Positions 1-64,000 of a DNA stretch of 64,000 nucleotides are shown piece by piece. Numbering within the stretch: position 1 is the stretch's first letter; every line of letters starts with the position of its first letter. The stretch lies in NCBI GenBank assembly GCA_963712865.1, contig CAVQJO010000013.1:190603-254602 (forward strand), in the 5' to 3' direction. Source of the DNA: an uncultured Gaiellaceae bacterium (GTDB lineage Bacteria > Actinomycetota > Thermoleophilia > Gaiellales > Gaiellaceae). The translations under genes and the position numbers were made by a program. The notes under the pieces are model-generated. The model was not told the DNA's origin. It was given only the letters and a program-made list of their open reading frames with translations, and ran no database searches.

Positions 1-2
1 AG

Positions 3-401
3 GAGTCGTCCAATCTGCTCAGCTACCTGCTGCGCTGGGACCTCGACCCCTGGATGTTCCATCAGGCCAATCTGCGCGCGTACGACGGCAGTCGCAGCCT
101 GCTCGGAGACCTGCTCGATGCGACGTTCGCCAAGTACAGGGCCGTCTACAACCTGCCGGTCCGGAACCTCGCGCAGCACGACGCCGGCGTCCTCATGGCG
201 CGGCGCATGGCGTACGACGGCTCCGGTGTGACGGGCGTCCTCGTTCCGTGCGCCTCGGTGACTCTCAGGGCGCCGCGGGCGGCGATCATCCCGGTCACCG
301 GCCTCTCCGCCGAGTCGACGGAGATCTACGGCGGGGAGTCGATCTCCCAGGTCCAGCTCGCCGCAAACGCGCCACGGACGCTCGCGGCACCGGCGTGCTG
401 A
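3..401 (+). CDS. 3' end of a gene truncated by the window edge; hypothetical, possibly a polysaccharide-modifying enzyme of the adjoining EPS locus
   Basis: Frame open from nt 3 (ESSNLLSYLLRWDLDPWMFHQANLRAYDG...). Strong G/C at third codon positions. Stop TGA 399-401 lies 4 nt before the next start. I cannot assign a motif with confidence. Confidence 0.5.
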   Translation, partial: ESSNLLSYLLRWDLDPWMFHQANLRAYDGSRSLLGDLLDATFAKYRAVYNLPVRNLAQHDAGVLMARRMAYDGSGVTGVLVPCASVTLRAPRAAIIPVTGLSAESTEIYGGESISQVQLAANAPRTLAAPAC

Positions 402-405
402 GGCG

Positions 406-3400
406 ATGAGCGCGGTCGCCACACCCGACCTTCACGCACCGAGCGCGCCGGTCGCGAGCGAGCGCCCGGCGCCGGGGGCGCGGACGCGCGTCCTTCTCGT
501 CACGGAGGGGACCTACCCGTTCCACTGGGGCGGCGTCAGCACGTGGTGCCACGCACTGACGCACGGGCTGCCCGACGTCGACTTCACCCTGGTTGCGCTC
601 GCCCGCGATCCCCTCGCCGAACGCCGGTTCGAGCTTGCTCCGAACGTCGTCGACTTCCGGGCCATCCCTCTCTGGGGGGTGCACAACGCCTGGGAGCTAG
701 GGCCGGACCGAAGTCTCGCTACCGCGCGCAGGCGCATCCGCGCCAGCGGGAACGAAGCCCTCTCCGCAGACTTCATCCCGCCGCTGGCGACCGTGGTGCG
801 CGAGTTTCTCGGGGCTTCCCGTGACGACGTCGAGCTTGCAGAGGCGATCCAGGCGATCCACCGCTTCCTCCTGCAGCACGACTTCGACGCCGCCTTTCGC
901 TCGCGCGTGGTCTGGGACAGCTTCTGCGCGCACGTCGCGCGCACGTTTCCACTCGCCGCAGCCCGCCGGGGCTATCCGGCCGCGCAGGCGTCGCTCGCCG
1001 ACGCAACCGTCGGCATGCGGTGGCTCTACCACTGGTTCTTCCCCCTCTCGCAGCCGCTGCCTCGGCCCGACGTCGTCCACACGGCGATGGTCGGCTCGTG
1101 CACGCTGCTTGCCGCGGCGCTCAAGCTCGAGCACGGGACGCCGTTCCTCCTCTCCGAGCACGGCATCTACCTGCGTGAGCGGTATCTCGCCGAGCACACG
1201 TCGAGCGCGAACCTGTTCCGCAAGCTGCTGCTGCTCGGGTTCGCCCGCCGGATGACGGAGCTGAGCTACGCGCTCGCGGACATCGTCTCCCCGTGCTGCG
1301 ACTACAACCGGCGCTGGGAGCTGCGCAACGGCGCGCGGCCCGAGTTGCTCGAGACCGCGTACTACGGCCTCGAGCCGAGGCCGTCGCCGGCCGCCGCCGG
1401 ACCTGCGCGGGGCGGGCCGGTTGTCGTCTGGGCCGGCCGGATCGACCCGCTCAAGGATCTCGAGACGCTCCTGCGTGCGGCGGCTCTCGTGCTCGAAGCG
1501 CGCCCGGACGTGCGCTTTCGGCTCTTCGGCAGCGCTCAGCCCGGCCGCGAGTGGTACCTCCGTCGCTGCCTTGCGCTCCACCGGGAGCTCGCGCTCGGCG
1601 AGTCGGTGAGGTTCGAGGGATTCCGTGACGACACCTCGGACGCGATCGCCCAGGCGGACCTGGTGGTGCTGTCGAGCATCTCCGAGGGGTTCCCCTTCAC
1701 CACCCTCGAGGCGATGCTCTGCGGCAAGCCCGTCGTCGCTACGGCGGTCGGGGGGATCCGTGAGCAGGTGCCGGACTCGTGTGGCATGACGGTCGAGCCG
1801 CGTCAGCCTGCGGCGTTCGCCGAGGCGGTCCTCGCCGTCCTCGACGACCCGGATGGGTACGCGCAACGCAGCCGAGCGGCCCGGGAGCGGGCGGAGTCAC
1901 TGTTCAGCGCGGAGCAGTTCCGCGCCACACACCGCTCATTTTACGAGCGGCTCGGGCACGCCAACGGCAACGGCGCGACCAGCCGCATGCACCTTCGCGT
2001 CGCCTCTCGCGAAGGACCGGTGCCCCAGGGGCCGCCCGAGCACCCGCACCGCCTAGAGGCGCTGGCGAGCGAGCTCGCGGACAGGATCCGCCAACCCATC
2101 GATCCGCTAGAGCTCGCGGCGGTGATCGAGTCGCTCGGGATCACCGACACCGTGGCGCTCGAGCGGTACGGAGCGACCAGCTCGTTCGAGCTTGCGGATT
2201 GGGTCTACGCCGACGTGATGGCCCTCCGGCGGCCTCGCCCCCTCCGTCCGGTCCAGCGCCGGGGGACGGGCAAACGCGACACTCCTGGCCGGGTCGCCGA
2301 TCTCGTGCGCGGCCCGTTCGCGCTCGTGCCGCTGCTCGTTCTCCTGTGCACGATCCAGGCATTCGCCGAGGTGGGCTGGGACAGCGGCCGCCTGTTCGCG
2401 TTGAGCCTCGGCATGACCGCGAGCGTCGCCGTTGCCGGGGCCTTCCTCGGCGGGATCGCACGCCGCGCCGCGCTCTATCTCGGGCTCGGATATCGCGGTC
2501 TCGCGGACCGCCTCCTGACGGTTGCGATTGCCCTCGCAGGGGCTGCGATCACCATCCTCGGCGTTCTCGCCTTCACACTCGCCTCCGCGGTCGGCGCCTT
2601 CGCGGCGGACGAGCGTCTCGTCTTCCTCATCGGGCTCGTCTCGTTCACCGCCGTCGTCCTGTTCGTCGCAAAGCTCTCGGTTGCCGGCGCCACCGGCTGG
2701 GTGTGCCTCGGTCTCGGGACCGGGCTGGGCGCTGCGCTCGCGACCAGGCAGTTCGTCGGCACGGGCACCGGGGCTCAGCTGCTCCTCCCGCTGGCCGTCG
2801 GCGCGGCCGGCGCCCTGACCGTCCTGGCGTGGGCGGCCCGACGGGTCTACGAGGATCGCCGTCCGTCGCCCGCGCTGCCGCCCCGAGCGCCGCTCCTGCT
2901 GGAGGCGCTGCCGTACTTCGCCTTCGTGGGCGCCTTCATGGCCTTCCTGCTCGAGGTGCACGTCTTCGGCTGGTTGGGCGCGCGGCCCGTGGGCATGAGC
3001 CGGCTCGACGCGATCGCTGCGTTCGAGGTCGGACTCACGCTGACCCTGCCGCCCGTGATCCTGGCGAGCGGGGTGGCCGAGCACACGCTGCGCCTGTTCT
3101 GGCTCGAGGCGAGGGAGCAGCAGGACTCGACCTCCGCCCGCCGGAGCCGCCGCTACGGAAAGGCCCTGCAGGGCTTCCACCACCGGCGACTTGCCCTCTA
3201 TCTGGCGACGAGCGCGGCGCTTTCGGTCGCGATGGTTGCGGCGTTCGAGCTCGCCCTGCGCTCGGCGTGGCTCGAAGACCGGGTGACGCTGCCCGACCCG
3301 TCCGCGACTGAGTTCGTCTTCGTCACGGGCGCGGTCGCCTTCTGGCTCGTGGGCTGGGGACAGTTCAACTGCATGTTCCTCGTGAACCTCGCCCGGCCGA

Positions 3401-3591
3401 CGCTCGCAGTCCGGCCGGTCGCGCTCGGGATGGTCGTCGCCGCCGCGACCGGGATCCCGTTGGCGACGGTTGGATTCGAGTACACCGCTCTCGCGTTCGT
3501 CGCCGGCTCGGCCGCCTTCGTCTGGGCCTCGTCCTCCAACTGCCGCGTCGTCCTGGCCGCGGCCGACCACCACTATGCGACGGCGTTCTAG
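406..3591 (+). CDS. PelF-like family-4 glycosyltransferase (DUF3492-type N-domain plus GT4 core) fused to a C-terminal polytopic membrane domain
   Basis: Single uninterrupted 1061-aa ORF. N-terminus LLVTEGTYPFHWGGVSTWCHALTHGLPDVDF resembles PelF/DUF3492. GT4 core SEGFPFTTLEAMLCGKPVVATAVGGIRE. Residues about 620-1061 are mostly hydrophobic helices (10 or more by eye). Confidence 0.85.
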   Translation: MSAVATPDLHAPSAPVASERPAPGARTRVLLVTEGTYPFHWGGVSTWCHALTHGLPDVDFTLVALARDPLAERRFELAPNVVDFRAIPLWGVHNAWELGPDRSLATARRRIRASGNEALSADFIPPLATVVREFLGASRDDVELAEAIQAIHRFLLQHDFDAAFRSRVVWDSFCAHVARTFPLAAARRGYPAAQASLADATVGMRWLYHWFFPLSQPLPRPDVVHTAMVGSCTLLAAALKLEHGTPFLLSEHGIYLRERYLAEHTSSANLFRKLLLLGFARRMTELSYALADIVSPCCDYNRRWELRNGARPELLETAYYGLEPRPSPAAAGPARGGPVVVWAGRIDPLKDLETLLRAAALVLEARPDVRFRLFGSAQPGREWYLRRCLALHRELALGESVRFEGFRDDTSDAIAQADLVVLSSISEGFPFTTLEAMLCGKPVVATAVGGIREQVPDSCGMTVEPRQPAAFAEAVLAVLDDPDGYAQRSRAARERAESLFSAEQFRATHRSFYERLGHANGNGATSRMHLRVASREGPVPQGPPEHPHRLEALASELADRIRQPIDPLELAAVIESLGITDTVALERYGATSSFELADWVYADVMALRRPRPLRPVQRRGTGKRDTPGRVADLVRGPFALVPLLVLLCTIQAFAEVGWDSGRLFALSLGMTASVAVAGAFLGGIARRAALYLGLGYRGLADRLLTVAIALAGAAITILGVLAFTLASAVGAFAADERLVFLIGLVSFTAVVLFVAKLSVAGATGWVCLGLGTGLGAALATRQFVGTGTGAQLLLPLAVGAAGALTVLAWAARRVYEDRRPSPALPPRAPLLLEALPYFAFVGAFMAFLLEVHVFGWLGARPVGMSRLDAIAAFEVGLTLTLPPVILASGVAEHTLRLFWLEAREQQDSTSARRSRRYGKALQGFHHRRLALYLATSAALSVAMVAAFELALRSAWLEDRVTLPDPSATEFVFVTGAVAFWLVGWGQFNCMFLVNLARPTLAVRPVALGMVVAAATGIPLATVGFEYTALAFVAGSAAFVWASSSNCRVVLAAADHHYATAF

Positions 3592-3592
3592 C

Positions 3593-4648
3593 GTGAGCGT
3601 CCGCGAGCAAGCCCCGGCGGAGAAGACGCTGCTCGAGATCGTGGGCCGCTCGAGGCGAGTGCTCGTGACCGGCGGCGCCGGTTTCGTCGGCAGCCATCTC
3701 GCCGAGCGCCTGCTCGCCGAGGGCGACAGCGTCACCGTCCTCGACAACCTTTCCACCGGATCCCTCGAGAACGTCGAGCACCTCCTCGACGAGCAGCGGT
3801 TCACCCTGGTCGGGGGCGACGTCACGGAGCCGAAGCTGGTCGAGGAGCTCGTGGGCGACAGCGACCTCGTCGTCCACCTCGCCGCCGCGGTCGGCGTGAA
3901 GCTGATCCTCGCCGACCCGCTCGGCAGCATCGAGACGAACGTCGTGGGTACCCGCAACGTGCTCTCCGCGGCGGCGAGGGATGGCACGAAGGTGCTCGTC
4001 GCCTCGACGTCAGAGGTCTACGGCAAGGTCGGCCGGATCCCGCAGCAGGAGGAGGACGACGTCATTCTCGGCCCGACCTGCTTCAACCGCTGGTCGTACG
4101 CGGCGGCGAAGATGCTCGACGAGTTCCTGGCGCTCTCGTACTGGACCTTCACGTCCCTGCCGGTCGTCGTCTTCCGGCTCTTCAACACGGTCGGCCCGCG
4201 CCAGAGCGGCGCCTACGGGATGGTCATCCCGCGCTTCGTCGGCGCGGCGGTGCGCGGGCTGCCGCTGCCGGTCTACGGCGACGGTGAGCAGCTCCGCTGC
4301 TTCTTGCACGTGGAGGACGCCGTCGAGGCCATCGTGCGCCTCGCGGACTGCAGCGCCGCGCTCGGCGAGGTCGTCAACGTCGGCTCCGTGGAGCCGGTCG
4401 CCATCCGCGAGCTCGCCGACCGGGTGCTGGCGCAGGTGGGGGAGGGCGCCGTCTCCTATGTTCCATACGAGGAGGCCTTCCCGGAGGGCGGCTTCGAGGA
4501 CATTCGCTGTCGCATTCCCGAGATCTCGAAGATCCGCGCGCTCACGGGCTGGGAGCCGACTCGTTCGCTCGACGACATCCTTGCCGACGTCGTCGCGCAG
4601 TACGCCGCCGCGCCACTGCGGGAGCTCGCGCCCGTGCAGTCCCTGTGA
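3593..4648 (+). CDS. NAD-dependent sugar-nucleotide epimerase/dehydratase (extended SDR; UDP-hexose/UDP-HexNAc 4-epimerase-like)
   Basis: VLVTGGAGFVGSHL Rossmann motif, STSEVYG, YAAAK (YxxxK). GTG 3593 sits just after the upstream stop (ATG 3575 is an alternative). The track ORF start at 3470 overlaps the previous gene and is unlikely. Confidence 0.85.
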   Translation: MSVREQAPAEKTLLEIVGRSRRVLVTGGAGFVGSHLAERLLAEGDSVTVLDNLSTGSLENVEHLLDEQRFTLVGGDVTEPKLVEELVGDSDLVVHLAAAVGVKLILADPLGSIETNVVGTRNVLSAAARDGTKVLVASTSEVYGKVGRIPQQEEDDVILGPTCFNRWSYAAAKMLDEFLALSYWTFTSLPVVVFRLFNTVGPRQSGAYGMVIPRFVGAAVRGLPLPVYGDGEQLRCFLHVEDAVEAIVRLADCSAALGEVVNVGSVEPVAIRELADRVLAQVGEGAVSYVPYEEAFPEGGFEDIRCRIPEISKIRALTGWEPTRSLDDILADVVAQYAAAPLRELAPVQSL

Positions 4649-5733
4649 GAGCCTGTCTCCTCGTCGCCGGCGCCTTCCTCGCGACACTGCTCGCTCCGGC
4701 CGCATCACACGAGCACGCCGCGCGCTGGCTGCCCGCGCCCGGTACGACGTGGCAGTGGCAGCTCACCGTGCCCGTCGACCTGTCCGTCGATGCGCAGGTC
4801 TACGACATCGACGGATTCGACAACTCGGCGCGGGTCGTCGCACGGCTGCACGCGCTGGGGCGCCGCGCCATCTGCTACCTCGACGTCGGTGCCTACGAGG
4901 ACTACCGGCCCGACGCGAGGCGGTTCCCACCATCCGTCCTCGGCAAGCCGAACCCGCTCTGGGAGGGGGAACGGTGGCTCGACATCCGCCGCCTCGACGT
5001 GCTCGCGCCGATCATGCGCGACCGGCTCGACATGTGTCGTGCCAAGGGCTTCGACGGCGTCGAGCTCGACGAGGTCGACGGCTGGTCGAACGACACCGGC
5101 TTTCCGCTCACGGCGGCCGATCAGCTGCGGTACAACCGCTTCCTCGCGCGCGAGGTTCGGGCGCGCGGAATGTCGGCAGGGCTGAAGAACGATCTCGAAC
5201 AGGTGCCGCAGCTCGTCGAGTCGTTCGACTTCGCGATCGACGAGGAATGCTTCCAGTACCGCGAGTGCACCGCCCTGCAGCCGTTCGTGGCGGCGGGAAA
5301 GGCGGTCTTCCACGCCGAGTACCGGCGGGCGCCCGAGGACTTCTGCCCCGTGGCGACGGACCTGGGGCTCTCCTCGATGCAGAAGCGGCTGGTGCTCGAT
5401 GCCTGGCGCGTGTACTGCCGCGCTCCTCGGACGTACGTGCATGCCGCTGAGGCCCTGCCCGACGCAGTGGTGCTGCGGCTCGCTTGCCCGGGTTTCAGCC
5501 CGTGCAGCGGGACGGTGACCCTACGTCCGCCGGCCGCTCCTGCGCCCCTCCTCGCCAGGGCCCGCTTTGTCGTCCCCGCCGGGGCGCAGCGGCCGGTGAA
5601 AGCCGCGCTGACGACGTTCGCACGGACGCTGCTATCGAGCAGGGGTCGACTGCGAGTCGTCGTCGCGGCGGTGACGCAGAACGGCCCTGCGCCGCCGACG
5701 CAAAGTCGGCGGGTCGTCACGCTCGATTACTGA
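4645..5733 (+). CDS. Secreted GH114-type endo-alpha-1,4-polygalactosaminidase
   Basis: Signal peptide MRACLLVAGAFLATLLAPAASH. WQWQL...YDIDGFD...AICYLDVGAYEDYRPD...GERWLDIR...KGFDGVELDEVDGW...GLKNDL...DEECFQYREC...GKAVFHAEY matches the GH114 pattern as I remember it. ATGA-type overlap with the epimerase stop. C-terminal beta-sandwich-like tail. Confidence 0.85.
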   Translation: MRACLLVAGAFLATLLAPAASHEHAARWLPAPGTTWQWQLTVPVDLSVDAQVYDIDGFDNSARVVARLHALGRRAICYLDVGAYEDYRPDARRFPPSVLGKPNPLWEGERWLDIRRLDVLAPIMRDRLDMCRAKGFDGVELDEVDGWSNDTGFPLTAADQLRYNRFLAREVRARGMSAGLKNDLEQVPQLVESFDFAIDEECFQYRECTALQPFVAAGKAVFHAEYRRAPEDFCPVATDLGLSSMQKRLVLDAWRVYCRAPRTYVHAAEALPDAVVLRLACPGFSPCSGTVTLRPPAAPAPLLARARFVVPAGAQRPVKAALTTFARTLLSSRGRLRVVVAAVTQNGPAPPTQSRRVVTLDY

Positions 5734-6866
5734 GGGCGCCGGAGCGTGACGTGCTGCTCGGCGGCGCGTGACGCGAGCGCGGCCTCGAGCGCGGCCACGC
5801 AGCGGGCGTCGAACTGCGTGCCGGAGTGCTTGCGGAGCTCGGCGAGCGCCGCGTCGTGCCCGAGCGGGCCTCGATACGGCCGCGGCTCGACCATGGCGCG
5901 GTAGGCGTCGCACACGGCGACGATCCTCGCGCCGAGCGGGATGTCCTCGCCGGCGAGCCCGTCCGGGTAGCCGGAGCCGTCCCAGCGCTCGTGGCTCGAG
6001 CGGACGAGCGGCAGCACCGGCGCGAGGGAGGCGATCGGGCTCAGGATCTGCTCACCGGCCTGGGGATGAAGCCGCATCACCTCCCACTCGGTCTCGTCGA
6101 GCGGGCCGGGCTTGTTGAGGATCCCCTCCGGGACGTGGATCTTGCCGATGTCGTGCAGAAGCGCCCCGAGCTCGAGCGTCCGCAGTTCGGACTCGGCGAG
6201 CTCGAGCCGGCGGCCGACCGCGAGCGTCAGGTCGCACACCTCTTGCGCGTGCGTGCCGGTGTAGTCGTCCTTCGCCTCGAGCGCGTTCGAGAGCGAGGCG
6301 AGCGTCTCGCGGTAGAGCCGCTGCACCTGCGCGGCGTGCGCGTGCTGGTTGAGGAGCGCGGCCACGTGGCCGGCGAGCAGCTGCGCCACCGCGACGTCGT
6401 CCTCGGAGAACCGCCGGTCGCGCTTGTCGTAGATCTCGAGGAGGCCCCAGGGCCGCGGCGCCGAGCCGAGCGGCAGGATCAGGACGGAGCGCATCCCGAC
6501 CCGCCGGAGCACGAACGCCTCGCCGCGGTCGATGTCGGGGTCGTCGAGCCCGAGCACGCGCGGGACGCCGGTGCGGAGGATCCGCGCCGTCGTCGGGTAG
6601 TCGCTGATGTGGTAGCCGATCTCCCGCTCCAGCACCCAGCCGCCCGGCGCGTAGCCCGCGGTGTCGATGAGCGTGTCGGCGGCGAGCCGCGAGACCGTGC
6701 ACGCGCTCGCGCCGAGGAGCGTGACGAAGCGCATGGCTGCCGCGTCGAGGGTCTCCTGCTCGCCTTCGAGCGCGCCGAGGGCGTCGAAGACGTTCGCCAG
6801 CGCCAGCAACGACGAAGCGGGCCTCAGAGACCATGCGGCGGCAGCGTCGAGTCCTCGAGCGTGCAT
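5727..6866 (-). CDS. GAF domain / HD-GYP domain protein (putative c-di-GMP phosphodiesterase)
   Basis: Intact 379-aa ORF. LHDIGKIHVPEGILNKPGPL...HERWDGSGYPDGL...ARIVAVCDAYRAM is the HD-GYP signature. N-terminal half is GAF-like. Convergent with the GH114 gene (7-nt overlap). Confidence 0.85.
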   Translation of the reverse strand: MHARGLDAAAAWSLRPASSLLALANVFDALGALEGEQETLDAAAMRFVTLLGASACTVSRLAADTLIDTAGYAPGGWVLEREIGYHISDYPTTARILRTGVPRVLGLDDPDIDRGEAFVLRRVGMRSVLILPLGSAPRPWGLLEIYDKRDRRFSEDDVAVAQLLAGHVAALLNQHAHAAQVQRLYRETLASLSNALEAKDDYTGTHAQEVCDLTLAVGRRLELAESELRTLELGALLHDIGKIHVPEGILNKPGPLDETEWEVMRLHPQAGEQILSPIASLAPVLPLVRSSHERWDGSGYPDGLAGEDIPLGARIVAVCDAYRAMVEPRPYRGPLGHDAALAELRKHSGTQFDARCVAALEAALASRAAEQHVTLRRPQ

Positions 6867-6936
6867 CGCGATTTACGCATCGTCTGCCCACGCGAAAACT
6901 TGAGCCGGGGCCGAGATAGGATCGGCTTCGACGCGG

Positions 6937-7356
6937 ATGATCCGACCGGGTTCGTACAACCTTCGGGTGCTCGCGCTTGGCGTGACGACCGCGGGCGGGT
7001 TGGCGATAGGGGTTGCAGCGGCGCTCCTGTGGTACTCCCGCCGAACGAACGAGGGAGGGCCGACGGCGGCTTCGCTTCGCGACGCGAGCCTGGCGATCAT
7101 CGGAGCCGGCATCGGCCTCATGATCGGGAGTGCGCTGACGGGCTTCCTGCTCCGAGCTGCACCGTTCGTGGGCGGTGTCGCAGCTGGGAGCCTCGCCTTC
7201 ATCTTCGCGCTCGTTCCGGTGCTGCTCGTCGCGGTCCCGGATGTCCACGCCGCCGAGGTCGTCCTGGCCGCGCTCATCGCCGGCTTCCCCGTCGTCCTCT
7301 TCGTTCTCGTCGGCGCGCTGGCGGGGTCGATGCTGAGCGATCTCAGGGAGCCGTAG
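6937..7356 (+). CDS. Hypothetical small membrane protein
   Basis: 139-aa ORF with 3-4 hydrophobic helices and GC3-rich codons. Its tail overlaps the convergent add stop by 15 nt. Confidence 0.45.
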   Translation: MIRPGSYNLRVLALGVTTAGGLAIGVAAALLWYSRRTNEGGPTAASLRDASLAIIGAGIGLMIGSALTGFLLRAAPFVGGVAAGSLAFIFALVPVLLVAVPDVHAAEVVLAALIAGFPVVLFVLVGALAGSMLSDLREP

Positions 7357-8375
7357 CCCCGGCGGCCTTGCGGATGAAGCTCGCCTCGTGCCCGCGCTGG
7401 TTCGCTTCGCGGAGCTGATCCTGGCCGTGAGCGCGCCCGATGCGCTCGAGGAGCTCGAGCTCGTCGCGGAGGTGCGTCCGCATCATCTCCGGGCCCGTCC
7501 GTCGCGATCGTGAACGCGACGTCGTGCTCGAGGAACGCGTGGAAGGTCTCGCGCACCGCGGCCTCGTCGGGAAGGGCCTTCGTCAGCAGGTTCGAGGTCG
7601 GGCAGATCTCGAGCACGACGCCGGCCTCGCGGAGCAGCCGCATCAGCTCGGGGTCGCCCGCCGCGAGGATCCCGTGCCCGATCCGGTCGGGCCGCAGGTG
7701 CTCGACGACCTCGCCGATCTCCTCCGCGCCGGTCGCGCCCTCCTCGCCGACGTGGATCGTGACGCCGAGGCCGGCCTCGCGCGCGGCCTCCACCATCGGC
7801 TCGAGGCCGCGGTAGTCGTACCGCTCTCCTCCCGGTCGCGGCCCGGCCACGTCGATGCCGACGATGCCGCGCGAGGCCCAGCTGATCGCCTTCTCGACGA
7901 CGACCTCGTTCTGCCGCTGCGTGAACGTGCGGTCCATCATCAGGATCAGGCCGCAGCGAACCTGGGGGTACTCCATCGAGGCCCGGTCGAGGCCGCGGAC
8001 GGCCGCGAGGATGACGTGGTCGAGGTCACGCTCGCCGCCGCGGTTCCGCTTCATCGGGTTGAAGCGGAGCTCGAGCGTCGTGATGCGCTGCGAGCGGTAG
8101 GCGCCGCCGATGGCGCCGTGGACGGAGCGCTCGACGGCGAGCGGGGAGGACTGGATCAGCTCGGTCCAGTGGTAGATGCGGTCGAGGGCGTCGAGGTTCT
8201 CGACGCCGCGCGCGTCCGAGACGGTGACGAGCGCGTCGAACTCCCAGTAGTCCTTCACGGGCAGCGCGATGCCCTGCTCGTGCGCGAGCGACCAGAGGAT
8301 GTCGGAGGCGACGGAGCCGCCGAGGTGGGTGTGGAGCTCGGCGAGCCCCTCCGTGGACGCCGCGGCGCTGCTCAC
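7342..8375 (-). CDS. add: Adenosine deaminase, one apparent frameshift
   Basis: LAELHTHLGG...HVGEEG...ATDGP motifs. On the minus strand GGGCCC-G-GAGATGATG (about 7490) carries one extra base. Removing it restores TDGPEMMRTHLRDELELLERIG...ASFIRKAAGATAP and stop TGA at 7344-7342. The track ORF 6873..8375 is the out-of-frame read-through. Confidence 0.8.
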
Positions 8376-8992
8376 GGCGTCACGCGCTCGACGAGGTCGC
8401 GGAGCTCGGGCAGGAAGCCCGGATCGATCGTGTGCGGCAAGGGGTACTCGCGGTAGAGCAGGTCGGCGCCGGCCTCCTGGACGAACTGCCGCGCCTGGCG
8501 GCCGTACTGCACGGAGATGACGTCGTCGTAGGTGCCGTGGCCGATCGCGATCGGATGTCCGTCGAGGCCGGTGACGTCGAGCTCGAGGCCCTCCACGACG
8601 GGCAGGAACCCGGAGAGGGCGACGATCGCGGCCGGGCGGGCGGCCGCACCCCGGCCCAGGCCGAGCGCCCAGCTCATCACCGCGCCCTGCGAGAAGCCGC
8701 CCAGCACGATCGGCCGCGGCAGCTCGTCGAGCAGCCCGGACAGGAGCTCGAAGCTCGGCCAGAACGTGTCGTGATCGGGCGTCGGGATGCCCGCGAGGCG
8801 ATACCAGTGCGCGCCTCCCGGTGGCAGCGAGAGCGGCCCGCGCGGCGTCAGGCCGAGCAGCCGCCGCTCGGGATCGAGCTCGTCGAGCAGAGGGAAGAGG
8901 TCGCGCTCGTCGGCGCCGCGGCCGTGGAGGAGGACGAGACTGCCGGCCGGCTCGCCGGCCGCGGGGCGCTGGAGGCGGACTAGGTCCGCCAC
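8372..8992 (-). CDS. Phospholipase/carboxylesterase-family alpha/beta hydrolase
   Basis: LLHGRGADERDL...GGFSQGAVMS (GxSxG)...GHGTYDDV. GTG start at 8992. ATGA overlap with the add start. Confidence 0.75.
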   Translation of the reverse strand: MADLVRLQRPAAGEPAGSLVLLHGRGADERDLFPLLDELDPERRLLGLTPRGPLSLPPGGAHWYRLAGIPTPDHDTFWPSFELLSGLLDELPRPIVLGGFSQGAVMSWALGLGRGAAARPAAIVALSGFLPVVEGLELDVTGLDGHPIAIGHGTYDDVISVQYGRQARQFVQEAGADLLYREYPLPHTIDPGFLPELRDLVERVTP

Positions 8993-9905
8993 GCGGCGCG
9001 TGGATCGGGAAGCGGCGTCAGCACGGGCTCGATCCGGTCGCGAAGATGCTCGAACGCAGGCGGCAGCGAGAGCCGCTCGCCCAGGTGCTCGGCGTCCTCG
9101 TCGGCCGAGAAACCGGGGCCGAGGGTCGCGATCTCGAACAGCACGCCGCTCGGCTCGCGGAAGTAGACCGACTTGAAGTAGAAGCGGTCGATCACCGGCG
9201 TCGGCTGCATGCCCGCCTGCGCCACCCGTTCGCGCCAGGCCTCCTGCTCGGCCGACGGCGACGCCCACGCGATGTGGTGCACGGTGCCCGCGCCGCCGAC
9301 GCCGCGCTCGGCCGGCGCGGGCTCGAACGCGAAGAGCCCGCCGCGCTCCTCGCCGCGGATCTCCCACTCCGCGTCGCCGCGCGGCTCGAAGCCGAGCGCG
9401 CCCTCGAAGAGCGCGCGGCTGCGCTCGACGTCGGTCGGTGAAGGCACGGACGCCGTCGAAGCCCTGGAGCGCGAGGTCCTCCGGGATCTCGGGGTGCTCG
9501 GCGACGAGCGGCTCGTCGTCGGTCTCGCACGACCGCGAGCTCGAGCGCGACGCCCTCGGGGTCGCTGAACGAGACCCGGCCGGCCGGCCGGTCGACGCGG
9601 ACGCCCTCGTCCTGCAGCCGCTCCGCCCAGAAGTCGAGCGCGTCCTCGGAGCCGACGCGGTAGACGATCGTGTGCACCATCCCGGCGCCTGGCCGCCCGC
9701 GCCGCGCGCCCGGATACTCGAAGAAGGTGATGTCCGCGCCCGGGCTGCCGTGCTCGTCGGCGTAGAAGAGGTGGTAGACGGTCGGGTCGTCCTGGTTGAC
9801 CGTCTTCTTCACGAGCCGCTGGCCGAGCACGCGCGTGTAGAAGTCGACGTTGCGCGGCGCGTCGCCCGTGATCAGCGTGATGTGGTGGATGCCCTCGAAG
9901 CGCAT
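8980..9905 (-). CDS. Two-domain ring-cleaving dioxygenase (glyoxalase/VOC family), two apparent frameshifts
   Basis: MRFEGIHHITLITGDAPRNVDFYTRVLG (frame of track ORF 9192..10511). Middle segment ETDDEPLVAEHPEIPEDLALQGFDGVRAFT lies in a third frame. C-terminus DVERSRALFEGALGF...HHIAWAS...FYFKSVYFREPSGVLFEIAT lies in ORF 8980..9915. Junctions near 9530 and 9440. Confidence 0.7.
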
Positions 9906-9956
9906 CAGCGCCCATGATGACAAGTGCGCGGAGGTGCAGCGCTTAGACTCACCGGC

Positions 9957-11095
9957 GTGAAGGTGGGGATCGTCGTCCCGTTCTCGTGGTCGTTCTGGGG
10001 TGCGGTGGTCGAGCACGCGGAGCTCCAGGCGGCCGCGCTGCGGCGGCTCGGCGCCGACGTGCGCCTCGTGATGGGGAACGATCCGCCCGGCCAGTTCACG
10101 CGCGCGCTCCACCCGCGCGTCGGGCAGGCACGGCGAGCCGCCGCCGGAGGTGATCCCGATCGGCCGCTCGGTGATCGTGCCGGCCAACGGCTCGCTGCCG
10201 AACATCATCCTGAGCCCGCGCGCCATCCTCCGGATCCGGCGCGTGCTCGAGCGGGAGCAGTTCGACGTGCTGCACCTGCACGAGCCGATGACGCCGATCC
10301 CGTGCATCGCGGCGCTCGCGCTCTGGGACGGCCCGATGGTCGGCACGCACCATGCGAGCGGCGAGCTCGGCTGGATGCGGCTGGCGGCGCCGGTCTGGGG
10401 CTTCCTCGAGGAGCGGCTCGACCACCGGATCGCCGTCTCCGAGCAGGCGCGCGCCTCGGCGCAGCGCTGGCTTCCCGGCGAGTACGAGGTCGTGCCGAAC
10501 GGCGTCCTCATCCCGCCCGAGGCGCGACCCGGCCGGCCGCGAGCACCGCGTCGTGTTCGCGGGCCGGCACGAGCCGCGCAAGGGCCTCCAGGTCCTGCTC
10601 CGAGCCTGGCCCGAGATCCATCGCCGCACCGGCGCGCGGCTCCGCGTGGTCGGCGCCGATCCGCTCGCCGTCCGGCTCCTGCTGACGCGCCTGCGCGTGC
10701 CGGACACGGGCGTCGACGTGCTCGGCTTCCTCAGCCAGGAGGAGCTGACGGCCGAGCTCTCGTCCGCGAAGGCGCTCCTCGCGCCGTCGCTCGGCGGCGA
10801 GAGCTTCGGGATGGTGCTGACACGGGCGTTCGCCTGCGCGACGCCGGTCGTCGCGTCCGACATCCCCGGCTACCGTGACGTGATGACGCCGGACACGTCC
10901 GTTCCGGTCCCGCCCGGCGACCACGACGCGCTCGCCGACGCCGTCGAGGCGCTGCTCGAGGACGAGGAGCACCGGCAGCGGCTCGGAGCGGCCGCCCGAC
11001 GCTCGCGGTCGAGCGGTACTCGTGGGACGACATCGCGCGGCCGGCTGCTCGAGATCTACGAGGGCGTGCAGCCACGCGAGCGAGTCGCCGCATGA
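9957..11095 (+). CDS. GT4 (group 1) glycosyltransferase, about four apparent frameshifts
   Basis: VKVGIVVPFSWSFWGAVVEH..., IPIGRSVIVPANGS, RVVFAGRHEPRKG, ESFGMVLTRAFACATPVVASDIPGYRDV, LAVERYSWDDIARRLLEIYEG. These are spread over track ORFs 9924, 10150 and 10352. Junctions near 10122, 10525, 11000 and 11041. Confidence 0.75.
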
Positions 11096-11120
11096 CGCAG
11101 TCATGCGGCTCTGAGGGGGC

Positions 11121-11147
11121 ACCGGGGAACCAAGCGGTTCCCCCGGT
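11121..11147. repeat. Imperfect palindrome ACCGGGGAACC-aagc-GGTTCCCC(C)GGT just downstream of the GT4 gene
   Basis: Read directly. An 8-bp core stem GGGGAACC/GGTTCCCC shares its core with the palindrome at 11192. Possible terminator. Confidence 0.4.
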
Positions 11148-11191
11148 GGAGCGCGCCGCCGCGCAGCAGCGGCGACGGCGCGCAGGGGGTT

Positions 11192-11218
11192 CGTGGGGGA
11201 AACCGGGTTTCCCCCACG
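11192..11218. repeat. Perfect 27-nt palindrome CGTGGGGGAAACC-G-GGTTTCCCCCACG
   Basis: Read directly. 13-bp arms around a single central G, about 77 nt upstream of the 11295 start. Operator or hairpin candidate. Confidence 0.45.
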
Positions 11219-11294
11219 CGACCGAGGCTGTCCGCATCGTCCCCGGGCAAAGCCCGGAGACGAGTGCTCGAGAGCTTGGGGCGAGGGAGGCCGC

Positions 11295-12362
11295 GTGAAG
11301 GTCGTGGTGCAGAGCCGGCTCGTCCAGGTTGCGTTCGTCGTCCTGCTGCTCGGCCTCGCCGTCTCGCTCGTCTGGTGGCGCGGGCCCGGACTGGAATCTC
11401 GTCTACCACGCGTTCGACTTCGTCAACTGGGCCTGGATCGTCTTCGCGCTCGCGCTCAACCTCGCCTCGGTCGTGGTGAGGGCGCTCGCCTGGCAGCTGA
11501 CGATCGTGCAGGCGCTCGACCCGCCCGACCCGCCGTTCAACCGGACGTTCTCCGCCTTCGCCGTCGGCCTGCTCGGGAACGCGGCGCTGCCTGGTCGGAT
11601 CGGCGAGCTGGCGCGGGTGGCGGTCCTGCGGCGGCGGCTGCCGGAGCACGGCACCGGCACGAGTGCCGCGCTCGTCGGGACGGTCTTCGCGCACCGGCTC
11701 TTCGACCTCGTGCCGGCGCTCGCGCTCGTCGGGTACGTGCTCGCGACCGCGAAGATCCCGCACTGGGCGGTGACGAGCCTCGTGATCGTCTCGGTCGTCG
11801 GGATCGTGCTCTTCCTCGGCGCGATCCTGCTCGCGCAGCGCCGCCACCGGCCGGCCCTCGAAAGCGCACAAGCGCGATGCGCCACCTCCTCGCGATGGCC
11901 CGGCAGGGCCTCTCGGTGATGAAGGCGCCGGCGCCGGCGGCCGGCGCGATCCTGCTCCAGTCGCTGGGCTGGTTCCTCCAGCTGATCGCCGTCTACGTCG
12001 CGATGCGCGCGTTCGACATCCACGCGCCGCTGCCCGCGGCCGGGCTCGTCCTCCTGCTGATGAACGTGGCGACGATCTTCCCGCTCTGGCCGGGCAACAT
12101 CGGTCTGCTGCAGGCGGCCGTCGCGCTCCCGCTCGTCCAGTACGGCGTGCCCTACTCGACCGGGTTCGCCTACGGGATCGTGCTGCAGGTGATCGAGATG
12201 TCGGTCGGCGTCGGTGTCGGCCTCATCTTCCTCGCCCGCGAGGGCCTCTCGTTCGCGACGCTGAGGGACATGCCGGAGGTGGTCGAGGCCGCCGAGGAGG
12301 AGGACGCGCTGCTGGCGGACCTGGAGCAGGAGCCGCATCGCGCGCGCGCCGGCGTGGGCTAG
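11295..12362 (+). CDS. Flippase-like / lysylphosphatidylglycerol-synthase transmembrane-region family (UPF0104) membrane protein, two apparent frameshifts
   Basis: GTG 11295 preceded by GAGGGAGG. GLLGNAALPGRIGELARVAVL and LLLMNVATIFPLWPGNIGLLQAAV motifs. Pieces lie in track ORFs 11193 and 11329. Junctions near 11385 and 11870. Confidence 0.65.
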   Translation: MKVVVQSRLVQVAFVVLLLGLAVSLVWWRGPGLESRLPRVRLRQLGLDRLRARAQPRLGRGEGARLAADDRAGARPARPAVQPDVLRLRRRPARERGAAWSDRRAGAGGGPAAAAAGARHRHECRARRDGLRAPALRPRAGARARRVRARDREDPALGGDEPRDRLGRRDRALPRRDPARAAPPPAGPRKRTSAMRHLLAMARQGLSVMKAPAPAAGAILLQSLGWFLQLIAVYVAMRAFDIHAPLPAAGLVLLLMNVATIFPLWPGNIGLLQAAVALPLVQYGVPYSTGFAYGIVLQVIEMSVGVGVGLIFLAREGLSFATLRDMPEVVEAAEEEDALLADLEQEPHRARAGVG

Positions 12363-12380
12363 CTCGGCGTCAGTCGAGCT

Positions 12381-12791
12381 CTAGCGGTGCTCGGCGGCGC
12401 GGACCTTGGCCGCGAGCGCCTGCAGGAGCTTCCACGCGACGGTCGAGTCCGACTCGACGATCGGGCGGAACTCCCACGGCGTCAGGCCGTAGGTCGTCAT
12501 GTCCGTCTCGGCCGTGATCGTCGCCGAGCGCGGGCCGTCGTCGATGAGCGCGATCTCGCCGAAGTAGTCGCCGGGGCCGAGCGAGCCGCGCGGCTCGCCC
12601 TCCACGGTCACGTTCGCGCTGCCCGCGGTGATGATGAAGAACCCGGCGCCGGACTGGCCCTCGCTCGCGACGGTCGAGCCCGCCGTGAAGCGGCGCTCCT
12701 TGAACGAGCTCGCGATGCGGTCGAGGTCGCGCTTCTCGAGCCCCGCGAACAGCGGTACGCGTGCGATCGTCTCCGGCGACGGCTGGGCCAC
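12381..12791 (-). CDS. Stand-alone cyclic-nucleotide-binding domain protein
   Basis: Intact 136 aa. VPLFAGLEKRDLDRI...GDYFGEIALIDDGPRSATITA is the cNMP-binding signature. Confidence 0.8.
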   Translation of the reverse strand: MAQPSPETIARVPLFAGLEKRDLDRIASSFKERRFTAGSTVASEGQSGAGFFIITAGSANVTVEGEPRGSLGPGDYFGEIALIDDGPRSATITAETDMTTYGLTPWEFRPIVESDSTVAWKLLQALAAKVRAAEHR

Positions 12792-12801
12792 GGGCCGGAT
12801 T

Positions 12802-13030
12802 CTACGCAGATGGCTCGGAATCGGGGAAGGGCGCAGCGGTCTCGGCGCGCCGCGCGAGCTCCTCGATCTTCCCCTGCGCCGTGTCGAGCCGCGTCAGGCA
12901 GAAGCGGAGCAGCTCCTCGCCGCGCTCCCAGAGCGCGATCGCCTCGTCGAGGCTCGCCTCGCCCCGCTCGAGCCGCTCGACGATCGACTCGAGCTCCCGC
13001 TGGGCCGATCTCGAATGTGAGCTCGCTCAC
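12802..13030 (-). CDS. xseB: Exodeoxyribonuclease VII small subunit, one apparent frameshift
   Basis: MSELTFEIG, then an extra base near 13003, then QRELESIVERLERGEASLDEAIALWERGEELLRFCLTRLDTAQGKIEEL. Stop TAG at 12804-12802. Confidence 0.75.
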
Positions 13031-14244
13031 CGAACGTCCTCCACCTGCGCGGCGAACGCGCCGTCCGCGAGCTCGACGTCGACCCGCTGCCCGGCCGCAG
13101 CGCCGCGGTCGAGCGCAGCACCCTGTTGTCCGCCCGCACGATCGCGTAGCCGCGCTCGAGCGTGCCTCGCGGTGAGAGCGCCGAGAGCCGCGCGCCCGCC
13201 TGCTCGACCGCGTTCCGGCGGCGCTCGAGCAGGAGCGCCGGGCCGCGCCGAAGCCGGTCGCGCAGCGAGTCCACGCGGCGCGTGTCGCGCTCGAGCGCCC
13301 GCCGGGTGCCGCGCTCGAGCGCGTCGTGCGAGCGGCGCAGCCGGTCTCGCTCCCGCTCGAGGGAGCGGCGGGCGCCTCGCTCGAGCGCGGCGTGCGCCCG
13401 AACGAGCTCGCGGCGCAGCTCCTGGGCGTCCGGGCACGACGAGCTTGCCGGCCGCCGTCGGCGTCGAGGCGCGAACGTCGGCGGCGAGGTCGCAGAGCGG
13501 GGTGTCCTGCTCGTGCCCGACCGCCGAGACGACCGGCACGGCACAGGCGGCGACGGCGCGGACGACACGCTCGTCGCTGAACGGGAGCAGGTCCTCGAAG
13601 CTGCCGCCGCCGCGCGTGAGGACGATGACGTCGACGCCGGGCTCGCGCTCGAGCGCCTGCAGCGCGTCCACGATGCCGAGGGGCGCGCGCGGGCCCTGGA
13701 CGAGCGTCTCCGCGACGAGCACGCGTGCGGGCGGGAAGCGGCTCTGGATCGTCGCCAGCACGTCCTGCTTGGCCGCCGCGTCGCTGCCGGTGACGACGCC
13801 GATCCGCCGCGGGAACCGCGGCAGCGCGCGCTTCCGCGACTGCTCGAAGAGGCCGTCGGCCGCGAGCGCCTGCTTGAGCCGTTCGATCGCGGCGAGATGC
13901 GCGCCGAGCCCGAACCGCTCGATCGCGAGCACGCGCAGGCGGAACTCGGCCTTCGCCGCGTAGAGCTCGGGCCGGCCGAAGACGTGCACGCGCTCGCCGT
14001 CCGCGAGGTCGAGCCGGAGGGCGTCGAACGTCCGGCGCGGCATCGACGCCGGCAGGCAGGCGCCGTCGGCCGGGTCCTTGAGCGTGAAGAACACGCTGCC
14101 CCAGCGCTCGTGCCGCCGAAGCTCCGTCACCTCGCCCTCGATCCAGAGCGTCGGGAGCCGGGCGAGCCAGTCGGCGACGCCGCGGTTGAAGCCCGCGACG
14201 GAGTAGACCTTGCGGTCGCCGTAGAGGAGCGGCTCGACCTTCAC
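13027..14244 (-). CDS. xseA: Exodeoxyribonuclease VII large subunit, two apparent frameshifts
   Basis: VKVEPLLYGDRKVYSVAGFNRGV...WIEGEVTELRRH...IGVVTGSDAAA...LTRGGGSFEDL...VGHEQDTPLCDLAADVRASTPTAAGKLVVP. Coiled-coil part lies in track ORF 12894..13568. Junctions near 13435 and 13105. GTGA overlap with xseB. Confidence 0.8.
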   Translation of the reverse strand: MKVEPLLYGDRKVYSVAGFNRGVADWLARLPTLWIEGEVTELRRHERWGSVFFTLKDPADGACLPASMPRRTFDALRLDLADGERVHVFGRPELYAAKAEFRLRVLAIERFGLGAHLAAIERLKQALAADGLFEQSRKRALPRFPRRIGVVTGSDAAAKQDVLATIQSRFPPARVLVAETLVQGPRAPLGIVDALQALEREPGVDVIVLTRGGGSFEDLLPFSDERVVRAVAACAVPVVSAVGHEQDTPLCDLAADVRASTPTAAGKLVVPGRPGAAPRARSGARRARARRPPLPRAGARPAAPLARRARARHPAGARARHAPRGLAARPASARPGAPARAPPERGRAGGRAALGALTARHARARLRDRAGGQQGAALDRGAAAGQRVDVELADGAFAAQVEDVR

Positions 14245-14287
14245 CCTCGACGGCCCTCGTTGGCGGACGCGCAGCCGCGGGCGGAAG

Positions 14288-14352
14288 TGCACAGCTTCAG
14301 GGGTTGTCTTGCGCGGTCGGGATCCGCTGCCGCGGATTCCGACCCTGCGCAG
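14288..14352 (+). repeat. 65-nt hairpin-forming repeat, copy A (5' of the MFS gene)
   Basis: TGCACAGCTTCAGGGGTTGTCTTGCGCGGTCGGGATCCGCTGCCGCGGATTCCGACCCTGCGCAG. 56/65 identical to copy B at 15695. Confidence 0.7.
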
Positions 14353-14428
14353 AGGGAGCGCTCGACCTTCGCCACGCCGCTGAGGTTAGAGGCTCGGGCT
14401 GCTGGGGCGTAGCTGGCAGGATCGGACG

Positions 14429-15666
14429 ATGTCGGAGGCGGTGGCCGCGCAGGGGATCGAGCGCTATCGCGCGCTCCTCCGCGTTCCGTACGCCCGTCGG
14501 CTCTTCCTGTGGGCGCTTCTCGCCCGCCTGCCGATGGGGATGGTGCCGCTTGCGCTGATCCTGATCGTGCGCGACGAAGGCGGCAGCTACGGGGCCGCGG
14601 GCGCCGTTGTCGGGAGCCACTTCGTCGCGACCGCCGTCGGCGCGCCGGTGGCCGGCCGGCTCGTCGACCGGCGCGGCCATGCGCACGTACTGCGGCCACG
14701 GGCGATCGTCTACCCGTCGCTCCTGCTCGTCCTCTGCGCGCTGGCGCTCGTCGATGCGCCGATCTGGCGTTCGGTGCCTGCGGGGTCGCGGCCGGCGCCC
14801 TGACGCCGCCCATCGGTGCGTCGATCCGGTCGCTCTGGCCGAGGCTGCTCGCGGATCCCTCGCTCCGCGCCGCGGCCTATGCGCTGGAGGCGTCGCTGCA
14901 GGAGGTCTACTTCGTCGTCGGCCCTCTCCTCGTCGCCGTCGTCGCGGGCCTCGCCTCACCGGTGGCGGCGCTCGCGCTCGCGGCCGCCGCGGCTGCGGCG
15001 GGCACCACCGGCTTCGTTTCGACGAGGCCCGTCCGGGCGGCCGGCCCGAGCGACGAGCAGGTCCGCGGCTTCCTCGGTGCCCTCGCGTCGCCGGGCGTGC
15101 GGACGATCCTGCTGATCGTGCTTTGCCTCGGCCTCGGCTTCGGCGGGGTCGAGGTCGGGATTCCCGCGTTCGCGGAAGAGCACGGCGCCCGCGAGCTCGC
15201 GGGGATCCCGCTCGCCTGCTACGCCGCGGGCAGCCTCGTCGGCGGCCTCGTCGCGGGCGCGCGCGCCACCGGCGGGATGCGTCGCCAGCTCTGGCTCGCG
15301 AGCGTCGCCCTCGTCGTCGGGCTCGCGCTGCCGCTCCTTGCGGGCTCTCTCCCGGCGCTCGCGATTCTCATGTTCGCCGCCGGCCTGCCGATCGCGCCGC
15401 TCGTCATGGCCGCGTACGGCCTCGTCGACAAGGTGGCGCGCCCTGGTACGGCGGCCGAGGCGTTCGCCTGGATCACGACGGCGATCGGCTGCGGCTTCGC
15501 CCTCGGCAGCTCCGTCGGCGGCGCGCTCATCGACGCGCAGGGCGTCCGCGCGTCGTTCGCCCTCGGCTGCGCGGGTGCCGTCCTCGCTGCAGCGCTGGCG
15601 CTGGCCGGGCGCGGCCTCGACGATGGGGCCGCCGGGCAATCTCAACGAGCCGACCAGCCCACCTAG
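14429..15666 (+). CDS. MFS transporter, one apparent frameshift
   Basis: 12-TM-like hydrophobic profile. GAPVAGRLVDRRG loop motif. Junction (single-base loss) near 14760 links track ORFs 14429 and 14509. Confidence 0.7.
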
Positions 15667-15694
15667 GAGGTCGGAGACCCACCGCGGGTTGCAC

Positions 15695-15759
15695 TGCACA
15701 GCTTCAGGGATCGTCTTGCGCGATCGGAATCCGCTTCTGCGGATTTCGATCTTGCGCAG
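15695..15759 (+). repeat. 65-nt hairpin-forming repeat, copy B (3' of the MFS gene)
   Basis: TGCACAGCTTCAGGGATCGTCTTGCGCGATCGGAATCCGCTTCTGCGGATTTCGATCTTGCGCAG. Starts 29 nt after the MFS stop. Confidence 0.7.
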
Positions 15760-15963
15760 TTACAGCAGGATTTCGACAGCCGTGCGCGGGTCGCAGCCGC
15801 GCGCGACTAGGTCGACCGCATGGTGGAGATCCGCGTCGAGCGCGGCCGCGAGCTTCTCGGCGAGAGGCAGCGGGTACCCCGCTTCCATGAGCACGTGCAG
15901 GCGCCATGATTCCACCTTTGCGCGCTCGCTCTGCCGTTCGATGAGCTCAGTAGCGTCAGCCAT
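15760..15963 (-). CDS. Hypothetical 67-aa protein
   Basis: Intact ORF MADATELIERQSERAKVESWRLHVLMEAGYPLPLAEKLAAALDADLHHAVDLVARGCDPRTAVEILL. GC3-rich. No family recognised. Confidence 0.5.
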   Translation of the reverse strand: MADATELIERQSERAKVESWRLHVLMEAGYPLPLAEKLAAALDADLHHAVDLVARGCDPRTAVEILL

Positions 15964-16064
15964 TTTGCGTCGAGTGTTCGTGGTGCACTAGACGAACCCT
16001 GCGCCCAAAGGTTTGCCTTGTACAGGGGTAGGTTTCGACCCTCCCCGGCTAGGTCCTGCGGTTT

Positions 16065-17395
16065 TCAGCGCAGGCCGGCGCGCGCATCGTCGATGCGGCG
16101 GCCGAGCTCGTCGAGGCGCGCCTCCAGGGCCGCCCGCTCGGACTCCGCCTCCGCGACGACCGCGCCGAGCACGCGCCGCAGCTCCGCGTCCGCGTGCGGA
16201 GATCCGCCGCTCGGCGTCGGCCAGCAGCTGCTCGTGCTGGCGCTCGAAGGAGGCCTGCGCCTGGCGCAGCCGCGTCTCGAGGCGCTGCTGACCCGTGTCG
16301 CCGGTGTGCGAGAGGCGCTCGGCGAACACGCCCTCCGCCTGGCGCATGAACGTCTCGGCGGCGCGCTCCATCTCCCGTGAGAGCCTGGCCGCGGCCTCCT
16401 CGCGAGCGCTTCGCAGGGTTGCGTCGAACTGCTGGGCCGCGGCCTCCGCGAAGCGCTCGGCCTCCCGGGCGACGACGCGCTGGAGCTTCTCGACCTGCCT
16501 GCGCTCGACGTCCGCGAACGCGACCTCGATCCTCGCCATCGCCTCGGCCTCGTTGCGCTCGATCTGCTCGGCGAGCGTCTGCTCGCGCTTGCGCAGCCGC
16601 TCGGAGATCTCCTCGATCACGCGGCGGCGCTCGCTCGTGTGCGCCTCGAGCTCGCTGAGCGCCTCCGCCACGGCGGCCTGCGCGGAGCGCTCGAGCTCCT
16701 CGCGCAGGCGCAGCACCGAGGCCCGCTGCTCGTCGGAGGTCGAGACGAGCTCGGCGGCCTCCGCCTCGATGCGCGCCTCGGCCTCGGCGATCAGCTGGCG
16801 CTGCCGCTGCTCGAGCCGCGTCACCTGCCCGGCCAGGCCCTGCTGTGCGCGGTCGACGTCGTCCGACCACGCCCGCAGGCGCTCGTCGACCCGCTGCTCG
16901 ACGGCCGCGAGCGCGTCGTCGAGCTCCGCGCCTGCGGCGCGCTCGCGCTCGACGAGCGCCTGGCGGCGCTCCTCGGCCAGGCGGCGCTCCTCCTCGGCGA
17001 GCAGCGAGACGAGTCGGCGCGCGCACGCGCCGCCCAGCGCTGCAGCTCTTCGCGGCTCGCCGCCTGCTCCTCCTCGATCACGCTCCTCGACCTCGGCCCG
17101 CGCCTGATCGAGCACCGCGTCCGCGGCCTCGCGCCGCGCCGCACCGCGCGCGCGAGCAGGGTGGCGCCGGCCTCCGCGACGGCTGCGGCGACGAGACCGG
17201 TGGCGGCGAGCGCGATCTCCCGCTCGGGGTCGAAGGCGAAGACGACCCAGCCCGCGGCCGCCGCGCGCGAGCAGCACGAGCGTGAGCGCGGCCAGGAGCC
17301 GCGGTCTCGCGCGCCCGGCGGCGGCGGCCGCGAGCGATGCGGCCGCGACGACGACGGCGGCGGCGAAGGCGATCTGGAGCGCGGTCTCGAGCCAC
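16065..17395 (-). CDS. N-terminally membrane-anchored Ala/Glu/Arg-rich coiled-coil protein, about four apparent frameshifts; start uncertain
   Basis: Hydrophobic N-terminus (LETALQIAFAAAVVVAAASLAAAAA...GWVVFAFDPE) followed by about 330 aa of heptad-like E/R/A/Q sequence. True C-terminus DAELRRVLGAVVAEAESERAALEARLDELGRRIDDARAGLR with stop at 16067-16065 is reached after a junction near 16195. Other junctions near 17240, 17085 and 17010. Confidence 0.5.
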
Positions 17396-17425
17396 GCGGC
17401 AATCGTAGTGCGGCATTCTGCGGCG

Positions 17426-17988
17426 ATGACGCTCGCCGAGGAGCTGGAGGCGTCGCGACCATCGCCGCGACGCTCTCCGGCCCGGAGGAGCCGGCTCGTG
17501 GCGATCCTGCCGACCGAGGCGCGCGCCGGGAACCGCGTCTACCTGTGCGCCTTCGGCGGGGACGACGGCGAGGCCGCGAGCTGGCTCGGCCTGGACGCCG
17601 GCGGCCGGCCCGTCGTCGAGCGGCAGCTCGTCCGCGACGCGGTCTCGATCGCGGCGATGTGCGAGCTCGCCGAGGAGACGGCGGCGGGCGGCGACCTGGA
17701 CGAGCTGAAGAGCCAGCTCGTCGCGCTCCGCGTGACGCCGAGAACCCGCCCGGCATCGACGAGGCCGTGGCCGCGGTCGAGGAGCTGCAGCGCGTCCTCG
17801 GCGCGCCGCCGCAGCTCGCGACGACCGCCCGGCTCGACGCGATCGGGCAGGCGACGCGCGAGCTCGAGCTGGCGCTCGGCGGCGAGCTGCAGGGATCGCC
17901 GTTCGCACAGGCGATGCTGAGCGCGGCCGGCGTCGTCGAGCAGCTGACCGCCGACGTGGAGGGCTCCTACCGGGCGCCGCTCCGCTAG
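17426..17988 (+). CDS. Hypothetical protein, at least one apparent frameshift
   Basis: ATG 17426 MTLAEELE...NRVYLCAFGGDDGEAASWLGLDAGGRPVVERQLVRDAVSIAAMCELAEE. Junction near 17745 into AENPPGIDEAVAAVEELQRVLG...VEGSYRAPLR. A further compensating pair near 17452/17495 is possible. Confidence 0.5.
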
Positions 17989-18000
17989 CCTCCTAACGGC

Positions 18001-18294
18001 ATGGAAGGCGGCTTCGGTTTTCCCTTCGGCGGCGACCCCGACGACCTGCTGCGCGGGATCCAGGAGTTCGCCGCCAAGCAGGCCGAGTCGGTGCAGGAGG
18101 CACAGCGCGAGCAGTTCGCGACGCTGACGCTGAGCACCGCCGTCCAGCTCACGTCCGCCGCGCTCGAGCAGATCCAGGTGAGCGGCGGCGTCGACGAGCA
18201 GGCGATCGCGCTCCGCGACGCGATGCGCGTGCTCTTCCCCGAGGCGGTGGCGCTCGTCAGCGCGGCCCGCCAGGGCTTCATGCGCGAGCGCTAG
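18001..18294 (+). CDS. Hypothetical 97-aa protein
   Basis: Intact ORF with good codon bias. No family recognised. Confidence 0.5.
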   Translation: MEGGFGFPFGGDPDDLLRGIQEFAAKQAESVQEAQREQFATLTLSTAVQLTSAALEQIQVSGGVDEQAIALRDAMRVLFPEAVALVSAARQGFMRER

Positions 18295-18317
18295 AGCAAG
18301 GCTTTAGGCTCCACGCG

Positions 18318-19227
18318 GTGCTGCTCGACCGCGCGATCGTCTCTGTCCTCCCGGCCGTGCCGCGCCCGCTCGTGCAGCGGCTCTCGGCGCGGTACATCGC
18401 CGGGCCGACGCTCGCGGACGCCCGTCACGTCGTCTCCGAGCTGAACGCCGCACGGGAAGCTCGCCACCGTCGACGTCCTCGGCGAGGAGATCACGCAGGC
18501 CTCCGAGACCGAGGCGATCGCCGACGAGTACGTGGCCGCGCTCGACGCGTTCGAGCGCGAACGGGCTCGACGCGAACGTGAGCGTCAAGCCGACCGCGCT
18601 CGGGCTCAAGCTCGACTACGACCTCTGCAAGGCGAACGTCGAGCGCGTGATCGCGGCGGCCGAGCCGACGAACCGCTTCGTCCGCATCGACATGGAGGAC
18701 GCGTCGACGACGGACGACACGCTGCGCCTCTTCCGCGAGCTGCGCGACGAGGGTCACCCCCGCGTCGGGCCGGTGCTCCAGGCGTCGCTGAAGCGGACGG
18801 TGGACGACGCCGCCGTCGCTCGCCGGCGCGAGCGTGCGCCTGTGCAAGGGCATCTACATCGAGTCCGAGGAGATCCAGTTCCAGGACGACGAGTCCGTGC
18901 GCGTGAGCTTCGTCAACTCGCTCGAGGCGCTCCTCGACGGCGGCTGCTACGCGGCGGTCGCGACCCACGACGACTGGCTCGTCGAGCAGGCGCTGCGGCT
19001 CATCCACGAGCGGACTCTCGCCCGCGACGGCTACGAGTTCCAGATGCTCCTCGGCGTGCGGCCCGAGCTCGGCGACCGGCTCGTGCGCGAGGGCCATCGC
19101 CTCCGGATCTACGTGCCCGTACGGCCGGAAGTGGTACGAGTACTCGCTGCGGCGGCTGCAGGAGAACCCGAAGGTGGCCGGCTACATCGCCACCGACACG
19201 ATCAACCGCTTCATTCCGGGACGCTGA
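18318..19227 (+). CDS. Monofunctional proline dehydrogenase, four apparent frameshifts
   Basis: KLATVDVLGEE, VSVKPTALGL, RIDMEDASTT, QASLKRT, VRLCKGIYIE, YEFQMLLGVRPEL, then YVPYGRKWYEYSLRRLQENPKVAGYI after the last junction. Single extra bases near 18466, 18570, 18825 and 19125. Confidence 0.75.
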
Positions 19228-20518
19228 GCTGAGGGAGCTCCTCGAGGCGCGGCGCGTGGCGGATCGCCGGCGTGACCGTGGCGGCGAGCGCGACGACGGC
19301 TCCGGACGCGGCGAGCACGATGATCGACGCCCGGCCGCCGAGCGCCTCGGCGAGCAGGCCGCCGACGAGGGCGCCGACCGGGATCGTCGACCACGCGATC
19401 AGCCGGCCCGCGCTCTGCACGCGGCCGAGCAACCGGTCGGGGACGAGCGCGTAGCGGTAGCTCGCGAGGACGACGTTCCACCAGATGAGCGGGAAGCTGG
19501 CGAGCGCGATCACGACGCCGATCGCGAGCGGCTCGCGGACGAGCGCGAGCACGCCGGCGCCTGCCGCCCACAGCCAGAGCGACCCGATCACGATGTGGCG
19601 CGAGTCGACGCGCCGGACGACGCTCGGCGCCAGCGCAGAGCCGAGCAGCGAGCCGGCGCCGTAGAACCCGAGCATCAGCCCGACGACGGCGGCCGACGCG
19701 CCGAGCTCCTGCGCCCGCACGATCAGGACGAGGAAGAGCGCGTTCCCGACGAGGTTCGAGCCGGCGACGAGAAAGACGCACGCCCGGAGGAACGCCTGAC
19801 GCCACAGCCAGGCGATGCCCTCCGCGATGTCGGCCCGCATCGACGTCCCCGGGCGCTCCCTCGCCTCCTGCAGCGGGCGTCGGATGAGCAGGAGCGCGAA
19901 GAAGGAGACCGCGTACGAGATCACGTCGACGACGAACGGCGCCATGCGGCTCGCCGCGAAGAGCACCCCGCCGAGCGGCTGCCCCGCGACGTCGGCGCCC
20001 TGCACGCGCGCCTGGTGCAGCGCGATCGCCGTCGGGAGCTGCTCGCGCTCCACGATCTGCGGGATCGACGACGACTCCGCGAAGTCGAAGAGGATGAAGA
20101 ACGAGCCCTCGACGAAGGCGACCGCCGCGAGCTGCCAGACCGTGAGCGCGTCGAACGCGTACGCGATCGGGATCGTCGCGAGCGCGACGGCGCGGGCGGC
20201 GTCGCTGATCAGCATCAGCCGCTTCCTGTCGACGCGGTCGACGAGGGCGCCCGCGGGCAGGCCCAGGAGCACGAACGGGATCGACTGCGCGAAGCCGACG
20301 AGGCCCGCCTGCGCCGGCGAGCCAGTCAGCGCGAGGACGAGCAACGGGAACGCGACCGAGCTGATTCGCGAGCCGACGGTCGAGACGAGCTGGCCCGCGA
20401 CGAGCGCGACGAAGTCGCGGTTGCGGCGAAGCGGTGTCGGCGGCGGGGCTACGGAGGCGGCGGGCCGGGGGCGACGTCGTCTTCCTCGACGACCGTGCGT
20501 CGCACGGCGGCGCGGCAC
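19211..20518 (-). CDS. MFS transporter (EntS-like subfamily); start uncertain
   Basis: Intact 435-aa ORF. LRRNRDFVALVAGQLVSTVG and LPAGALVDRVDRKRLM motifs. The nearest in-frame start (GTG 20518) overlaps the upstream small gene. Confidence 0.8.
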   Translation of the reverse strand: MPRRRATHGRRGRRRRPRPAASVAPPPTPLRRNRDFVALVAGQLVSTVGSRISSVAFPLLVLALTGSPAQAGLVGFAQSIPFVLLGLPAGALVDRVDRKRLMLISDAARAVALATIPIAYAFDALTVWQLAAVAFVEGSFFILFDFAESSSIPQIVEREQLPTAIALHQARVQGADVAGQPLGGVLFAASRMAPFVVDVISYAVSFFALLLIRRPLQEARERPGTSMRADIAEGIAWLWRQAFLRACVFLVAGSNLVGNALFLVLIVRAQELGASAAVVGLMLGFYGAGSLLGSALAPSVVRRVDSRHIVIGSLWLWAAGAGVLALVREPLAIGVVIALASFPLIWWNVVLASYRYALVPDRLLGRVQSAGRLIAWSTIPVGALVGGLLAEALGGRASIIVLAASGAVVALAATVTPAIRHAPRLEELPQLSVPE

Positions 20519-20738
20519 GGCCTCGCGGACGACCGGAGCGCCCTCGACGTAGGTCGCGCGCCCGCGGAAGCCGCCCCAGCTCGACCAGAAGATGAACGAG
20601 AGGACGAGCCCGAGCAGGCCCGACGATCAGCAGGATGACGCCGATCGCGGTGATGTCGATCCCCTCGGCCTCGGCGGTCACGCCCCACGTGAGGATCGCG
20701 CCGACGGCGATGAGGAGGATGCTGACGGAGATGCCCAT
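20449..20738 (-). CDS. Small two-helix membrane protein, two apparent frameshifts
   Basis: MGISVSILLIAVGAILTWGVTAEAEGIDITAIGVILLIVG, extra base near 20617, LLGLVLSFIFWSSWGGFRGRATYVEG..., junction near 20510, RRTVVEEDDVAPGPPPP. Stop at 20451-20449. Confidence 0.5.
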
Positions 20739-20768
20739 CGCCTGCGTTCTCCCCGCCTCGCTCGCTTC

Positions 20769-21403
20769 CTAAGCCTTCTCGGCGGCGAGCACGAGGTGCC
20801 CGGGGATGCGCTCGTCCCGTCCCGGCCACTCCTCGAGCCCGCGCAGCGCGAGGCCCGCGTCGAGGACCGCCTGCACGAGGGCGCCGAGGCCCAGCGTGCC
20901 GAAGTAGTCGTCGCGCCACCGGTCGAACGCGTCGAGGCAGTCCGCGGCGGGGTGCCGGTCGTGGAGGAGGAGCACGCCGCCCGGCCGGAGCGCCGCGGCG
21001 ACGCCGGTCGCCCAGCCGTCGGGCGTGCGCGAGCCGCTCGAGGCAGCCGGCGCCCAGGTAGACGAGATCCCAGTGGCCGAGCAGGAGCTCCGGCGGCAGC
21101 GCGTGCGGGTCCGCGTGCACCCACGGCACCTCCGGCGCCCGCTGCCGTGCGCGGTCGAGCGCGGCCGTCGTCCTCGTCGACGCCCGTCACGAGGGCGCCG
21201 AGCGCGCTCAGCTCGACGGTCTCGCGGCCGGAGCCGCAGAGGAGGTGCAGGACGCGGCTGCCGCCGAGCCCGGCGAGCCGCTCGCGGATCTCCGCCGGCA
21301 TCCCGGGCGTGGCGAGCACGTTCTCGGACGAGCGGTGGGCCTCGTCGAACGCGCGGCGGTTGTGGTCGGTGGGCTCCACGACGGCGAGACGTACGATAGG
21401 CAG

Positions 21404-21412
<9 letters not shown>
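20769..21412 (-). CDS. Class I SAM-dependent methyltransferase, two apparent frameshifts
   Basis: VLHLLCGSGRETVELSALGALVTGVD (motif I), ...PWVHADPHALPPELLLGHWDLVYLGAGCL..., PDGWATGVAAALRPGGVLLLHD. Junctions near 21178 and 21027. Confidence 0.65.
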
Positions 21413-22331
<919 letters not shown>

Positions 22332-22335
<4 letters not shown>

Positions 22336-22610
22336 GAGCGGGGCGGCAGCGGCTCGTACGCCGGCGCCGCGCTCGGGACGGTCTCCCATCCGATGCGCGA
22401 GCGCGGCTCCTTCGGGCCGTCCTCGGCCTTCGACGAGGCATGGCCGAGCCGGTCGAGCAGCTCCATCTTCTCCTCGCCGTAGCGGCGCACCTCGTCGTCG
22501 GCGGGCAGATCCTCGATCAGCTCGCGCAGCCGCGCCCGGAGCTGGTACGCGAAGTGCGGCGTCGCCGGCCCGACGAGGGCGTCGATGTCGCGGATCGTCG
22601 GCTGGGCCAT
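22332..22610 (-). CDS. Hypothetical 92-aa protein
   Basis: Intact. ATG 22610. ATGA overlap with the fabL-like start suggests translational coupling. Confidence 0.55.
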
Positions 22611-22652
22611 GGCCACGAACCCTAGAGGACGACCCGTCAGTAGTGTCGCTCG

Positions 22653-23541
22653 GTGCGGCCGGTGCATCTCGCCCTGCTCGTGACGATCGTCCTGTGGGCG
22701 CTGAACCTGACGATCTCGCGCTACATCCTCACGCACGGGCTCGACCCGCTCGCCTACGCCACGGTGCGCTACGGGCTCGCCGCGGTGATCTTCATCGGGA
22801 TCGTCGTCGTCGCGGAGCGGACGTTCGGCGTCGCCCGCCGCGACGCCGGTCTCGTCGGCGTCGCCGCCCTCCTCATCTTCGTGAACCAGCTCGCGTTCGT
22901 GTACGCCCTCGACACCACGAGCGCCTCCACGATCGCGCTCCTGCTCGGCGCCACGCCGGCGTTCGCCGCCCTGATCGGCCTCGCGCTCGGGCTCGAACGG
23001 ATGTCGCGCCGCTTCTGGCTCGCGTCGCTGGTCTCGTTCCTCGGCGTCGGGCTCGTCGCCGTCGGCGCGGGCGGACAGGTCGACGGCGGCCTGACGGGCG
23101 TCCTCCTCGGCGTCACCACCGCGGCGACCTGGGCCGGCTACTCCGTCGCCGTGGCGCCGCTCATGCAGCGCTACTCGGCCTCGCGGGTGAGCGCGCTCGT
23201 CATCGCGATCGCCTGGGTCGGCCTCGCCGCGGCCGGCGCGCCGCAGACCGCCGAGCAGGACTTCGCGCTCGGCTGGGAGGTCTGGTCGCTCGTCCTGCTC
23301 GCGACGCTCGGGCCGCTCGTCCTGACGACGATCCTCTGGTTCCGGGCGCTCGGCGAGATCGGCGCCTCGCGTGCCACCCTGATCGCGAACCTGCAGCCGT
23401 TCGTCGCCGCCGTCTTCGCGGTGGTGCTCCTCTCGGAGGAGATGTCGGCGACGCAGGTCGCTCGGCGGCGTCCTGATCGGCGGCGGCATCCTGATCGCCC
23501 GCAGGCCCGCGCCCCGAACGGTGCCGCCGACCGCCGAGTAA
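22653..23541 (+). CDS. EamA/DMT-family transporter, one apparent frameshift
   Basis: Ten-helix profile. An extra base near 23458 (CAGGTC-G-CTCGGC) restores LGGVLIGGGILIARRPAPRTVPPTAE and stop TAA 23539-23541. Confidence 0.75.
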
Positions 23542-23551
23542 CATCAGGCGG

Positions 23552-24652
23552 ATGTCCGAGCGCGACTTCATGCCCCTCGACGGCTGGGACCATCTCGAGC
23601 TCTGGGTCGGCAACGCGAAGCAGTCCGCGTACTGGTACGAGCACGCGCTCGGCTTCACTCGCACCGCCTATGCGGGGCCCGAGACCGGCGTTCGCGACCG
23701 CGCCTCCTACGTGCTCGAGCAGGGCGAGATCAGGCTCGTGCTCACCAGCGGGCTGCGGGGCGACGGCGAGATCGTGCGGTTTGCAGCCGCCCACGGCGAC
23801 GGGGCGAAGGACATCGCCCTCCGCGTGCCGGACGCGCGGCAGGCCTACCGCGAGGCGGTGCAGCGCGGCGCACGTGGCATCTCCGAGCCCGGCTGGGTCG
23901 AGGACGACCACGGGCGCGTCGAGCTCGCCACGATCGCGACCTACGGCGACGTCGTGCACACGTTCGTGAACCGGGCCGAGTACCGCGGGCCGTACCTCCC
24001 CGGCTACGTCTCGCTGACGCCGAACGGCGCCACGCGGGACGGCGTCGGCCTCGTCGCGATCGACCACGTCGTCGGCAACGTCGAGCTCGGCCGCATGAAC
24101 CACTGGGTCGACTACTACGAGCGCGTCTTCGGGATGCGGAACATCGTCCACTTCGGCGACGACCAGATCCAGACCGAGTACTCGGCCCTGATGTCGAAGG
24201 TGATGGCGGACGGGTCGGGCAAGATCAAGTTCCCGATCAACGAGCCCGCCGAGGGGAAGCGCAAGAGCCAGATCGAGGAGTACCTCGAGTTCAACGGCTC
24301 CCCGGGCGTGCAGCACATCGCGCTGCAGACCACCGACATCGTCCGCACGATCGAGACCCTGAAGGGCCGGGGCGTGCTCTTCCTGGACACGCCCGAGGCG
24401 TACTACGACGACGTCGAGGGACGGGTCGGCGAGATCGAGGAGGACTACTCCGACCTGCAGCGGCTGCGCATCCTCGCCGACCGCGACGACGACGGCTACC
24501 TGCTGCAGATCTTCACCAAGACGGCGCAGGACCGGCCGACGCTCTTCTTCGAGGTGATCGAGCGCCACGGCGCGACGACGTTCGGCGAGGGCAACTTCAA
24601 GGCGCTCTTCGAGTCGATCGAGCGCGAGCAGGCGCTACGAGGGAACCTCTAG
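23552..24652 (+). CDS. hppD: 4-hydroxyphenylpyruvate dioxygenase
   Basis: Intact 366 aa. DHLELWVGNAKQSAYWY, IDHVVGNVELGRMNHWV, INEPAEGKRKSQIEEYLEFNGSPGVQHIAL, LLQIFTK, FFEVIERHG...FGEGNFKALFESIE. Confidence 0.9.
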   Translation: MSERDFMPLDGWDHLELWVGNAKQSAYWYEHALGFTRTAYAGPETGVRDRASYVLEQGEIRLVLTSGLRGDGEIVRFAAAHGDGAKDIALRVPDARQAYREAVQRGARGISEPGWVEDDHGRVELATIATYGDVVHTFVNRAEYRGPYLPGYVSLTPNGATRDGVGLVAIDHVVGNVELGRMNHWVDYYERVFGMRNIVHFGDDQIQTEYSALMSKVMADGSGKIKFPINEPAEGKRKSQIEEYLEFNGSPGVQHIALQTTDIVRTIETLKGRGVLFLDTPEAYYDDVEGRVGEIEEDYSDLQRLRILADRDDDGYLLQIFTKTAQDRPTLFFEVIERHGATTFGEGNFKALFESIEREQALRGNL

Positions 24653-24690
24653 CAACGTTTGCGGATCGGGCGACGGGAGAGACAGTCGCC

Positions 24691-24819
24691 ATGGGCGTAG
24701 GCGCCATTCTCGCGGTGATCGGCATCGTGCTCGCCGTCACGGGCCGCTGGGTGATCGGGCTGATCCTGCTCGTCATCGGGCTCCTGTTCGGCGGCTTCCG
24801 GCGCGGCAGCTGGTACTGA
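24691..24819 (+). CDS. Possible 42-aa membrane peptide (below the ORF-track size cutoff)
   Basis: ATG 24691 preceded by GGGAGAG. MGVGAILAVIGIVLAVTGRWVIGLILLVIGLLFGGFRRGSWY. Stop TGA 24817-24819. Confidence 0.4.
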   Translation: MGVGAILAVIGIVLAVTGRWVIGLILLVIGLLFGGFRRGSWY

Positions 24820-24909
24820 CGCCCGCGAGCTGCGGGACGCGTCCGCGCTGCCGCTGACAGAGCGCCGGACGCCCTCGTCCGGGCCCCGAACGCCTCTAAC
24901 CTCCCGCGC

Positions 24910-26250
24910 ATGAGCCCGCAGCGGCGAACTGCGCTCGTCTCGGTCGCCGCGGCGGCGGTGCTCCTCGTCCTCAAGCTGGCGACCGGGCTCGCGAGCGGCA
25001 GCCTCGGGCTGGTCTCCGAGGCGCTCCACTCCGGGACAGACCTCGTCGCGGCGCTGCTGACGTTCTTCGCTCTCGGCGTCGCCGGCCGCCCGGCGGACGA
25101 GGGCCACCAGTACGGGCACGGCAAGGCCGAGCACCTCGCGGCGCTCGCGGAGGCGGCGGTGCTCGCGGTCGTCAGCGTCGCGGTGGCCGGCGTTCGCGGT
25201 CGCCCGCCTCACCGGCGCGATCGAGACCGAGGTCGAGACCGCGTGGTGGACGTTCGCGGTCGTCGGGCTCGTGATCGCGATCGACGTGACGCGGACTCTC
25301 GTCTCCTACCGGGCGGCACGGCGGTACCACAGCGAGGCCCTGCTCTCGAACGCGCTCCACTTCGGCAGCGACCTGGCCGGCACGCTCGCCGTGCTCGCCG
25401 GGCTCGATCGCCGCCGCGAGCGGGCTTCCCCGCAGGGGACTCGTTCGCCGCGCTGTTCGTCGCCGGCGCTCGTCGTGCTCGCCGCGGGCCGCCTGATCAG
25501 GCGGAACGTCGACGTGCTCATGGATCAGGCGCCCGCCGATGCCGAGGAGGCCGCGCGTCAGGCGATCGCGCGTCCGTGCCGGCCGTCGAGCTCTCGCGCC
25601 TTCGCCTCCGCCAGGCGGGCGGGCGGACGTTCGCGGACGTCGTGATCGAGGTCTCGCCGGCGGACGCCGTCGCCCAGGGGCACGCCCTCGCAGACCGGGT
25701 CGAGGACGCGGTCGAGCGGGTGCTGCCCGGGAGCGACGTCGTCGTGCACGTCGAGCCGCGCGTCGGGGAGGCCGCGCTGCGGGAGCGTGCCCACGCCGCC
25801 GCTCTCTCCGTGCCGCGCGTGCGGGAGATCCACAACCTCGCCCTCGTCACCGTCGACGGCGCGGTCGAGCTTTCGCTGCATCTGAAGCTTCCGGGAGAGC
25901 TCCCGCTCGAGGAGGCGCACGACATCGCCGAGCAGGTCGAGGCGGCGATCCGGGCGGAGGTGCCCGAGGTCGGCTCGGTGCAGACGCATCTCGAGCCGCT
26001 CTCGGAGCCGAGCCTCGCCGTCGAGCTGGCGCCGGGCGACGTGGCGTCGATCGTGCGGGGCGTCGTCGGTGCGCCGCCGCGTGAGGTGCGCGTGCTGCGG
26101 ACGGCCGACGGCCTCGTCGCGTTCGTCACGCTCGGATTCGATCCGGAGAGCACGCTCGCCGCCGCGCACGCGCGGGCAAGCGAGGTGGAGGACCGCCTGC
26201 GCGCCGAGCACCCGGAGATCGCGGACGTGATCGTCCACACCGAGCCGTAG
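24910..26250 (+). CDS. Cation diffusion facilitator (CDF) transporter with three tandem C-terminal cytoplasmic-domain repeats, four apparent frameshifts
   Basis: SEALHSGTDLVAAL, HQYGHGKAEHLAAL, NALHFGSDLAGTLAVL. Junctions near 25190, 25410, 25465 and 25565. The C-terminus contains three similar modules ending VVVHVEP, VQTHLEP and VIVHTEP. Confidence 0.75.
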   Translation: MSPQRRTALVSVAAAAVLLVLKLATGLASGSLGLVSEALHSGTDLVAALLTFFALGVAGRPADEGHQYGHGKAEHLAALAEAAVLAVVSVAVAGVRGRPPHRRDRDRGRDRVVDVRGRRARDRDRRDADSRLLPGGTAVPQRGPALERAPLRQRPGRHARRARRARSPPRAGFPAGDSFAALFVAGARRARRGPPDQAERRRAHGSGARRCRGGRASGDRASVPAVELSRLRLRQAGGRTFADVVIEVSPADAVAQGHALADRVEDAVERVLPGSDVVVHVEPRVGEAALRERAHAAALSVPRVREIHNLALVTVDGAVELSLHLKLPGELPLEEAHDIAEQVEAAIRAEVPEVGSVQTHLEPLSEPSLAVELAPGDVASIVRGVVGAPPREVRVLRTADGLVAFVTLGFDPESTLAAAHARASEVEDRLRAEHPEIADVIVHTEP

Positions 26251-26251
26251 C

Positions 26252-26658
26252 TCAGTCGAGCCAGTTCTCGAGCCGGAGCTCGGGGACGCGTTCGAAGTGC
26301 CGCGTGTTGCCGGTGACGAGGGTCGCGTCACGCGAGAGGGCGATCGCGGCGATGCGGAGATCCGGCTCGGCGAGCGGCGTGCCCGGCGTGCTCGAGCGAC
26401 GCCTTCAGCTTCGGCAAAGCAGCGCGCCGCGGGCTCATCGAACGGCAGCACGTCGTGTGCGGACGAGACGATCTCCGTCGATCCGGTCGGCGAGCGGCTC
26501 GGAGCCGATCCGCGCCGCGCCGTAGAGCAGCTCCGCGAGCGTGATCGCGGTCGTGCACTGCTCGGCGGGGTCGGTGCGTGCAAGCCGCGCGTACGAGTTC
26601 GAGCGGAGGGAGCGGGACGCAGGAGCGCGCTGAGCACGTCGGTGTCGAAGCAGTACAT
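26252..26658 (-). CDS. vapC: PIN-domain toxin VapC, about five apparent frameshifts
   Basis: MYCFDTDVLSALLRP..., RTDPAEQCTTAITLAELLYGAARIGSEPLADRIDG, EIVSSAHDVLPFDEPAARCFAE, TPLAEPDLRIAAIALSRDATLVTGNTRHFERVPELRLENWLD. The pieces cycle through all three frames. The 407-nt span becomes 402 nt if five bases are removed. Confidence 0.7.
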
Positions 26659-26662
26659 CGCG

Positions 26663-26941
26663 TCAGGTCGAGGCGCGGCGGTGGGCGGTCGAGCTCCACA
26701 GCACGGCTCGCGACGACCTCGGCCATCACGTCGTCGAACTGCGGGCCACTCGGCGAGCGCACCGACGAAAGCGGCCAGGCCGACATGCGGCCCGGATGCC
26801 GAACGCGCCGACTCAGGGGGAACGAGCCCGAGGACAGGTCGGCCTCGCCGAGCAACGACGAACCGCTCTCCGGCACCGACGCGCTCGATGAGCTCGGAGA
26901 AGCGGCGCTTGGCGTCGGCCACGCTTCAGCACTTCGGTCAT
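26663..26941 (-). CDS. vapB: Phd/YefM-like (or VapB) antitoxin, about two apparent frameshifts
   Basis: ATG 26941. VADAKRRFSELIERVGAGERFVVARRGRPVLGLVPPE, then FDDVMAEVVASRAVELDRPPP. Ends a few nt before the vapC ATG. Confidence 0.6.
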
Positions 26942-26942
26942 G

Positions 26943-26986
26943 ATGACATTCTAGGGACGAGATGTCATGTTGTCCTAATCGGACAA
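26943..26986. promoter_or_regulatory. AT-richer vapBC upstream region with two inverted repeats (operator candidates)
   Basis: ATGACAT (26943-49) pairs with ATGTCAT (26962-68). TTGTCC (26970-75) pairs with GGACAA (26981-86). Lies immediately 5' of the antitoxin start. Confidence 0.35.
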
Positions 26987-27988
26987 CGGACGAACCGCGC
27001 TCAGCACGGCGTCCCACGCGAGCTCCGAGGCGACGATGCCGAGGCCGATGCTCTCCAGCTGCGTGCTCTCGACCTCGTTCGTCGTCACCGCGTAGAGGAC
27101 GTCGCCGTCGACGAGCGCGTGGAAGGGGTGGATCGCGCGCGCCATCGAGGCGTGCACCTGGCGGGCGAGCGTCGTCAGCTCGCGCTGCTCGAGCCGCTGG
27201 TTCGTGACGACGACCGTGAGCGTCGTGTTCCCCGGGAGCGGACGCACGGGCGCGCCGGTCGCGAGCCGCGCCTCGACGCCCGGAACGAGCGCGCGGCGCT
27301 CGCCGGTGACGACGTCGAGGTGGCCGCGGACGACCGTGCCGTCCCGGTCGACGATCGCGCCGACGGCGTTCAGCACGGTGAAGACCGCGATCCGAACGTC
27401 GCCGACCTGCCGGAAGGCGGCTCCCTGGCCCGCGAGCTCGCCCTCCTCGAACGCGAAGGTCTTCCCGACCGTCGCCGAGCGGCCGGCGCCGCGCGCGCCG
27501 AGCGGGAAGGCTCCCGGCCGGGCCGCACGGAGGGCGGCGCGCCCGAGCTCCTTGTCGGGATAGACGCCGTTGTCCCGCGGACCCCAGTCGAAGACGATCG
27601 CGCCGGAGACGAGCGGGATCTCCAGCCAGCCGGTCGCGTAGCCGCGCCGCGCGAAGATCTCGGCCGCGACGCCCGTCGCCGCCTCGAGCCCGTACAGCGA
27701 GCCGCCGGCGAGGCAGATCGCGTGCACCCACTCGTAGCCGCCGAGCGTGCCCGGCGAGCCGCCGCGCACGTCGGTCGCGCACGCGGCCCCGTCGGGCAGG
27801 AACGAGAAGACGGTGCAGCCGGTCGGCCCCTCGTCGTACTCGGCGCAGCCGATCTCGAGGCCCGGGAGCTCGAACTCGAGCGCAGGCCCGTCGAAGCTCG
27901 TCCGCGGCGTCAGGTCGGCCGTGTCGTTCGTCAACCGCGCCACGGCGGCGAGTCTAGACTTCGGCGCAGTGCGAGGGGTCGGCGTCAT
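26975..27988 (-). CDS. Peptidase family S58 (DmpA / P1 aminopeptidase-like)
   Basis: Intact. GPTGCTVF..., ATDVRGGSPGT, AICLAGGSLYGLEAA, GNTTLTVVVTNQRL, DGDVLYAV. ATG 27988 (GTG 27943 is an alternative that avoids overlap with the divergent gene). Confidence 0.8.
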   Translation of the reverse strand: MTPTPRTAPKSRLAAVARLTNDTADLTPRTSFDGPALEFELPGLEIGCAEYDEGPTGCTVFSFLPDGAACATDVRGGSPGTLGGYEWVHAICLAGGSLYGLEAATGVAAEIFARRGYATGWLEIPLVSGAIVFDWGPRDNGVYPDKELGRAALRAARPGAFPLGARGAGRSATVGKTFAFEEGELAGQGAAFRQVGDVRIAVFTVLNAVGAIVDRDGTVVRGHLDVVTGERRALVPGVEARLATGAPVRPLPGNTTLTVVVTNQRLEQRELTTLARQVHASMARAIHPFHALVDGDVLYAVTTNEVESTQLESIGLGIVASELAWDAVLSAVRPLSD

Positions 27989-28652
27989 CGTGCTGGCAAC
28001 ACTGGTCGCGGCGACGGCGTTCGGGGCGGCGGCCGGCTCCGGCGCGCCCGCGCAGGCGACCGTGGTCGACCGCACGCTGCTCGTGCACGACCGTCCCGAG
28101 CGGCGGCGTGCGCGAGATCGAGCGTGCGCGCGAACACGGGCTTCCGCGAGGGCGGCACGACTGGCAGATCCTCGCCTTCGCCGGCCGTCTCGACCGGAGA
28201 CGTGAGGAGCATCTTCACGTCGCTCGACGACTCGCTCGCCTGGGTCTCCGCCGGGCGGTACGACCACAACACGAACCTGACGCCCGAGCGACGGCAACCT
28301 GCTGCACGAACGCGACGCGGCTCGGGACCTGGGCGCTGAACCGGACCGCGTGCACGCCGTGCCCGGACGCGCGTGCCGCTGTCGGCAAGGGGCTGCGCGC
28401 AGCCGCGCCCGACGCGCTCGGCGTCAGCTACGACTGCGCGACACCGCGACGGGTGCTCGTCCGCGTCGCGCATCGTCGCCCACACGGCGCCGACCCGTTA
28501 CCGCGAGCAGGCATTCGAGAAGACGAAGGCGCTCGCTCCGACAGGGCTTCATCGCCGTCCGCACGCAGGCGGGCAAGCAGTTGGCCTTCGCGTCCGTCTT
28601 CGACTCGGGGCAGGCACGCCTCGCGGTCGCGCCGAGCTGCACGGAGGACTAG
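27969..28652 (+). CDS. Putative secreted protein, heavily fragmented (about four frameshifts)
   Basis: GTG 27969 VRGVGVIVLATLVAATAFGAAAGSGAPAQA signal-like N-terminus. Later pieces DVRSIFTSLDDSLAWVSAGRYDHNTNL, LGVSYDCATPRRVLVRV and GFIAVRTQAGKQLAFASVFDSGQARLAVAPSCTED lie in different frames. Confidence 0.35.
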
Positions 28653-28719
28653 GCAACAAGACTCCTCCAACGCACGTCTTACCAACCAACCTCGCGAACC
28701 GGGAGCGCTCTTGAACGGC

Positions 28720-29725
28720 ATGGGCAACGACAACGGCGGGGCGGCCGCCATCCGAGACGGCAGCCAGGCTGCTCGCCAACATCGAGACGGTCGTCCGCGG
28801 CAAGACGGAGGAGATCAAGCTCGTCCTCACCGCACTCGTCTGCGGCGGCCACGTCCTGCTGGAGGACGTGCCGGGCACCGCGAAGACGGTGCTCGCGCGG
28901 GCGATCGCCGGCAGCGTCGAGGGCGCGACGAACCAGCGCATCCAGTGCACGCCCGACCTGCAGCCGACGGACGTCACCGGCCTCTCCGTCTTCGACCAGA
29001 AGGAGCGCGACTTCGAGTTCCGGCCCGGGCCCGTGTTCGCGAACGTCGTCCTCGTCGACGAGATCAACCGGGCGATGCCGAAGACGCAGTCGGCGCTCCT
29101 CGAGGCGATGGCCGAGCAGCAGGTGACGATCGACGGCGTCACGCGGGCGCTGCCCGACCCGTTCCTCGTTCTCGCGACCGAGAACCCGATCGAGCAGGAG
29201 GGCACGTTCCCGCTGCCGGAGGCCCAGCTCGACCGCTTCTTCCTCCGTACCGCGCTCGGCTATCCGAGCGAGGACGACGAGCTGGCGATCGTCGAGGCGC
29301 AGCGGCACGCGCATCCGCTGACGACGCTGCGGCCGGCGCTCGGGCTCGACGACGTCCACGCGCTCCGCGCCGCGGTCGAGGCGGTCTACGTCGACGACGC
29401 GATCCGCCGCTGGACGATCCAGTTCGTGCGCGCGACGCGCGAGGTCGAGGGCATCGCGATCGGCGCGTCGGTTCGCGGCAGCCTCGCGCTCGAGCGCGCG
29501 ATCAGGGCGTGGGCGCTCCTCGACGGCCGCGACTACGTGACGCCGGTCGACGTCGAGCGGCTCTTCCTGCCCGTCGTCCTCCACCGGATCGTCTTCACCC
29601 CGAGCTTCGTCGCGACCGCGCGCGAGATCGGCTGGGACGCGGCCTCCGCGGGTCTCCGCGAGCAGTGCCTGGCGCTGGCGCCGAGGCCGGGTGCCGAGCT
29701 CGAGGCCGTGGCGAGCCTGACCTAG
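28720..29725 (+). CDS. MoxR-family AAA+ ATPase, one apparent frameshift
   Basis: HVLLEDVPGTAKT (Walker A), VVLVDEINRA (Walker B), FLVLATENPIEQEGTFPLPEAQLDRF. N-terminus MGNDNGGAAAI joins ETAARLLANIETVVRG across a junction near 28752. Confidence 0.85.
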
Positions 29726-29726
29726 C

Positions 29727-30610
29727 TTGAGCGCGACCTTTCCGCTCATCCCCGGCGCCGCGTGCTCGGGCTCGCGTTCGGCGGCCTGCACAGCATCCGC
29801 CGCGGCCACGGCTCGGACGTCGCCGCCTCGCGCCCGTACCGGCCGGGCGACGACATCGGCAAGATCGACTGGGCCACCTCGGCCCGGCTCTCGCTCGCCC
29901 GGGGGACGGACGAGTTCGTCGTCCGCGAGCACTTCGCGGAGGAGGCGCCGCGCGTCGTCGTCCTCTCCGACCGCCGGCCGTCGATGGCGCTCTTCGGCGA
30001 GGAGTGGCCGTGGCTGCACAAGCCGGCGGCGATCAGGCAGGCGGTGCGCCTGATCGGCGACAGCGCCGTCGCCGCCCGCGGCCTCCTCGGCTACTACGAC
30101 GAGGGCGAGCCCGAGCCGTACTGGCACCCGCCGCGCAGCGAGGGCGAGATCGGCCGGCTCGACTTCGATCGCCCGTTCGGCGCGCCGGAGGGCACGGTCA
30201 CGAGCGGCCTGCGGCACCTGATCGAGCAGCGGCGCGACCTGCCGGCCGGCACCTTCGTCTTCGTGCTCTCGGACTTCCTCGTGCGGCCGGGCCGCGACGA
30301 CTGGCTCTGGGCGCTCGAGCGCCGGTGGGAGATCGTGCCCGTCGTCATCCAGGATCCCGTCTGGGAGCAGAGCTTCCCCGACGTCGCCGGCCTCGTGGTG
30401 CCGTTCGAGGGCGCGGGCCTCGTGCGGCTCTCGCGGGCCGAGGTCGCGCGCCGGCGCGAGGCGAACGAGGAGCGGCGGCAGACGCTCCTGCGCGACCTGC
30501 GCGCGCTCGATCTCGACCCCGTGCTCGTCTCGTCGCACGAGCCCCGCGACGTGCTCTTCTCGTTCCTCAGCTGGGCCGACCAGCGGCTCTTCACGCAGGG
30601 GGCGCGCGTG
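29727..30610 (+). CDS. DUF58 protein (MoxR partner), one or two apparent frameshifts; 3' end uncertain
   Basis: TTG 29727 directly after the moxR stop. FPLIP-RRRVLGLAFGGLHSIRRGHGSDVAASRPYRPGDDIGKIDW is the DUF58 hallmark. Single-base loss near 29750. The frame runs into the next gene without a stop. Confidence 0.75.
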
Positions 30611-31540
30611 AGGCGGGCGGCGCTGCTGCTGCTGACCGCTCGTGCGTGTTCGCCGCGGGCTGCAGCGAGGAGGAGGACGCGACGGCGCCGCCGCCGGGGC
30701 GCTTCGTCGCGACGAGCCGCGCGCTGACGCCGACCGCCCATCTCTTCGGCGACCCGGTCGAGGCGCGCGTCGACGTGGTCGTGAACCGCAAGCGCCTCGA
30801 TCCGGACGGCGTCGAGCTGCGCGTCGACTTCCTGCCGTACCGGCTCATCGACGGCGGCATCCGGCGCAGCCGGCGCGACTTCTCCGCGCTTCACGCGGCG
30901 TGCGCTTCGAGATGACGCTGCGCTGCCTCACGATTCGCTGCGTCCCGAGCCGGATCGCGAGCGTCCTCGGCGACCAGGAGGGCCGCGGCGAGCGGCGCAC
31001 CTTCCGCTTCGAGCCTGCGCGCGTCGTCTACGACGATCCCAAGACGCGGCGAGGAGCGGCACCTCCGGCGCGTGTGGTGGCCGCCGCTCGACGCGATCTC
31101 CGGCGCTGAGCGCGACGAACTCGGAGGTGGGAAGTGGCTCGTTCACCGCGTTCGCGCCGGGAGCCGAGTTCAAGTCGACGGTCGCGCCGGCGCTCGAGCC
31201 GGGTTACCGGCTGCCGCCGCCGCTGCTCGCGACGTTCCTCTTCGGCGGCCGCCGCGCTCGTGCTCGCCTTCCCGGCGACGCTCGTCGCACGCGAGCTGCG
31301 GCGCCGCCGCCCGCCGCCCGAGGACGACAGGGAGCTGCCGCCGCTCGAGCGCGCCCTCGCGCGTCGTCGAGTGGGCGGGGCGAGCCGGTGACGAGGAGGA
31401 GCGCCGCGAGGCGCTCGAGGCGCTCGCGTTCGAGCTGGACGCAGCCGGCGAGGAGAGCGAGGCGCGGGAGGCGCGTGCGCTCGCCTGGGCCGCGGAGGAG
31501 CCCGCGCCAGAGCGGATGGCGGCGCTCGTCGAGCGTCTGA
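30608..31540 (+). CDS. Putative lipoprotein with C-terminal TM helix, about six frameshifts
   Basis: VRRAALLLLTA..VFAAGC lipobox after a junction near 30640. Later pieces VELRVDFLPYRL, VRFEMTLRCLTIRCVP, WWPPLDAIS, PPPLLATFLFGG..ALVLAFPATLV, REALEALAFELDAAGEE. Confidence 0.45.
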
Positions 31541-31550
31541 GGAGGTGCGG

Positions 31551-32379
31551 ATGGAGCTCCCGCTTAGGCTCCCGCCGCCGATCCCGACCTCGGAGCCGCG
31601 GACGCTTCGAGCGCGTGCGGCGCACGCGCTGCGGTCCTGCGCGCGGCGCTCGGCGCTCGCGCTGCTCGCGGTCCTCGCGCTCGCGTTCCTCCAGGCGCGC
31701 AGCATCGACCCGCGCCATGCGCCGCTCGTCCCCTCCGGCACGACCGGGATGCTCGTGCTCGATCTCTCGGCGAGCGTCTACGAGGACGCGATCGGCCAGA
31801 CGATCCGGAAGCTCGTGTCGCAGGGCGAGGAGACCGGCGTCGTCGCCTTCTCCGACGCGGGCTACGAGCTGCTGCCGCCGGGGACGCACGCCGCGCGAGC
31901 TGCTGCCGCTGCTGCGCTTCTTCAACCCGCAGGCCGCGACCACCACGGGACTGCTGCCGGTCGACCCGTGGCAGGACTTCCGCGCCGGGACGAGGATCTC
32001 CGAGGGGCTCAAGGTCGCGCACGCGGCGCTGGAGCGGGAGGGCGTGCAGAAGGGCTCGGTCGTCCTCGTCAGCGACCTCGAGATCCTGCCCGACGAGGTC
32101 GTGCGGCTCGGCGACGTCGCCGCCGACCTGCGCGCCGCCGGCTTCGGGCTCCGGATCGTGCCGCTCTTCCCGACCCCCGAGAAGTACGCGCGCATCCGGC
32201 AGATCGTCGGCGCGTCGTCCTTCCTGCGCGAGTCCTCGGAGGCATCGCCCGTCGCGGCGCCCGAGGGCCGGAGCCTCGCGCACGTGGTGCCGTGGGCGTT
32301 TCTCGCGCTCGCAGGCCTGCTCGTCGCGCTCCTCGCGGTGAACGAGGGCGTCCTCTCGCGGCTGGAGCTGCGGCGATGA
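31551..32379 (+). CDS. VWA-like membrane protein, one apparent frameshift
   Basis: GGAGG 31539-43, then ATG 31551. MLVLDLSASV (MIDAS-like DxSxS), VVAFSDAGYELLPPGT, junction near 31885, GSVVLVSDLE. C-terminal TM helix. Confidence 0.6.
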
Positions 32380-33006
32380 GGTGGCGCAGGTGGGCGATCT
32401 GGATCGCCGCCGGCCTCGCCGTCCCGCTCGGGCTCGCTCTCGCGCTCCTCGCCGTCGACGTCCTGCGCGTGCCGCGCGACATCGCCGCCGACGACGTGCG
32501 CTTCCAGGCGGCACCGCGGATCAGGCGCGATCTCTGGGACAGCGCCGGCTTCCTGCCCGGGACGCCCGGCGTCCGGCTGCTCGGCGCCGGCGACGACGTC
32601 GCTTCGCGCAAGGCGATTGCGCTCTTCGCCCTCATCGACCCCGCGCGGGTGCAGATCCGGACGCCCGAGCAGGAGGCGATTCGGGGGCGCGCGCAGCTGG
32701 AGGTGACCCTGCGCGCCCGGGACGGCGGCAGCGCGCGCCTGCACAGCAGGCACCTCAACCTGCTCGGCGTGCTCACGATGGCCCGGTACAGCACGTCGGG
32801 GCCCGAGTCGACCAGATCATCTCCCGCGCCCTCGGCGCGTTCCAGACCGCGATCGAGGTCGACCCGACGAACCTCGACGCGAAGAAGAACCTCGAGATCC
32901 TGCTGCGGCGGCCGGAGGCGGTGACGATCTGCCGCCGAACGACCCGCTCCAGGGCGGCGCGCAGGGACGCTTCTCGGGCCAGGGCCGCGCCGGCAGCGGC
33001 TACTGA
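32376..33006 (+). CDS. Membrane-anchored TPR-like protein (BatC-like position), about two apparent frameshifts
   Basis: ATGA overlap with the upstream stop. N-terminal TM MRWRRWAIWIAAGLAVPLGLALALLAV. ALGAFQTAIEVDPTNLDAKKNLEILL is TPR-like. Junctions near 32800 and 32925. Confidence 0.45.
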
Positions 33007-33977
33007 TGGACCTCGCGTTCCTCACCCCGCTCGGCGCGCTCTTCGCGCTCGCCGCGCTCGTGCCGCTCGCGGTGCTCGCCCTGCGGGATCGCCGGGCGCG
33101 TCGCGTGCGCGCGGCGCTCGGCCTGCCGCACCCGCCGACGCGCGCGCTCCTGCGCCGCTCGCCGCCGCGCTGGCGGCGGTCGCCGTACTGCTCGCGCTCG
33201 CCGCGACGCAGCCGGTGATCGAGACGGACCGGACGGTGCGGACGCGGACCGACGCGGAGGCGTTCGTCGTCGTCGACGTCTCGCGCTCGATGCTCGCGGC
33301 CGCCGACGTGGGAGCGCCGACGCGGCTCGAGCGAGCGCAGAACCGTCGCCGAGACGCTGCGCTGCGCGTCTCCCGGAGGTCCCGGTCGGGCTGCTCTCGC
33401 TGACGGACCGTGTCCTGCCGCACCTCTTCCCGACCGCCGACGCCGCCGTCTTCGACGCGACGCGTCGAGCAGGCGCTCGGGATCGAGCGGCCGCCGCCCG
33501 CGCTCTTCGTTCTCGACCCGGGCGACGTCGCTCGAACGCGCTCGAGGGCATCCCGCGCCGCGACTTCTTCGCGCGGACGGCGCGCAAGCGGCTGCTCGTC
33601 GTGCTCACCGACGGCGAGTCGCAGGACGTGACGGACGACCTCCGCCGCGCGTACGCCCGCGAGCCGGCGATCGAGACGCTGTTCGTCCACGTCTGGGACG
33701 CCGGACGAGCGGATCTACGAGACCGGCGTCGCCGAGCGCGGCTACGACGCCGACCGCGCGAGCGTGCGCATGCTCGCGAACGTCGCCGCGCAGATCGGCG
33801 GCCGTGTCTTCCCGGAGAACGAGACGGACGAGCTCGCGGCCGCCGCCGAGGCGTACCTCGGCACCGGCGCGACGCGGGAGCGCGTGATCGAGGGCGAGCG
33901 CCGCGCGCTGATGCCGTTCGTGACGCTCGCTGGCGCTGCTGCCGCTCGGCTTCGTGCTGCTGCGCCGTAACCTCTGA
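33006..33977 (+). CDS. BatA-like VWA membrane protein, six or more apparent frameshifts
   Basis: MDLAFLTPLGALFALAALVPLAVL, AFVVVDVSRSM (DxSxS), LLVVLTDGESQD, FVHVWD, and a C-terminal TM. Stop TGA 33975-33977. Confidence 0.6.
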
Positions 33978-33981
33978 CCGC

Positions 33982-34796
33982 GTGCGGCTCTGCATGTTCA
34001 CCCCGATCGACCGCGATCTCGAGCGCGGCTGGCCCGGCCGGCTCGAGGGCGACCGCGTCGTCCAGCTCGCGGCGCAGACGCTGCAGTCGTTCTTCACCGG
34101 CGGCTCGTCGGCTCGCGAGCACGCGGAGTTCCCGCTCGACGAGGTGCGGCTGCTCGCGCCGGTGCTCGAGCCGCCCGCCGTGCGCGACTTCTACGCCTTC
34201 GAGCAGCACGTGCGGACGGCGCGGGCGTCGCGCGGGCTCGAGATGCCGCCCGAGTGGTACCGCCAGCCGGTCTTCTACTTCTCGAACCCGGCCGCGATCT
34301 ACGGCCCCGACGCAGGAGGTGCCCTATCCCGAGGGCACGGAGGAGCTCGACTACGAGCTCGAGGTCGCGGCGATCATCGGCGCTCGGCGGTGAGATCGGC
34401 GGCTTCACGATCATGAACGACTGGTCGGCGCGCGATCTCCAGCGCGCCGAGATGAGCGTCGGCCTCGGGCCTGCGAAGGGGAAGGACTTCGCCACCTCGC
34501 TCGGGCCGGTCGTCGTCACGCCGGACGAGTTCCCCGGCGACGAGGCCGAGATGGTCGCGCGCGTGAACGGCGAGGAGCGCTCGCGCGGCAACCTGCGCGA
34601 CCTCTACCACTCCTGGGAGCGGATCCGGGAGCACGCGGCGCGGAACACCGTGCTCCGGCCCGGCGACGTGCTCGGCTCGGGCACGGTCGGGACGGGCTGC
34701 ATCCTCGAGTTGGGCGACGGGCGCTGGCTGCAGCGCGGCGACGTGGTCGAGCTCGAGGTGGAGGGCATCGGCGTCCTCCGCAACACGGTCGCCTGA
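33982..34796 (+). CDS. Fumarylacetoacetate hydrolase (FAH)-family protein, two apparent frameshifts
   Basis: VFYFSNPAAIYGPDA-EVPYPEGTEELDYELEVAAIIG-GEIGGFTIMNDWSARDLQ...GPAKGKDF...GDVLGSGTVGTGC. Extra bases near 34312 and 34388. Confidence 0.75.
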
Positions 34797-34809
34797 GTAT
34801 CCTCTCGCC

Positions 34810-36005
34810 ATGCCCTTCTACCAGCGGCTCGGCGACGTCCCGCGCAAGCGGCACATCCAGTTCCGGGAGAACGGGACCCTGCTCACCGAGGAGGTGATGG
34901 GCCTCGAGGGCTTCACCGGGAACGAGTCGATCCTCTACCACCTCCACTCGCCGTGCCGCGTCAAGGAGATCGGCGACTTCGAGCCGATCGAGCGCGAGGA
35001 GTGGGTGCCGGACACGCACCAGCACCGGCTCATGAACACGAAGGAGATCGAGCCGGAGGGCGACGAGATCTCGGGCCGCCGCCTGCTGATGTGGAACTCG
35101 GACGTCGAGATCTCGATCTGCCGGCCCGCCGAGACGATGGAGACCTTCTTCCGGAACGGCGAGGGCGACGAGGTCATCTTCGTCCACGAGGGGTCGGGGA
35201 CGCTGGAGACCATCTTCGGCGACCTGCCCGTACAAGGAGGGCGACTACGTCGTCGTCCCGCGCGGCACGACCTACCGGTTCGTGCCGGAGGGACCGCAGC
35301 GGTACGTCGTCTTCGAGACGCCGGGCCTGATCGAGATCCCGCGCCGGTACCGGAACCAGTACGGCCAGATCCTCGAGGGCGCGCCCTACTACCACCGCGA
35401 CATCCACCCGCCGACGCAGCTCAACACCCATCGCGACCGCGGCGACTACGCGGTCAAGGTGCGCGTGCGCGACGGCTACCAGACCTACGTCCACGACTAC
35501 CACCCCTTCGACGTGGTCGGCTGGGACGGCTACCTCTACCCGTGGACGTTCTCGATCCACGACTTCGAGCCGATCACCGGCCGGATCCACCAGCCGCCGC
35601 CCGTCGCACCAGACCTTCGCCGGCCAGAACTTCGTCATCTGCTCGTTCTGCCCGCGGAAGCTCGACTTCGACCCGCTGGCGGTGCCGATCCCGTACCACC
35701 ACTCGAACCTGCAGTCCGAGGAGATGATCTATTACGTCTCCGGGAACTTCGGCTCCCGGAAGGGCGTCGACGTGGGCTCGATCACGCTGCATCCGTCGGG
35801 GCTCCCGCACGGCCCGCAGCCCGGGCTCGCGGAGCGCTCGATCGGCCTGCACGAGACGGGCGAGCTCGCGGTCATGTGCGACACCTTCCATCCGCTCAGG
35901 CTGTCGACGCTCGCGCGCGACCTCGACGACGGCAAGTACGCCTACTCGTGGTACGAGACCGGCGGCGAAGAGCCGTCGGAGGCGGGCCTCACCTCGCACC
36001 TGTAA
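34810..36005 (+). CDS. hmgA: Homogentisate 1,2-dioxygenase, two apparent frameshifts
   Basis: MPFYQRLGDVPRKRHIQFRENG...NESILYHLHSP...GDEVIFVHEGSGTLETIFGDLP-YKEGDYVVVPRGTTYRF...PITGRIHQPPPV-HQTFAGQNFVICSF...PYHHSNLQSEEMIYYV...LHPSGLPHGPQPG. Extra bases at about 35230 and 35606. Confidence 0.85.
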
Positions 36006-36006
36006 G

Positions 36007-36595
36007 ATGCGGCTCGTCCTCGACTGGGACGGGACGATCACCGTCCGCGACTCGCTCGTGCAGGTGATCGAGCACTTCGGCGAGCCCGCGCTGCTGCGGG
36101 AGCTCGAGCCGCGCGTCGGGGTCGACCTGACGCTCCACGAGGAGATCGCGCTCGAGTTCGAGGCCGTGCGGGCGCCGCTCGACGAGGTCGTCGCGTGGGT
36201 GCTCGAGCACGTGGAGGTGCGGCCCGGCCTGCACGAGCTCGTGCGTCGCCACGCGCCGGTCGTGATCTCGGCCGGCTTCCGTGAGCTGATCGAGCCCGTC
36301 CTGCGGCGCGAGGGGATCGAGGTCGAGCTCCTCGCCAACTCCGTCGAGCCGCGGCCGGACGGCTGGCGCGTCCGCTTTCGCGACGAGACGTCGTGCGCTG
36401 CCTGCGGCGAGCCGTGCAAGCGCGGCGGCCTCGCCGGCGAGCCGTACGTCTACGTCGGCGACGGCTACTCGGACCGCTGCGCGGCTCTCGCGGCAGACCG
36501 CGTCTTCGCGCGCGACGGCCTCGCGCGCTACCTCGACGGGCAGGGTGTCCCCTACGAGCCGTTCGAGGATCTGCGCGACGTGGTCGCGGCTCTAG
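36007..36595 (+). CDS. HAD-superfamily (subfamily IB-like) phosphatase; 3' end uncertain
   Basis: MRLVLDWDGTIT (DxDxT motif I), VVISAGF, YVGDGYSDRCAA. The ORF reads on antisense to the next gene, so the real stop is probably near the CTAG at 36592. Confidence 0.6.
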
Positions 36596-37690
36596 AACGA
36601 GCCGCTCGAGGAAGCCGTCGACCGGCGGTAGCGACCGCATCTCCTCCGCCACGCGCTGGGCCGCCACTCGATAGGAGTCGCGCTCGAGCACGCGCTCGAT
36701 CGACCGGCCGAGCTCGAGCATCGACGCGACCACCCCTGCGCCGGCGACCGCGATCCGCGCCCCGTTCGCGGGCTGGTCGCCGAACAGCGGCACCGTCACG
36801 AGCGGACAGCCGGCCGACATCGCGCTCAGCGTCGTGCCGGCGCCACCGTGGCCGACCATCGCCGCGGCATGGGCAAGCACGTCCGGCTCGCTGACCCAAC
36901 GCTCGACGTGGACGTTCGCGGGCACGTCGCCGAGCTCGACGTCGTTGCCGCCGGTCGAGAGGAGCACCCGGATCGGGCAGGTCGGCCACGGCCTCGAGCG
37001 CGGCCGCGTACACCTGCGCCGCGGGCGGGAACGTCGCTGCGACGCTACCGAAGCTGACGTAGACGAGCGGGCGCTCGTCGCACCGGGCCACCCGTCGGGC
37101 CACCAGTCGGGCAGAGCCTCGCCGCTCGCGTCGGCCGCGGGATGGCGGAAGCGCAGAGCCTCGTACGGCGACGGATCGATCGAACCGGGCCAGCACGTGA
37201 GGTACGGCGACTCCGCCACGCGTTGCGGCGAGCCCGGACCGACGCTCGTCGAGCACCGGCCCCGCGATCGCGAGCGCGTGCTCCTCCACGCCGCGGCGCC
37301 GACCGCCACGCGGGCGTGCGGAACACCGAGCTGCTCGGCCGCCGCGGCCGAGGCGTACTCCGACGCCTCGCGGACGACGAGGTCGGGGCGCCACTCCTCG
37401 ATCGCGTCGACGAGCGTCGGGAGCATGGCGTCGACGTTGAGGCGGGCGAAGATGATGCCGATGACGACGGGGTCGCCCTGACCGGGCGGGAGCGACGGCA
37501 TCCGGCCCCAGACCGGCCCCAGGATCTCGTCCGGCGGCGCCGCGCCCTCCCTGAACGGGTACCCGCGCGCCTTGAGCGTCGGCGGGCCGACGATCAGGAC
37601 GTCGCTGCCGGCCCCTGCGGCGGCATCGACGAACGGGATCAGCGTTCCGAAATGTCCCGCGCCCGCGGTCGAGGCGAACAGGATCCGCAC
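36590..37690 (-). CDS. GT1-family (MGT/UDP-glycosyltransferase) enzyme, five or six apparent frameshifts; 3' end uncertain
   Basis: MRILFASTAGAGHFGTLIPF, PDLVVREASEYA, RPLVYVSFGSVA, HAAAMVGHGGAGTTLSAMSAGCPLVTVPLFGDQPANGARI (UDPGT signature). Pieces lie in track ORFs 36038..37690 and 36552..37394. Confidence 0.7.
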
Positions 37691-37843
37691 CGGCTGAATC
37701 TATCGGGCGCCTCTATCGAGGGATGAACTTCACTCCCGCGAGGGACACCGCCTTACACCTCGCTGACGAACGGCCCACCGTTCGCTCACACCGGCTGCCG
37801 ATGGTCTCTGCACGCGAGGGGCACGCGACAGAAAGGACCACGC

Positions 37844-38412
37844 ATGAAGGTCAGCATCAGGGCGATCGCGGCACTCGCCCTCGTCGCTCTCCTCGCTCCG
37901 GCTGCGGCCGGCGCCAAGGAGACGCAGGTGAACGGCCCGGCGACACTCGCCGGCAAGGGCTTCTTCGGCGGCGAGCTCGGTATGTCGAAGGCGGACGGCC
38001 AGCGGCCGGTCAGGATCGCCGGTCGGGGCGGCTACGTCGGCTTCCTCGATCTCGGCGGCGACCTGAAGGTGCGCTGCCTCGGCGGCCGCCTCCAGAAGAC
38101 GGAGACCGAGCGCGGCGCGGCGTACCTCTGCAAGGGCCGCGGCGGCCAGGCGGTCGTGCTCGGCAGCCACTTCACCTTCCGCGGCTTCGCGCAGGCCTAC
38201 CGGGCGCACGTCCCCGAGGGTGCGCGCGGCACCTTCCACGGCCGCTTCGTCCTCTGCGCGCCGAGGTGCGCTGCGGACGAGCGCCCGGCTCGCCCGACGC
38301 GCGAGGCGCAGCCCGCCGAGCGCACGCCTGCCGAGCGGCCCCGGTCGAGCGGGACGACGAGGAGATCGAGACGGTCGACGAGCTCGTCGCGCTCCTCGGC
38401 GGCGACGAGTAG
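37844..38412 (+). CDS. Secreted hypothetical protein, one apparent frameshift
   Basis: MKVSIRAIAALALVALLAPAAAGA signal peptide. RBS GAAAGGA. Junction near 38340 into ...VERDDEEIETVDELVALLGGDE. Stop TAG 38410-12. Confidence 0.5.
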
Positions 38413-38427
38413 CGCGGGCGCGAGTTG

Positions 38428-38454
38428 GACTTAGTGTTGAAACAACACTAAGTC
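38428..38454. terminator. Perfect 12-bp hairpin between convergent genes (bidirectional terminator candidate)
   Basis: GACTTAGTGTTG-aaa-CAACACTAAGTC. Unusually AT-rich for this sequence. Confidence 0.55.
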
Positions 38455-38464
38455 GGCGCGGCCG

Positions 38465-39500
38465 CTACGAGAGCCCGGCCTCCCGTAGCGGCCGCCGCGC
38501 CCACGCGAAGCGCTCGGCGTACCAGCCGTCGAGCGGGTGCAGCGTCGTGCCGTACCGGGAGGAGTGGGCGAACCAGCCGCCGCCCAGGTAGATCGCCGCG
38601 TGGCCCACCTGCGACGGGGTCGACCGCGGGCCGCCGTCGCCCTGGAAGATGACGTCGGCGGGCTGGAGGTTGGCGAGCTTCTTGATCCGCCTGGCCGGGC
38701 CGACCTCGCCCGCGAGCTCGTACGTGGAACGGCCGCGGAGCACCGTCGCGAGCGTGGACGCGCCGGCGAACGGCTCGAGCTTGAAGACGCGCCAGATGTA
38801 GCCGGAGCAGTCGAAGCCGCCCGGCACGGCCGTCGCCCAGCGGCTCCTGGGGCAGCTCCGACGTGCCGCCCCAGATGTACGGGTAGCCGACGAACGAGAC
38901 CGCGCGCCGGAGCACGCGGCGCTGCCAGTCGGTCAGCGGCGGTAGCACGAAGGTCGCGACGTCCTCGCGAATCGACTCGAGCTCCTCGTCGGCGACGCGG
39001 AGGACGCGGGCGAGCGAGAAGGCCGCCTCGGCACGCGTTGCCGGGTCGTTCGGCCCGAGCTCGAGCGTGTCGCTCCCCTGCGGATGGTTGAACCGGAGAC
39101 CGAGCAACCTGGCGACCGTCTCCGTGCCGGCGCCGGCCTTCGGCGCGAGCCCGGCGGTGCGCAGCTCGGCGGTGATCGCCCGGGCGGCGTCGCCGAGCCC
39201 GAGGAAGCCGACGAGAGCCGCGTCGAGCTGCCGGATCGTCAGCGGCTGCTCGGGCAGCGCCGGCGCGTAGCGGAACGTCGTCGTCCGGCCGAGGTCGAGC
39301 TCGAGCACCGAGAAGGCCTCGGCGAGAGCCGCTCCGGTGAGGGGCTCGTCGGGCCGAAAGGTCGCGACGCTCGGCGCGAGCAGCCCCGCGGCGACGACCT
39401 GCTTGATCTGCGGTTGCGCCCAGGACGGCTTGGCTGCGCCGGCCGCGCCGGACACGAGGGCAGCACACAGCGCGGCGACGAGTGCGGCGAGGACGCGCAT
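38465..39500 (-). CDS. Secreted NlpC/P60 cell-wall hydrolase, one or two apparent frameshifts
   Basis: MRVLAALVAALCAALVSGAAGAA signal. YPYIWGGTS...GGFDCSGYIWRVF (catalytic Cys)...GHAAIYLGGGWFAHSS. Junction near 38830. Confidence 0.75.
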
Positions 39501-39547
39501 GGGGCGTTCATCGGCAGGGAGCCACCACGCCTTGAAAGCATGGCCGC

Positions 39548-40370
39548 GTGGCCCTTCTGCCGGTGCCGGAGCCGTACGACTTCGCCCGCTCGACCGAGCG
39601 CTTTCGCGTCTTCGGCGTCGACCGCTCCACGCTCTGGCACGAGGGCGGCCTGCACCGGGTCGTCGCCGGCCGCGAGGTGCGGATCGAGCCGGCGCCGGGC
39701 GGCGTCGACGTCGAGCCGCTGCGACGCGCGCCATCGCTGCCGAGGTGCGAACCCTGCTCGGGCTCCCGTTCGATCTGGCCGGCTTCGCAGAGTGGGCGCG
39801 CGCGCGATCCGGTGCTCGGGCCGCTCACGACCGATGCTCGCCGGCTTCCGGCCGCCGCTCGAGCCGAACCCGTTCGAGGCCCTCGTCATCTCGATCACGG
39901 CCCAGCAGGTCTCGCTCCAGTCGGCCTTCGCGATCCGCGGCCGCTTCGTCGAGCGCTTCGGCGAGCGGGGCGAGCTCGCCTACGCCTTCCCGACGCGGGA
40001 GCGGGTCGCCGCGGCGAGCGAGGACGAGCTCTTCGCGCTCGGCTTCTCGCGCCGCAAGGCCGAGTACGTGATCGGGCTCGCCCGCTCCGAGCTCGACCTC
40101 GACGACCTCGATCGGCTGCCGGACGCGGAGATCGCGGCGCGGCTGGTCGCGATCCGCGGCCTCGGCGAGTGGACGGCCGACTGGTACCTCGCGCGGCACC
40201 TCGGGCGGCCGCATGCCTGGCCCGCCGGCGACCTCGCCCTGCGCAAGGCGGTGCGGTTCTTCTATGGTCAGGTCGAGGACGTCCGCTCGTTCGGCGCGAC
40301 GCTCGACCCGTTCCAGAACCTCTCCGCCCACTACCTCCTCGTCGGCCTCCGCATCTCGCCACCTCGATGA
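39548..40370 (+). CDS. HhH-GPD DNA glycosylase (AlkA-like 3-methyladenine glycosylase II), about three apparent frameshifts
   Basis: NPFEALVISITAQQVSLQSA, LVAIRGLGEWTADWYLAR, WPAGDLALRKA. Junctions near 39722, 39800 and 39835. Confidence 0.7.
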
Positions 40371-41360
40371 CCGTCCGCCACGCCACCGACGCCGACAGCG
40401 CGGAGCTGCGGCGGCTGTGGGAGCTCTGGCAGTCCGAGAGCCCCGACGCGCCGCCGTGGGCCGACACGAGCTGGGACGCGAACGAGCCCGAGTTCCAGCG
40501 CGCGCTGCATGCGAACTCGCTGTTCGTGGCCGAGGAGGACGGGCGCATGGTCGGGTTCGTCTCGTCGTGGCTCGAGGATCACGTCGGCCGCATCGGCGAC
40601 CTCTACGTCGAGAAGGCCGCCCGCGGCGGCGGTGCGGGCCGCGCGCTCGTCGACGCCGTGGTCGAGAACCTACGGGCGCGCGGCGCCTCGCACCTGCTGG
40701 TCGACGGCCATCCGGACGCGCTGCGCTTCTACGAGCTGCTCGGCTTCCGGGAGGTGTCGCGCAACCTCGTGCTCGAGCTCGACGTGCGCGAGGTCGGCGC
40801 CGGCCGCTCGTTCGGCTCGATCCACGTCCAGACGGACGATCTCGGAGCGGTCGAGCGGGCCGTCCGGCAGTTCGTGCCGCGCTTGCCCGGCGGCTCGCGC
40901 GGCAGCATCGTCTCGCCCGTGCGCGACGGCTGGATCGCCGTGTACGACGACGTCTGCGACCGCGATCCCGTCGATGCTGCGTCGCCTCGCGACGGAGCTC
41001 TCCGACCGGATGGGGGCCGTCGCCATCTCGCTCGGCGTCGAGCACGACGAGGTCGTGCGCTTCGTCCTGCTCGAGGCCGGCCGCGTCGTGGACGAGTACC
41101 TGTCCGTGCCGGAGCACTACGGCGCCCTGCCGCCCGGGGACGCGATCGCGCTCGCGGCGAACCCGCGCGTCGTCAGCCGGCTCACCGGCGCCGACCCCGC
41201 GGCGGTCCGCGCGGCTGCGCGCACGGCGCACTCTCCGGGCGAGCTGCCTCCCGCCGACGAGCTGATCCGCGAGATCGCCGGCGCCATCCGCCTCGAGGGC
41301 TGGGAGCACGGCTGGAGCGACGCGCCCGAGCTCGCCGACGCAGTCCGGATCAACCGCTGA
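40367..41360 (+). CDS. GNAT acetyltransferase with an uncharacterised ~170-aa C-terminal domain, one apparent frameshift
   Basis: ATGA overlap with the upstream stop. VGFVSSWLEDHVGRIGDLYVEKAARGGGAGRALVDAV...FYELLGF (GNAT motif A). Junction near 40968. Confidence 0.65.
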
Positions 41361-41940
41361 TGCCGACGCTCTACGACGCTCGCGCGCTGCCCCTACTGCG
41401 CCCGTGTGCGGATCGTCCTGGCCGAGAAGGGCATCGAGGCCGAGGTCGTCGAGATCGATCTCTCCGACCGCCCGGCGTGGCTCTACGAGAAGAACCCGGT
41501 GGGCAAGGTGCCCGTGTGGGAGGAGGACGGCTGGGCGCTGCCCGAGTCCGCCGTCATCTCCGAGTATCTCGACGAGCTCCACCCCGATCCGCCGCTCTGC
41601 CGGCCGACCCGCGCCCGCGCGGCCGCGCGCGCTTGCTCGTCTTCAGGTTCGACGACTTCTCGAGGCCGTACTACGCGCTCCGCCGCGGCGAGGACGGCGC
41701 TCGCGGGCGCTTCGACGACGAGCTGGGCCAGCTCGACTGCGCTGCTGCGAGCAGCTGCCGTATCTGACCGGTTACGGCTTCGGGCTGGCGGACACCGGCT
41801 ACCTGCCGTGGGTGCTCCGCGCGCGCGACGTGCTCGGGGCTCGACGCTCGAGCCGTGGCCGGCGCTTGCGGCGTGGGTCGACCGCTGTCTCCGAGCGGCC
41901 GTCGGTCGCGGCGGAGCTCGAGCTCCTGGCGGCGCTGTGA
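41360..41940 (+). CDS. Glutathione S-transferase-like protein (thioredoxin-fold CPYC N-domain), about five apparent frameshifts
   Basis: CPYCARVRIVLAEKGIE...NPVGKVPVWEEDGWALPESAVISEYLDE...PYLTGYGFGLADTGYLPWV...PALAAWVDR. Junctions near 41387, 41597, 41740, 41838 and 41893. Confidence 0.65.
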
Positions 41941-42308
41941 ACGAGATCGAGAAGGACGAGCTGGTCGCGCGGCTCGACGACGACACGCTGGCGATCCTCG
42001 ACGTCCGCTCGGTGCTCGGAGCACACCGGCGACGTCGGCGCGCCGTGCGACCCGCGGCAGGGGCGGATCCCCGGGTCGCTGCACCTGCCGCTCGACGAGC
42101 TGCGTGCAGCTCGACCGGCCACGAGCTGCGCGAGCGGCTCGGCCTGCCCGCGGGTGCGGAGATCGCCGCCTACTGCCACTCCGGCTCACGGTCGGCGATC
42201 GCCACCCAGATCCTTCGCGGCGCGGGCTACGACGCCCGCAACTACGTCGGCTCGTGGCACGAGTGGTCGCGCGACGAGTCGCTGCCCGCCGAGACGGGCG
42301 AGCTCTAG
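41937..42308 (+). CDS. Single-domain rhodanese-like sulfurtransferase, two compensating frameshifts
   Basis: GTGA overlap with the GST stop. LAILDVRS-EHTGDVG...GRIPGSLHLPLDEL...IAAYCHSGSRS (active-site Cys loop). Junctions near 42016 and 42110. Confidence 0.65.
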   Translation: MNEIEKDELVARLDDDTLAILDVRSVLGAHRRRRRAVRPAAGADPRVAAPAARRAACSSTGHELRERLGLPAGAEIAAYCHSGSRSAIATQILRGAGYDARNYVGSWHEWSRDESLPAETGEL

Positions 42309-42968
42309 ACGGTCTCGAGAAAGCGGCGGCAGAGAGCGCGGCCGTGCTCGTTCCAGCGCCCGATGTGCTCTCCGGTCTCGCGCCGGAGCTCGACGGGGTC
42401 GGCGACGTCGTCCGGGTCGTCGACGAGCCAGCTGTCGACCATCGCCGCCGTCACCTCGGCGTGGAACTGGATCCCGATCGCGGCGCCGAGCCGGAACGCC
42501 TGGGTCGCGACGTCGCTCCGCGCGAGCTCGGTCGCATCGGCCGGCAGATCGTAGGTGTAGTGGTGCCACTGGAACGCGTCGAAGCGGCGTGGCAGCACGT
42601 CGAGCACCGGGTCGTCCGCGGTGCGCTCGACGGGGAGCCAGCCGACCTCGGGGCGCGCGCCGGGACGCACGGGCGCCCCGGCCGCCCTCGCGATCATCTG
42701 CGCGCCGAGGCAGACGCCGAGGAGCGGGGTGCCACGCTCGAGGTGCTGCGCCAGGAAATCGTGCTCGCGCCGCAGCCAGCCGTGCTCCTCGTCCTGGTCC
42801 GGGATGCATCGCGCCGCCGAACACGAGCACGGCGTCGGCGCGGGCGCCGCGGAGCGCTCGTCGCGCGGCACGCACCAGGTATCGAGCTCGTGCCCAGCCG
42901 CGGCTCACCGCCTCGCCGAACACGCCTGGGCCGACGTTCGCGCCGTGCGTGACTGCCAGGACTCTCAT
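42305..42968 (-). CDS. Class I glutamine amidotransferase-like protein, three apparent frameshifts
   Basis: MRVLAVTHGANVGPGVFGEAV, AAGHELD, DAVLVFGGAMH, PLLGVCLGAQMIA (nucleophile Cys), IQFHAEV. Junctions near 42903, 42845 and 42805. Confidence 0.7.
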
Positions 42969-43003
42969 CGGCGCCAGCTTATGCGGCTCGTAGAATCCCG
43001 CGA

Positions 43004-43824
43004 ATGGACGCTCGCCCGATCGGCGTGTTCGACTCCGGCGTCGGCGGGCTCACCGTGCTGCACGAGTGCCTGGTGACGCTGCCGCACGAGGACTTCGTCT
43101 ACCTCGGCGACCACGCCCGGCTGCCGTACGGCCCGCGGCCGCTGCCCGAGCTGCGCCGCTTCGCGCACGAGATCGGCGCCTACCTCGAAGGCCAGGACGT
43201 GAAGCTGATCGTCGTCGCCTGCAACTCGGCGACGGCGGCAGCGCTCCCCGGCCTCCAGACCGAGCTGCGCGTGCCCGTCGTCGGCGTGATCACGCCGGAG
43301 GCGCACGCCGCCGTCCTCGCGACCCGCAACCGGCGCGTCGGCCTGCTCGCGACGCAGGCCACGGTCACCGCGGGCCGCTACGCACGAGCTCGTGGGTGCG
43401 CTCGACGCCGGCGTGCGGCTCGTCGCCGTGCCCTGCCCCGAGCTCGTGCCGCTGATCGAGAGCGACGATCCCGTTCGGCGAGGCGACGACGGCGGCGGTG
43501 CGCCGCTACGCGGCGCCGCTCAAGGAGGCCGGCGTCGACACCGTCATCCTGGGCTGCACGCACTACCCGCTGATCCGGCCGATCCTGCAGCGCGTCTTCG
43601 GCCGCGGCGTGACGCTCGTCTTCTCGGCCGAGGAGACCGGGCGCGAGGTGGCGGAGACGCTCGCCCGCAAGCGGATCGAGAACGACCGGAGCGCGAGGGC
43701 GACTACCGCTTCCTCACGACCGGCGACCCGGACTGCCTTCCGGTCGATGGGGAAGCGCTTCCTGCAGCTGCCGATCGGCGACGTCGAGCACGTCGAGATC
43801 GCGACGCTCGAGGCGGCGGCATGA
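43004..43824 (+). CDS. murI: Glutamate racemase, about four apparent frameshifts
   Basis: [57 protein letters not shown]. Junctions near 43385, 43475, 43700 and 43735. Confidence 0.8.
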
Positions 43825-44542
43825 GCACGCGGGACGACGGCCGCACGCGCGACGACGAGCTGCGGACGCTCGACCTCGTCCCCGACTTCATCGAGCTCGC
43901 GCACGGCTCGGTGCTCTTCTCGCAGGGAAAGACGCGCGTCCTCTGCACGGCGACCGTCGAGGAGAGCGTGCCGCGGTGGCTGGCGCGGTCCGGCCGCGGC
44001 TGGATGACCGCGGAGTACTCGCTGCTGCCGGCGTCGACGGGCGAGCGCACCCAGCGCGAGGCGTCGCGCGGCAAGCAGGGCGGCCGCACGGTGGAGATCC
44101 AGCGGCTGATCGGGCGCGCGCTGCGCAGCGTCTGCGACTTCGAGGCGCTCGGCGAGCGGACGCTCTGGCTCGACTGCGACGTGCTCCAGGCCGACGGCGG
44201 CACGCGGTGCGCCGCGATCTCGGGCGCGTACGTGGCCGCCCGGCGCGCGCTCGACCGGTTCGGCCTCTCGAAGGCGCTCAGCGGGTCGGTCGCGGCGGTG
44301 TCGGTCGGCATCGTCGACGGCCGCCCGCTGCTCGATCTCGACTACTCGGAGGACTCGACCGCGGAGACCGACATGAACGTCGTCATGACGCGCGAGGGCC
44401 TGCTCGTCGAGGTGCAGGCCACCGCCGAGCGCGATCCCTTCTCGCGCGAGCGGCTCGACGAGATGCTCGACCTCGCGGCGGGTGGGATCGAGGAGATCGC
44501 GCGTCGCGCAGGACGACGCGATCGCCGTCGCCGCGTGCCTGA
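43821..44542 (+). CDS. rph: Ribonuclease PH, one or two apparent frameshifts near the 3' end
   Basis: ATGA overlap with mur[78 protein letters not shown]. Confidence 0.85.
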
Positions 44543-45213
44543 GCTCACCACCTTCGAGGCGGTGCTGCGGCTGCTGCTCGCTGCCGGCGCTCGGCGGCGT
44601 GATCGGGTTCGAGCGGGAGCTGCGCGACCACGAGGCCGGCTTTCGCACGCACCTGATCGTCTCGCTCGGCGCCTGCGTCTTCACGCTCGTCTCGGCGTAC
44701 GCCTGGACGGACTGGACGTTCTCGACGGCCGAGCGGCGTCGTCTTCGACCCGACGCGGATCGCGGCGCAGATCGTCACCGGCATCGGCTTCCTCGGCGCC
44801 GGCGCGATCATCGTCCGCGGCATCTCCGTCCGCGGGCTCGACGACGGCCGCGACGCTCTGGGTGTGCGCGGCGATCGGCATGGCTGCCGGCACCGGCTAC
44901 TACCTCGTCGCGATCGCGTCGACCGCGCTCGTGCTCGTCTCGCTCGGGCCGCTGAAGCTCTTCAGCACGCGCTTCGTCGGCCGCGTGCGGCCGGAGGAGG
45001 CCGAGCTCGCCGTCAATCTCAAGCCCGGACGGCGCCGCGGCGAACGTGCTGGCGCGGATCGAGGAGCTCGGCGCCGTCGTCAACTCGGTCGAGTTCGGCG
45101 ACGAGCGGACGATCGACATCGTCCTGCGCGCCTCGCGGCGATCCGAGTCGGCGCTGATCGCCGAGGAGCTCGCGAAGCTCGACGACGTCGAGCGGCTGCA
45201 ATGGCGCCCGTGA
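44535..45213 (+). CDS. mgtC: MgtC/SapB-family membrane protein, about four apparent frameshifts
   Basis: [68 protein letters not shown]-terminal soluble domain ...IDIVLRAS...[15 protein letters not shown]. Confidence 0.65.
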
Positions 45214-45807
45214 AGGGCGTCCTCTGCTCGGGCAACCCGCACAAGCTGGCCGAGCTCCGTGCGGCGCTGCCCGGCTGGGAGCTCGAGCTGCTCGCCGCGC
45301 ACGACTATCCCGGAGGAGACCGGCGCGACCTACTACGAGAACGCCGTCGCGAAGGCGCTCTACGGCCGACGCGTGGGCGACCCGGCGGCGTGGATGCTCG
45401 GCGAGGACTCGGGCATCGAGGTCGTCGGCGCTCGACGGGCGCCCGGGCATCAGCCTCCGCGCGCTGGGCGGAGCGACGGCGTCGCGGCGCTGCTCGACGA
45501 GCTCCGCGGGCGGGAGGACCGGCGGGCGCGCTACGTGTGCGAGCTCGTCGCGCTCGGGCCGGCGGGCGAGGAGCTGCGCGGCACGGGCGTCCTCGAGGGC
45601 ACGATCGCCGAGGCGCGGCGCGGCGACGAGGGCTTCGGCTACGACCCGATCTTCGTCCCGCTCGGCGAGTCGCGGACGGTCGCGGAGCTCGGCAACGCCT
45701 GGAAGCGCACGAACTCGCATCGCGCGCGGGCGGCGGCGGCGCTGGCGCGTCCTAGGCGAGGCCGGCGACCTCCTGCTCCTCGCGCCGCGAGCCGAGGAAC
45801 CAGTTGA
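45201..45807 (+). CDS. rdgB: Non-canonical purine NTP pyrophosphatase (RdgB/HAM1), about three apparent frameshifts; 3' end uncertain
   Basis: [12 protein letters not shown], extra base in TATCCC-G-GAGGAG near 45310 restoring [49 protein letters not shown]. Confidence 0.75.
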
Positions 45808-46606
45808 CCTCGGCGCCGAACACGATCACGTTCGCCATCACGTAGAGCCAGACGAGGAGCAGCGCCGACGTCCCGAGCGCCTGCAGCGCGACGACGTCCC
45901 GGGAGAGCCGGACGAAGAGCGGCAGCACCTGGAACGTGATCTGGAGGAGGAGCGCTGCGAGCGCGGCGCCGGGCCAGACCTGGCGCAGCGTCAGCTGCAC
46001 GTTCGTCAGCCGCTCGTAGGCGAAGACGAGGAAGACGAAGACGGCCGCGGTCGAGAAGAGCATCGAGAGCGCGTACGCGACGACGTCGTTGTCCGTGAAG
46101 CCCGGCACGTAGCGCCGCAGCAGCCGGAAGCCGAACGAGCCGGCGACGATGCTGACGAAGACGACCATGATCGAGCCGGCCATGAAGAGGGTCGCGAGCA
46201 GCTTGCCGTGCACGAACGACCTGTTCGGCCGGCCGTAGACGATGTTGAAGGCGGACTCGAGCACGCTGAAGAGCGAGAGGGACGTCCAGAGCAGGAATGC
46301 TCCGCCGATGATGCCGAGCGTCGTCGCGTTCTCGGTCAGCGCGCCCACGACGCGGACGATGTCGCTGACCGAGCTCGACGGCAGCAGCCGGCTCAGCTCC
46401 TCGACGAGGTAGCTCGACTCCTCGGCGCGGCCGGCGAAGCCGAAGAGCGCGAGGGCGAGGAAGATGAGCGAGACGGACGAGAGCAGCCCGAAGTAGGCGA
46501 TCATGGCCGCGAGGTGCGGTCCGCGGTCGGCGAAGAACTTCGCGATCGGCTCGGCCAGGGGGCGGCGCACGAGGGAAGTATGGGGCTCTGTTAGGGTCGC
46601 CGACAT
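45752..46606 (-). CDS. YihY/BrkB-family membrane protein
   Basis: Intact 284 aa. [44 protein letters not shown]. Confidence 0.85.
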
Positions 46607-46608
46607 GG

Positions 46609-47015
46609 ATGCGACGAGCCGCGCTCGCCGACCTGACGGAGATCTCCTCGCAGATCGTGCACGCCGCCGTCCTGCTCGAGGACGGCACCGTGCTCGCCTC
46701 GACGATCGCCGCGGAGGATCGCGCCAGGCGGCTCGCGACCACCGGGCTCGACCTGCTCGCCGCCGCCGCCGAGGTGCCGCTCCAGGGCGATCGCGAGCTC
46801 GCGCAGCTCGAGGTGGCGCTCGCCGAAGGCAGCGTCTTCGTCGTCCGGGACGGCGCCCGTCTCGTCGTCGCGACCGCGGCTCCCGGACGCGCCCGCCGGG
46901 CTCGTGCTCTACGACCTGCGCACGTGCCTGCGCGCGATCGAGGAGTCGGGCGAGGAGACGAACCCGCCGCCGCGCAAGCGGCTCATCGCGGAAGAAGACG
47001 CCCGCGGATGCGTAG
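46609..47015 (+). CDS. Roadblock/LC7-like hypothetical protein, one or two apparent frameshifts; 3' end uncertain
   Basis: ADLTEISSQIVHAAVLLEDGTVLAST...GSVFVVRDGARLVVATAAP, junction near 46895, GLVLYDLRTCLRAIEE. Confidence 0.45.
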
Positions 47016-47187
47016 GGCGCTCGCGCTCCTCGCCATCGCCGGCGGCTCGCTGCTCTACCTGCTGCGTCGGCGCAGCGGCACTCGCGAGCGGGTGAGCTTC
47101 TACTACGCGGACGGCTCGATGGTGACGCTCAACCGCAAGACGATCGGCGTCGAGAAGGTGCTGACGCTTGCCCGCGACGCGTTCTAG
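47008..47187 (+). CDS. Possible 59-aa membrane-anchored protein
   Basis: MRRALALLAIAGGSLLYLLRRRSGTRERVSFYYADGSMVTLNRKTIGVEKVLTLARDAF. Good codon bias. Lies inside track ORF 46609..47187. Confidence 0.4.
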   Translation: MRRALALLAIAGGSLLYLLRRRSGTRERVSFYYADGSMVTLNRKTIGVEKVLTLARDAF

Positions 47188-47740
47188 CTCGGACGAGCTC
47201 GGCGAGCGGATCCGCGAGCACGCGCTGCTCGAGGGCGACTTCGTCCTTCGCTCCGGGCGCCGCTCGAGCTTCTACCTGGACAAGTACCGCTTCGAGACCC
47301 AGCCGGAGCTGCTCGCGCCCCTCGGGGAGCGGCTCGCGGCGGCGGCGCGCGAGTTCGAGCCCGACGCCGTCCGGCTCGCCGGGCCGGCGCTCGGCGCCGT
47401 CGCGCTCGCGGCCGCGGCGTCGCTCTCGTCCGGGCTGCCCTTCCTGATCGTGCGGCCGGAGGCAAAGGGGTACGGCACCGCGAACCGGGTCGAGGGCCCG
47501 TTCGAGCCGGGCGAGCTCGTGTGCCTGATCGAGGACGTCGTCACCTCCGGCGGCGCGCTCGCCGAGGCCGTGAAGGCGGTGCGCGAGGCCGGTCTCGAGG
47601 TGCGAAATGCCGTCTGCGTCATCGACCGCGAGGAGGGTGGAGCGGACGCTCTCGCGCGGCTCGGCGTCCGCCTGCGGGCGCTCTACACGGCAGGAGAACT
47701 CCTGCCGCCGGCAAAAGCTGCCGCAAACCCGCATGGTTGA
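47168..47740 (+). CDS. pyrE: Orotate phosphoribosyltransferase
   Basis: Intact. GDFVLRSGRRSSFYLDKY and VCLIEDVVTSGGA (PRPP-binding loop). Probable TTG start. Confidence 0.85.
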   Translation: MPATRSSSDELGERIREHALLEGDFVLRSGRRSSFYLDKYRFETQPELLAPLGERLAAAAREFEPDAVRLAGPALGAVALAAAASLSSGLPFLIVRPEAKGYGTANRVEGPFEPGELVCLIEDVVTSGGALAEAVKAVREAGLEVRNAVCVIDREEGGADALARLGVRLRALYTAGELLPPAKAAANPHG

Positions 47741-47811
47741 GCCAGTCCGACGCGGCTGTTAGGGTCCTCGGCGGGTCCCGACCCCGTTTCCCGACACAGG
47801 AGGAGTGGCAC

Positions 47812-48090
47812 GTGACGAAGCAGGAGTTTGTTGATGCGGTGGCCTCGAAGAGCAATCTGACCCGGCGCGACGCAGGCGCAGCGGTGGATGCGTTCCTCGA
47901 CGTCGTGACGGACACCCTCAAGTCCGGTGACGCGATCACGTTCACGGGCTTCGGCAAGTTCTCGACCGCCCAGCGCGCGGCGCGCGAGGGCGTGAATCCG
48001 CGCAACCCCTCGCAGAAGGTGCACATCCCGGCCGCGACCGTGCCGAAGTTCTCGGCCGGAAGCCAGCTCAAGTCGGCCGTCAAGGGCTAA
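47812..48090 (+). CDS. hup: Histone-like DNA-binding protein HU
   Basis: GTG 47812 after ACAGGAGGAG. TKQEFVDAVASKSNLTRRDAGAAVDAFLDVV...GFGKFSTAQRAAREGVNPRNPSQKVHIPAATVPKFSAGSQLK. Confidence 0.9.
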   Translation: MTKQEFVDAVASKSNLTRRDAGAAVDAFLDVVTDTLKSGDAITFTGFGKFSTAQRAAREGVNPRNPSQKVHIPAATVPKFSAGSQLKSAVKG

Positions 48091-48108
48091 TCGCCCACGA
48101 GAGAGCTC

Positions 48109-48148
48109 GAAGGCCCCGGTCCGCGCGAGCGGCCGGGGCCTTCTCTTT
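48109..48148 (+). terminator. Rho-independent terminator of hup
   Basis: GAAGGCCCCGG - 13-nt loop - CCGGGGCCTTC, followed by TCTTT. Confidence 0.6.
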
Positions 48149-48160
48149 CGCGCTTGCATA

Positions 48161-48174
48161 CGAACATATGTTCG
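48161..48174. promoter_or_regulatory. LexA (SOS) box CGAACATATGTTCG inside a promoter
   Basis: Perfect palindrome matching the Gram-positive/actinobacterial CGAAC-N4-GTTCG operator. Lies in the 17-nt spacer between TTGCAT (48154-59) and TAGGCT (48177-82). ATG is at 48189. Confidence 0.6.
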
Positions 48175-48188
48175 CCTAGGCTGATGTC

Positions 48189-49839
48189 ATGCAGCTCGCC
48201 TTCGACGCCGCCGACCGGCTCGTCGAGCTCGTCCAGAGCCGTCGCGGGCCGGTCGTCGCGGAGGAGGCGGCACGCTCGCTCTACGCGCTCCGCCACGTCC
48301 CGGCGGGGCTCGCGCGCGAGCTCCTCGACGACGTCGTCGCCGGCGACTCGCGCCTCACCTGGCGCGGCGGCTCGGTCGGGCTCGCCGATCCGCCGGGCGC
48401 GAAGCTTCTCGTCGAGGACGCGACCTACGTCGTCGTCGACCTCGAGACGACCGGGCTGCGCCCGGGCAGCTCGGCGATCTGCGAGATCGGCGCCGTGCGC
48501 GTGCGCGGGCTCGAGCTCGAGGAGACCTACCAGACGCTCGTGAATCCCCGGCAGCCGCTGCCGCCCGCGATCGGGGCGCTGACCGGCATCGACGCGCGCG
48601 AGCTGCGCGGGGCGCCGCCGGCGGAGCTGGCGGTGCGCCGGCTGCTCGAGTTCGCGGGCGACGCCGTGCTCGTGGCGCACAACGCGCGCTTCGACATCGG
48701 CTTCCTCGACGTGGAGGTCGAGCGCCTGACGGGGAGGCGGCTGGCGGCGCCGGTCGTCGACACGGTCTGGCTCGCGCGGCGCCTGCTGGAGGGCCGCACG
48801 CGCCGCGCCGGGCTCGCGTCGCTCGCGCACTTCTTCGGCACCGCGGCGCGGCCGTGCCACCGCGCCCTGCCGGATGCGGAGGCGACGGCGGAGATCCTCC
48901 TGCGGCTGATCGGGCTCGCCCAGGAGCGCGGCGCGGCGACGGTCGCCGAGCTGGTGGAGCTGTCGGCGCCTCGCGCGCGCCGGCTGGCGGCGAAGCGGTT
49001 CCTCGCCGCCGGCGCGCCGCCTCGTCCGGGCGTCTACCTCTTCCACGACCGCAACGGCCAGGTGCTCTACGTCGGGCGTGCGCGGGACCTCCGTGCCCGG
49101 CTGCGCTCGTACTTCCAGACCGACCGCCAGCGGCCCGCGGTCGAGGCGGCGCTCGGCGCGGTCGAGCGGATCGAGTGGCGTGTCCTCGGCTCGGAGCTCG
49201 AGGCGGCCCTCGAGGAGCTGCGCCTCCTGCGCGAGCTGCGGCCGCCGGCGAACGCCCGCAGCACGCGTCCCGACCGCTACGTCTACCTGCGCCGCCGCGG
49301 CGCCGGCTTCGTGGTGTCGGAGCAGCCGACGCCGCTCGGGCCGATCAAGAGCCGCCGCCTCGCCCAGCGTGCGGCCCGGGCGCTCGACGGCGTCCCCGGG
49401 GGCTTCGAGGGCGACGACCTCGCCGCCGCGCTGCCGCCGCTGCGGGCCAAGCTGCGGCGCCTCGCCCGCGAGCAGCGCTTCGAGGACGCGGCGAGGCTCC
49501 GCGACCGGCTCGCCGCGCTCGAGCAGGTGGTCGCGCAGCTGGCCGAGCTCCGAGCGCCTGCGCGAGCTGCGCGTCTGCCTCCTCGTGCCGGCCGCCGACG
49601 ACCGGTTCCGGCGCGCCTTCTTCGTCAGCGGTGGCCGGGTCGTCGCCGAGCGGACGCTGCTGCCGGGCGAGGCGGGCCGGGCCGAGCTCGAGGCGGGTCT
49701 CGCCGCCGCGGCGCGGGCCGAGCCGTCCGCCGCGCCCGAGGATCTCGACGAGCTGCTGCTGGTCGGGCTCGCGCTGCGCACGCCGCCGCCCGAGCTGCGG
49801 GCGATCCCGCTCGACGCGCTCGCCGCCCGCGCCGCCTGA
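48189..49839 (+). CDS. DnaQ-like DEDD 3'-5' exonuclease fused to a GIY-YIG (UvrC/Cho-like) nuclease and UVR domain, one apparent frameshift
   Basis: VVVDLETTGL, LVAHNARFDIGFL, HRALPDAEATAE (Exo I-III). PGVYLFHDRNGQVLYVGRARDLRARLRSYF (GIY-YIG). EQRFEDAARLRDRLAALE (UVR). Extra base near 49549. Confidence 0.8.
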
Positions 49840-49854
49840 CAGTAGCCTTGAACG

Positions 49855-50785
49855 ATGGCGCAGGATCTCGACGCGGGCCCGCGGCTGGCGACGGTCGCCT
49901 TCGCAGACCGGCTCGCCGAGGCGGTCGAGCGGAAGCGCAGCCAGCTCGTCGTCGGGCTCGATCCGCGGCTCGACCTGCTGCCGGTCGAGCTGCGCGGCGA
50001 GTCCGTGCTCGGCCGCCCCGAGGCAGCCTCGGCCTATGCGCGCTTCTGCTGCGGACTCGTCGATGCCGTGGCGCCGTATGTGATCGCGGTGAAGCCGCAG
50101 AGCGCGTTCTTCGAGGGCCTCGGCGCGGACGGCGTCGCCGCCTTCGAGCGGGTCTGCGCGTACGCCCGGGACGCCGGGCTTGCTCGTGATCGCCGACGCG
50201 AAGCGCGGCGACATCGGCTCGACCGCCAGGGCGTACGCCACCGCCTTCCTCGAACCGCGGGACGGCCTGCCTCCGCTCGCGGACGCGCTCACCGTCAACA
50301 CGTATCTCGGGCACGACTCGGTCGAGCCGTTCCTGCAGGCGTGCAGGCTGCACGGCGCGGGCATCTTCTGCCTCGTGCGCACGTCGAACGCGGGTGCGAC
50401 CGACGTGCAGGAGCTGACCCTGTCGAACGGGCTGCGGGTGTGGCAGCAGGTCGCGCGGCTCGTCGCGAGCTGGGGCGAGGACCTCGTCGGCGAACGAGGG
50501 CTGTCGAGCGTCGGCGCCGTGGTCGGCGCGACCGTGCCGCGAGCAGTCGGCCAGGCGCGGCGGCTGCTGCCGCAGTCGGTCCTGCTCCTGCCGGGCGTCG
50601 GCGCGCAGGGCGCGACGCCGGCGGACGTCGCCCGGGCGTTCACGAGCGGCCCCGCCAGTGCGATCGTGACGGCGTCCCGCTCCGTCATCTACGCCTACCG
50701 CACCGGCACGTCCGACTGGCGCGCGGCCGCCGCGGCCGAGGCCGCCCGCCTGCGCTCCGACGTCTGGGCGGCATCCGGATGGTGA
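49855..50785 (+). CDS. pyrF: Orotidine 5'-phosphate decarboxylase (long type 2), one apparent frameshift
   Basis: LVVGLDP, AVKPQSAFFE, then LVIADAKRGDIGSTA after a junction near 50178, LLLPGVGAQGA. Confidence 0.8.
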
Positions 50786-51121
50786 ACACCCGGCGTCATC
50801 CGACGCTGACGCGCTACGCCGCGCCGATCGCGTTCCTCGCGGCCGTGACGGTCGCCGTGCTGATCGTCCGCGAGGGGCTGTCGGACGGCGGCGGCACCGC
50901 CGGCACGCGTGTCGACGGCCGTCGAGACGGTCGAGACGACGCCCGCCACGACGACGGCGCCGGGACCCGCCGCCGACGCCCGCTTCTACGAGATCAAGGC
51001 CGGTGACACGCTCGAGACGGTCGCCGCCGAGTTCGACACGACGGTCGAGCAGCTGCTCGTGCTGAACCCGGACGTCGATCCGGTCGCGCTCGGGATCGGC
51101 GAGCGCATCCGCGTGAAGTAG
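50779..51121 (+). CDS. Membrane-anchored LysM-domain protein, one apparent frameshift
   Basis: TM YAAPIAFLAAVTVAVLIV. LysM YEIKAGDTLETVAAEFDTTVEQLLVLNPDVDPVALGIGERIRV. Junction near 50905. Confidence 0.65.
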
Positions 51122-51122
51122 A

Positions 51123-52256
51123 GTGCGCGCCGCCGTGAGGCGGATCGCACTCCTCGTGACGTTGCTTGCCGCCGCCATCGTCGGCGCCGCGGCAGCCTCG
51201 CCGCCGCCTGTCGACGCGGAGGCCTACTACGTCCAGAACGCCGCCGACGGCGAGGTGCTCGCCCAGGCGGACGAGCACGAGCGGCTGCCGATCGCGTCGA
51301 TCACGAAGCTGATGACGGCGCTCGTCGCGCTCGAACGGACACGCCCCGACGACGTCGTCACGGTCTCGAGCGCCGCCGCCGCGGTCGGCGAGTCGACGAT
51401 CGAGCTGCAGCCGGGCGAGAGGATCAGCGTCGGCGACCTCCTGCGCGCCGCGCTCATCCAGAGCGCCAACGACGCGGCAAACGCGCTCGCAGCCCACGTC
51501 GGCGGCGGCAGCGTGCAGCGCTTCGTCGCCCTGATGAACGCCCGCGCCCGCGAGCTCGGTCTCACAGACACGCACTTCGTCAACCCGGACGGCCTCGACG
51601 CCCCCGGCCACGTCTCGAGCGCCCGCGACGTGACGAGGCTCGCACGCATCGCCATGCGCAAGCCGTTCATCCGCGAGACCGTCCGTCAGGTCGAGCTGGA
51701 CGTCGCCGGCCGGCGGCTCGTCAACTGGAACGACCTGCTCTCGACCTTCCCGCGCCTGATCGGCGTCAAGACCGGCCACACGAACCAGGCCGGGTGGTCG
51801 CAGGTCGCGGCCGCGCGCGGCGGCGGCGTGACGGTGTACGCGACGCTGCTCGGCGGCGCGACACGCGAGGGGCGCAACGCCGATCTCGCGGAGCTGCTCG
51901 CGTGGGGCCTCGACCAGTACCGGACGGCGTGGGTGATCGAGCGCGGCCGCACCTACGCGACGTGCGCGAGACGGCCTACGACCGGCCCGACGTGCGGCTC
52001 GTCGCCGCCAAGCCGGCCCTGCGCGTCGTGAAGAACGACAGCAGGCTCGTCGAGCGCGTCGTCGCCCCGGTCGAGGTGGCCTTGCCGGTCCGGCAGGGCC
52101 AGCGCCTCGGCGAGATTCAGGTGCTCGACGGCGGCGAGGTCGTGGCGCGCTCGCCGCTCGTCGCGGCCGAGGCGATCGACCGGCCGGGTCGCGCTCGGGC
52201 GCGTAGGCTTCTACGCTGGCCGCACCTTCCACCATCTCGGAGGTCTGCTCCCCTGA
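51123..52256 (+). CDS. D-alanyl-D-alanine carboxypeptidase (S11 PBP), two apparent frameshifts
   Basis: Signal peptide. ASITKLMT (SxxK), SAND (SxN), KTGHT (KTG). Junctions near 51960 and 52190. C-terminus GRVGFYAGRTFHHLGGLLP with stop 52254-56. Confidence 0.8.
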
Positions 52257-53211
52257 TCATCACCGTGACGTTGAACGCAGCGCTGGACCGGACGCTGACG
52301 GTGCCCAACTTCCAGCGCGAGCACCGGCACCGCGCGAGCCAGGTGCTGACCCTGGCGGGCGGCAAGGGGATCAACATCGCGCGGGCGCTGAAGCGGCTCG
52401 ACGTGCCCGTCGTCGCGACGGGCCTGACCGGCGGGCGCACCGGCACCCGCATCGTCGAGGAGCTGACGGCCGAGGCGATCCTCAACGACTTCGTGCGGAT
52501 CGGCGAGGAGTCGCGGACGTCGACGGCCGTCGTCGACCCGACCGAGAACTCGTACACCGAGATCAACGAGTGGGGGCCGCTCGTCTCCGCGCGAGGAGCT
52601 CGAGATGCTGCTCGAGAAGCTCCACTACCTCTCCCGCGGCGCCGACTTCGTCGTCTTCGCCGGGCTCGCTGCCGCGCGGCGTCGACGACGGCTTCTACGC
52701 GGAGGCGATCCGCGATCTCTCCCGCCGCGGCGTGCAGGTCGTGCTCGACACGGAGGGCCAGCCGCTGCGGCTCGGGACCGAGGCTGAGCCGTACCTCATC
52801 TCGCCGAACCAGCGCGAGGCGGAGCACGTGGTCGGCCAGGAGCTGGAGGACGAGGAGGACTTCGTGATGGCGCTCGACACGCTCGCGGAGCTCGGCGCGC
52901 GGAACGTGCACATCACGCTCGAGTCCGGGTGCTTCGGGCTCTTCCGCGAGGACCGGCATGTCCGGCGCTACCGCGCGGTCGCGCCCATGCTCGAGGCGGT
53001 CTCCGTGGTCGGAGCCGGCGATGTCCTCCTGGCGCAGTTCCTCACGGCCCAGCTCGCCGGCAAGTCCGCCGAGGAGGCCCTGCGGCTCGCGGTCGGCGCC
53101 GGCGCTGCCTCGACGCTCGAGGTCGGTGCGGGGCGGTTCGAGCCGCGCGACATCGGCCGCCTCGCCGCCGGGGTCGAGATCCAGGAGGTCCACCGGCTCG
53201 CGCGGCACTAG
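52253..53211 (+). CDS. PfkB-family sugar kinase (1-phosphofructokinase-like), two apparent frameshifts; start codon uncertain
   Basis: GGAGG at 52239. IITVTLNAALDRT, GGKGINIARAL, ISPNQREAE, VVGAGDVLLAQF. Junctions near 52590 and 52665. Confidence 0.75.
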
Positions 53212-53272
53212 CGAGGCCGTCGGAGCACGCTGGTACGATCGGCCTCCAGTTGAGAGCAGCCGCCGCCTAGAC

Positions 53273-54758
<1,486 letters not shown>

Positions 54759-54759
<1 letters not shown>

Positions 54760-56340
54760 TGGGCCAGGTCGTGCCGCTGCCGGTTCCGGAGCCCGCTCCC
54801 GAGGAGCGGCCCGTGCTCGTGCTCGACCTCGGCGGCCAGTACTCGCAGCTGATCGCGCGGCGCGTCCGCGAGGCGCGCGTCTACTCCGAGCTCGTGCCGT
54901 ACCGGCTCACCGCCGACGAGGTGCGCGCGCGCGAACCCGCTCGCGCTGATCCTCTCCGGCGGCCCCGCGTCCGTGTACGCCGACGACGCGCCGAAGGTCG
55001 ACCCGGCCGTCTTCGAGCTCGGCATCCCCACGCTCGGCATCTGCTACGGCGCCCAGCTGCTGGCGCTCGAGCTCGGCGGCGCCGTCGAGCGCACGGGGAC
55101 GTCCGAGTTCGGCAAGACCCAGCTCGAGGGCGGCGCCGGCGCGCTGTTCGAGGGCTTGCCGGAGGAGCAGACGGTCTGGATGAGCCACCGCGACACGGTC
55201 ACCGCGCCGCCCGAGGGCGCGACCGTGACCGGGCGCTCCTCCTCGACGCCGGTGGCGGCCTTCGAGGATCAACGGAGAGGCGGCTCTACGGCGTCCAGTT
55301 CCACCCCGAGGTGCGCCACACGCCGCACGGCCAGGACCTGCTGAAGAACTTCCTCTACGGCGTCGCCGGCGCTCCGCCCGCCTGGACGGCCGCGGCCGTG
55401 ATCGAGGAGCAGGTCGAGCGGATCCGCGCGCAGGTCGGCTCGGAGCGCGTCATCTGCGGCCTCTCGGGCGGCGTCGACTCCGCCGTCGCGGCGCTGCTCG
55501 TCTACAAGGCGGTCGGCGACCAGCTCACGTGCGTCTTCGTCGACCACGGCCTCCTCCGCGAGAACGAGGGGGAGCAGGTGGTCGAGACGTTCGGCGGCCA
55601 CTTCCACGTGCCGCTCGTCCACGTCCAGGCGCAGGATCGCTTCCTCGGCCGGTTGGACGGCGTCACCGACCCGGAGGAGAAGCGCAAGCTCGTCGGCGAG
55701 GAGTTCATCCGCGTCTTCGAGGAGGAGGCGCGCAAGCTCGGGAGACGTGCGGTTCCTCGTCCAGGGCACGCTCTACTCGGACGTGATCGAGTCGGGCGGC
55801 TCCGACGACGGCGTCGCCGCGAAGATCAAGTCGCACCACAACGTCGGCGGCCTCCCCGCCGACATGCGGATGGAGCTCGTCGAGCCGCTGCGCCTGCTCT
55901 TCAAGGACGAGGTGCGGCGCGTCGGCGAGGAGCTCGGCCTGCCCGAGCGGATGGTCTGGCGGCAGCCGTTCCCCGGCCCCGGGCTCTCGATCCGCATCAT
56001 CGGCGAGGTGACGCGCGAGCGGCTCGAGATCCTGCGCGCCGCGGACGCGATCCTGCAGGAGGAGGTGCGCCGCGCCGGGCTCTACCGCGACCTCTGGCAG
56101 AGCTTCGCGGTGCTGCCGGCGATCCGCTCGGTCGGCGTCCAGGGCGACGAGCGGACGTACGCCTACCCGATCGTGATCCGGGCCGTCACCTCCGAGGACG
56201 CGATGACCGCGGACTGGGCGCGCCTGCCGTACGACCTGCTCGAGACGATCTCGAGCCGGATCATCAACGAGATCCCGGGCGTGAACCGCGTCGCGCTCGA
56301 CATCAGCTCCAAGCCGCCCTCGACGATCGAGTGGGAGTGA
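54759..56340 (+). CDS. guaA: GMP synthase (glutamine-hydrolysing), three apparent frameshifts
   Basis: TGATG overlap with gua[52 protein letters not shown] (P-loop), [27 protein letters not shown]. Junctions near 54933, 55275 and 55743. Confidence 0.9.
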
Positions 56341-56375
56341 CAAGCTAGGAAATCCGGGCTACGCTGGCACGTCTC

Positions 56376-57305
56376 GTGCTCCGAGTTGCCGCACTCGTAG
56401 CTCTGATCTGCTCGCTGTTCGCCGCTCCAGCCCCCGCGAGCCAGCTGGTGGGAATCGACGCCGGCGACGTCACGCTGCGCGTGAACGCGCGCGGCGACGC
56501 GCTCGTGGGCTACACGAGGGGCGCGCGGGAAGCGCACGGTGCTCGTCTCGGGCGCCGTGAACGCCCGGCCGCCGTCGCAGGACGTGCCGCAGGTCGAGTT
56601 CGAGGCCGACTACACCGGCGGCAAGGAGACGCGTGGGCGCCGCGTCGCGTTCGGGTTCCGCAACGGCTGCCGGCCCTACGACGGTCCCGCGCTCGCCGAT
56701 GTTCGTCACCGGCTGCAAGGCTCCCGACGGCTCCTACTGGGCGCTGCAGAGCTGGCAGCGGCTCCAGCCGATGCGCGGCGTCGCGCCGTTCCGACCGCGC
56801 CACACCGCGGTCGAGCTGCACCTGTCGCACTGGACCGGGCCGCTGCCCGAGCTCGAGGTCTCGCCGAACTGGACGTACGGCGGGCGCTGGCAGGGCCTCT
56901 TCGGGCGGCTGACGTATCAGGGGAGCCCCGTCCACGGCTTCAGGACGCCCTCTGACCACGTCTCCGACGCCTACGCCCGCTTCGTCTACATCGACACCTT
57001 CAACTCGACCTACGGGCCCGGCTGGAAGCGCGATACCGGCATCGTCACCCACGTCGGGAACGGCGCCTTCTGTTACAGCTTCGTCCCGCAGGCGCTGCCC
57101 CCGGGCTACCCGTCCCGGGAGGTGCGCGGGCCGGGCAACGGCCAGCGGCACCGGGTGACGGTCATGGGGCCGGGCGTGACCCCGATCGTGCAGTGGGAGG
57201 GCGCCGGTCTGCGGCCGCTACGACGCGGCCGCGGACCGCGCGTTCAACGCTCTCTTCGACCGCCTCGTCGGCCCCGCCGACGGCGTCTGCCGCGCCGAGC
57301 GGTGA
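56376..57305 (+). CDS. Secreted hypothetical protein, three apparent frameshifts
   Basis: VLRVAALVALICSLFAAPAPA signal. FVTGCKAPDGSYWALQSWQR...WTYGGRWQGLFGRLTYQGSPVHGF...FVYIDTFNSTYGPGWKRDTG. Junctions near 56535, 56698 and 57215. Confidence 0.5.
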
Positions 57306-57308
57306 GAG

Positions 57309-57575
57309 CTAGCGGGCCGCGAAGCCGCTGAGGCCCTCCGGCTCCTCGGCGCTGACGTCCACCCACTCCACACGGGCCCCGCGCGGGCCTTCCCGGCAGA
57401 ACTCGACGAGTCGCTCGACGGCGTCCGCGTCGCCCTCGAAGACGGCCTCGACCGTGCCGTCGGGGTTGTTCCGGATCCAGCCGGCGACGCCGGCGGCGCC
57501 CGCACGGCGCCTCGCCGTCTCACGGAAGAAGACGCCCTGGACGCGACCCTGCACGAGCACGCGGCGGCGGATCAT
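57309..57575 (-). CDS. acyP: Acylphosphatase
   Basis: Intact 88 aa. VLVQGRVQGVFFRETARRRA...GWIRNNPDGTVEAVFEG. Confidence 0.85.
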   Translation of the reverse strand: MIRRRVLVQGRVQGVFFRETARRRAGAAGVAGWIRNNPDGTVEAVFEGDADAVERLVEFCREGPRGARVEWVDVSAEEPEGLSGFAAR

Positions 57576-57593
57576 GCGACGTATTGTGGCCGG

Positions 57594-58103
57594 GTGGAGG
57601 GCTTCGTCGCTCGCCTCGCCGCTGCGCGGATCGGGACGACCTACAACCAGTACACCGGCTCGGCTCGGTTGCGGCACCGGCTGACCGGCTACCTCGAGAG
57701 TCGTCGCGGCGCGCCGATCCTGCTCGTCGGCGAGGCGCCCGGCTATCGGGGCACGCGCGTCTCGGGCATCCCGCTCACGTCCGAGCGGCAGCTCACCGGC
57801 ACCGGCCCGGCCGAGGCCACCGCGACGATCGTCCACCGCGTGCTCGAGGAGCTCGGGCTCGTCGAGGAGGTGCTGCTCTGGAACGTGGTGCCGACGCATC
57901 CCGGCACGGCGACGTCCAACCGCGCGCCCACGCGCGAGGAGATCGACGGGTCGGCGCCGTTCCTGGCCGAGCTCGCCCGCGGTAGGCGCGCCGTCGCCGT
58001 CGGCCGGATCGCACACGCGCGTCTCGGCGGCCCGTACGTCCGGCATCCTGCCCGCGGCGGCGCGGCGGCTTTTCGTGCCGGGCTCGTCGCCGCGCTGACG
58101 TAG
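57594..58103 (+). CDS. Uracil-DNA glycosylase superfamily protein
   Basis: Intact 169 aa. LLVGEAPGYRG (GEAPG motif A) and VRHPARGG (motif B-like). TATTGT -10-like hexamer lies 6 nt upstream of GTG 57594. Confidence 0.75.
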   Translation: MEGFVARLAAARIGTTYNQYTGSARLRHRLTGYLESRRGAPILLVGEAPGYRGTRVSGIPLTSERQLTGTGPAEATATIVHRVLEELGLVEEVLLWNVVPTHPGTATSNRAPTREEIDGSAPFLAELARGRRAVAVGRIAHARLGGPYVRHPARGGAAAFRAGLVAALT

Positions 58104-58113
58104 GCTGGGAACG

Positions 58114-59300
58114 GTGGAGACGTTCCCGGTCCGGCGCAACACCGTCCTGCTCGCGGCGACGCTGACCTCGCTCTCGGGCATGGTGCAGCTCGCGGTCGCC
58201 GTCGCCACCGTCACGCTCGTCCTCGTCACCGGCATCGAAGGGATCCTCGGGCTCGGGCCCGCGATCTTCCTCACCGCCGGCGCCCTCGCCGCCTTCCCGG
58301 CCGGCCGCCTGATGGACCGGCTCGGCCGCGTTCCCGTGCTCGCGGGCGGCTGCGTCGCCGGCATCGCCGGCTGCCTGACGACGGCCCTCGGCTGCGAGCT
58401 CGACTCGGCCGCGGTCGTCATCACCGGCTTCGCGCTCGTCGGCGTCGCGCAGGGCACGATCCTGCTCGCGCGCGCCGCCGCGGCGGACATGTACCCGCCG
58501 GAGCGGCGTGCTCGCGGCATCTCGTACGTGCTGTTCGGCGCGCTCTTCGGCGCCGCGCTCGGACCGCTCGTCTTCCGGCCGCTCTTCGCGGGCAAGGAGC
58601 TCGACACGGAGGCGCTCGTGGTGCCCTGGCTGGCGGCCGGGGGGATCATGGTGATCGGCCTCGTGCTCGTCCTCAACGTGCGCCCCGATCCGAAGACGAT
58701 CGCGCAGAAGCTGCACTTCGACGCGGGCGCGCCGACCGCAGCTCCGGCCTCGATGCGCGAGATCGTCCGCCGCCCCGGCGTGATGACGGCGCTCGTCGCC
58801 GCCGTCGCGAGCTTCGCCGGGATGGTCTCGGTGATGAACCTGAGCGGGTACCTCGTCATCGACCACGGCCACCACCAGGCCGACGTGTTCACGGTGATCA
58901 GCCTCCACATCGTCGGCATGTACGCGCTCGTGCTCGTGATCGGCCAGCTGATCGACAAGGTCGGCCGGCGACCGGGTCAGATCGCGGGCCTCCTGCGTGA
59001 TGGCGTTCGCGAACCTCGGTCTCGCCTGGTTCGTCAGCGTCTCCTGGATGTCGCTGTCGCTCTTCCTGCTCGGGCTCGGCTGGAACGTCTCCTACGTCGC
59101 GGCCGTCACCGAGCTGGCAGACCGGACGTCGCCGGCCGAGCGCGGCAAGCTGATCGGCTTCACGGACGGGCTCTCGAGCACGGCCGCGGTCGTGCTCGTC
59201 CTCCTCGGCGGAGTCGTCTACAGCGAGCTCGGCGTCGAGGCGATGGCGCTCGGCGCGACGGCCATCGTCGCCCTGCCGGCGCTCTGGATCTTGCTACAAT
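58114..59300 (+). CDS. MFS transporter, one apparent frameshift; 3' end undefined
   Basis: [12 protein letters not shown] loop motif and 12-helix profile. Extra base near 58990. The C-terminal frame runs without a stop into rplM (track ORF 58997..59779). Confidence 0.7.
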
Positions 59301-59327
59301 CCGCCGCCGGCGCACCGGAAGTGCGCC
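59295..59327 (+). promoter_or_regulatory. rplM promoter -10 (TGcTACAAT) followed by a 5'-proximal hairpin
   Basis: TACAAT at 59295-59300. GGCGCAC-cggaa-GTGCGCC at 59309-59327, followed by CTCTTTCT. ATG at 59342. Confidence 0.4.
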
Positions 59328-59341
59328 CTCTTTCTGTCGAA

Positions 59342-59779
59342 ATGAAGACGTATTCCGCAAAGCCCGGCGAGATCCAGCGTGACTGGTACGTCGTCGACGC
59401 CGAGGGCCAGACGCTCGGCCGACTCGCGACCCGGATCGCCGACACGCTGCGCGGCAAGAACAAGCCGGCCTACACGCCGCACGTCGACACCGGCGACTTC
59501 GTCGTCGTGGTCAACGCGGAGAAGATCCACGTGACCGGCCAGAAGCTCGACCAGAAGCTCTACCACCGGCATTCCGGCTATCCGGGCGGCCTGCGGACGC
59601 GCACGCTGCGCACGCAGCTCGAGCGGCGGCCGACCGAGGTGCTGCGCAAGGCCGTGAAGGGGATGCTGCCGCGGAACCGGCTCGCGCGCGCGCAGATCAC
59701 GAAGCTGAAGATCTACGCCGGCCCCGAGCATCCGCACGAGGCGCAGGCGCCGAAGCCGTTGAACCTGGAGGTCAAGTAA
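59342..59779 (+). CDS. rplM: 50S ribosomal protein L13
   Basis: [62 protein letters not shown]...[11 protein letters not shown]. Confidence 0.9.
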
Positions 59780-60175
59780 GTGGCAGAGCAGGCGCAGTAC
59801 ATGGGCACCGGCAAGCGCAAGACCTCGGTCGCGCGCGTCATCCTCCGGCCCGGCGACGGCACGACGTGGTTCAACGGCCGCACGATCGAGGACTACTTCC
59901 CTCGCCTGACGCACCGTTCGGCGGCGCTCGCGCCGCTGAAGGTGGCCGGCGTCGAGGGCACGTACGACGTGCGCGTGCGCGTGCACGGCGGCGGTCCGTC
60001 GGGACAGGCCGGGGCCGTTCGGCACGGCATCGCCCGGGCGCTCGTCGAGGCCGATCCGGAGCTGCGCATCCCGCTCAAGCGCGAGGGCTTCCTGACGCGC
60101 GACGCGCGGGAGGTCGAGCGCAAGAAGGCCGGCCTGCACAAGGCGCGCAAGGCGCCCCAGTTCTCCAAGCGGTAG
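59780..60175 (+). CDS. rpsI: 30S ribosomal protein S9
   Basis: Intact. [12 protein letters not shown]...[19 protein letters not shown]...[26 protein letters not shown]. Confidence 0.95.
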
Positions 60176-60196
60176 AGCTCTCGAAGCGCTAGTCAT

Positions 60197-61045
60197 CTAC
60201 TTCACGCCCACGCGGGCGCGGTAGCAGACCACCATCGGCCAGACGCGGTCGCCGAGGACGTCGGCTGCGACCTCTCGGAGACGGCCGAGCGCCTCCTCGA
60301 GCTCGGGCGCCGCGTCGCCGTGGGGCCCGCCGAGGCTCTGCGCGAGGCCGACGAGGCGCCGTGCGTCGGCCTGGTCGAAGCTGTGACAGACGAGCTCGCG
60401 CGAGAAGCGGAACCGCCGGCTCTCGCGGATGCGCTCGAGGTGCTCGTCCTTCGGCCACGTGACCGCGCCGGCGTCCTGCTCCAGCCGCGCCCGTGCGGCG
60501 CGCCGTGCCGCGAAGAGCGCCGAGAACGCGGCGTCGACCTCCGGCCGCACGAGGGGCGGGACGTCGTAGTCGTAGGCGGCGAAGACGCCGCCGGCAGGCA
60601 GGAGCCGTGCGGCCTCCGCCAGCACCGGGCCCGGCTCCATCCAGTGGAACGACTGCGAGCACGTGACGAGGTCGGCGCACTCCGCCGGGAGGCCGGTGTC
60701 TGCGGCGAACGCGTGGACGTAGCGGACGTTGGCCGCACCGGTCGTCGTTTCGGCCCGGGCGAGCATGGCCGCGTTCGCCTCCACGCCCACGACCTCGTCG
60801 GCCCGATCGGCCCAGGCCCGGGTCGACAGGCCCGTTCCCGCGCCCAGATCGACGACGAGCCGTGGGCGCTCGACCTGCGCGACGAGGAGCAGGATGTCGA
60901 GCAGGGCGTTCGGCGGCGCCGGGCGATGGGCGTCGTAGACGTCCGCGAAGCCGGCGCATTCGTACCCCGAGCGCTCGATCGCGTCTCTGGAGAACTCGCT
61001 CAGGCTCTGGCTCCGGCCCTGGTCAGTCGTCCCAGTCGTCGGCAA
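60197..61045 (-). CDS. Class I SAM-dependent methyltransferase
   Basis: Intact 282 aa. VVDLGAGTGLST (motif I), DLVTCSQSFHWM, LLPAGGVFAAY. Confidence 0.8.
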   Translation of the reverse strand: MPTTGTTDQGRSQSLSEFSRDAIERSGYECAGFADVYDAHRPAPPNALLDILLLVAQVERPRLVVDLGAGTGLSTRAWADRADEVVGVEANAAMLARAETTTGAANVRYVHAFAADTGLPAECADLVTCSQSFHWMEPGPVLAEAARLLPAGGVFAAYDYDVPPLVRPEVDAAFSALFAARRAARARLEQDAGAVTWPKDEHLERIRESRRFRFSRELVCHSFDQADARRLVGLAQSLGGPHGDAAPELEEALGRLREVAADVLGDRVWPMVVCYRARVGVK

Positions 61046-61283
61046 GCGGCGCGACCTGCGGCCACGGCCGACTCATGATCCGGCGGTAGGCGACGAGGCT
61101 GATCGCGAGGTGCGCCGCCACGAGCCCGGTGACCGCGGCGAGCAGCAGCCAGGCGCCGGCGCGCTCGTCGCTCACGGCCAGCAGGACGCCGACGAGCAGA
61201 ACCGCCTGGAAAGCGAGCGCGCTCGTGCTCCACAGCCGGTCGAGCCCGGTGCGCGTGGTGCTCACGACCGTATGGTGCACCAC
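61023..61283 (-). CDS. Hypothetical two-helix membrane protein
   Basis: Intact 86 aa. Overlaps the downstream methyltransferase start by 23 nt. Confidence 0.5.
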   Translation of the reverse strand: MVHHTVVSTTRTGLDRLWSTSALAFQAVLLVGVLLAVSDERAGAWLLLAAVTGLVAAHLAISLVAYRRIMSRPWPQVAPLADDWDD

Positions 61284-61299
61284 AGCTAGGCTCCCGCGC

Positions 61300-62571
61300 G
61301 TGACGCGCCGCTACTTCGGAACCGACGGCGTCCGCGGGGTCGTCGGCGGCGACCTCACGGCCGATCTCGTGGAGCGCCTGGGTCGCGCCTCGGCGGTGTG
61401 GTCAGGACGCGGGCGCGTCTTCGTCGGGCGCGACACCCGCGCGTCCGGCGCCGAGCTCGAGGAGGCCTTCGCGAACGGCGTCGTCTCGGCCGGCGGCAAC
61501 GCCGTGCTGGCCGGCATCCTGCCGACGCCCGCGGTCGCACTGCTCGCGCTCGACCTCGGCGTCGTCATCACCGCGTCCCACAACCCGCCGGAGTACAACG
61601 GCGTCAAGTTCTTCGACCGCGACGGCAACAAGCTGACCGACGAGGCCGAGGAGGAGATCGAGGCACTGGTCGACGGGCCAGAGAGCGGCGCCGGCGGCGG
61701 CAGGATCGACCGCGTCGAGATCGCGACCGACAGCTACCTGGAGCACATCCTCGAGCGGTTCGGCTCCGACCTGACCGGCCTGCGGATCGCCGTCGACTGC
61801 GCGAACGGCGCCTACTCCGACATCGCGCCCGCAGCCTTCGAGCAGCTCGGCGCCGACGTGACGCCGCTCGGGGTCGAGCCGGACGGGACGAACATCAACG
61901 ACGGCTGCGGCGCGACGGATCTCAGCCTGCTCCAGGAGACCGTGCGCGCCGGCGGCCACGATCTCGGCGTCGCCTTCGACGGCGACGGCGACCGCCTGCT
62001 CGCCGTCGACCAGCACGGCGAGCCCGTGGACGGCGACCAGATCCTCGCCATCCTCGCGCTCGACCTCGAGGTCGACCAGGTGGCGGTGACGGTGATGACG
62101 AATCTGGGGTTCCACCGGCTGATGGAGGAGCGCGGCGATTCGGGTCGAGACGACGCCCGTCGGCGACCGCTACGTGCTCGAGGCGCTGCGGCGGCACGGC
62201 GGCATCCTCGGCGGCGAGCAGTCCGGGCCACGTCATCTGCCTGCGCGACCACGTCACCGGCGACGGGCTCGCTGCCGCCCTCCTCCTCTGCGGCGCTCTG
62301 GAGGGCCGCACGCTGGCGGAGGCGGCCGCCGTGATGCCCCGCTTCGCGCAGTCGAAGGAGAACATCCGCGTCAGCAGAATGGAGGTGCCGCGAGAGCGCG
62401 ATCGCGGAGGCGAAAGCGCTCAACGAGCGGCTCGACGGCCGCGGCCGCGTGCTCGTGCGAGCCTCCGGCACGGAGCCGCTGATCCGCGTGCTCGGCGAGG
62501 CGGAAACGGCGGCAGAAGCGGCTGCGCTGTGTGGTACCATCGCCACCCTCGTCAGAAGGGAGCTCGGCTGA
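61300..62571 (+). CDS. glmM: Phosphoglucosamine mutase, three apparent frameshifts
   Basis: GTG 61300, 7 nt after [31 protein letters not shown] (phosphoserine loop), [43 protein letters not shown]. Junctions near 62137, 62228 and 62395. Confidence 0.85.
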
Positions 62572-62675
62572 TCCGCGACGCAGCGGGTCGCAGTAACCGG
62601 GCTCTCGTTGCGTTTTGCAGGGCGTTTGCGGGTAGACCCGGCCTGCGGCTCGGGGGTGACGAAAGGAGCTCCAGC

Positions 62676-64000
62676 GTGTGCGGGATCATCGGCTACGTCG
62701 GACCGAGACAGTGCAAGTCGCTTCTCCTCCAGGGCCTCGAGCGGCTGGAGTACCGCGGCTACGACTCGGCGGGAATCGCGCTCCGTGAGGCCGACGGGCT
62801 CGCGTACATGCGGGCGGTCGGCAACCTCCAGAACCTGAAGGACGCCGCCGGGCCGAACAGCTCCCGCTCCTCGCACGGGCTCGGGCACACGCGCTGGGCG
62901 ACGCACGGCGCCGTCACCGAGGCCAACGCACATCCGCTCGCCGGCTGCGACGCGGCGAAGCTGTCCATCGTCCTGAACGGGATCGTCGAGAACTACCGCG
63001 AGCTGCGCGAGCGCCTGCTCGAGGCCGGCCACACCTTCACGTCCGAGACCGACGCCGAGACCGTCTGCCATCTGATCGAGGACGAGTACGACGGCGACCT
63101 GACCGAGGCCGTGCGGCGGACCGTGGCGCATCTCGAGGGCCATTTCACCTTCGTGGCGATCCACTTCGACCACCCGGACATCCTCGTGGGCACCCGCAAC
63201 CAGACGCCGATGGTCGTCGGCATCGGCGACGGCGAGATGTTCCTCGCGTCGAACGCCGCCGCCTTCCTTCGCGAGACCAAGCTCGTGCAGTTCCCCGACG
63301 ACCACGACATCGTCACGGTGACCCCCGCGGGCGCGACGTTCCTGCGCCCGGACGGCGCTCGCGGTCGAGCACGAGCAGCGTCGAGCTCGACTGGGACGAC
63401 GAGGGCGCCGAGAAGGGCGGCTACGAGACGTTCATGCTGAAGGAGATCTACGAGCAGCCCGAGGCCGTCGCCGAGACGATCGGCGACCGCGTGCGCCACG
63501 GCAGGCTCGTGCTCGAGGGGCTCGGGCTCGACGAGCAGGAGGTTCGCGACCTCCGCCGCATCGTCATCCTCTCGGCGGGCACCTCGTACCACGCCGCCGT
63601 CGTCGGGCGCTACGTGATCGAGGAGTGGGCCCGGATCCCCGTGGAGCCGGACATCGCGTCGGAGTGGATCTACCGGAACCCGGTGCTCGACGACGACACG
63701 CTCGTGATCGGCATCTCGCAGTCCGGCGAGACGCGGGACACGATCCAGGGCATGCGCCTCGCGCGGGAGAAGGGCGCGCGCACGGTCGCGATCACGAACA
63801 TGATGGGCTCGCAGATCACGCGCGAGGTCGACACGGTGCTCTACACGCGCGGCGGGCTCGAGGTCGGCGTCGCCGCGTCGAAGACGTTCACGGCGCAGGT
63901 GGCGCTCCTCTATCTCGTCGCGCTCAAGTTCGCGGAGGTGCGCGGGACGCTGCCGCCGAAGGAGCGCGAGTTCATCCTCGACCAGGTCTACGAGCTGCCG
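62676..64000 (+). CDS. glmS: Glutamine--fructose-6-phosphate aminotransferase, 3'-truncated by the window edge, two apparent frameshifts
   Basis: AAAGGAG RBS, then GTG-TGC: (M)CGIIGYVG (N-terminal nucleophile Cys), RLEYRGYDSAG, HTRWATHG, EKGGYETFMLKEIYEQP, GISQSGETRDT. Extra bases near 63353 and 63378. Confidence 0.9.

Follow-up and report, generated by a model that had tools for sequence, protein, structure and literature searches.

The window, by which we mean the entire 64,000-nucleotide stretch of DNA analysed here, comes from an uncultured soil actinobacterium and opens with four tightly packed genes on the forward strand (positions 3-5733), after which comes a convergent gene for a GAF/HD-GYP protein. 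This arrangement had been described in an earlier sequence-only reading of the same DNA, and it agrees with the ORF positions and with the junctions as read from the sequence:

3-401, + strand: 3' end (last 132 codons) of the gene for a predicted Agd3-type CE18 deacetylase, open at the window edge
406-3591, + strand: PelF-type GT4 and PelG-like fusion, 1061 aa (Pfam, NCBIfam, AlphaFold2)
490-1944, + strand: PelF domain of the fusion, residues 29-513 (NF038011, DUF3492, GT4)
2044-2226, + strand: conserved cytosolic four-helix module, residues 547-607 (conservation, pLDDT 92-95)
2278-3588, + strand: PelG-like multi-helix membrane domain, residues 625-1061 (Foldseek, Pfam matches of orthologues)
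3575-4648, + strand: extended-SDR sugar-nucleotide enzyme, 357 aa from the ATG at 3575 (Pfam, motifs)
4645-5733, + strand: Ega3-like GH114 protein, 362 aa, predicted to be secreted (Pfam, alignment with Ega3 6OJ1)
5727-6866, - strand: GAF and HD-GYP protein, 379 aa, convergent neighbour (Pfam, motifs)

The upstream gene stops at a TGA (399-401), and a 4-nt gap separates it from the ATG of the fusion gene at 406. When started at the ATG at 3575, which is also the start of the catalogued protein P0121, the SDR gene shares 17 nt with the end of the glycosyltransferase gene; an alternative GTG start lies at 3593, 1 nt past the stop of the latter, and the longest SDR ORF begins at 3470. The SDR stop and the GH114 start overlap in a GTGA (4645-4648), and the GH114 and HD-GYP genes overlap convergently by 7 nt. 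Scans of positions 1-9500 for promoters and terminators found none, a null result that is uninformative because the genome has 72% G+C. The G+C content is flat (0.70-0.76 over the whole window) and gives no compositional support to the cassette being a recently acquired foreign island. The location of the cassette varies, with different genomic contexts in different genomes.

Although the N-terminal four fifths of the upstream gene fall outside the window, the fragment keeps the catalytic-acid motif CM4 (WMFHQANLR, codons at about nt 51-77) and matches Pfam Agd3_CE (E-value 2.6e-5, model positions 280-359 of 366), remaining below the gathering score because it is only a fragment. It is 76.5% identical to residues 567-698 of the 698-aa orthologue in locus L004, a protein that has both CBM87_Agd3 and Agd3_CE, matches the Agd3 structure PDB 6NWZ at 1.5e-36, and whose DD, HxxxH, R and MFH align with Agd3 D377/D378, H510/H514, R613 and M666/H668. 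As judged from these matches, the upstream gene is the C-terminus of a putative Agd3-type CE18 polysaccharide de-N-acetylase, which bears out the suggestion that this truncated gene could be the missing deacetylase. The copy of the gene in locus L003 is broken, probably through assembly indels. At the other end of the gene set, the GH114 protein keeps the family previously proposed for it (Pfam GH114, 274.9 bits) and is 44% identical over 225 residues to Aspergillus Ega3 (6OJ1, 2.1e-56), and its D142 and E200 occupy the alignment positions of the Ega3 nucleophile (D189) and acid/base residue (E247). A hydrophobic, signal-like N-terminus is found in the window protein and its orthologues, and the protein is extended at its C-terminus by about 100 aa. 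The product would be a secreted, Ega3-like endo-alpha-1,4-polygalactosaminidase.

The 1061-aa protein, for which an exact-sequence look-up returned no identical record, is PelF-like in its N-terminal part, as had been proposed: it scores 160.7 bits on the NCBIfam PelF model NF038011 (cut-off 100, aligned over model positions 2-489 of 489), Pfam recognises DUF3492 (158 bits) and a GT4 domain of the GT-B fold, and the EX7E motif (E427/E435) is invariant in 68 homologues. The C-terminal half, overlooked in the earlier reading, is predicted to be a PelG-like MOP-fold exporter domain, an identity that came from fold comparison, from a local HMM and from scans of orthologues. The window's own membrane domain has no match in Pfam, to PelG or to any other family, even at E <= 10, and when PDB sequences were searched with a profile of the C-terminal domain, nothing above noise came up (ATP synthase gamma, E 0.08). 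Four of the eight aligned orthologous domains match Pfam PelG (PF16933, best E 5.3e-7), and a profile of the membrane domain matches, over its full length, a separate gene that follows pelF in Firmicutes, where such stand-alone genes are themselves weak PelG matches, below the gathering score. The AlphaFold2 model of the fusion has a mean pLDDT of 88.6 and a pTM of 0.87, and when its membrane domain (about 440 residues) is compared with the PDB by Foldseek, the matches are the MATE protein 3w4t (E 7.5e-6), WzxE 9g95 and MurJ, with TM-scores of 0.60-0.68 normalised to the target; the modelled domain would thus belong to the MOP superfamily (MATE/Wzx/MurJ). Ahead of the first membrane helix lies the four-helix module, with near-invariant P564, E569, A572, E575, G578, D581, A584, G589, F594 and L596, which is also inside the profile match to the stand-alone PelG-like genes of Firmicutes. 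The fusion is predicted to be a synthase, combining a PelF-type GT4 with a PelG-like membrane exporter domain.

Relatives of the cassette were found by an alignment-based scan of contigs, a scan with a single protein having given only one close relative. The four genes are found in identical order in L001, L004 and L005/L006, where the glycosyltransferase is 51-69% identical and the flanking genes are unrelated, and since the same order recurs with unrelated flanks the arrangement is not due to chance. Among the 65 related PelF loci with enough flanking sequence, Agd3 is present in 55, GH114 in 44 and both in 43, so the genes are indeed co-conserved in relatives.

Together with the PelF, GH114 and Agd3 identities, this co-conservation upholds the view of the locus as a compact exopolysaccharide locus resembling those for Pel and for fungal galactosaminogalactan (GAG). 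We think it likely that positions 3-5733 form an operon for a synthase-dependent, partly de-N-acetylated and cationic, hexosamine-rich exopolysaccharide, of an Agd3/GH114 type that links Pel and GAG. We infer the polymer chemistry, the order of events and the cellular role as follows. UDP-sugars would be polymerised by the cytoplasmic PelF-type GT4 domain, and the chain would be moved across the membrane by the PelG-like MOP-fold domain of the same polypeptide. On the outside, N-acetyl groups would be stripped by the Agd3-type CE18 enzyme, either secreted or anchored, making the polymer cationic and adhesive, and the secreted GH114 enzyme may then cut deacetylated alpha-1,4-galactosamine stretches, leading to trimming, release or remodelling. 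The cytoplasmic SDR would supply or modify the nucleotide sugar, by a chemistry that its motifs suggest to be C4 oxidation combined with reactions at C5/C6 (decarboxylation or 4,6-dehydration) rather than simple 4-epimerisation.

Operons of this kind have been predicted before. Bamford et al. 2020 (Nat Commun 11:2450, PMC7229062) describe, in the main text and figure legends, bacterial operons in which agd3 stands beside genes for a glycosyltransferase, for a membrane protein and for GH114; they are found in Actinobacteria and other Terrabacteria and are sometimes accompanied by spherulin-4 genes. As far as that text and those legends go, the window and these operons have in common Agd3 (with CBM87 and CE18), GH114, a glycosyltransferase in the cytoplasm and a multi-spanning membrane protein, the difference being that in the window one polypeptide combines the last two; to the same extent, the window operon is a further example of an already predicted type. 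Since the words dehydrogenase, decarboxylase, PelF and PelG are absent from the main text and figure legends of that paper, the type of the SDR and the PelF/PelG identity can be regarded, relative to them, as additions made here. Spherulin-4 family proteins (Sph3/GH135) were not found by Pfam in the cassette proteins or in 22 other ORFs of the window; spherulin-4 genes do occur in the related loci L007 and L009.

The likeness to the fungal GAG system lies in direct homologues of Agd3 (CE18/CBM87) and of Ega3 (GH114, with the identity given above), and in a scheme in which synthesis and export are followed by extracellular deacetylation and trimming by a hydrolase, with a membrane-embedded glycosyltransferase as the single synthase. 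In Aspergillus fumigatus the GAG cluster consists of uge3, sph3, ega3, agd3 and gtb3. Compared with it, the window cassette has no Uge3-type GalE epimerase, its SDR being UXS-like with a Thr-Ser-Glu motif, and its PelF::PelG synthase is about 115 kDa compared with about 300 kDa for Gtb3; any likeness between the synthases would be one of functional analogy. What is shared with Pel is PelF (DUF3492 and GT4), together with a predicted PelG-like exporter of MOP fold and the likely product, a cationic alpha-1,4 GalNAc/GalN-type polymer. Pel systems comprise pelABCDEFG in Pseudomonas and pelDEADAFG in Gram-positives (Whitfield et al. 2020, PMC7112168). In contrast to these, PelF and the PelG-like domain are here fused, the c-di-GMP receptor PelD and PelE are lacking, CE18 stands in place of the CE4-like deacetylase domain of PelA and GH114 in place of GH166, and the SDR differs both from PelX (ASSAAVYG) and from GalE of Bacillus loci.

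The SDR does not match the GalNAc supply that would be expected from Pel (PelX) or GAG (Uge3). The enzyme had been read as an extended-SDR 4-epimerase, and of this only the first part is supported. Pfam assigns it to Epimerase/GDP_Man_Dehyd, and its motifs are of the Thr-Ser-Glu type (ASTSEVYG, with YAAAK and RxFNxxGPR) and not S-S-x-A/T-x-YG. Among solved structures it is closest to human UDP-xylose synthase UXS1 (39% identity), with which the T-S-E, the Y-x3-K and the Arg of GxQxR align; with these features and the RxFNxxGPR motif, its nearest known counterparts are UXS1 (PDB 2B69/4GLL) and the related decarboxylases ArnA and U4kpxs. It scores 185 bits against UDP-glucuronate decarboxylase versus 130 against PelX, and 121 on the GalE model, whose cut-off is 262. 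The enzyme is therefore probably a decarboxylase or a 4,6-dehydratase rather than a 4-epimerase, as far as its motifs and scores can indicate, although every NCBIfam match is below its cut-off and it thus lies outside every curated equivalog. The automated names of its relatives, "UDP-glucose 4-epimerase" (JGI) and "GDP-mannose 4,6-dehydratase" (NCBI), contradict each other and settle nothing. An exact look-up of the SDR (P0121) found only L091, a fragmentary 7.8-kb contig from which the intact upstream gene was not recovered.

One may consider that the polymer is not plain GalNAc/GalN and that a C6-modified donor enters the chain, candidates being UDP-XylNAc or UDP-Xyl, if the donor is made by decarboxylation, or else a 4-keto-6-deoxy sugar. 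We regard this as possible, on tentative grounds. SDR orthologues are kept in all fused-clade loci except L015, at 55-78% identity, a higher conservation than that of the glycosyltransferase, and without exception they read ASTSEVYG and YAA[AS]K. In deeper-branching cassettes the SDR directly follows a nucleotide-sugar dehydrogenase (L007, L008, L010 and L012), and in L009 the cassette begins with such a dehydrogenase; these dehydrogenases score higher on UDP-ManNAc dehydrogenase and TviB models than on UDP-glucose dehydrogenase models, making the partner of this UXS-like enzyme look HexNAc-type. Classic GalE-type SDRs (SSAAVYG/YGVSK) are separate, additional genes in L007 and L009, and the Streptomyces-type agd3 clusters have a second, divergent Thr-Ser-Glu SDR (TSTSETYG). 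A precedent would be the Bacillus cereus pair of UDP-GlcNAc dehydrogenase and UXNAcS, which Gu et al. reportedly described in JBC in 2010; a literature search on UDP-XylNAc found nothing usable. Against a C6-modified donor speak the sub-threshold NCBIfam scores and conflicting names of the SDR, the fact that motif-based calls of function are error-prone among extended SDRs, and the lack, by homology, of a 6-dehydrogenase in the whole 64-kb window and in the cassettes of the nearest relatives, while GH114 and Agd3 themselves point to GalN/GalNAc. Somewhat more doubtful still is a fuller proposal, in which the polymer would be cationic and chemically unlike Pel and GAG, and the system would combine a single-polypeptide PelF::PelG, free of any c-di-GMP receptor, with a UXS/LegB-like SDR that was ancestrally paired with a UDP-HexNAc 6-dehydrogenase, so that a C6-less or C6-modified amino sugar (e.g. 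XylNAc) would be incorporated and then de-N-acetylated by Agd3.

The neighbouring HD-GYP gene raises the question of regulation. Its product is well formed (HD_5 PF13487 at 131.5 bits, GAF_2 at 46.6 bits, with the motifs LHDIGK and HERWDGSGYP in the translation), and may be a c-di-GMP phosphodiesterase, and the gene lies convergently right against the operon. In Pseudomonas and Bacillus cereus, Pel is made in a c-di-GMP-dependent way, with PelD as the mediator (PMC7112168). As the earlier reading noted, no PelD/PelE-like gene is visible: gene calls and Pfam found none in the cassette or within 10 kb of it in the twin locus L003, and the abutting cassette genes leave no room for pelD or pelE between them. 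That reading took the HD-GYP protein as suggestive of local c-di-GMP control, and one could imagine that the phosphodiesterase stands in for the missing PelD. However, the adjacency is limited to the window and to L003, which is 98% identical and from the same organism; no HD-GYP gene was found within 10 kb of the cassette in L001, L004, L005/6 or L007-L012, and in only three of the 65 related loci are there matches, which are weak (28-37% identity) and non-adjacent. Pfam finds no c-di-GMP receptor domain (PelD, PilZ or GGDEF I-site) in the cassette proteins, and a phosphodiesterase is not a receptor. Because the adjacency is confined to this organism and matches elsewhere are few and weak, local c-di-GMP control is unsupported and we consider it unlikely; to judge by gene neighbourhoods, the HD-GYP gene is a chance neighbour outside the conserved cassette.

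It is very unlikely that the locus is simply a canonical Pel system of the pelABCDEFG/pelDEADAFG family: the PelF equivalog match and the PelG-like domain would agree with this, but PelD, PelE and a PelA-type deacetylase/GH166 are all lacking from the cassette, the unrelated CE18 Agd3 and GH114 being present instead, whereas pelDEADAFG is the core of the Gram-positive systems (PMC7112168). Most improbable of all is a catabolic or antagonistic locus, in which Agd3 and GH114 would be secreted against fungal GAG or foreign Pel and not to process the cell's own polymer, for while both enzymes would be extracytoplasmic and GH114 enzymes do break up biofilms of GAG and of Pel in vitro (PMC12054363), here translational coupling links their genes to those for a glycosyltransferase-exporter fusion and a nucleotide-sugar enzyme, both enzymes accompany PelF in two thirds of the related loci (see above), and the cassette is devoid of uptake or catabolic genes.

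If the operon does make a de-N-acetylated hexosamine polymer of the kind that we favour, it represents a minimal, four-gene version of such a system, with polymerase and exporter in one 115-kDa protein. Cationic, partly deacetylated GalNAc polymers such as Pel and GAG play major roles as adhesins in biofilms and as virulence factors. To our knowledge the PelF/PelG synthase has never been reconstituted, and Gtb3 is too large for study. Because it is minimal, a single protein of this size and modelled with high confidence, the fusion is attractive for biochemistry and cryo-EM, and should the polymer system prove distinct from Pel and GAG, it would offer a tractable, three-times-smaller bacterial model of fungal Gtb3. 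Should the SDR be a non-epimerase, the products of widespread soil-bacterial clusters, including those of many Streptomyces, would not simply be Pel or GAG. The closeness of the window's GH114 to fungal Ega3 is also relevant to the proposal that the GAG cluster passed from bacteria to fungi. Full-length homologues of the fusion (1000-1270 aa) form at least 120 clusters, for the most part from metagenomes; an apparent "fusion" in Streptomyces (L042), a stop-to-stop ORF, is an artefact of overlapping frames, the glycosyltransferase and the PelG-like part lying in different ones.

The cassette at the left end of the window is a real, well-formed operon. The open reading frames listed in the earlier sequence-only reading were found at the places described, and its domain assignments (PelF/GT4, SDR, GH114 and HD-GYP) are all matched by Pfam or NCBIfam models, the SDR product matching the Epimerase/GDP_Man_Dehyd families. 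The genes are the following:

3-401, plus strand: Agd3-type upstream gene fragment, open at the window edge, 132 codons
406-3591, plus strand: PelF::PelG fusion, 1061 aa (C-terminal identity indirect but consistent)
3575 (ATG) or 3593 (GTG) to 4648, plus strand: SDR
4645-5733, plus strand: GH114, 362 aa
5727-6866, minus strand: GAF + HD-GYP protein, 379 aa

The stop codon of the fragment (TGA, 399-401) is followed by a four-base gap and then by the ATG of the fusion gene at 406. Two starts are possible for the SDR: ATG 3575, used by the catalogued product P0121 and overlapping the fusion gene by 17 nt, and GTG 3593, one base past the fusion-gene TAG. The SDR stop and the GH114 start share GTGA, and GH114 and the minus-strand HD-GYP gene overlap convergently by 7 nt. 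G+C content is uniformly high over the whole window (0.70-0.76).

The truncated upstream gene had been guessed to be a missing deacetylase. The fragment gives a match to Pfam Agd3_CE (E 2.6e-5) that spans positions 280-359 of the 366-position model and stays under the gathering score, as is to be expected when only a gene fragment is available; the fragment retains catalytic motif 4 of Agd3 (WMFHQANLR). In related contigs the glycosyltransferase gene is preceded by one for a 588-839-aa protein that has both CBM87_Agd3 and Agd3_CE. In L004, residues 567-698 of this protein share 76.5% identity with the window fragment, and the orthologue aligns with the Agd3 crystal structure 6NWZ (E 1.5e-36), such that its DD, HTYTH, PR and MFH lie opposite D377/D378, H510/H514, R613 and M666/H668, identified by mutagenesis as the base, metal triad, base-coordinating Arg and acid of Agd3. 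Taken together, the Agd3_CE match, the orthologue alignment and motif 4 bear out the guess, and they make it a deacetylase of the fungal CE18 type, not of the PelA type. The N-terminus of the L004 Agd3 is basic and then hydrophobic, which suggests export or anchoring.

The 1061-aa protein is best described as a PelF::PelG fusion, the identity of its C-terminal half being indirect but consistent. Its N-terminal part carries DUF3492 (158 bits) and GT4 and passes the NCBIfam PelF equivalog (160.7 bits, cut-off 100, with all 489 model positions covered), and the glutamates of the GT4 EX7E motif, E427 and E435, are invariant among 68 homologues. PelF occupies residues 29-513; after a disordered linker, residues 547-607 form a conserved four-helix module, and the rest of the chain, up to the C-terminus, is made up of roughly a dozen long helices. 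The C-terminal half in the window has no Pfam match of its own; it aligns end to end with those of seven relatives, and four of the eight aligned sequences match Pfam PelG (best E 5.3e-7). In Firmicutes, the HMM of this alignment gives a full-length match to a separate gene located after pelF (E 1e-36 to 1e-56), and two of these stand-alone genes match PelG weakly, over nearly the whole model. In the PDB, the AlphaFold2 model of the C-terminal domain (pLDDT 92.3, pTM 0.88) finds its matches solely among transporters of the MOP superfamily, namely MATE 3w4t (E 7.5e-6), WzxE (a lipid III flippase) and MurJ, with target-normalised TM-scores of 0.60-0.68 and probability 1.0; the full-length model has pLDDT 88.6 and pTM 0.87. 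Metagenomes contain many full-length relatives of 1000-1270 aa; those that carry a name are annotated as "GT4 family glycosyltransferase PelF" and come from Actinomycetota, Chloroflexota, Acidobacteriota and Dormibacterota. The four-helix module (window 2044-2226) is cytosolic, between PelF and the first membrane helix, and has the motif P-x-D-x-L-E-x-A-A-x-x-E-S-x-G-I-T-D ... F-x-L, in which E575 and F594 are invariant in 68 sequences. The profile match to the Firmicutes stand-alone PelG-like genes extends over this module, which could be a PelF-docking or regulatory element.

The GH114 domain (Pfam, 274.9 bits) aligns with Ega3 (6OJ1/6OJB) at E 2e-56 and 44% identity across 225 residues, with D142 and E200 opposite Ega3 D189 and E247, the experimentally verified nucleophile and acid/base (PMC12054363). 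The window protein and its orthologues have a signal-like N-terminus (e.g. MRGAAVVAAGLLVALIGPASA, followed by QE, in L004); the window protein also ends in roughly 100 extra residues that are kept in L004. A 2025 structural paper says of bacterial GH114 enzymes that they "remain elusive" as soluble proteins (PMC12054363). Other arrangements were also seen: in the Anaerolineae locus L007 a 992-aa protein (17440-20418) combines GH114, subtilase (Peptidase_S8) and CAP domains and is followed by a spherulin-4 (Sph3-like) gene (20423-21214), and a Mycobacteriales MAG (L009, 8985-12623) has two GH114 genes and one spherulin-4 gene.

The SDR had been read as a 4-epimerase, an assignment that its motifs and structure matches speak against. 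The best solved match is human UDP-glucuronate decarboxylase (UXS1; 185 bits, 39% identity), with Pal (150 bits) and PelX (just 130 bits) lower, and the motifs ASTSEVYG, YAAAK, RLFNTVGPR and GEQLRCF align with ASTSEVYG, YDEGK, RIFNTFGPR and GSQTRAF of UXS1. In extended SDRs, a Glu two residues past the catalytic Thr/Ser, as in this Thr-Ser-Glu motif, is the hallmark of C5/C6 chemistry following C4 oxidation; it is present in UXS, ArnA, GMD and LegB-type dehydratases and absent from GalE, WbpP and PelX-type epimerases. PelX, a proven UDP-GlcNAc 4-epimerase, has ASSAAVYG and YAADK at the equivalent positions. Orthologues with 55-78% identity and identical motifs occur in L001, L004-L010 and L012. 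A nucleotide-sugar 6-dehydrogenase lies immediately ahead of the SDR in four of these loci (L007, L008, L010 and L012) and is the first gene of the cassette in L009; these dehydrogenases score about 260-280 bits with UDP-ManNAc dehydrogenase models, about 200 with TviB and 140-180 with UDP-glucose dehydrogenase models. Because the orthologues sit with HexNAc-type 6-dehydrogenases in distant cassettes, a decarboxylase or dehydratase gains weight, and we lean towards a UDP-(N-acetyl)hexuronate decarboxylase or 4,6-dehydratase.

An atypical epimerase is the less likely reading. None of the NCBIfam equivalogs was passed by the SDR (LegB 168, cut-off 475; RmlB 160, 365; U4kpxs 130, 294; GalE 121, 262), the automated names of its close relatives conflict, no 6-dehydrogenase was found in the window's cassette or across the 64-kb window, and the cassette of L015, a locus with a related glycosyltransferase, has no SDR altogether. 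Extra separate GalE-like SDRs (SSAAVYG/YGVSK) are found in L007 and L009, and the Firmicutes pel loci have GalE-like SDRs as well. The agd3 clusters of Streptomyces, Kitasatospora and Actinomadura contain a second, divergent Thr-Ser-Glu SDR (TSTSETYG/YAASK), whose best PDB match is nevertheless PelX (126 bits). Should the favoured decarboxylase or dehydratase reading be true, the locus would be of greater interest.

The genes are co-conserved in relatives, as the sequence-only reading had proposed to check. The twin contig L003 carries this locus with 98-99% identity, a GST and then Agd3 lying upstream and, as in the window, HD-GYP, adenosine deaminase and esterase genes downstream; long-read indels have probably split several genes of L003. 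In L001, L004 and L005/6 the four-gene order is kept while both flanks are wholly different. An alignment-based scan with a single genome for each species yielded 80 loci, of which the 65 non-redundant ones with enough flank were counted: an Agd3 homologue was present in the flanks of 55, GH114 in 44 and both together in 43, and any HD-GYP match in only three. The HD-GYP protein (GAF plus HD_5, 131.5 bits; its sequence contains LHDIGK and HERWDGSGYP) is thus a real gene and a chance neighbour of the cassette, since the three matches elsewhere are of 28-37% identity, in Firmicutes-type loci, and never adjacent; the local c-di-GMP control proposed from this neighbour is not supported. No PelD, PelE, PilZ or GGDEF domain was found within or beside the cassette (Pfam on the cassette proteins; L003 gene calls), in agreement with the earlier remark on PelD and PelE.

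Several variants of the arrangement were seen. L015, whose glycosyltransferase is 58% identical, has the order Agd3 - PelF::PelG - GH114. In L010 (3432-9729) the PelF::PelG gene is preceded by a tandem pair of Agd3 paralogues, one of which the gene calls break up, and immediately before this pair stands glmS (GATase + SIS), which is suggestive of a link to hexosamine supply. Cultured Streptomyces, Kitasatospora and Actinomadura have agd3 - pelF - PelG-like - SDR - ... - GH114 clusters (L028, L031, L032, L034, L037, L039, L043, L046 and others, about 12.8-14.2 kb into each locus), with GH114 proteins 55-65% identical to that of the window; these carriers are tractable hosts for this system.

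From the identities, motifs, fusion, fold, signal-like N-termini and synteny observed here we infer a scheme in which the PelF domain would polymerise UDP-sugars at the cytoplasmic face, the covalently joined MOP-fold domain would export the chain, Agd3 would de-N-acetylate it extracellularly to give a cationic, adhesive polymer, GH114 would trim or release the polymer (its counterpart Ega3 acts specifically on deacetylated stretches of alpha-1,4-GalN), and the SDR would condition the donor pool. This is the same synthase-dependent logic as that proposed for GAG and Pel (PMC4817252, PMC9860509, PMC7112168). The Pel/GAG-like reading of the locus was largely correct, including the deacetylase and excepting the 4-epimerase and the HD-GYP link, although the locus belongs neither to Pel proper, having no PelD, PelE or PelA, nor to the fungal GAG cluster proper, having no Uge3-type epimerase and no Sph3 among the ORFs scanned. 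Bamford et al. 2020 (PMC7229062) reported Agd3 homologues in 45 bacterial species, with agd3 in or near operons in 30 of the 35 species of their tree, and proposed uncharacterised exopolysaccharide clusters, supporting a bacterial ancestry of the GAG cluster. The window locus agrees with these operons on every listed feature; the class was already predicted in 2020 and the locus is not a new kind. The searchable literature yielded no experimental work on a bacterial CE18/GH114 cluster. What is added here is the PelF::PelG fusion with its MOP fold, the CE18 identity of the truncated gene, the probable non-epimerase character of the SDR with its link to HexNAc-type dehydrogenases, and the finding that the HD-GYP gene is no part of the system.

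Elsewhere in the window, several housekeeping genes look frame-broken or chimeric (6873-8375 and 8372-9367, minus strand; 58997-59776 and 53632-56337, plus strand). The adenosine deaminase ORF has about 200 non-homologous Arg/Pro/Ala-rich C-terminal residues, its Pfam match spanning just residues 12-295 of 500, the ribosomal protein L13 ORF has an MFS-like piece in frame ahead of it, and IMPDH and GMP synthase are seen as fragments, which suggests indel errors in a long-read metagenome assembly. The four cassette genes are intact in the window, whereas they are split in L003 and L091, contigs of 98% identity. The large ORFs at 15991-17277 and 48090-49781 (both minus strand) have no Pfam match. 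Three kb downstream of the cassette (9924-12362, plus strand) lie a GT4 glycosyltransferase and a membrane protein of the lysylphosphatidylglycerol-synthase-TM family (Pfam from L003 gene calls), a pair that is not kept beside the cassette in other genomes. The segment 58997-64000 contains ribosomal protein L13, a phosphoglucosamine-mutase-like gene (PGM_PMM I/II, 61129-62331) and, at the window end, the start of a SIS-domain (GlmS-like) gene; these are probably housekeeping UDP-GlcNAc precursor genes, 55 kb away and unrelated to the cassette. At 28868-30724 (plus strand), a gene for a MoxR-type AAA ATPase (AAA_3) precedes one for a DUF58 protein, a pair that is common and conserved.

Follow-up and report, generated by a model that had tools for sequence, protein, structure and literature searches.

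Do the broken genes of this locus belong to the organism or to its assembly? The window, by which we mean the whole 64,000-nt stretch that was analysed, lies in a 469.5-kb contig (469,542 bp; NCBI and ENA) belonging to a metagenome-assembled genome of the Gaiellaceae (Thermoleophilia). An initial annotation proposed that single-base frameshifts fragment most genes after ~7.3 kb. GC3 frame plots and a codon-usage Viterbi analysis showed stable reading frames over 1-7.3 kb, and frequent same-strand frame switches, 1–2 nt apart, from 7.3 kb to the window end; of the 129 same-strand switches in the window, 4 fell in the first 8 kb, with 5–16 per 4 kb thereafter. The window is laid out as a clean block (1–7.3 kb) followed by a dirty one (7.3–64 kb):

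1..7342, clean block: intact genes, with Pfam domains full-length and in a single frame
406-3591, DUF3492+GT4 glycosyltransferase: clean block, intact
about 3575-4648, epimerase: clean block, intact
4645-5733, GH114: clean block, intact
5727-6866, minus strand, HD-GYP: clean block, intact
6937-7356, small membrane ORF, listed with the clean block
7343..64000, error-laden block, continuing past the window end: non-3n indels at ~3 per kb, most of them single extra bases

Junctions were located by frameshift-aware protein-vs-DNA DP against the ORFs of >100 related contigs, an event being called supported when it was backed by at least 2 references that made up 60% or more of those covering the site. 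Within 1–7342 this procedure found no coding frameshift; its single call, at 6877, is spurious and upstream of the start codon of HD-GYP. Between 7343 and 64000 the references covered 39.8 kb and gave not a handful of frameshifts but 57 multi-reference events and a further 30 with a single reference, with identity to relatives holding at 75–90% across the junctions. Among the 58 supported events (the spurious 6877 call included), the net types were +1 (42), −1 (13) and +2 (3).

Two conspecific assemblies, L166/L168 (ENA ERZ25039576 contig_64913) and L167/L169, were then aligned at the DNA level. Over 53 kb, alignment to these contigs (97% identity) revealed at least 142 window-specific non-3n insertions (~3 per kb), along with 11 or more confirmed deletions. 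The earlier estimate of ~100 junctions was too low, the insertions alone coming to about 1.5 times that tally. Relative to contig_64913, 96–97% identical to it, the window showed 15 + 71 gaps of non-3n extra bases, and that contig's add, GT4, xseB, xseA, hppD, cation-efflux and FAA-hydrolase genes are intact where those of the window are shifted. Over 1..7342 the downstream rate would predict ~13 or more events; the comparison with L166 showed a single window-specific gap, which pairs with a gap of L166 next to it. Contig_64913 has a mirror-image dirty block of 2 kb, with 19 single-base insertions of its own at window coordinates 2016–4157, a stretch that is intact in the window. L167/L169 is also error-laden, at ~2–2.5 per kb. 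Interruptions are not shared by sister genomes, save at 5–6 recurrent sites in this second, error-laden assembly. Frame plots, DP and conspecific DNA alignment all confirm that most genes after ~7.3 kb are fragmented by single-base frameshifts. The principal junctions are as follows:

7489..7496, minus strand, add (adenosine deaminase), first junction: +1 by DP (7491–7496) and a gap vs L166; CCGGGCCC in the window vs CC-GGCCC in the conspecific, whose add is intact (L166, 342 aa)
9436..9528, minus strand, glyoxalase-family gene: two +1 insertions, at 9436 and 9526 (DP and conspecific alignment)
10122..11041, plus strand, GT4 glycosyltransferase: +1 at 10122, +1 at 10524, -1 at about 11000, +1 at 11037-11041 (DP with L081, 90% aa identity; gaps vs L166 agree)
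13005..13009, minus strand, xseB: +1 insertion (DP and conspecific alignment)
13086..13434, minus strand, xseA: -1 at about 13086-13106, +1 at 13430-13434 (DP and conspecific alignment)
18447..19116, plus strand, proline dehydrogenase gene (Pro_dh identity taken from the annotation of conspecific L168): +1 at 18450, 18563, 18815 and 19116 (references 14/14, 14/14, 16/16 and 17/17)
21953..22257, minus strand: +1 at 21964 and +1 at 22256 (references 25/25 and 27/27; gaps vs L168 agree)
25188..25577, plus strand, cation-efflux gene: extra bases at 25188, 25409, 25419 and 25468, 2-nt insertion at 25571 (41-48 references; gaps vs L168, where the gene is intact at 444 aa)
26381..26924, minus strand, PIN-domain gene region: dense cluster of ~14 single-base indels (gaps vs L168, where the gene is intact at 155 aa; Viterbi fragments the region)
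34312..34391, plus strand, fumarylacetoacetate hydrolase gene: two +1 insertions (references 27/28 and 27/27; gaps vs L168 agree)
35226..35603, plus strand, hmgA: +1 at 35226/35227, +1 at 35600-35603 (references 13/13 and 10/10; gaps vs L168 agree)
43382..43734, plus strand, murI: +1 at 43382, +1 at 43470, -1 at 43684, +1 at 43734 (each by 10-11 of 10-11 references)
43392..45755, plus strand, chimeric 787-aa ORF: murI, rph, MgtC-like and rdgB pieces, all in frame (Pfam and DP)
45306..45312, plus strand, rdgB (Ham1-like): +1 insertion (DP)
49550..49551, plus strand, DEDD-exonuclease/GIY-YIG gene: +1 insertion (references 13/13; CTCCGAG vs CT-CGAG in relatives)
50176..50181, plus strand, pyrF (OMP decarboxylase; OMPdecase): +1 insertion (references 9/9; gap vs L167)
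53295..53610, plus strand, guaB: +1 at about 53295-53300, nine codons in (N-terminal reading starting VNFELDRGF, then a frame change, and a gap vs L167), and +1 at 53604-53610 (references 5/5)
54927..55743, plus strand, guaA: +1 at 54933, net -1 (two extra bases) at 55269-55276, +1 at 55740 (each by 9-10 of 9-10 references)
62136..62389, plus strand, glmM: +1 at about 62139, about 62224 (both also in L167) and 62387 (Pfam domains, with I-IV spread over four frames; three-frame reading; pairwise alignment)
63353..63380, plus strand, glmS: two +1 between GATase and SIS domains (about 63353–63361 and about 63378), separated by ~20 nt

Every example named in the initial annotation (add, guaB, hmgA, rdgB, the exonuclease, xseB, glmS, glmM, pyrF, murI and the 787-aa ORF) was borne out, some on weaker evidence than others. 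The 787-aa ORF is indeed a chimera, its RNase_PH and MgtC pieces identified by Pfam and its murI and rdgB pieces by DP coordinates. Pfam, DP and three-frame reading likewise upheld the interruption of essential single-copy genes (guaB, guaA, murI, glmM, glmS and pyrF).

The errors have a distinct spectrum. Inserted bases that could be placed precisely were G or C in 80% of cases; against a GC content of 73% the bias barely exceeds composition. Only 26% of 76 precisely placed insertions extended a same-base neighbour (null, 54%), so that homopolymer extension is rarer than expected and the insertions are, as proposed, not confined to homopolymers; 41% created a new CpG (null, 13%). The errors of L166 itself carry the same signature of homopolymer avoidance and CpG creation. 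Pairs that compensate each other occur (10999/11040, 43684/43734 and 42845/42803), at about the frequency of random placement. This insertion-dominated, non-homopolymer spectrum departs from the textbook Nanopore profile, which counts against the explanation that we otherwise consider best.

Processing of other genomes with the same pipeline provided platform controls. Short-read-assembled relatives (MEGAHIT/SPAdes naming) gave 0–0.17 events per kb, and the Nanopore-only MAG L046 (MFD00962.bin.2.40), of the same order, gave 2.8–3.1 per kb with a +1:−1 ratio of 28:8, the same ~3:1 insertion bias. Contigs of the relatives and conspecifics are named in Flye style, those of the conspecifics carry ENA ERZ accessions, and the closest GTDB relatives are MFD MAGs. 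The MFD-LR (Microflora Danica long-read) catalogue rests on Nanopore data only, assembled with Flye --meta --nano-hq and passed once through Medaka, and its authors report checking MAGs for Nanopore-associated errors (PMC12313526). Other MFD loci (L001, L003, L008 and L011) were much cleaner, at 0–0.2 per kb, which indicates a problem specific to this genome or region rather than to the whole MFD catalogue. PMC12007338 and PMC9262707 describe gene-fragmenting indels as a known artefact of long-read assemblies.

Intact conspecific genes and the platform controls, together with the rescued ORFs and third-position substitutions described below, support the reading first proposed: the frameshifts are almost certainly uncorrected indel errors in the assembly, and the organism's real genes would be intact. 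On this comparative evidence we judge that the fragmented genes are not a real biological feature. The consensus from ~7.4 kb onward would carry uncorrected base-calling and consensus errors at ~3 per kb, of which about three quarters would be spurious single extra bases and the remainder missing bases. The extra bases appear to be non-templated, rarely lengthening a homopolymer and often converting C-N to CGN or N-G to NCG. With each such error the frame changes, and naive ORF or gene calling would therefore give truncated or chimeric products. The block pattern suggests that the clean/dirty boundary may reflect locally poor read support or strain-mixture interference in long-read consensus or polishing. 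The platform was most likely Nanopore-only, with assembly by Flye plus Medaka, the route taken for the Microflora Danica long-read catalogue. The stray bases break nearly every gene, and gene calls from 7.3 kb to the window end stay unreliable until the contig has been re-polished.

Genuine mass pseudogenisation, in which the frameshifts are real mutations of a genome in reductive decay, would account for the many interrupted genes and for the few interruptions common to a second conspecific assembly, but it is very improbable and already largely refuted. Removing or adding one base per junction restored full-length alignment to relatives, and within ~15,500 corrected codons there were no nonsense codons, all 9 flagged stops lying upstream of true starts; more than 150 frameshifts unaccompanied by nonsense codons or larger disruptive deletions are not what decay would leave. 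The third codon position holds 71–78% of substitutions vs conspecifics (piecewise frames), and selection is therefore still acting. Decay is equally hard to reconcile with the repeated interruption of essential single-copy glmM, glmS, murI, guaA and guaB, with intact genes at the same sites in the cleaner conspecific, with insertions that are not slippage-like, or with a 7.3-kb stretch of zero events adjoining 57 kb at ~3 per kb. Moreover, the same pattern occurs at other positions in other long-read MAGs and is absent from short-read ones.

The sites that recur in L167/L169 (49551, 55740, 40967, glmM ~62139 and ~62224, and glmS ~63378) bear on two further alternatives. Purely random error predicts ~0.4 coincident sites where 5–6 were seen; either context-specific error or a few real mutations is therefore required. 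That nearly all junctions are artefacts and a small shared subset are real lineage-specific mutations is unlikely; its best candidate is in the non-essential exonuclease/GIY-YIG gene, where the extra base at 49551 (CTCCGAG) is identical in the window and L169, and 8 more distant relatives are without it. Against such a subset, L167/L169 is itself error-laden, three shared sites fall in essential glmM and glmS, and at three shared sites the two assemblies have different letters inserted (L167 has other letters than the window at guaA 55740, for instance), which points to an error hot spot rather than inheritance. Recurrence is what context-specific consensus errors would produce, and these are probably its source. 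The predominance of +1 shifts and the recurrent sites might also be taken for recoding, with the junctions read through by the cell as programmed ribosomal frameshift or transcriptional-slippage sites. We regard this as vanishingly improbable: local sequences are heterogeneous, with no slippery motif or context common to the junctions, neither the orthologues in >100 relatives nor the clean conspecific have the sites, recurrent sites carry different inserted letters in different assemblies, and ~3 per kb would demand several efficient shifts in a typical gene.

In Mycobacterium leprae and recent obligate symbionts, frameshifts are accompanied by nonsense mutations, deletions and relaxed selection, and pseudogene-rich decaying genomes spare essential genes and have frameshifts common to strains. 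The window resembles them in its many frameshifted genes, but not in the accompanying decay features, the sparing of essential genes or the sharing between strains. Programmed +1 frameshifting, as in prfB, uses a single site with a defined motif that is conserved in orthologues; the likeness is one extra base between two frames of one protein, whereas the window has >150 sites with no common motif, absent from orthologues. The window does match Nanopore or PacBio assembly errors, a class described in PMC12007338 and PMC9262707, in that a few single-base indels per kb yield frameshifts and truncated or chimeric ORFs in conserved genes. As in the window, such errors are not found in short-read assemblies of relatives, and polishing removes them. 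Classic long-read errors stress homopolymer indels, whereas those of the window are ~3:1 insertions, homopolymer-depleted (26% vs 54%), CpG-creating (41% vs 13%) and strongly block-wise. Within the MFD-LR catalogue, to which the window contig would belong, other loci are far cleaner (0–0.2 per kb); L046, one of the MFD MAGs that are the closest GTDB relatives, resembles the window both in rate (~3 per kb) and in its +1 bias.

Past 7.3 kb, the genes of the window, whose G+C content is 72%, no longer keep to a single reading frame. Up to there, GC3 frame plots showed each gene in one steady phase, and Pfam domains were likewise complete in single frames; beyond this point the phase shifts every few hundred bases, very often by +1 (net one extra base). 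Codon-usage Viterbi segmentation placed same-strand coding segments 1-2 nt apart in this region. The seven-state Viterbi counted 129 same-strand frame switches, four of them in the first 8 kb, followed by 5-16 per 4 kb; gene boundaries in clean relatives give about 0.2-0.6 such switches per kb. When a frameshift state was made explicit, the Viterbi called no frameshifts, because leaving a gene and re-entering it was cheaper, and only its segmentation was used. tRNA and Rfam scans of the window found no RNA gene.

The closest relatives of a mid-window protein were Gaiellaceae/Gaiellales MAGs (Thermoleophilia), the best among species-representative genomes at only 80% protein identity. We aligned proteins of relatives to the DNA while permitting one extra or one missing base. 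The references were relatives from genome collections, a JGI contig spanning the 7.3-kb boundary, and 80 soil-metagenome contigs around hppD; an event was considered supported when at least two references, and at least 60% of those covering the site, agreed. After position 7343 this frameshift-aware alignment, which the initial annotation had proposed as a check, returned 57 supported events and 30 more with a single covering reference, in 39.8 kb covered. Support was unanimous at many sites, including 25192 (48/48), 22254 (27/27), 49551 (13/13) and 55740 (10/10). Before 7343 the alignment found no coding frameshift; its sole call there, 6877, lies upstream of the HD-GYP start codon. With this spurious call included, the 58 supported events comprised 42 of net +1, 13 of net -1 (one missing base) and three of +2.

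The fragmentation after 7.3 kb that the initial annotation had described is thus borne out by frame plots, by frameshift-aware alignment and by the conspecific DNA alignments described below. The junctions it had read by eye were found at 7491-7496 (add), 13005-13009 (xseB), 35226/35227 and 35600-35603 (hmgA), 45306 (rdgB), 49551 (an exonuclease gene) and 53604-53610 (guaB). A further guaB shift, nine codons in at about 53295-53300, was also recovered on a weaker basis, namely the reading VNFELDRGF before the junction and a gap against L167, part of a conspecific contig. Its claim that essential single-copy genes are affected held repeatedly: murI carries four shifts and guaA three, glmS two about 20 nt apart near 63353-63380, glmM is spread over four frames, and pyrF is hit at 50176-50181. 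The 787-aa ORF at 43392-45755 is chimeric, as had been proposed.

Two conspecific assemblies allowed a comparison at the DNA level. The cleaner one, ERZ25039576 contig_64913 (L166 and L168), aligns to window positions 1-15738 and 19235-39624 at 96-97% identity. Where the window is shifted, this contig carries intact add (342 aa), GT4 (378 aa), xseB, xseA, HppD, cation efflux (444 aa), FAA hydrolase and other genes. The events called from proteins appeared as 1-2-nt gaps against it in every case at 7.3-15.7 kb and in all but one at 19.2-39.6 kb. With the second, ERZ25039565 contig_102089 (L167 and L169), which spans 37.2-64 kb, identity is 97%; this contig is error-laden too, and it and the window each carry extra bases of their own. 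Against the conspecifics, the window carries 142 specific insertions of a length not divisible by three in 53 kb (15 + 71 + 48 + 8 in successive intervals; 15.7-19.2 kb lies outside their coverage), and at least 11 window deletions were confirmed by other relatives. The earlier tally of roughly 100 junctions was therefore too low, the true density of about 3 per kb being some 1.5 times that tally. Nearly all window gaps measure 1-2 nt. Two longer intergenic insertions relative to contig_64913, at 24658-24687 (30 nt) and 37695-37707 (13 nt), are probably real strain polymorphisms, not errors.

Contig_64913 has a private block of its own. Between window coordinates 2016 and 4157 (L166 7355-9512) it carries 19 single extra bases, about 9 per kb, which fragment its DUF3492 glycosyltransferase and epimerase genes, while the window genes are intact there and the L166 flanks on either side appear clean. 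Private error blocks in both the window and contig_64913 indicate that the interruptions are assembly-specific and block-wise.

The inserted bases have a distinctive signature. We took their spectrum from the conspecific DNA alignment; placement at the protein level, which suggested many A/T insertions, was rejected, as the 97%-identical conspecific DNA showed that it names the wrong inserted base, for instance at 9436 and 13009. Of the inserted bases, 80% were G or C, in agreement with the initial annotation's "mostly G or C", but this is close to the 73% G+C composition. Its statement that junctions are not confined to homopolymers fared better: of 76 single-base insertions that could be placed precisely, only 20 (26%) extended a same-base neighbour, compared with 54% under a random-insertion null, and none of the insertions unambiguous at the protein level lay in a run of three or more. 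New CpG dinucleotides were created by 41% of insertions against 13% expected, with GGC-CTC becoming GGCGCTC three times. The 19 errors of L166 bear the same signature (16% homopolymer-extending, 53% CpG-creating). Few homopolymer extensions together with CpG creation make these insertions unlike replication slippage. The concentration of indels in runs expected of the homopolymer-length error class (454, Ion Torrent, older Nanopore) was not seen, and a candidate enrichment of CCCG/CGGG at junctions proved to be about the composition expectation.

We considered whether the interruptions could be biological. Genuine pseudogenes or reductive decay would be expected to leave nonsense mutations, larger deletions and relaxed selection, all of which were lacking. 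A one-base correction restored end-to-end alignment with relatives at 60-90% identity, and the approximately 15,500 corrected codons contained no internal nonsense codon, all nine flagged stops lying upstream of true starts. Of the substitutions that separate the window from its conspecifics, 71-78% fell at codon position 3 of the piecewise frames; the proteins are thus under purifying selection to either side of each junction. In the region past 7.3 kb, any excess of substitution errors is inseparable from natural strain divergence. The initial annotation had named interruptions shared with sister genomes as the mark of real decay or recoding. Neither the clean conspecific nor any of over 100 relatives has the window's interruptions; five or six recur in the error-laden conspecific. 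Programmed ribosomal frameshifting or recoding is likewise at odds with the heterogeneous junction contexts and with the lack of the shifts in orthologues. The lack of nonsense codons, the codon-position-3 bias, the hits in essential genes and the non-slippage character of the insertions together speak against a biological origin. On these sequence comparisons, the fragmentation is almost certainly an assembly artefact and not a real biological feature. The earlier interpretation as assembly indel errors is supported in that each assembly has interruptions of its own, the corrected genes are whole and the rate tracks platform.

The five or six junctions whose position coincides between the window and L167/L169 compare with about 0.4 expected by chance.

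Recurrent junctions in the window and the error-laden conspecific
49551: CTCCGAG for CTCGAG, identical in the window and L167/L169
55740 and 40967: inserted letters differ between the window and L167/L169
about 62139 and about 62224, glmM: identical in both assemblies
about 63378, glmS: letters differ between assemblies

The pattern suggests context-specific consensus error as the most economical reading, with base modification possibly involved. Less probably, the extra base at 49551 may be a real lineage-specific mutation. We regard as very improbable the stronger proposal that the recurrent sites are non-random because a DNA-modification motif of the lineage derails the Nanopore consensus or, far less likely still, because they are real +1 frameshifts conserved in the lineage.

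An abrupt onset at 7.3 kb could also mark a chimeric join. This was ruled out by gene order: GH114, HD-GYP, a small ORF, add, a hydrolase and a glyoxalase follow one another across the boundary in the conspecific L166 and in the distant related loci L081 and L084. At 2-3 events per kb, an event-free 7.3 kb has a probability below 1e-5. The clean 7.3 kb and the 2-kb dirty block in contig_64913 point to locally unequal read support, or to interference between strains while the consensus was built, as the probable cause.

Several features of the gene content were seen in passing. A Pel/GAG-like exopolysaccharide cluster at 406-5733 (L166 3636-11089) consists of DUF3492 and GT4 (PelF-like), an NAD-dependent epimerase and GH114; Agd3-like CBM87 and carbohydrate-esterase genes precede it in the conspecific, and a GAF/HD-GYP c-di-GMP phosphodiesterase follows. 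At 48161-48174, the palindrome CGAACATATGTTCG lies 12-15 nt upstream of a gene that fuses DEDD-exonuclease and GIY-YIG parts, and it is conserved across five related loci (L005, L008, L010, L011 and the conspecific L169). It resembles the actinobacterial LexA/SOS box; the window contains two copies of the pattern CGAAC-N4-GTTCG, where 0.11 would be expected. These features suggest SOS control of the fusion gene. The homogentisate-pathway genes differ in how they are affected:

Homogentisate-pathway genes in the window
23552-24652: hppD, intact by chance
33979-34790: fumarylacetoacetate hydrolase gene, two shifts
34810-36002: hmgA, two shifts

The artefact is of practical interest and no biological discovery. 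From 7.3 kb to at least 64 kb it corrupts the ORF track, gene calls, pseudogene counts, completeness estimates and deposited proteins. Chimeric ORFs, such as that at 43392-45755 and a false 529-aa "guaA", would spread into protein databases; the latter ORF (54759-56348) covers guaA mostly out of frame, with only about 70 residues matching GMP synthase domains. Fragmentary window products are already present in a public protein collection, as are intact ones (L13, S9, GH114, epimerase, HppD and others, by exact sequence match, from NCBI and ENA sources). Checks on coding density work in low-GC genomes; these and checks on ORF length are weak here, since wrong frames stay open at 72% G+C. Because the errors are insertion-biased, outside homopolymers and CpG-creating, homopolymer-aware filters would miss them. 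Within one contig of a long-read MAG from high-GC soil Actinomycetota, errors can cluster block-wise.

The same pipeline provided reference rates. Short-read relatives, recognized by MEGAHIT/SPAdes contig names, gave 0-0.17 weakly supported events per kb. The Nanopore-only L046, from Microflora Danica MAG MFD00962.bin.2.40 of the same group, gave 23-37 events at 2.8-3.1 per kb (28 of +1, eight of -1), and the conspecific pieces L166, L167 and L169 carry private errors. We conclude that indel load tracks sequencing and assembly method, not phylogeny. Four other MFD loci from Gaiellales/Actinomycetes MAGs (L019, L022, L017 and L018) show 1.1-2.5 same-strand switches per kb, compared with 0.14-0.5 in clean loci, and probably suffer from this artefact as well. 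Both conspecific contigs bear Flye-style names and come from assemblies with ENA accessions; the Microflora Danica project is a plausible source of them and of the window. Relatives with MFD names come from its long-read catalogue, which is Nanopore-only, was assembled by Flye (--meta --nano-hq) and was polished once with Medaka; the catalogue's authors screened MAGs for Nanopore-associated errors via coding density (PMC12313526). Gene-fragmenting indels such as these are a known artefact of long-read assembly (PMC12007338, PMC9262707).
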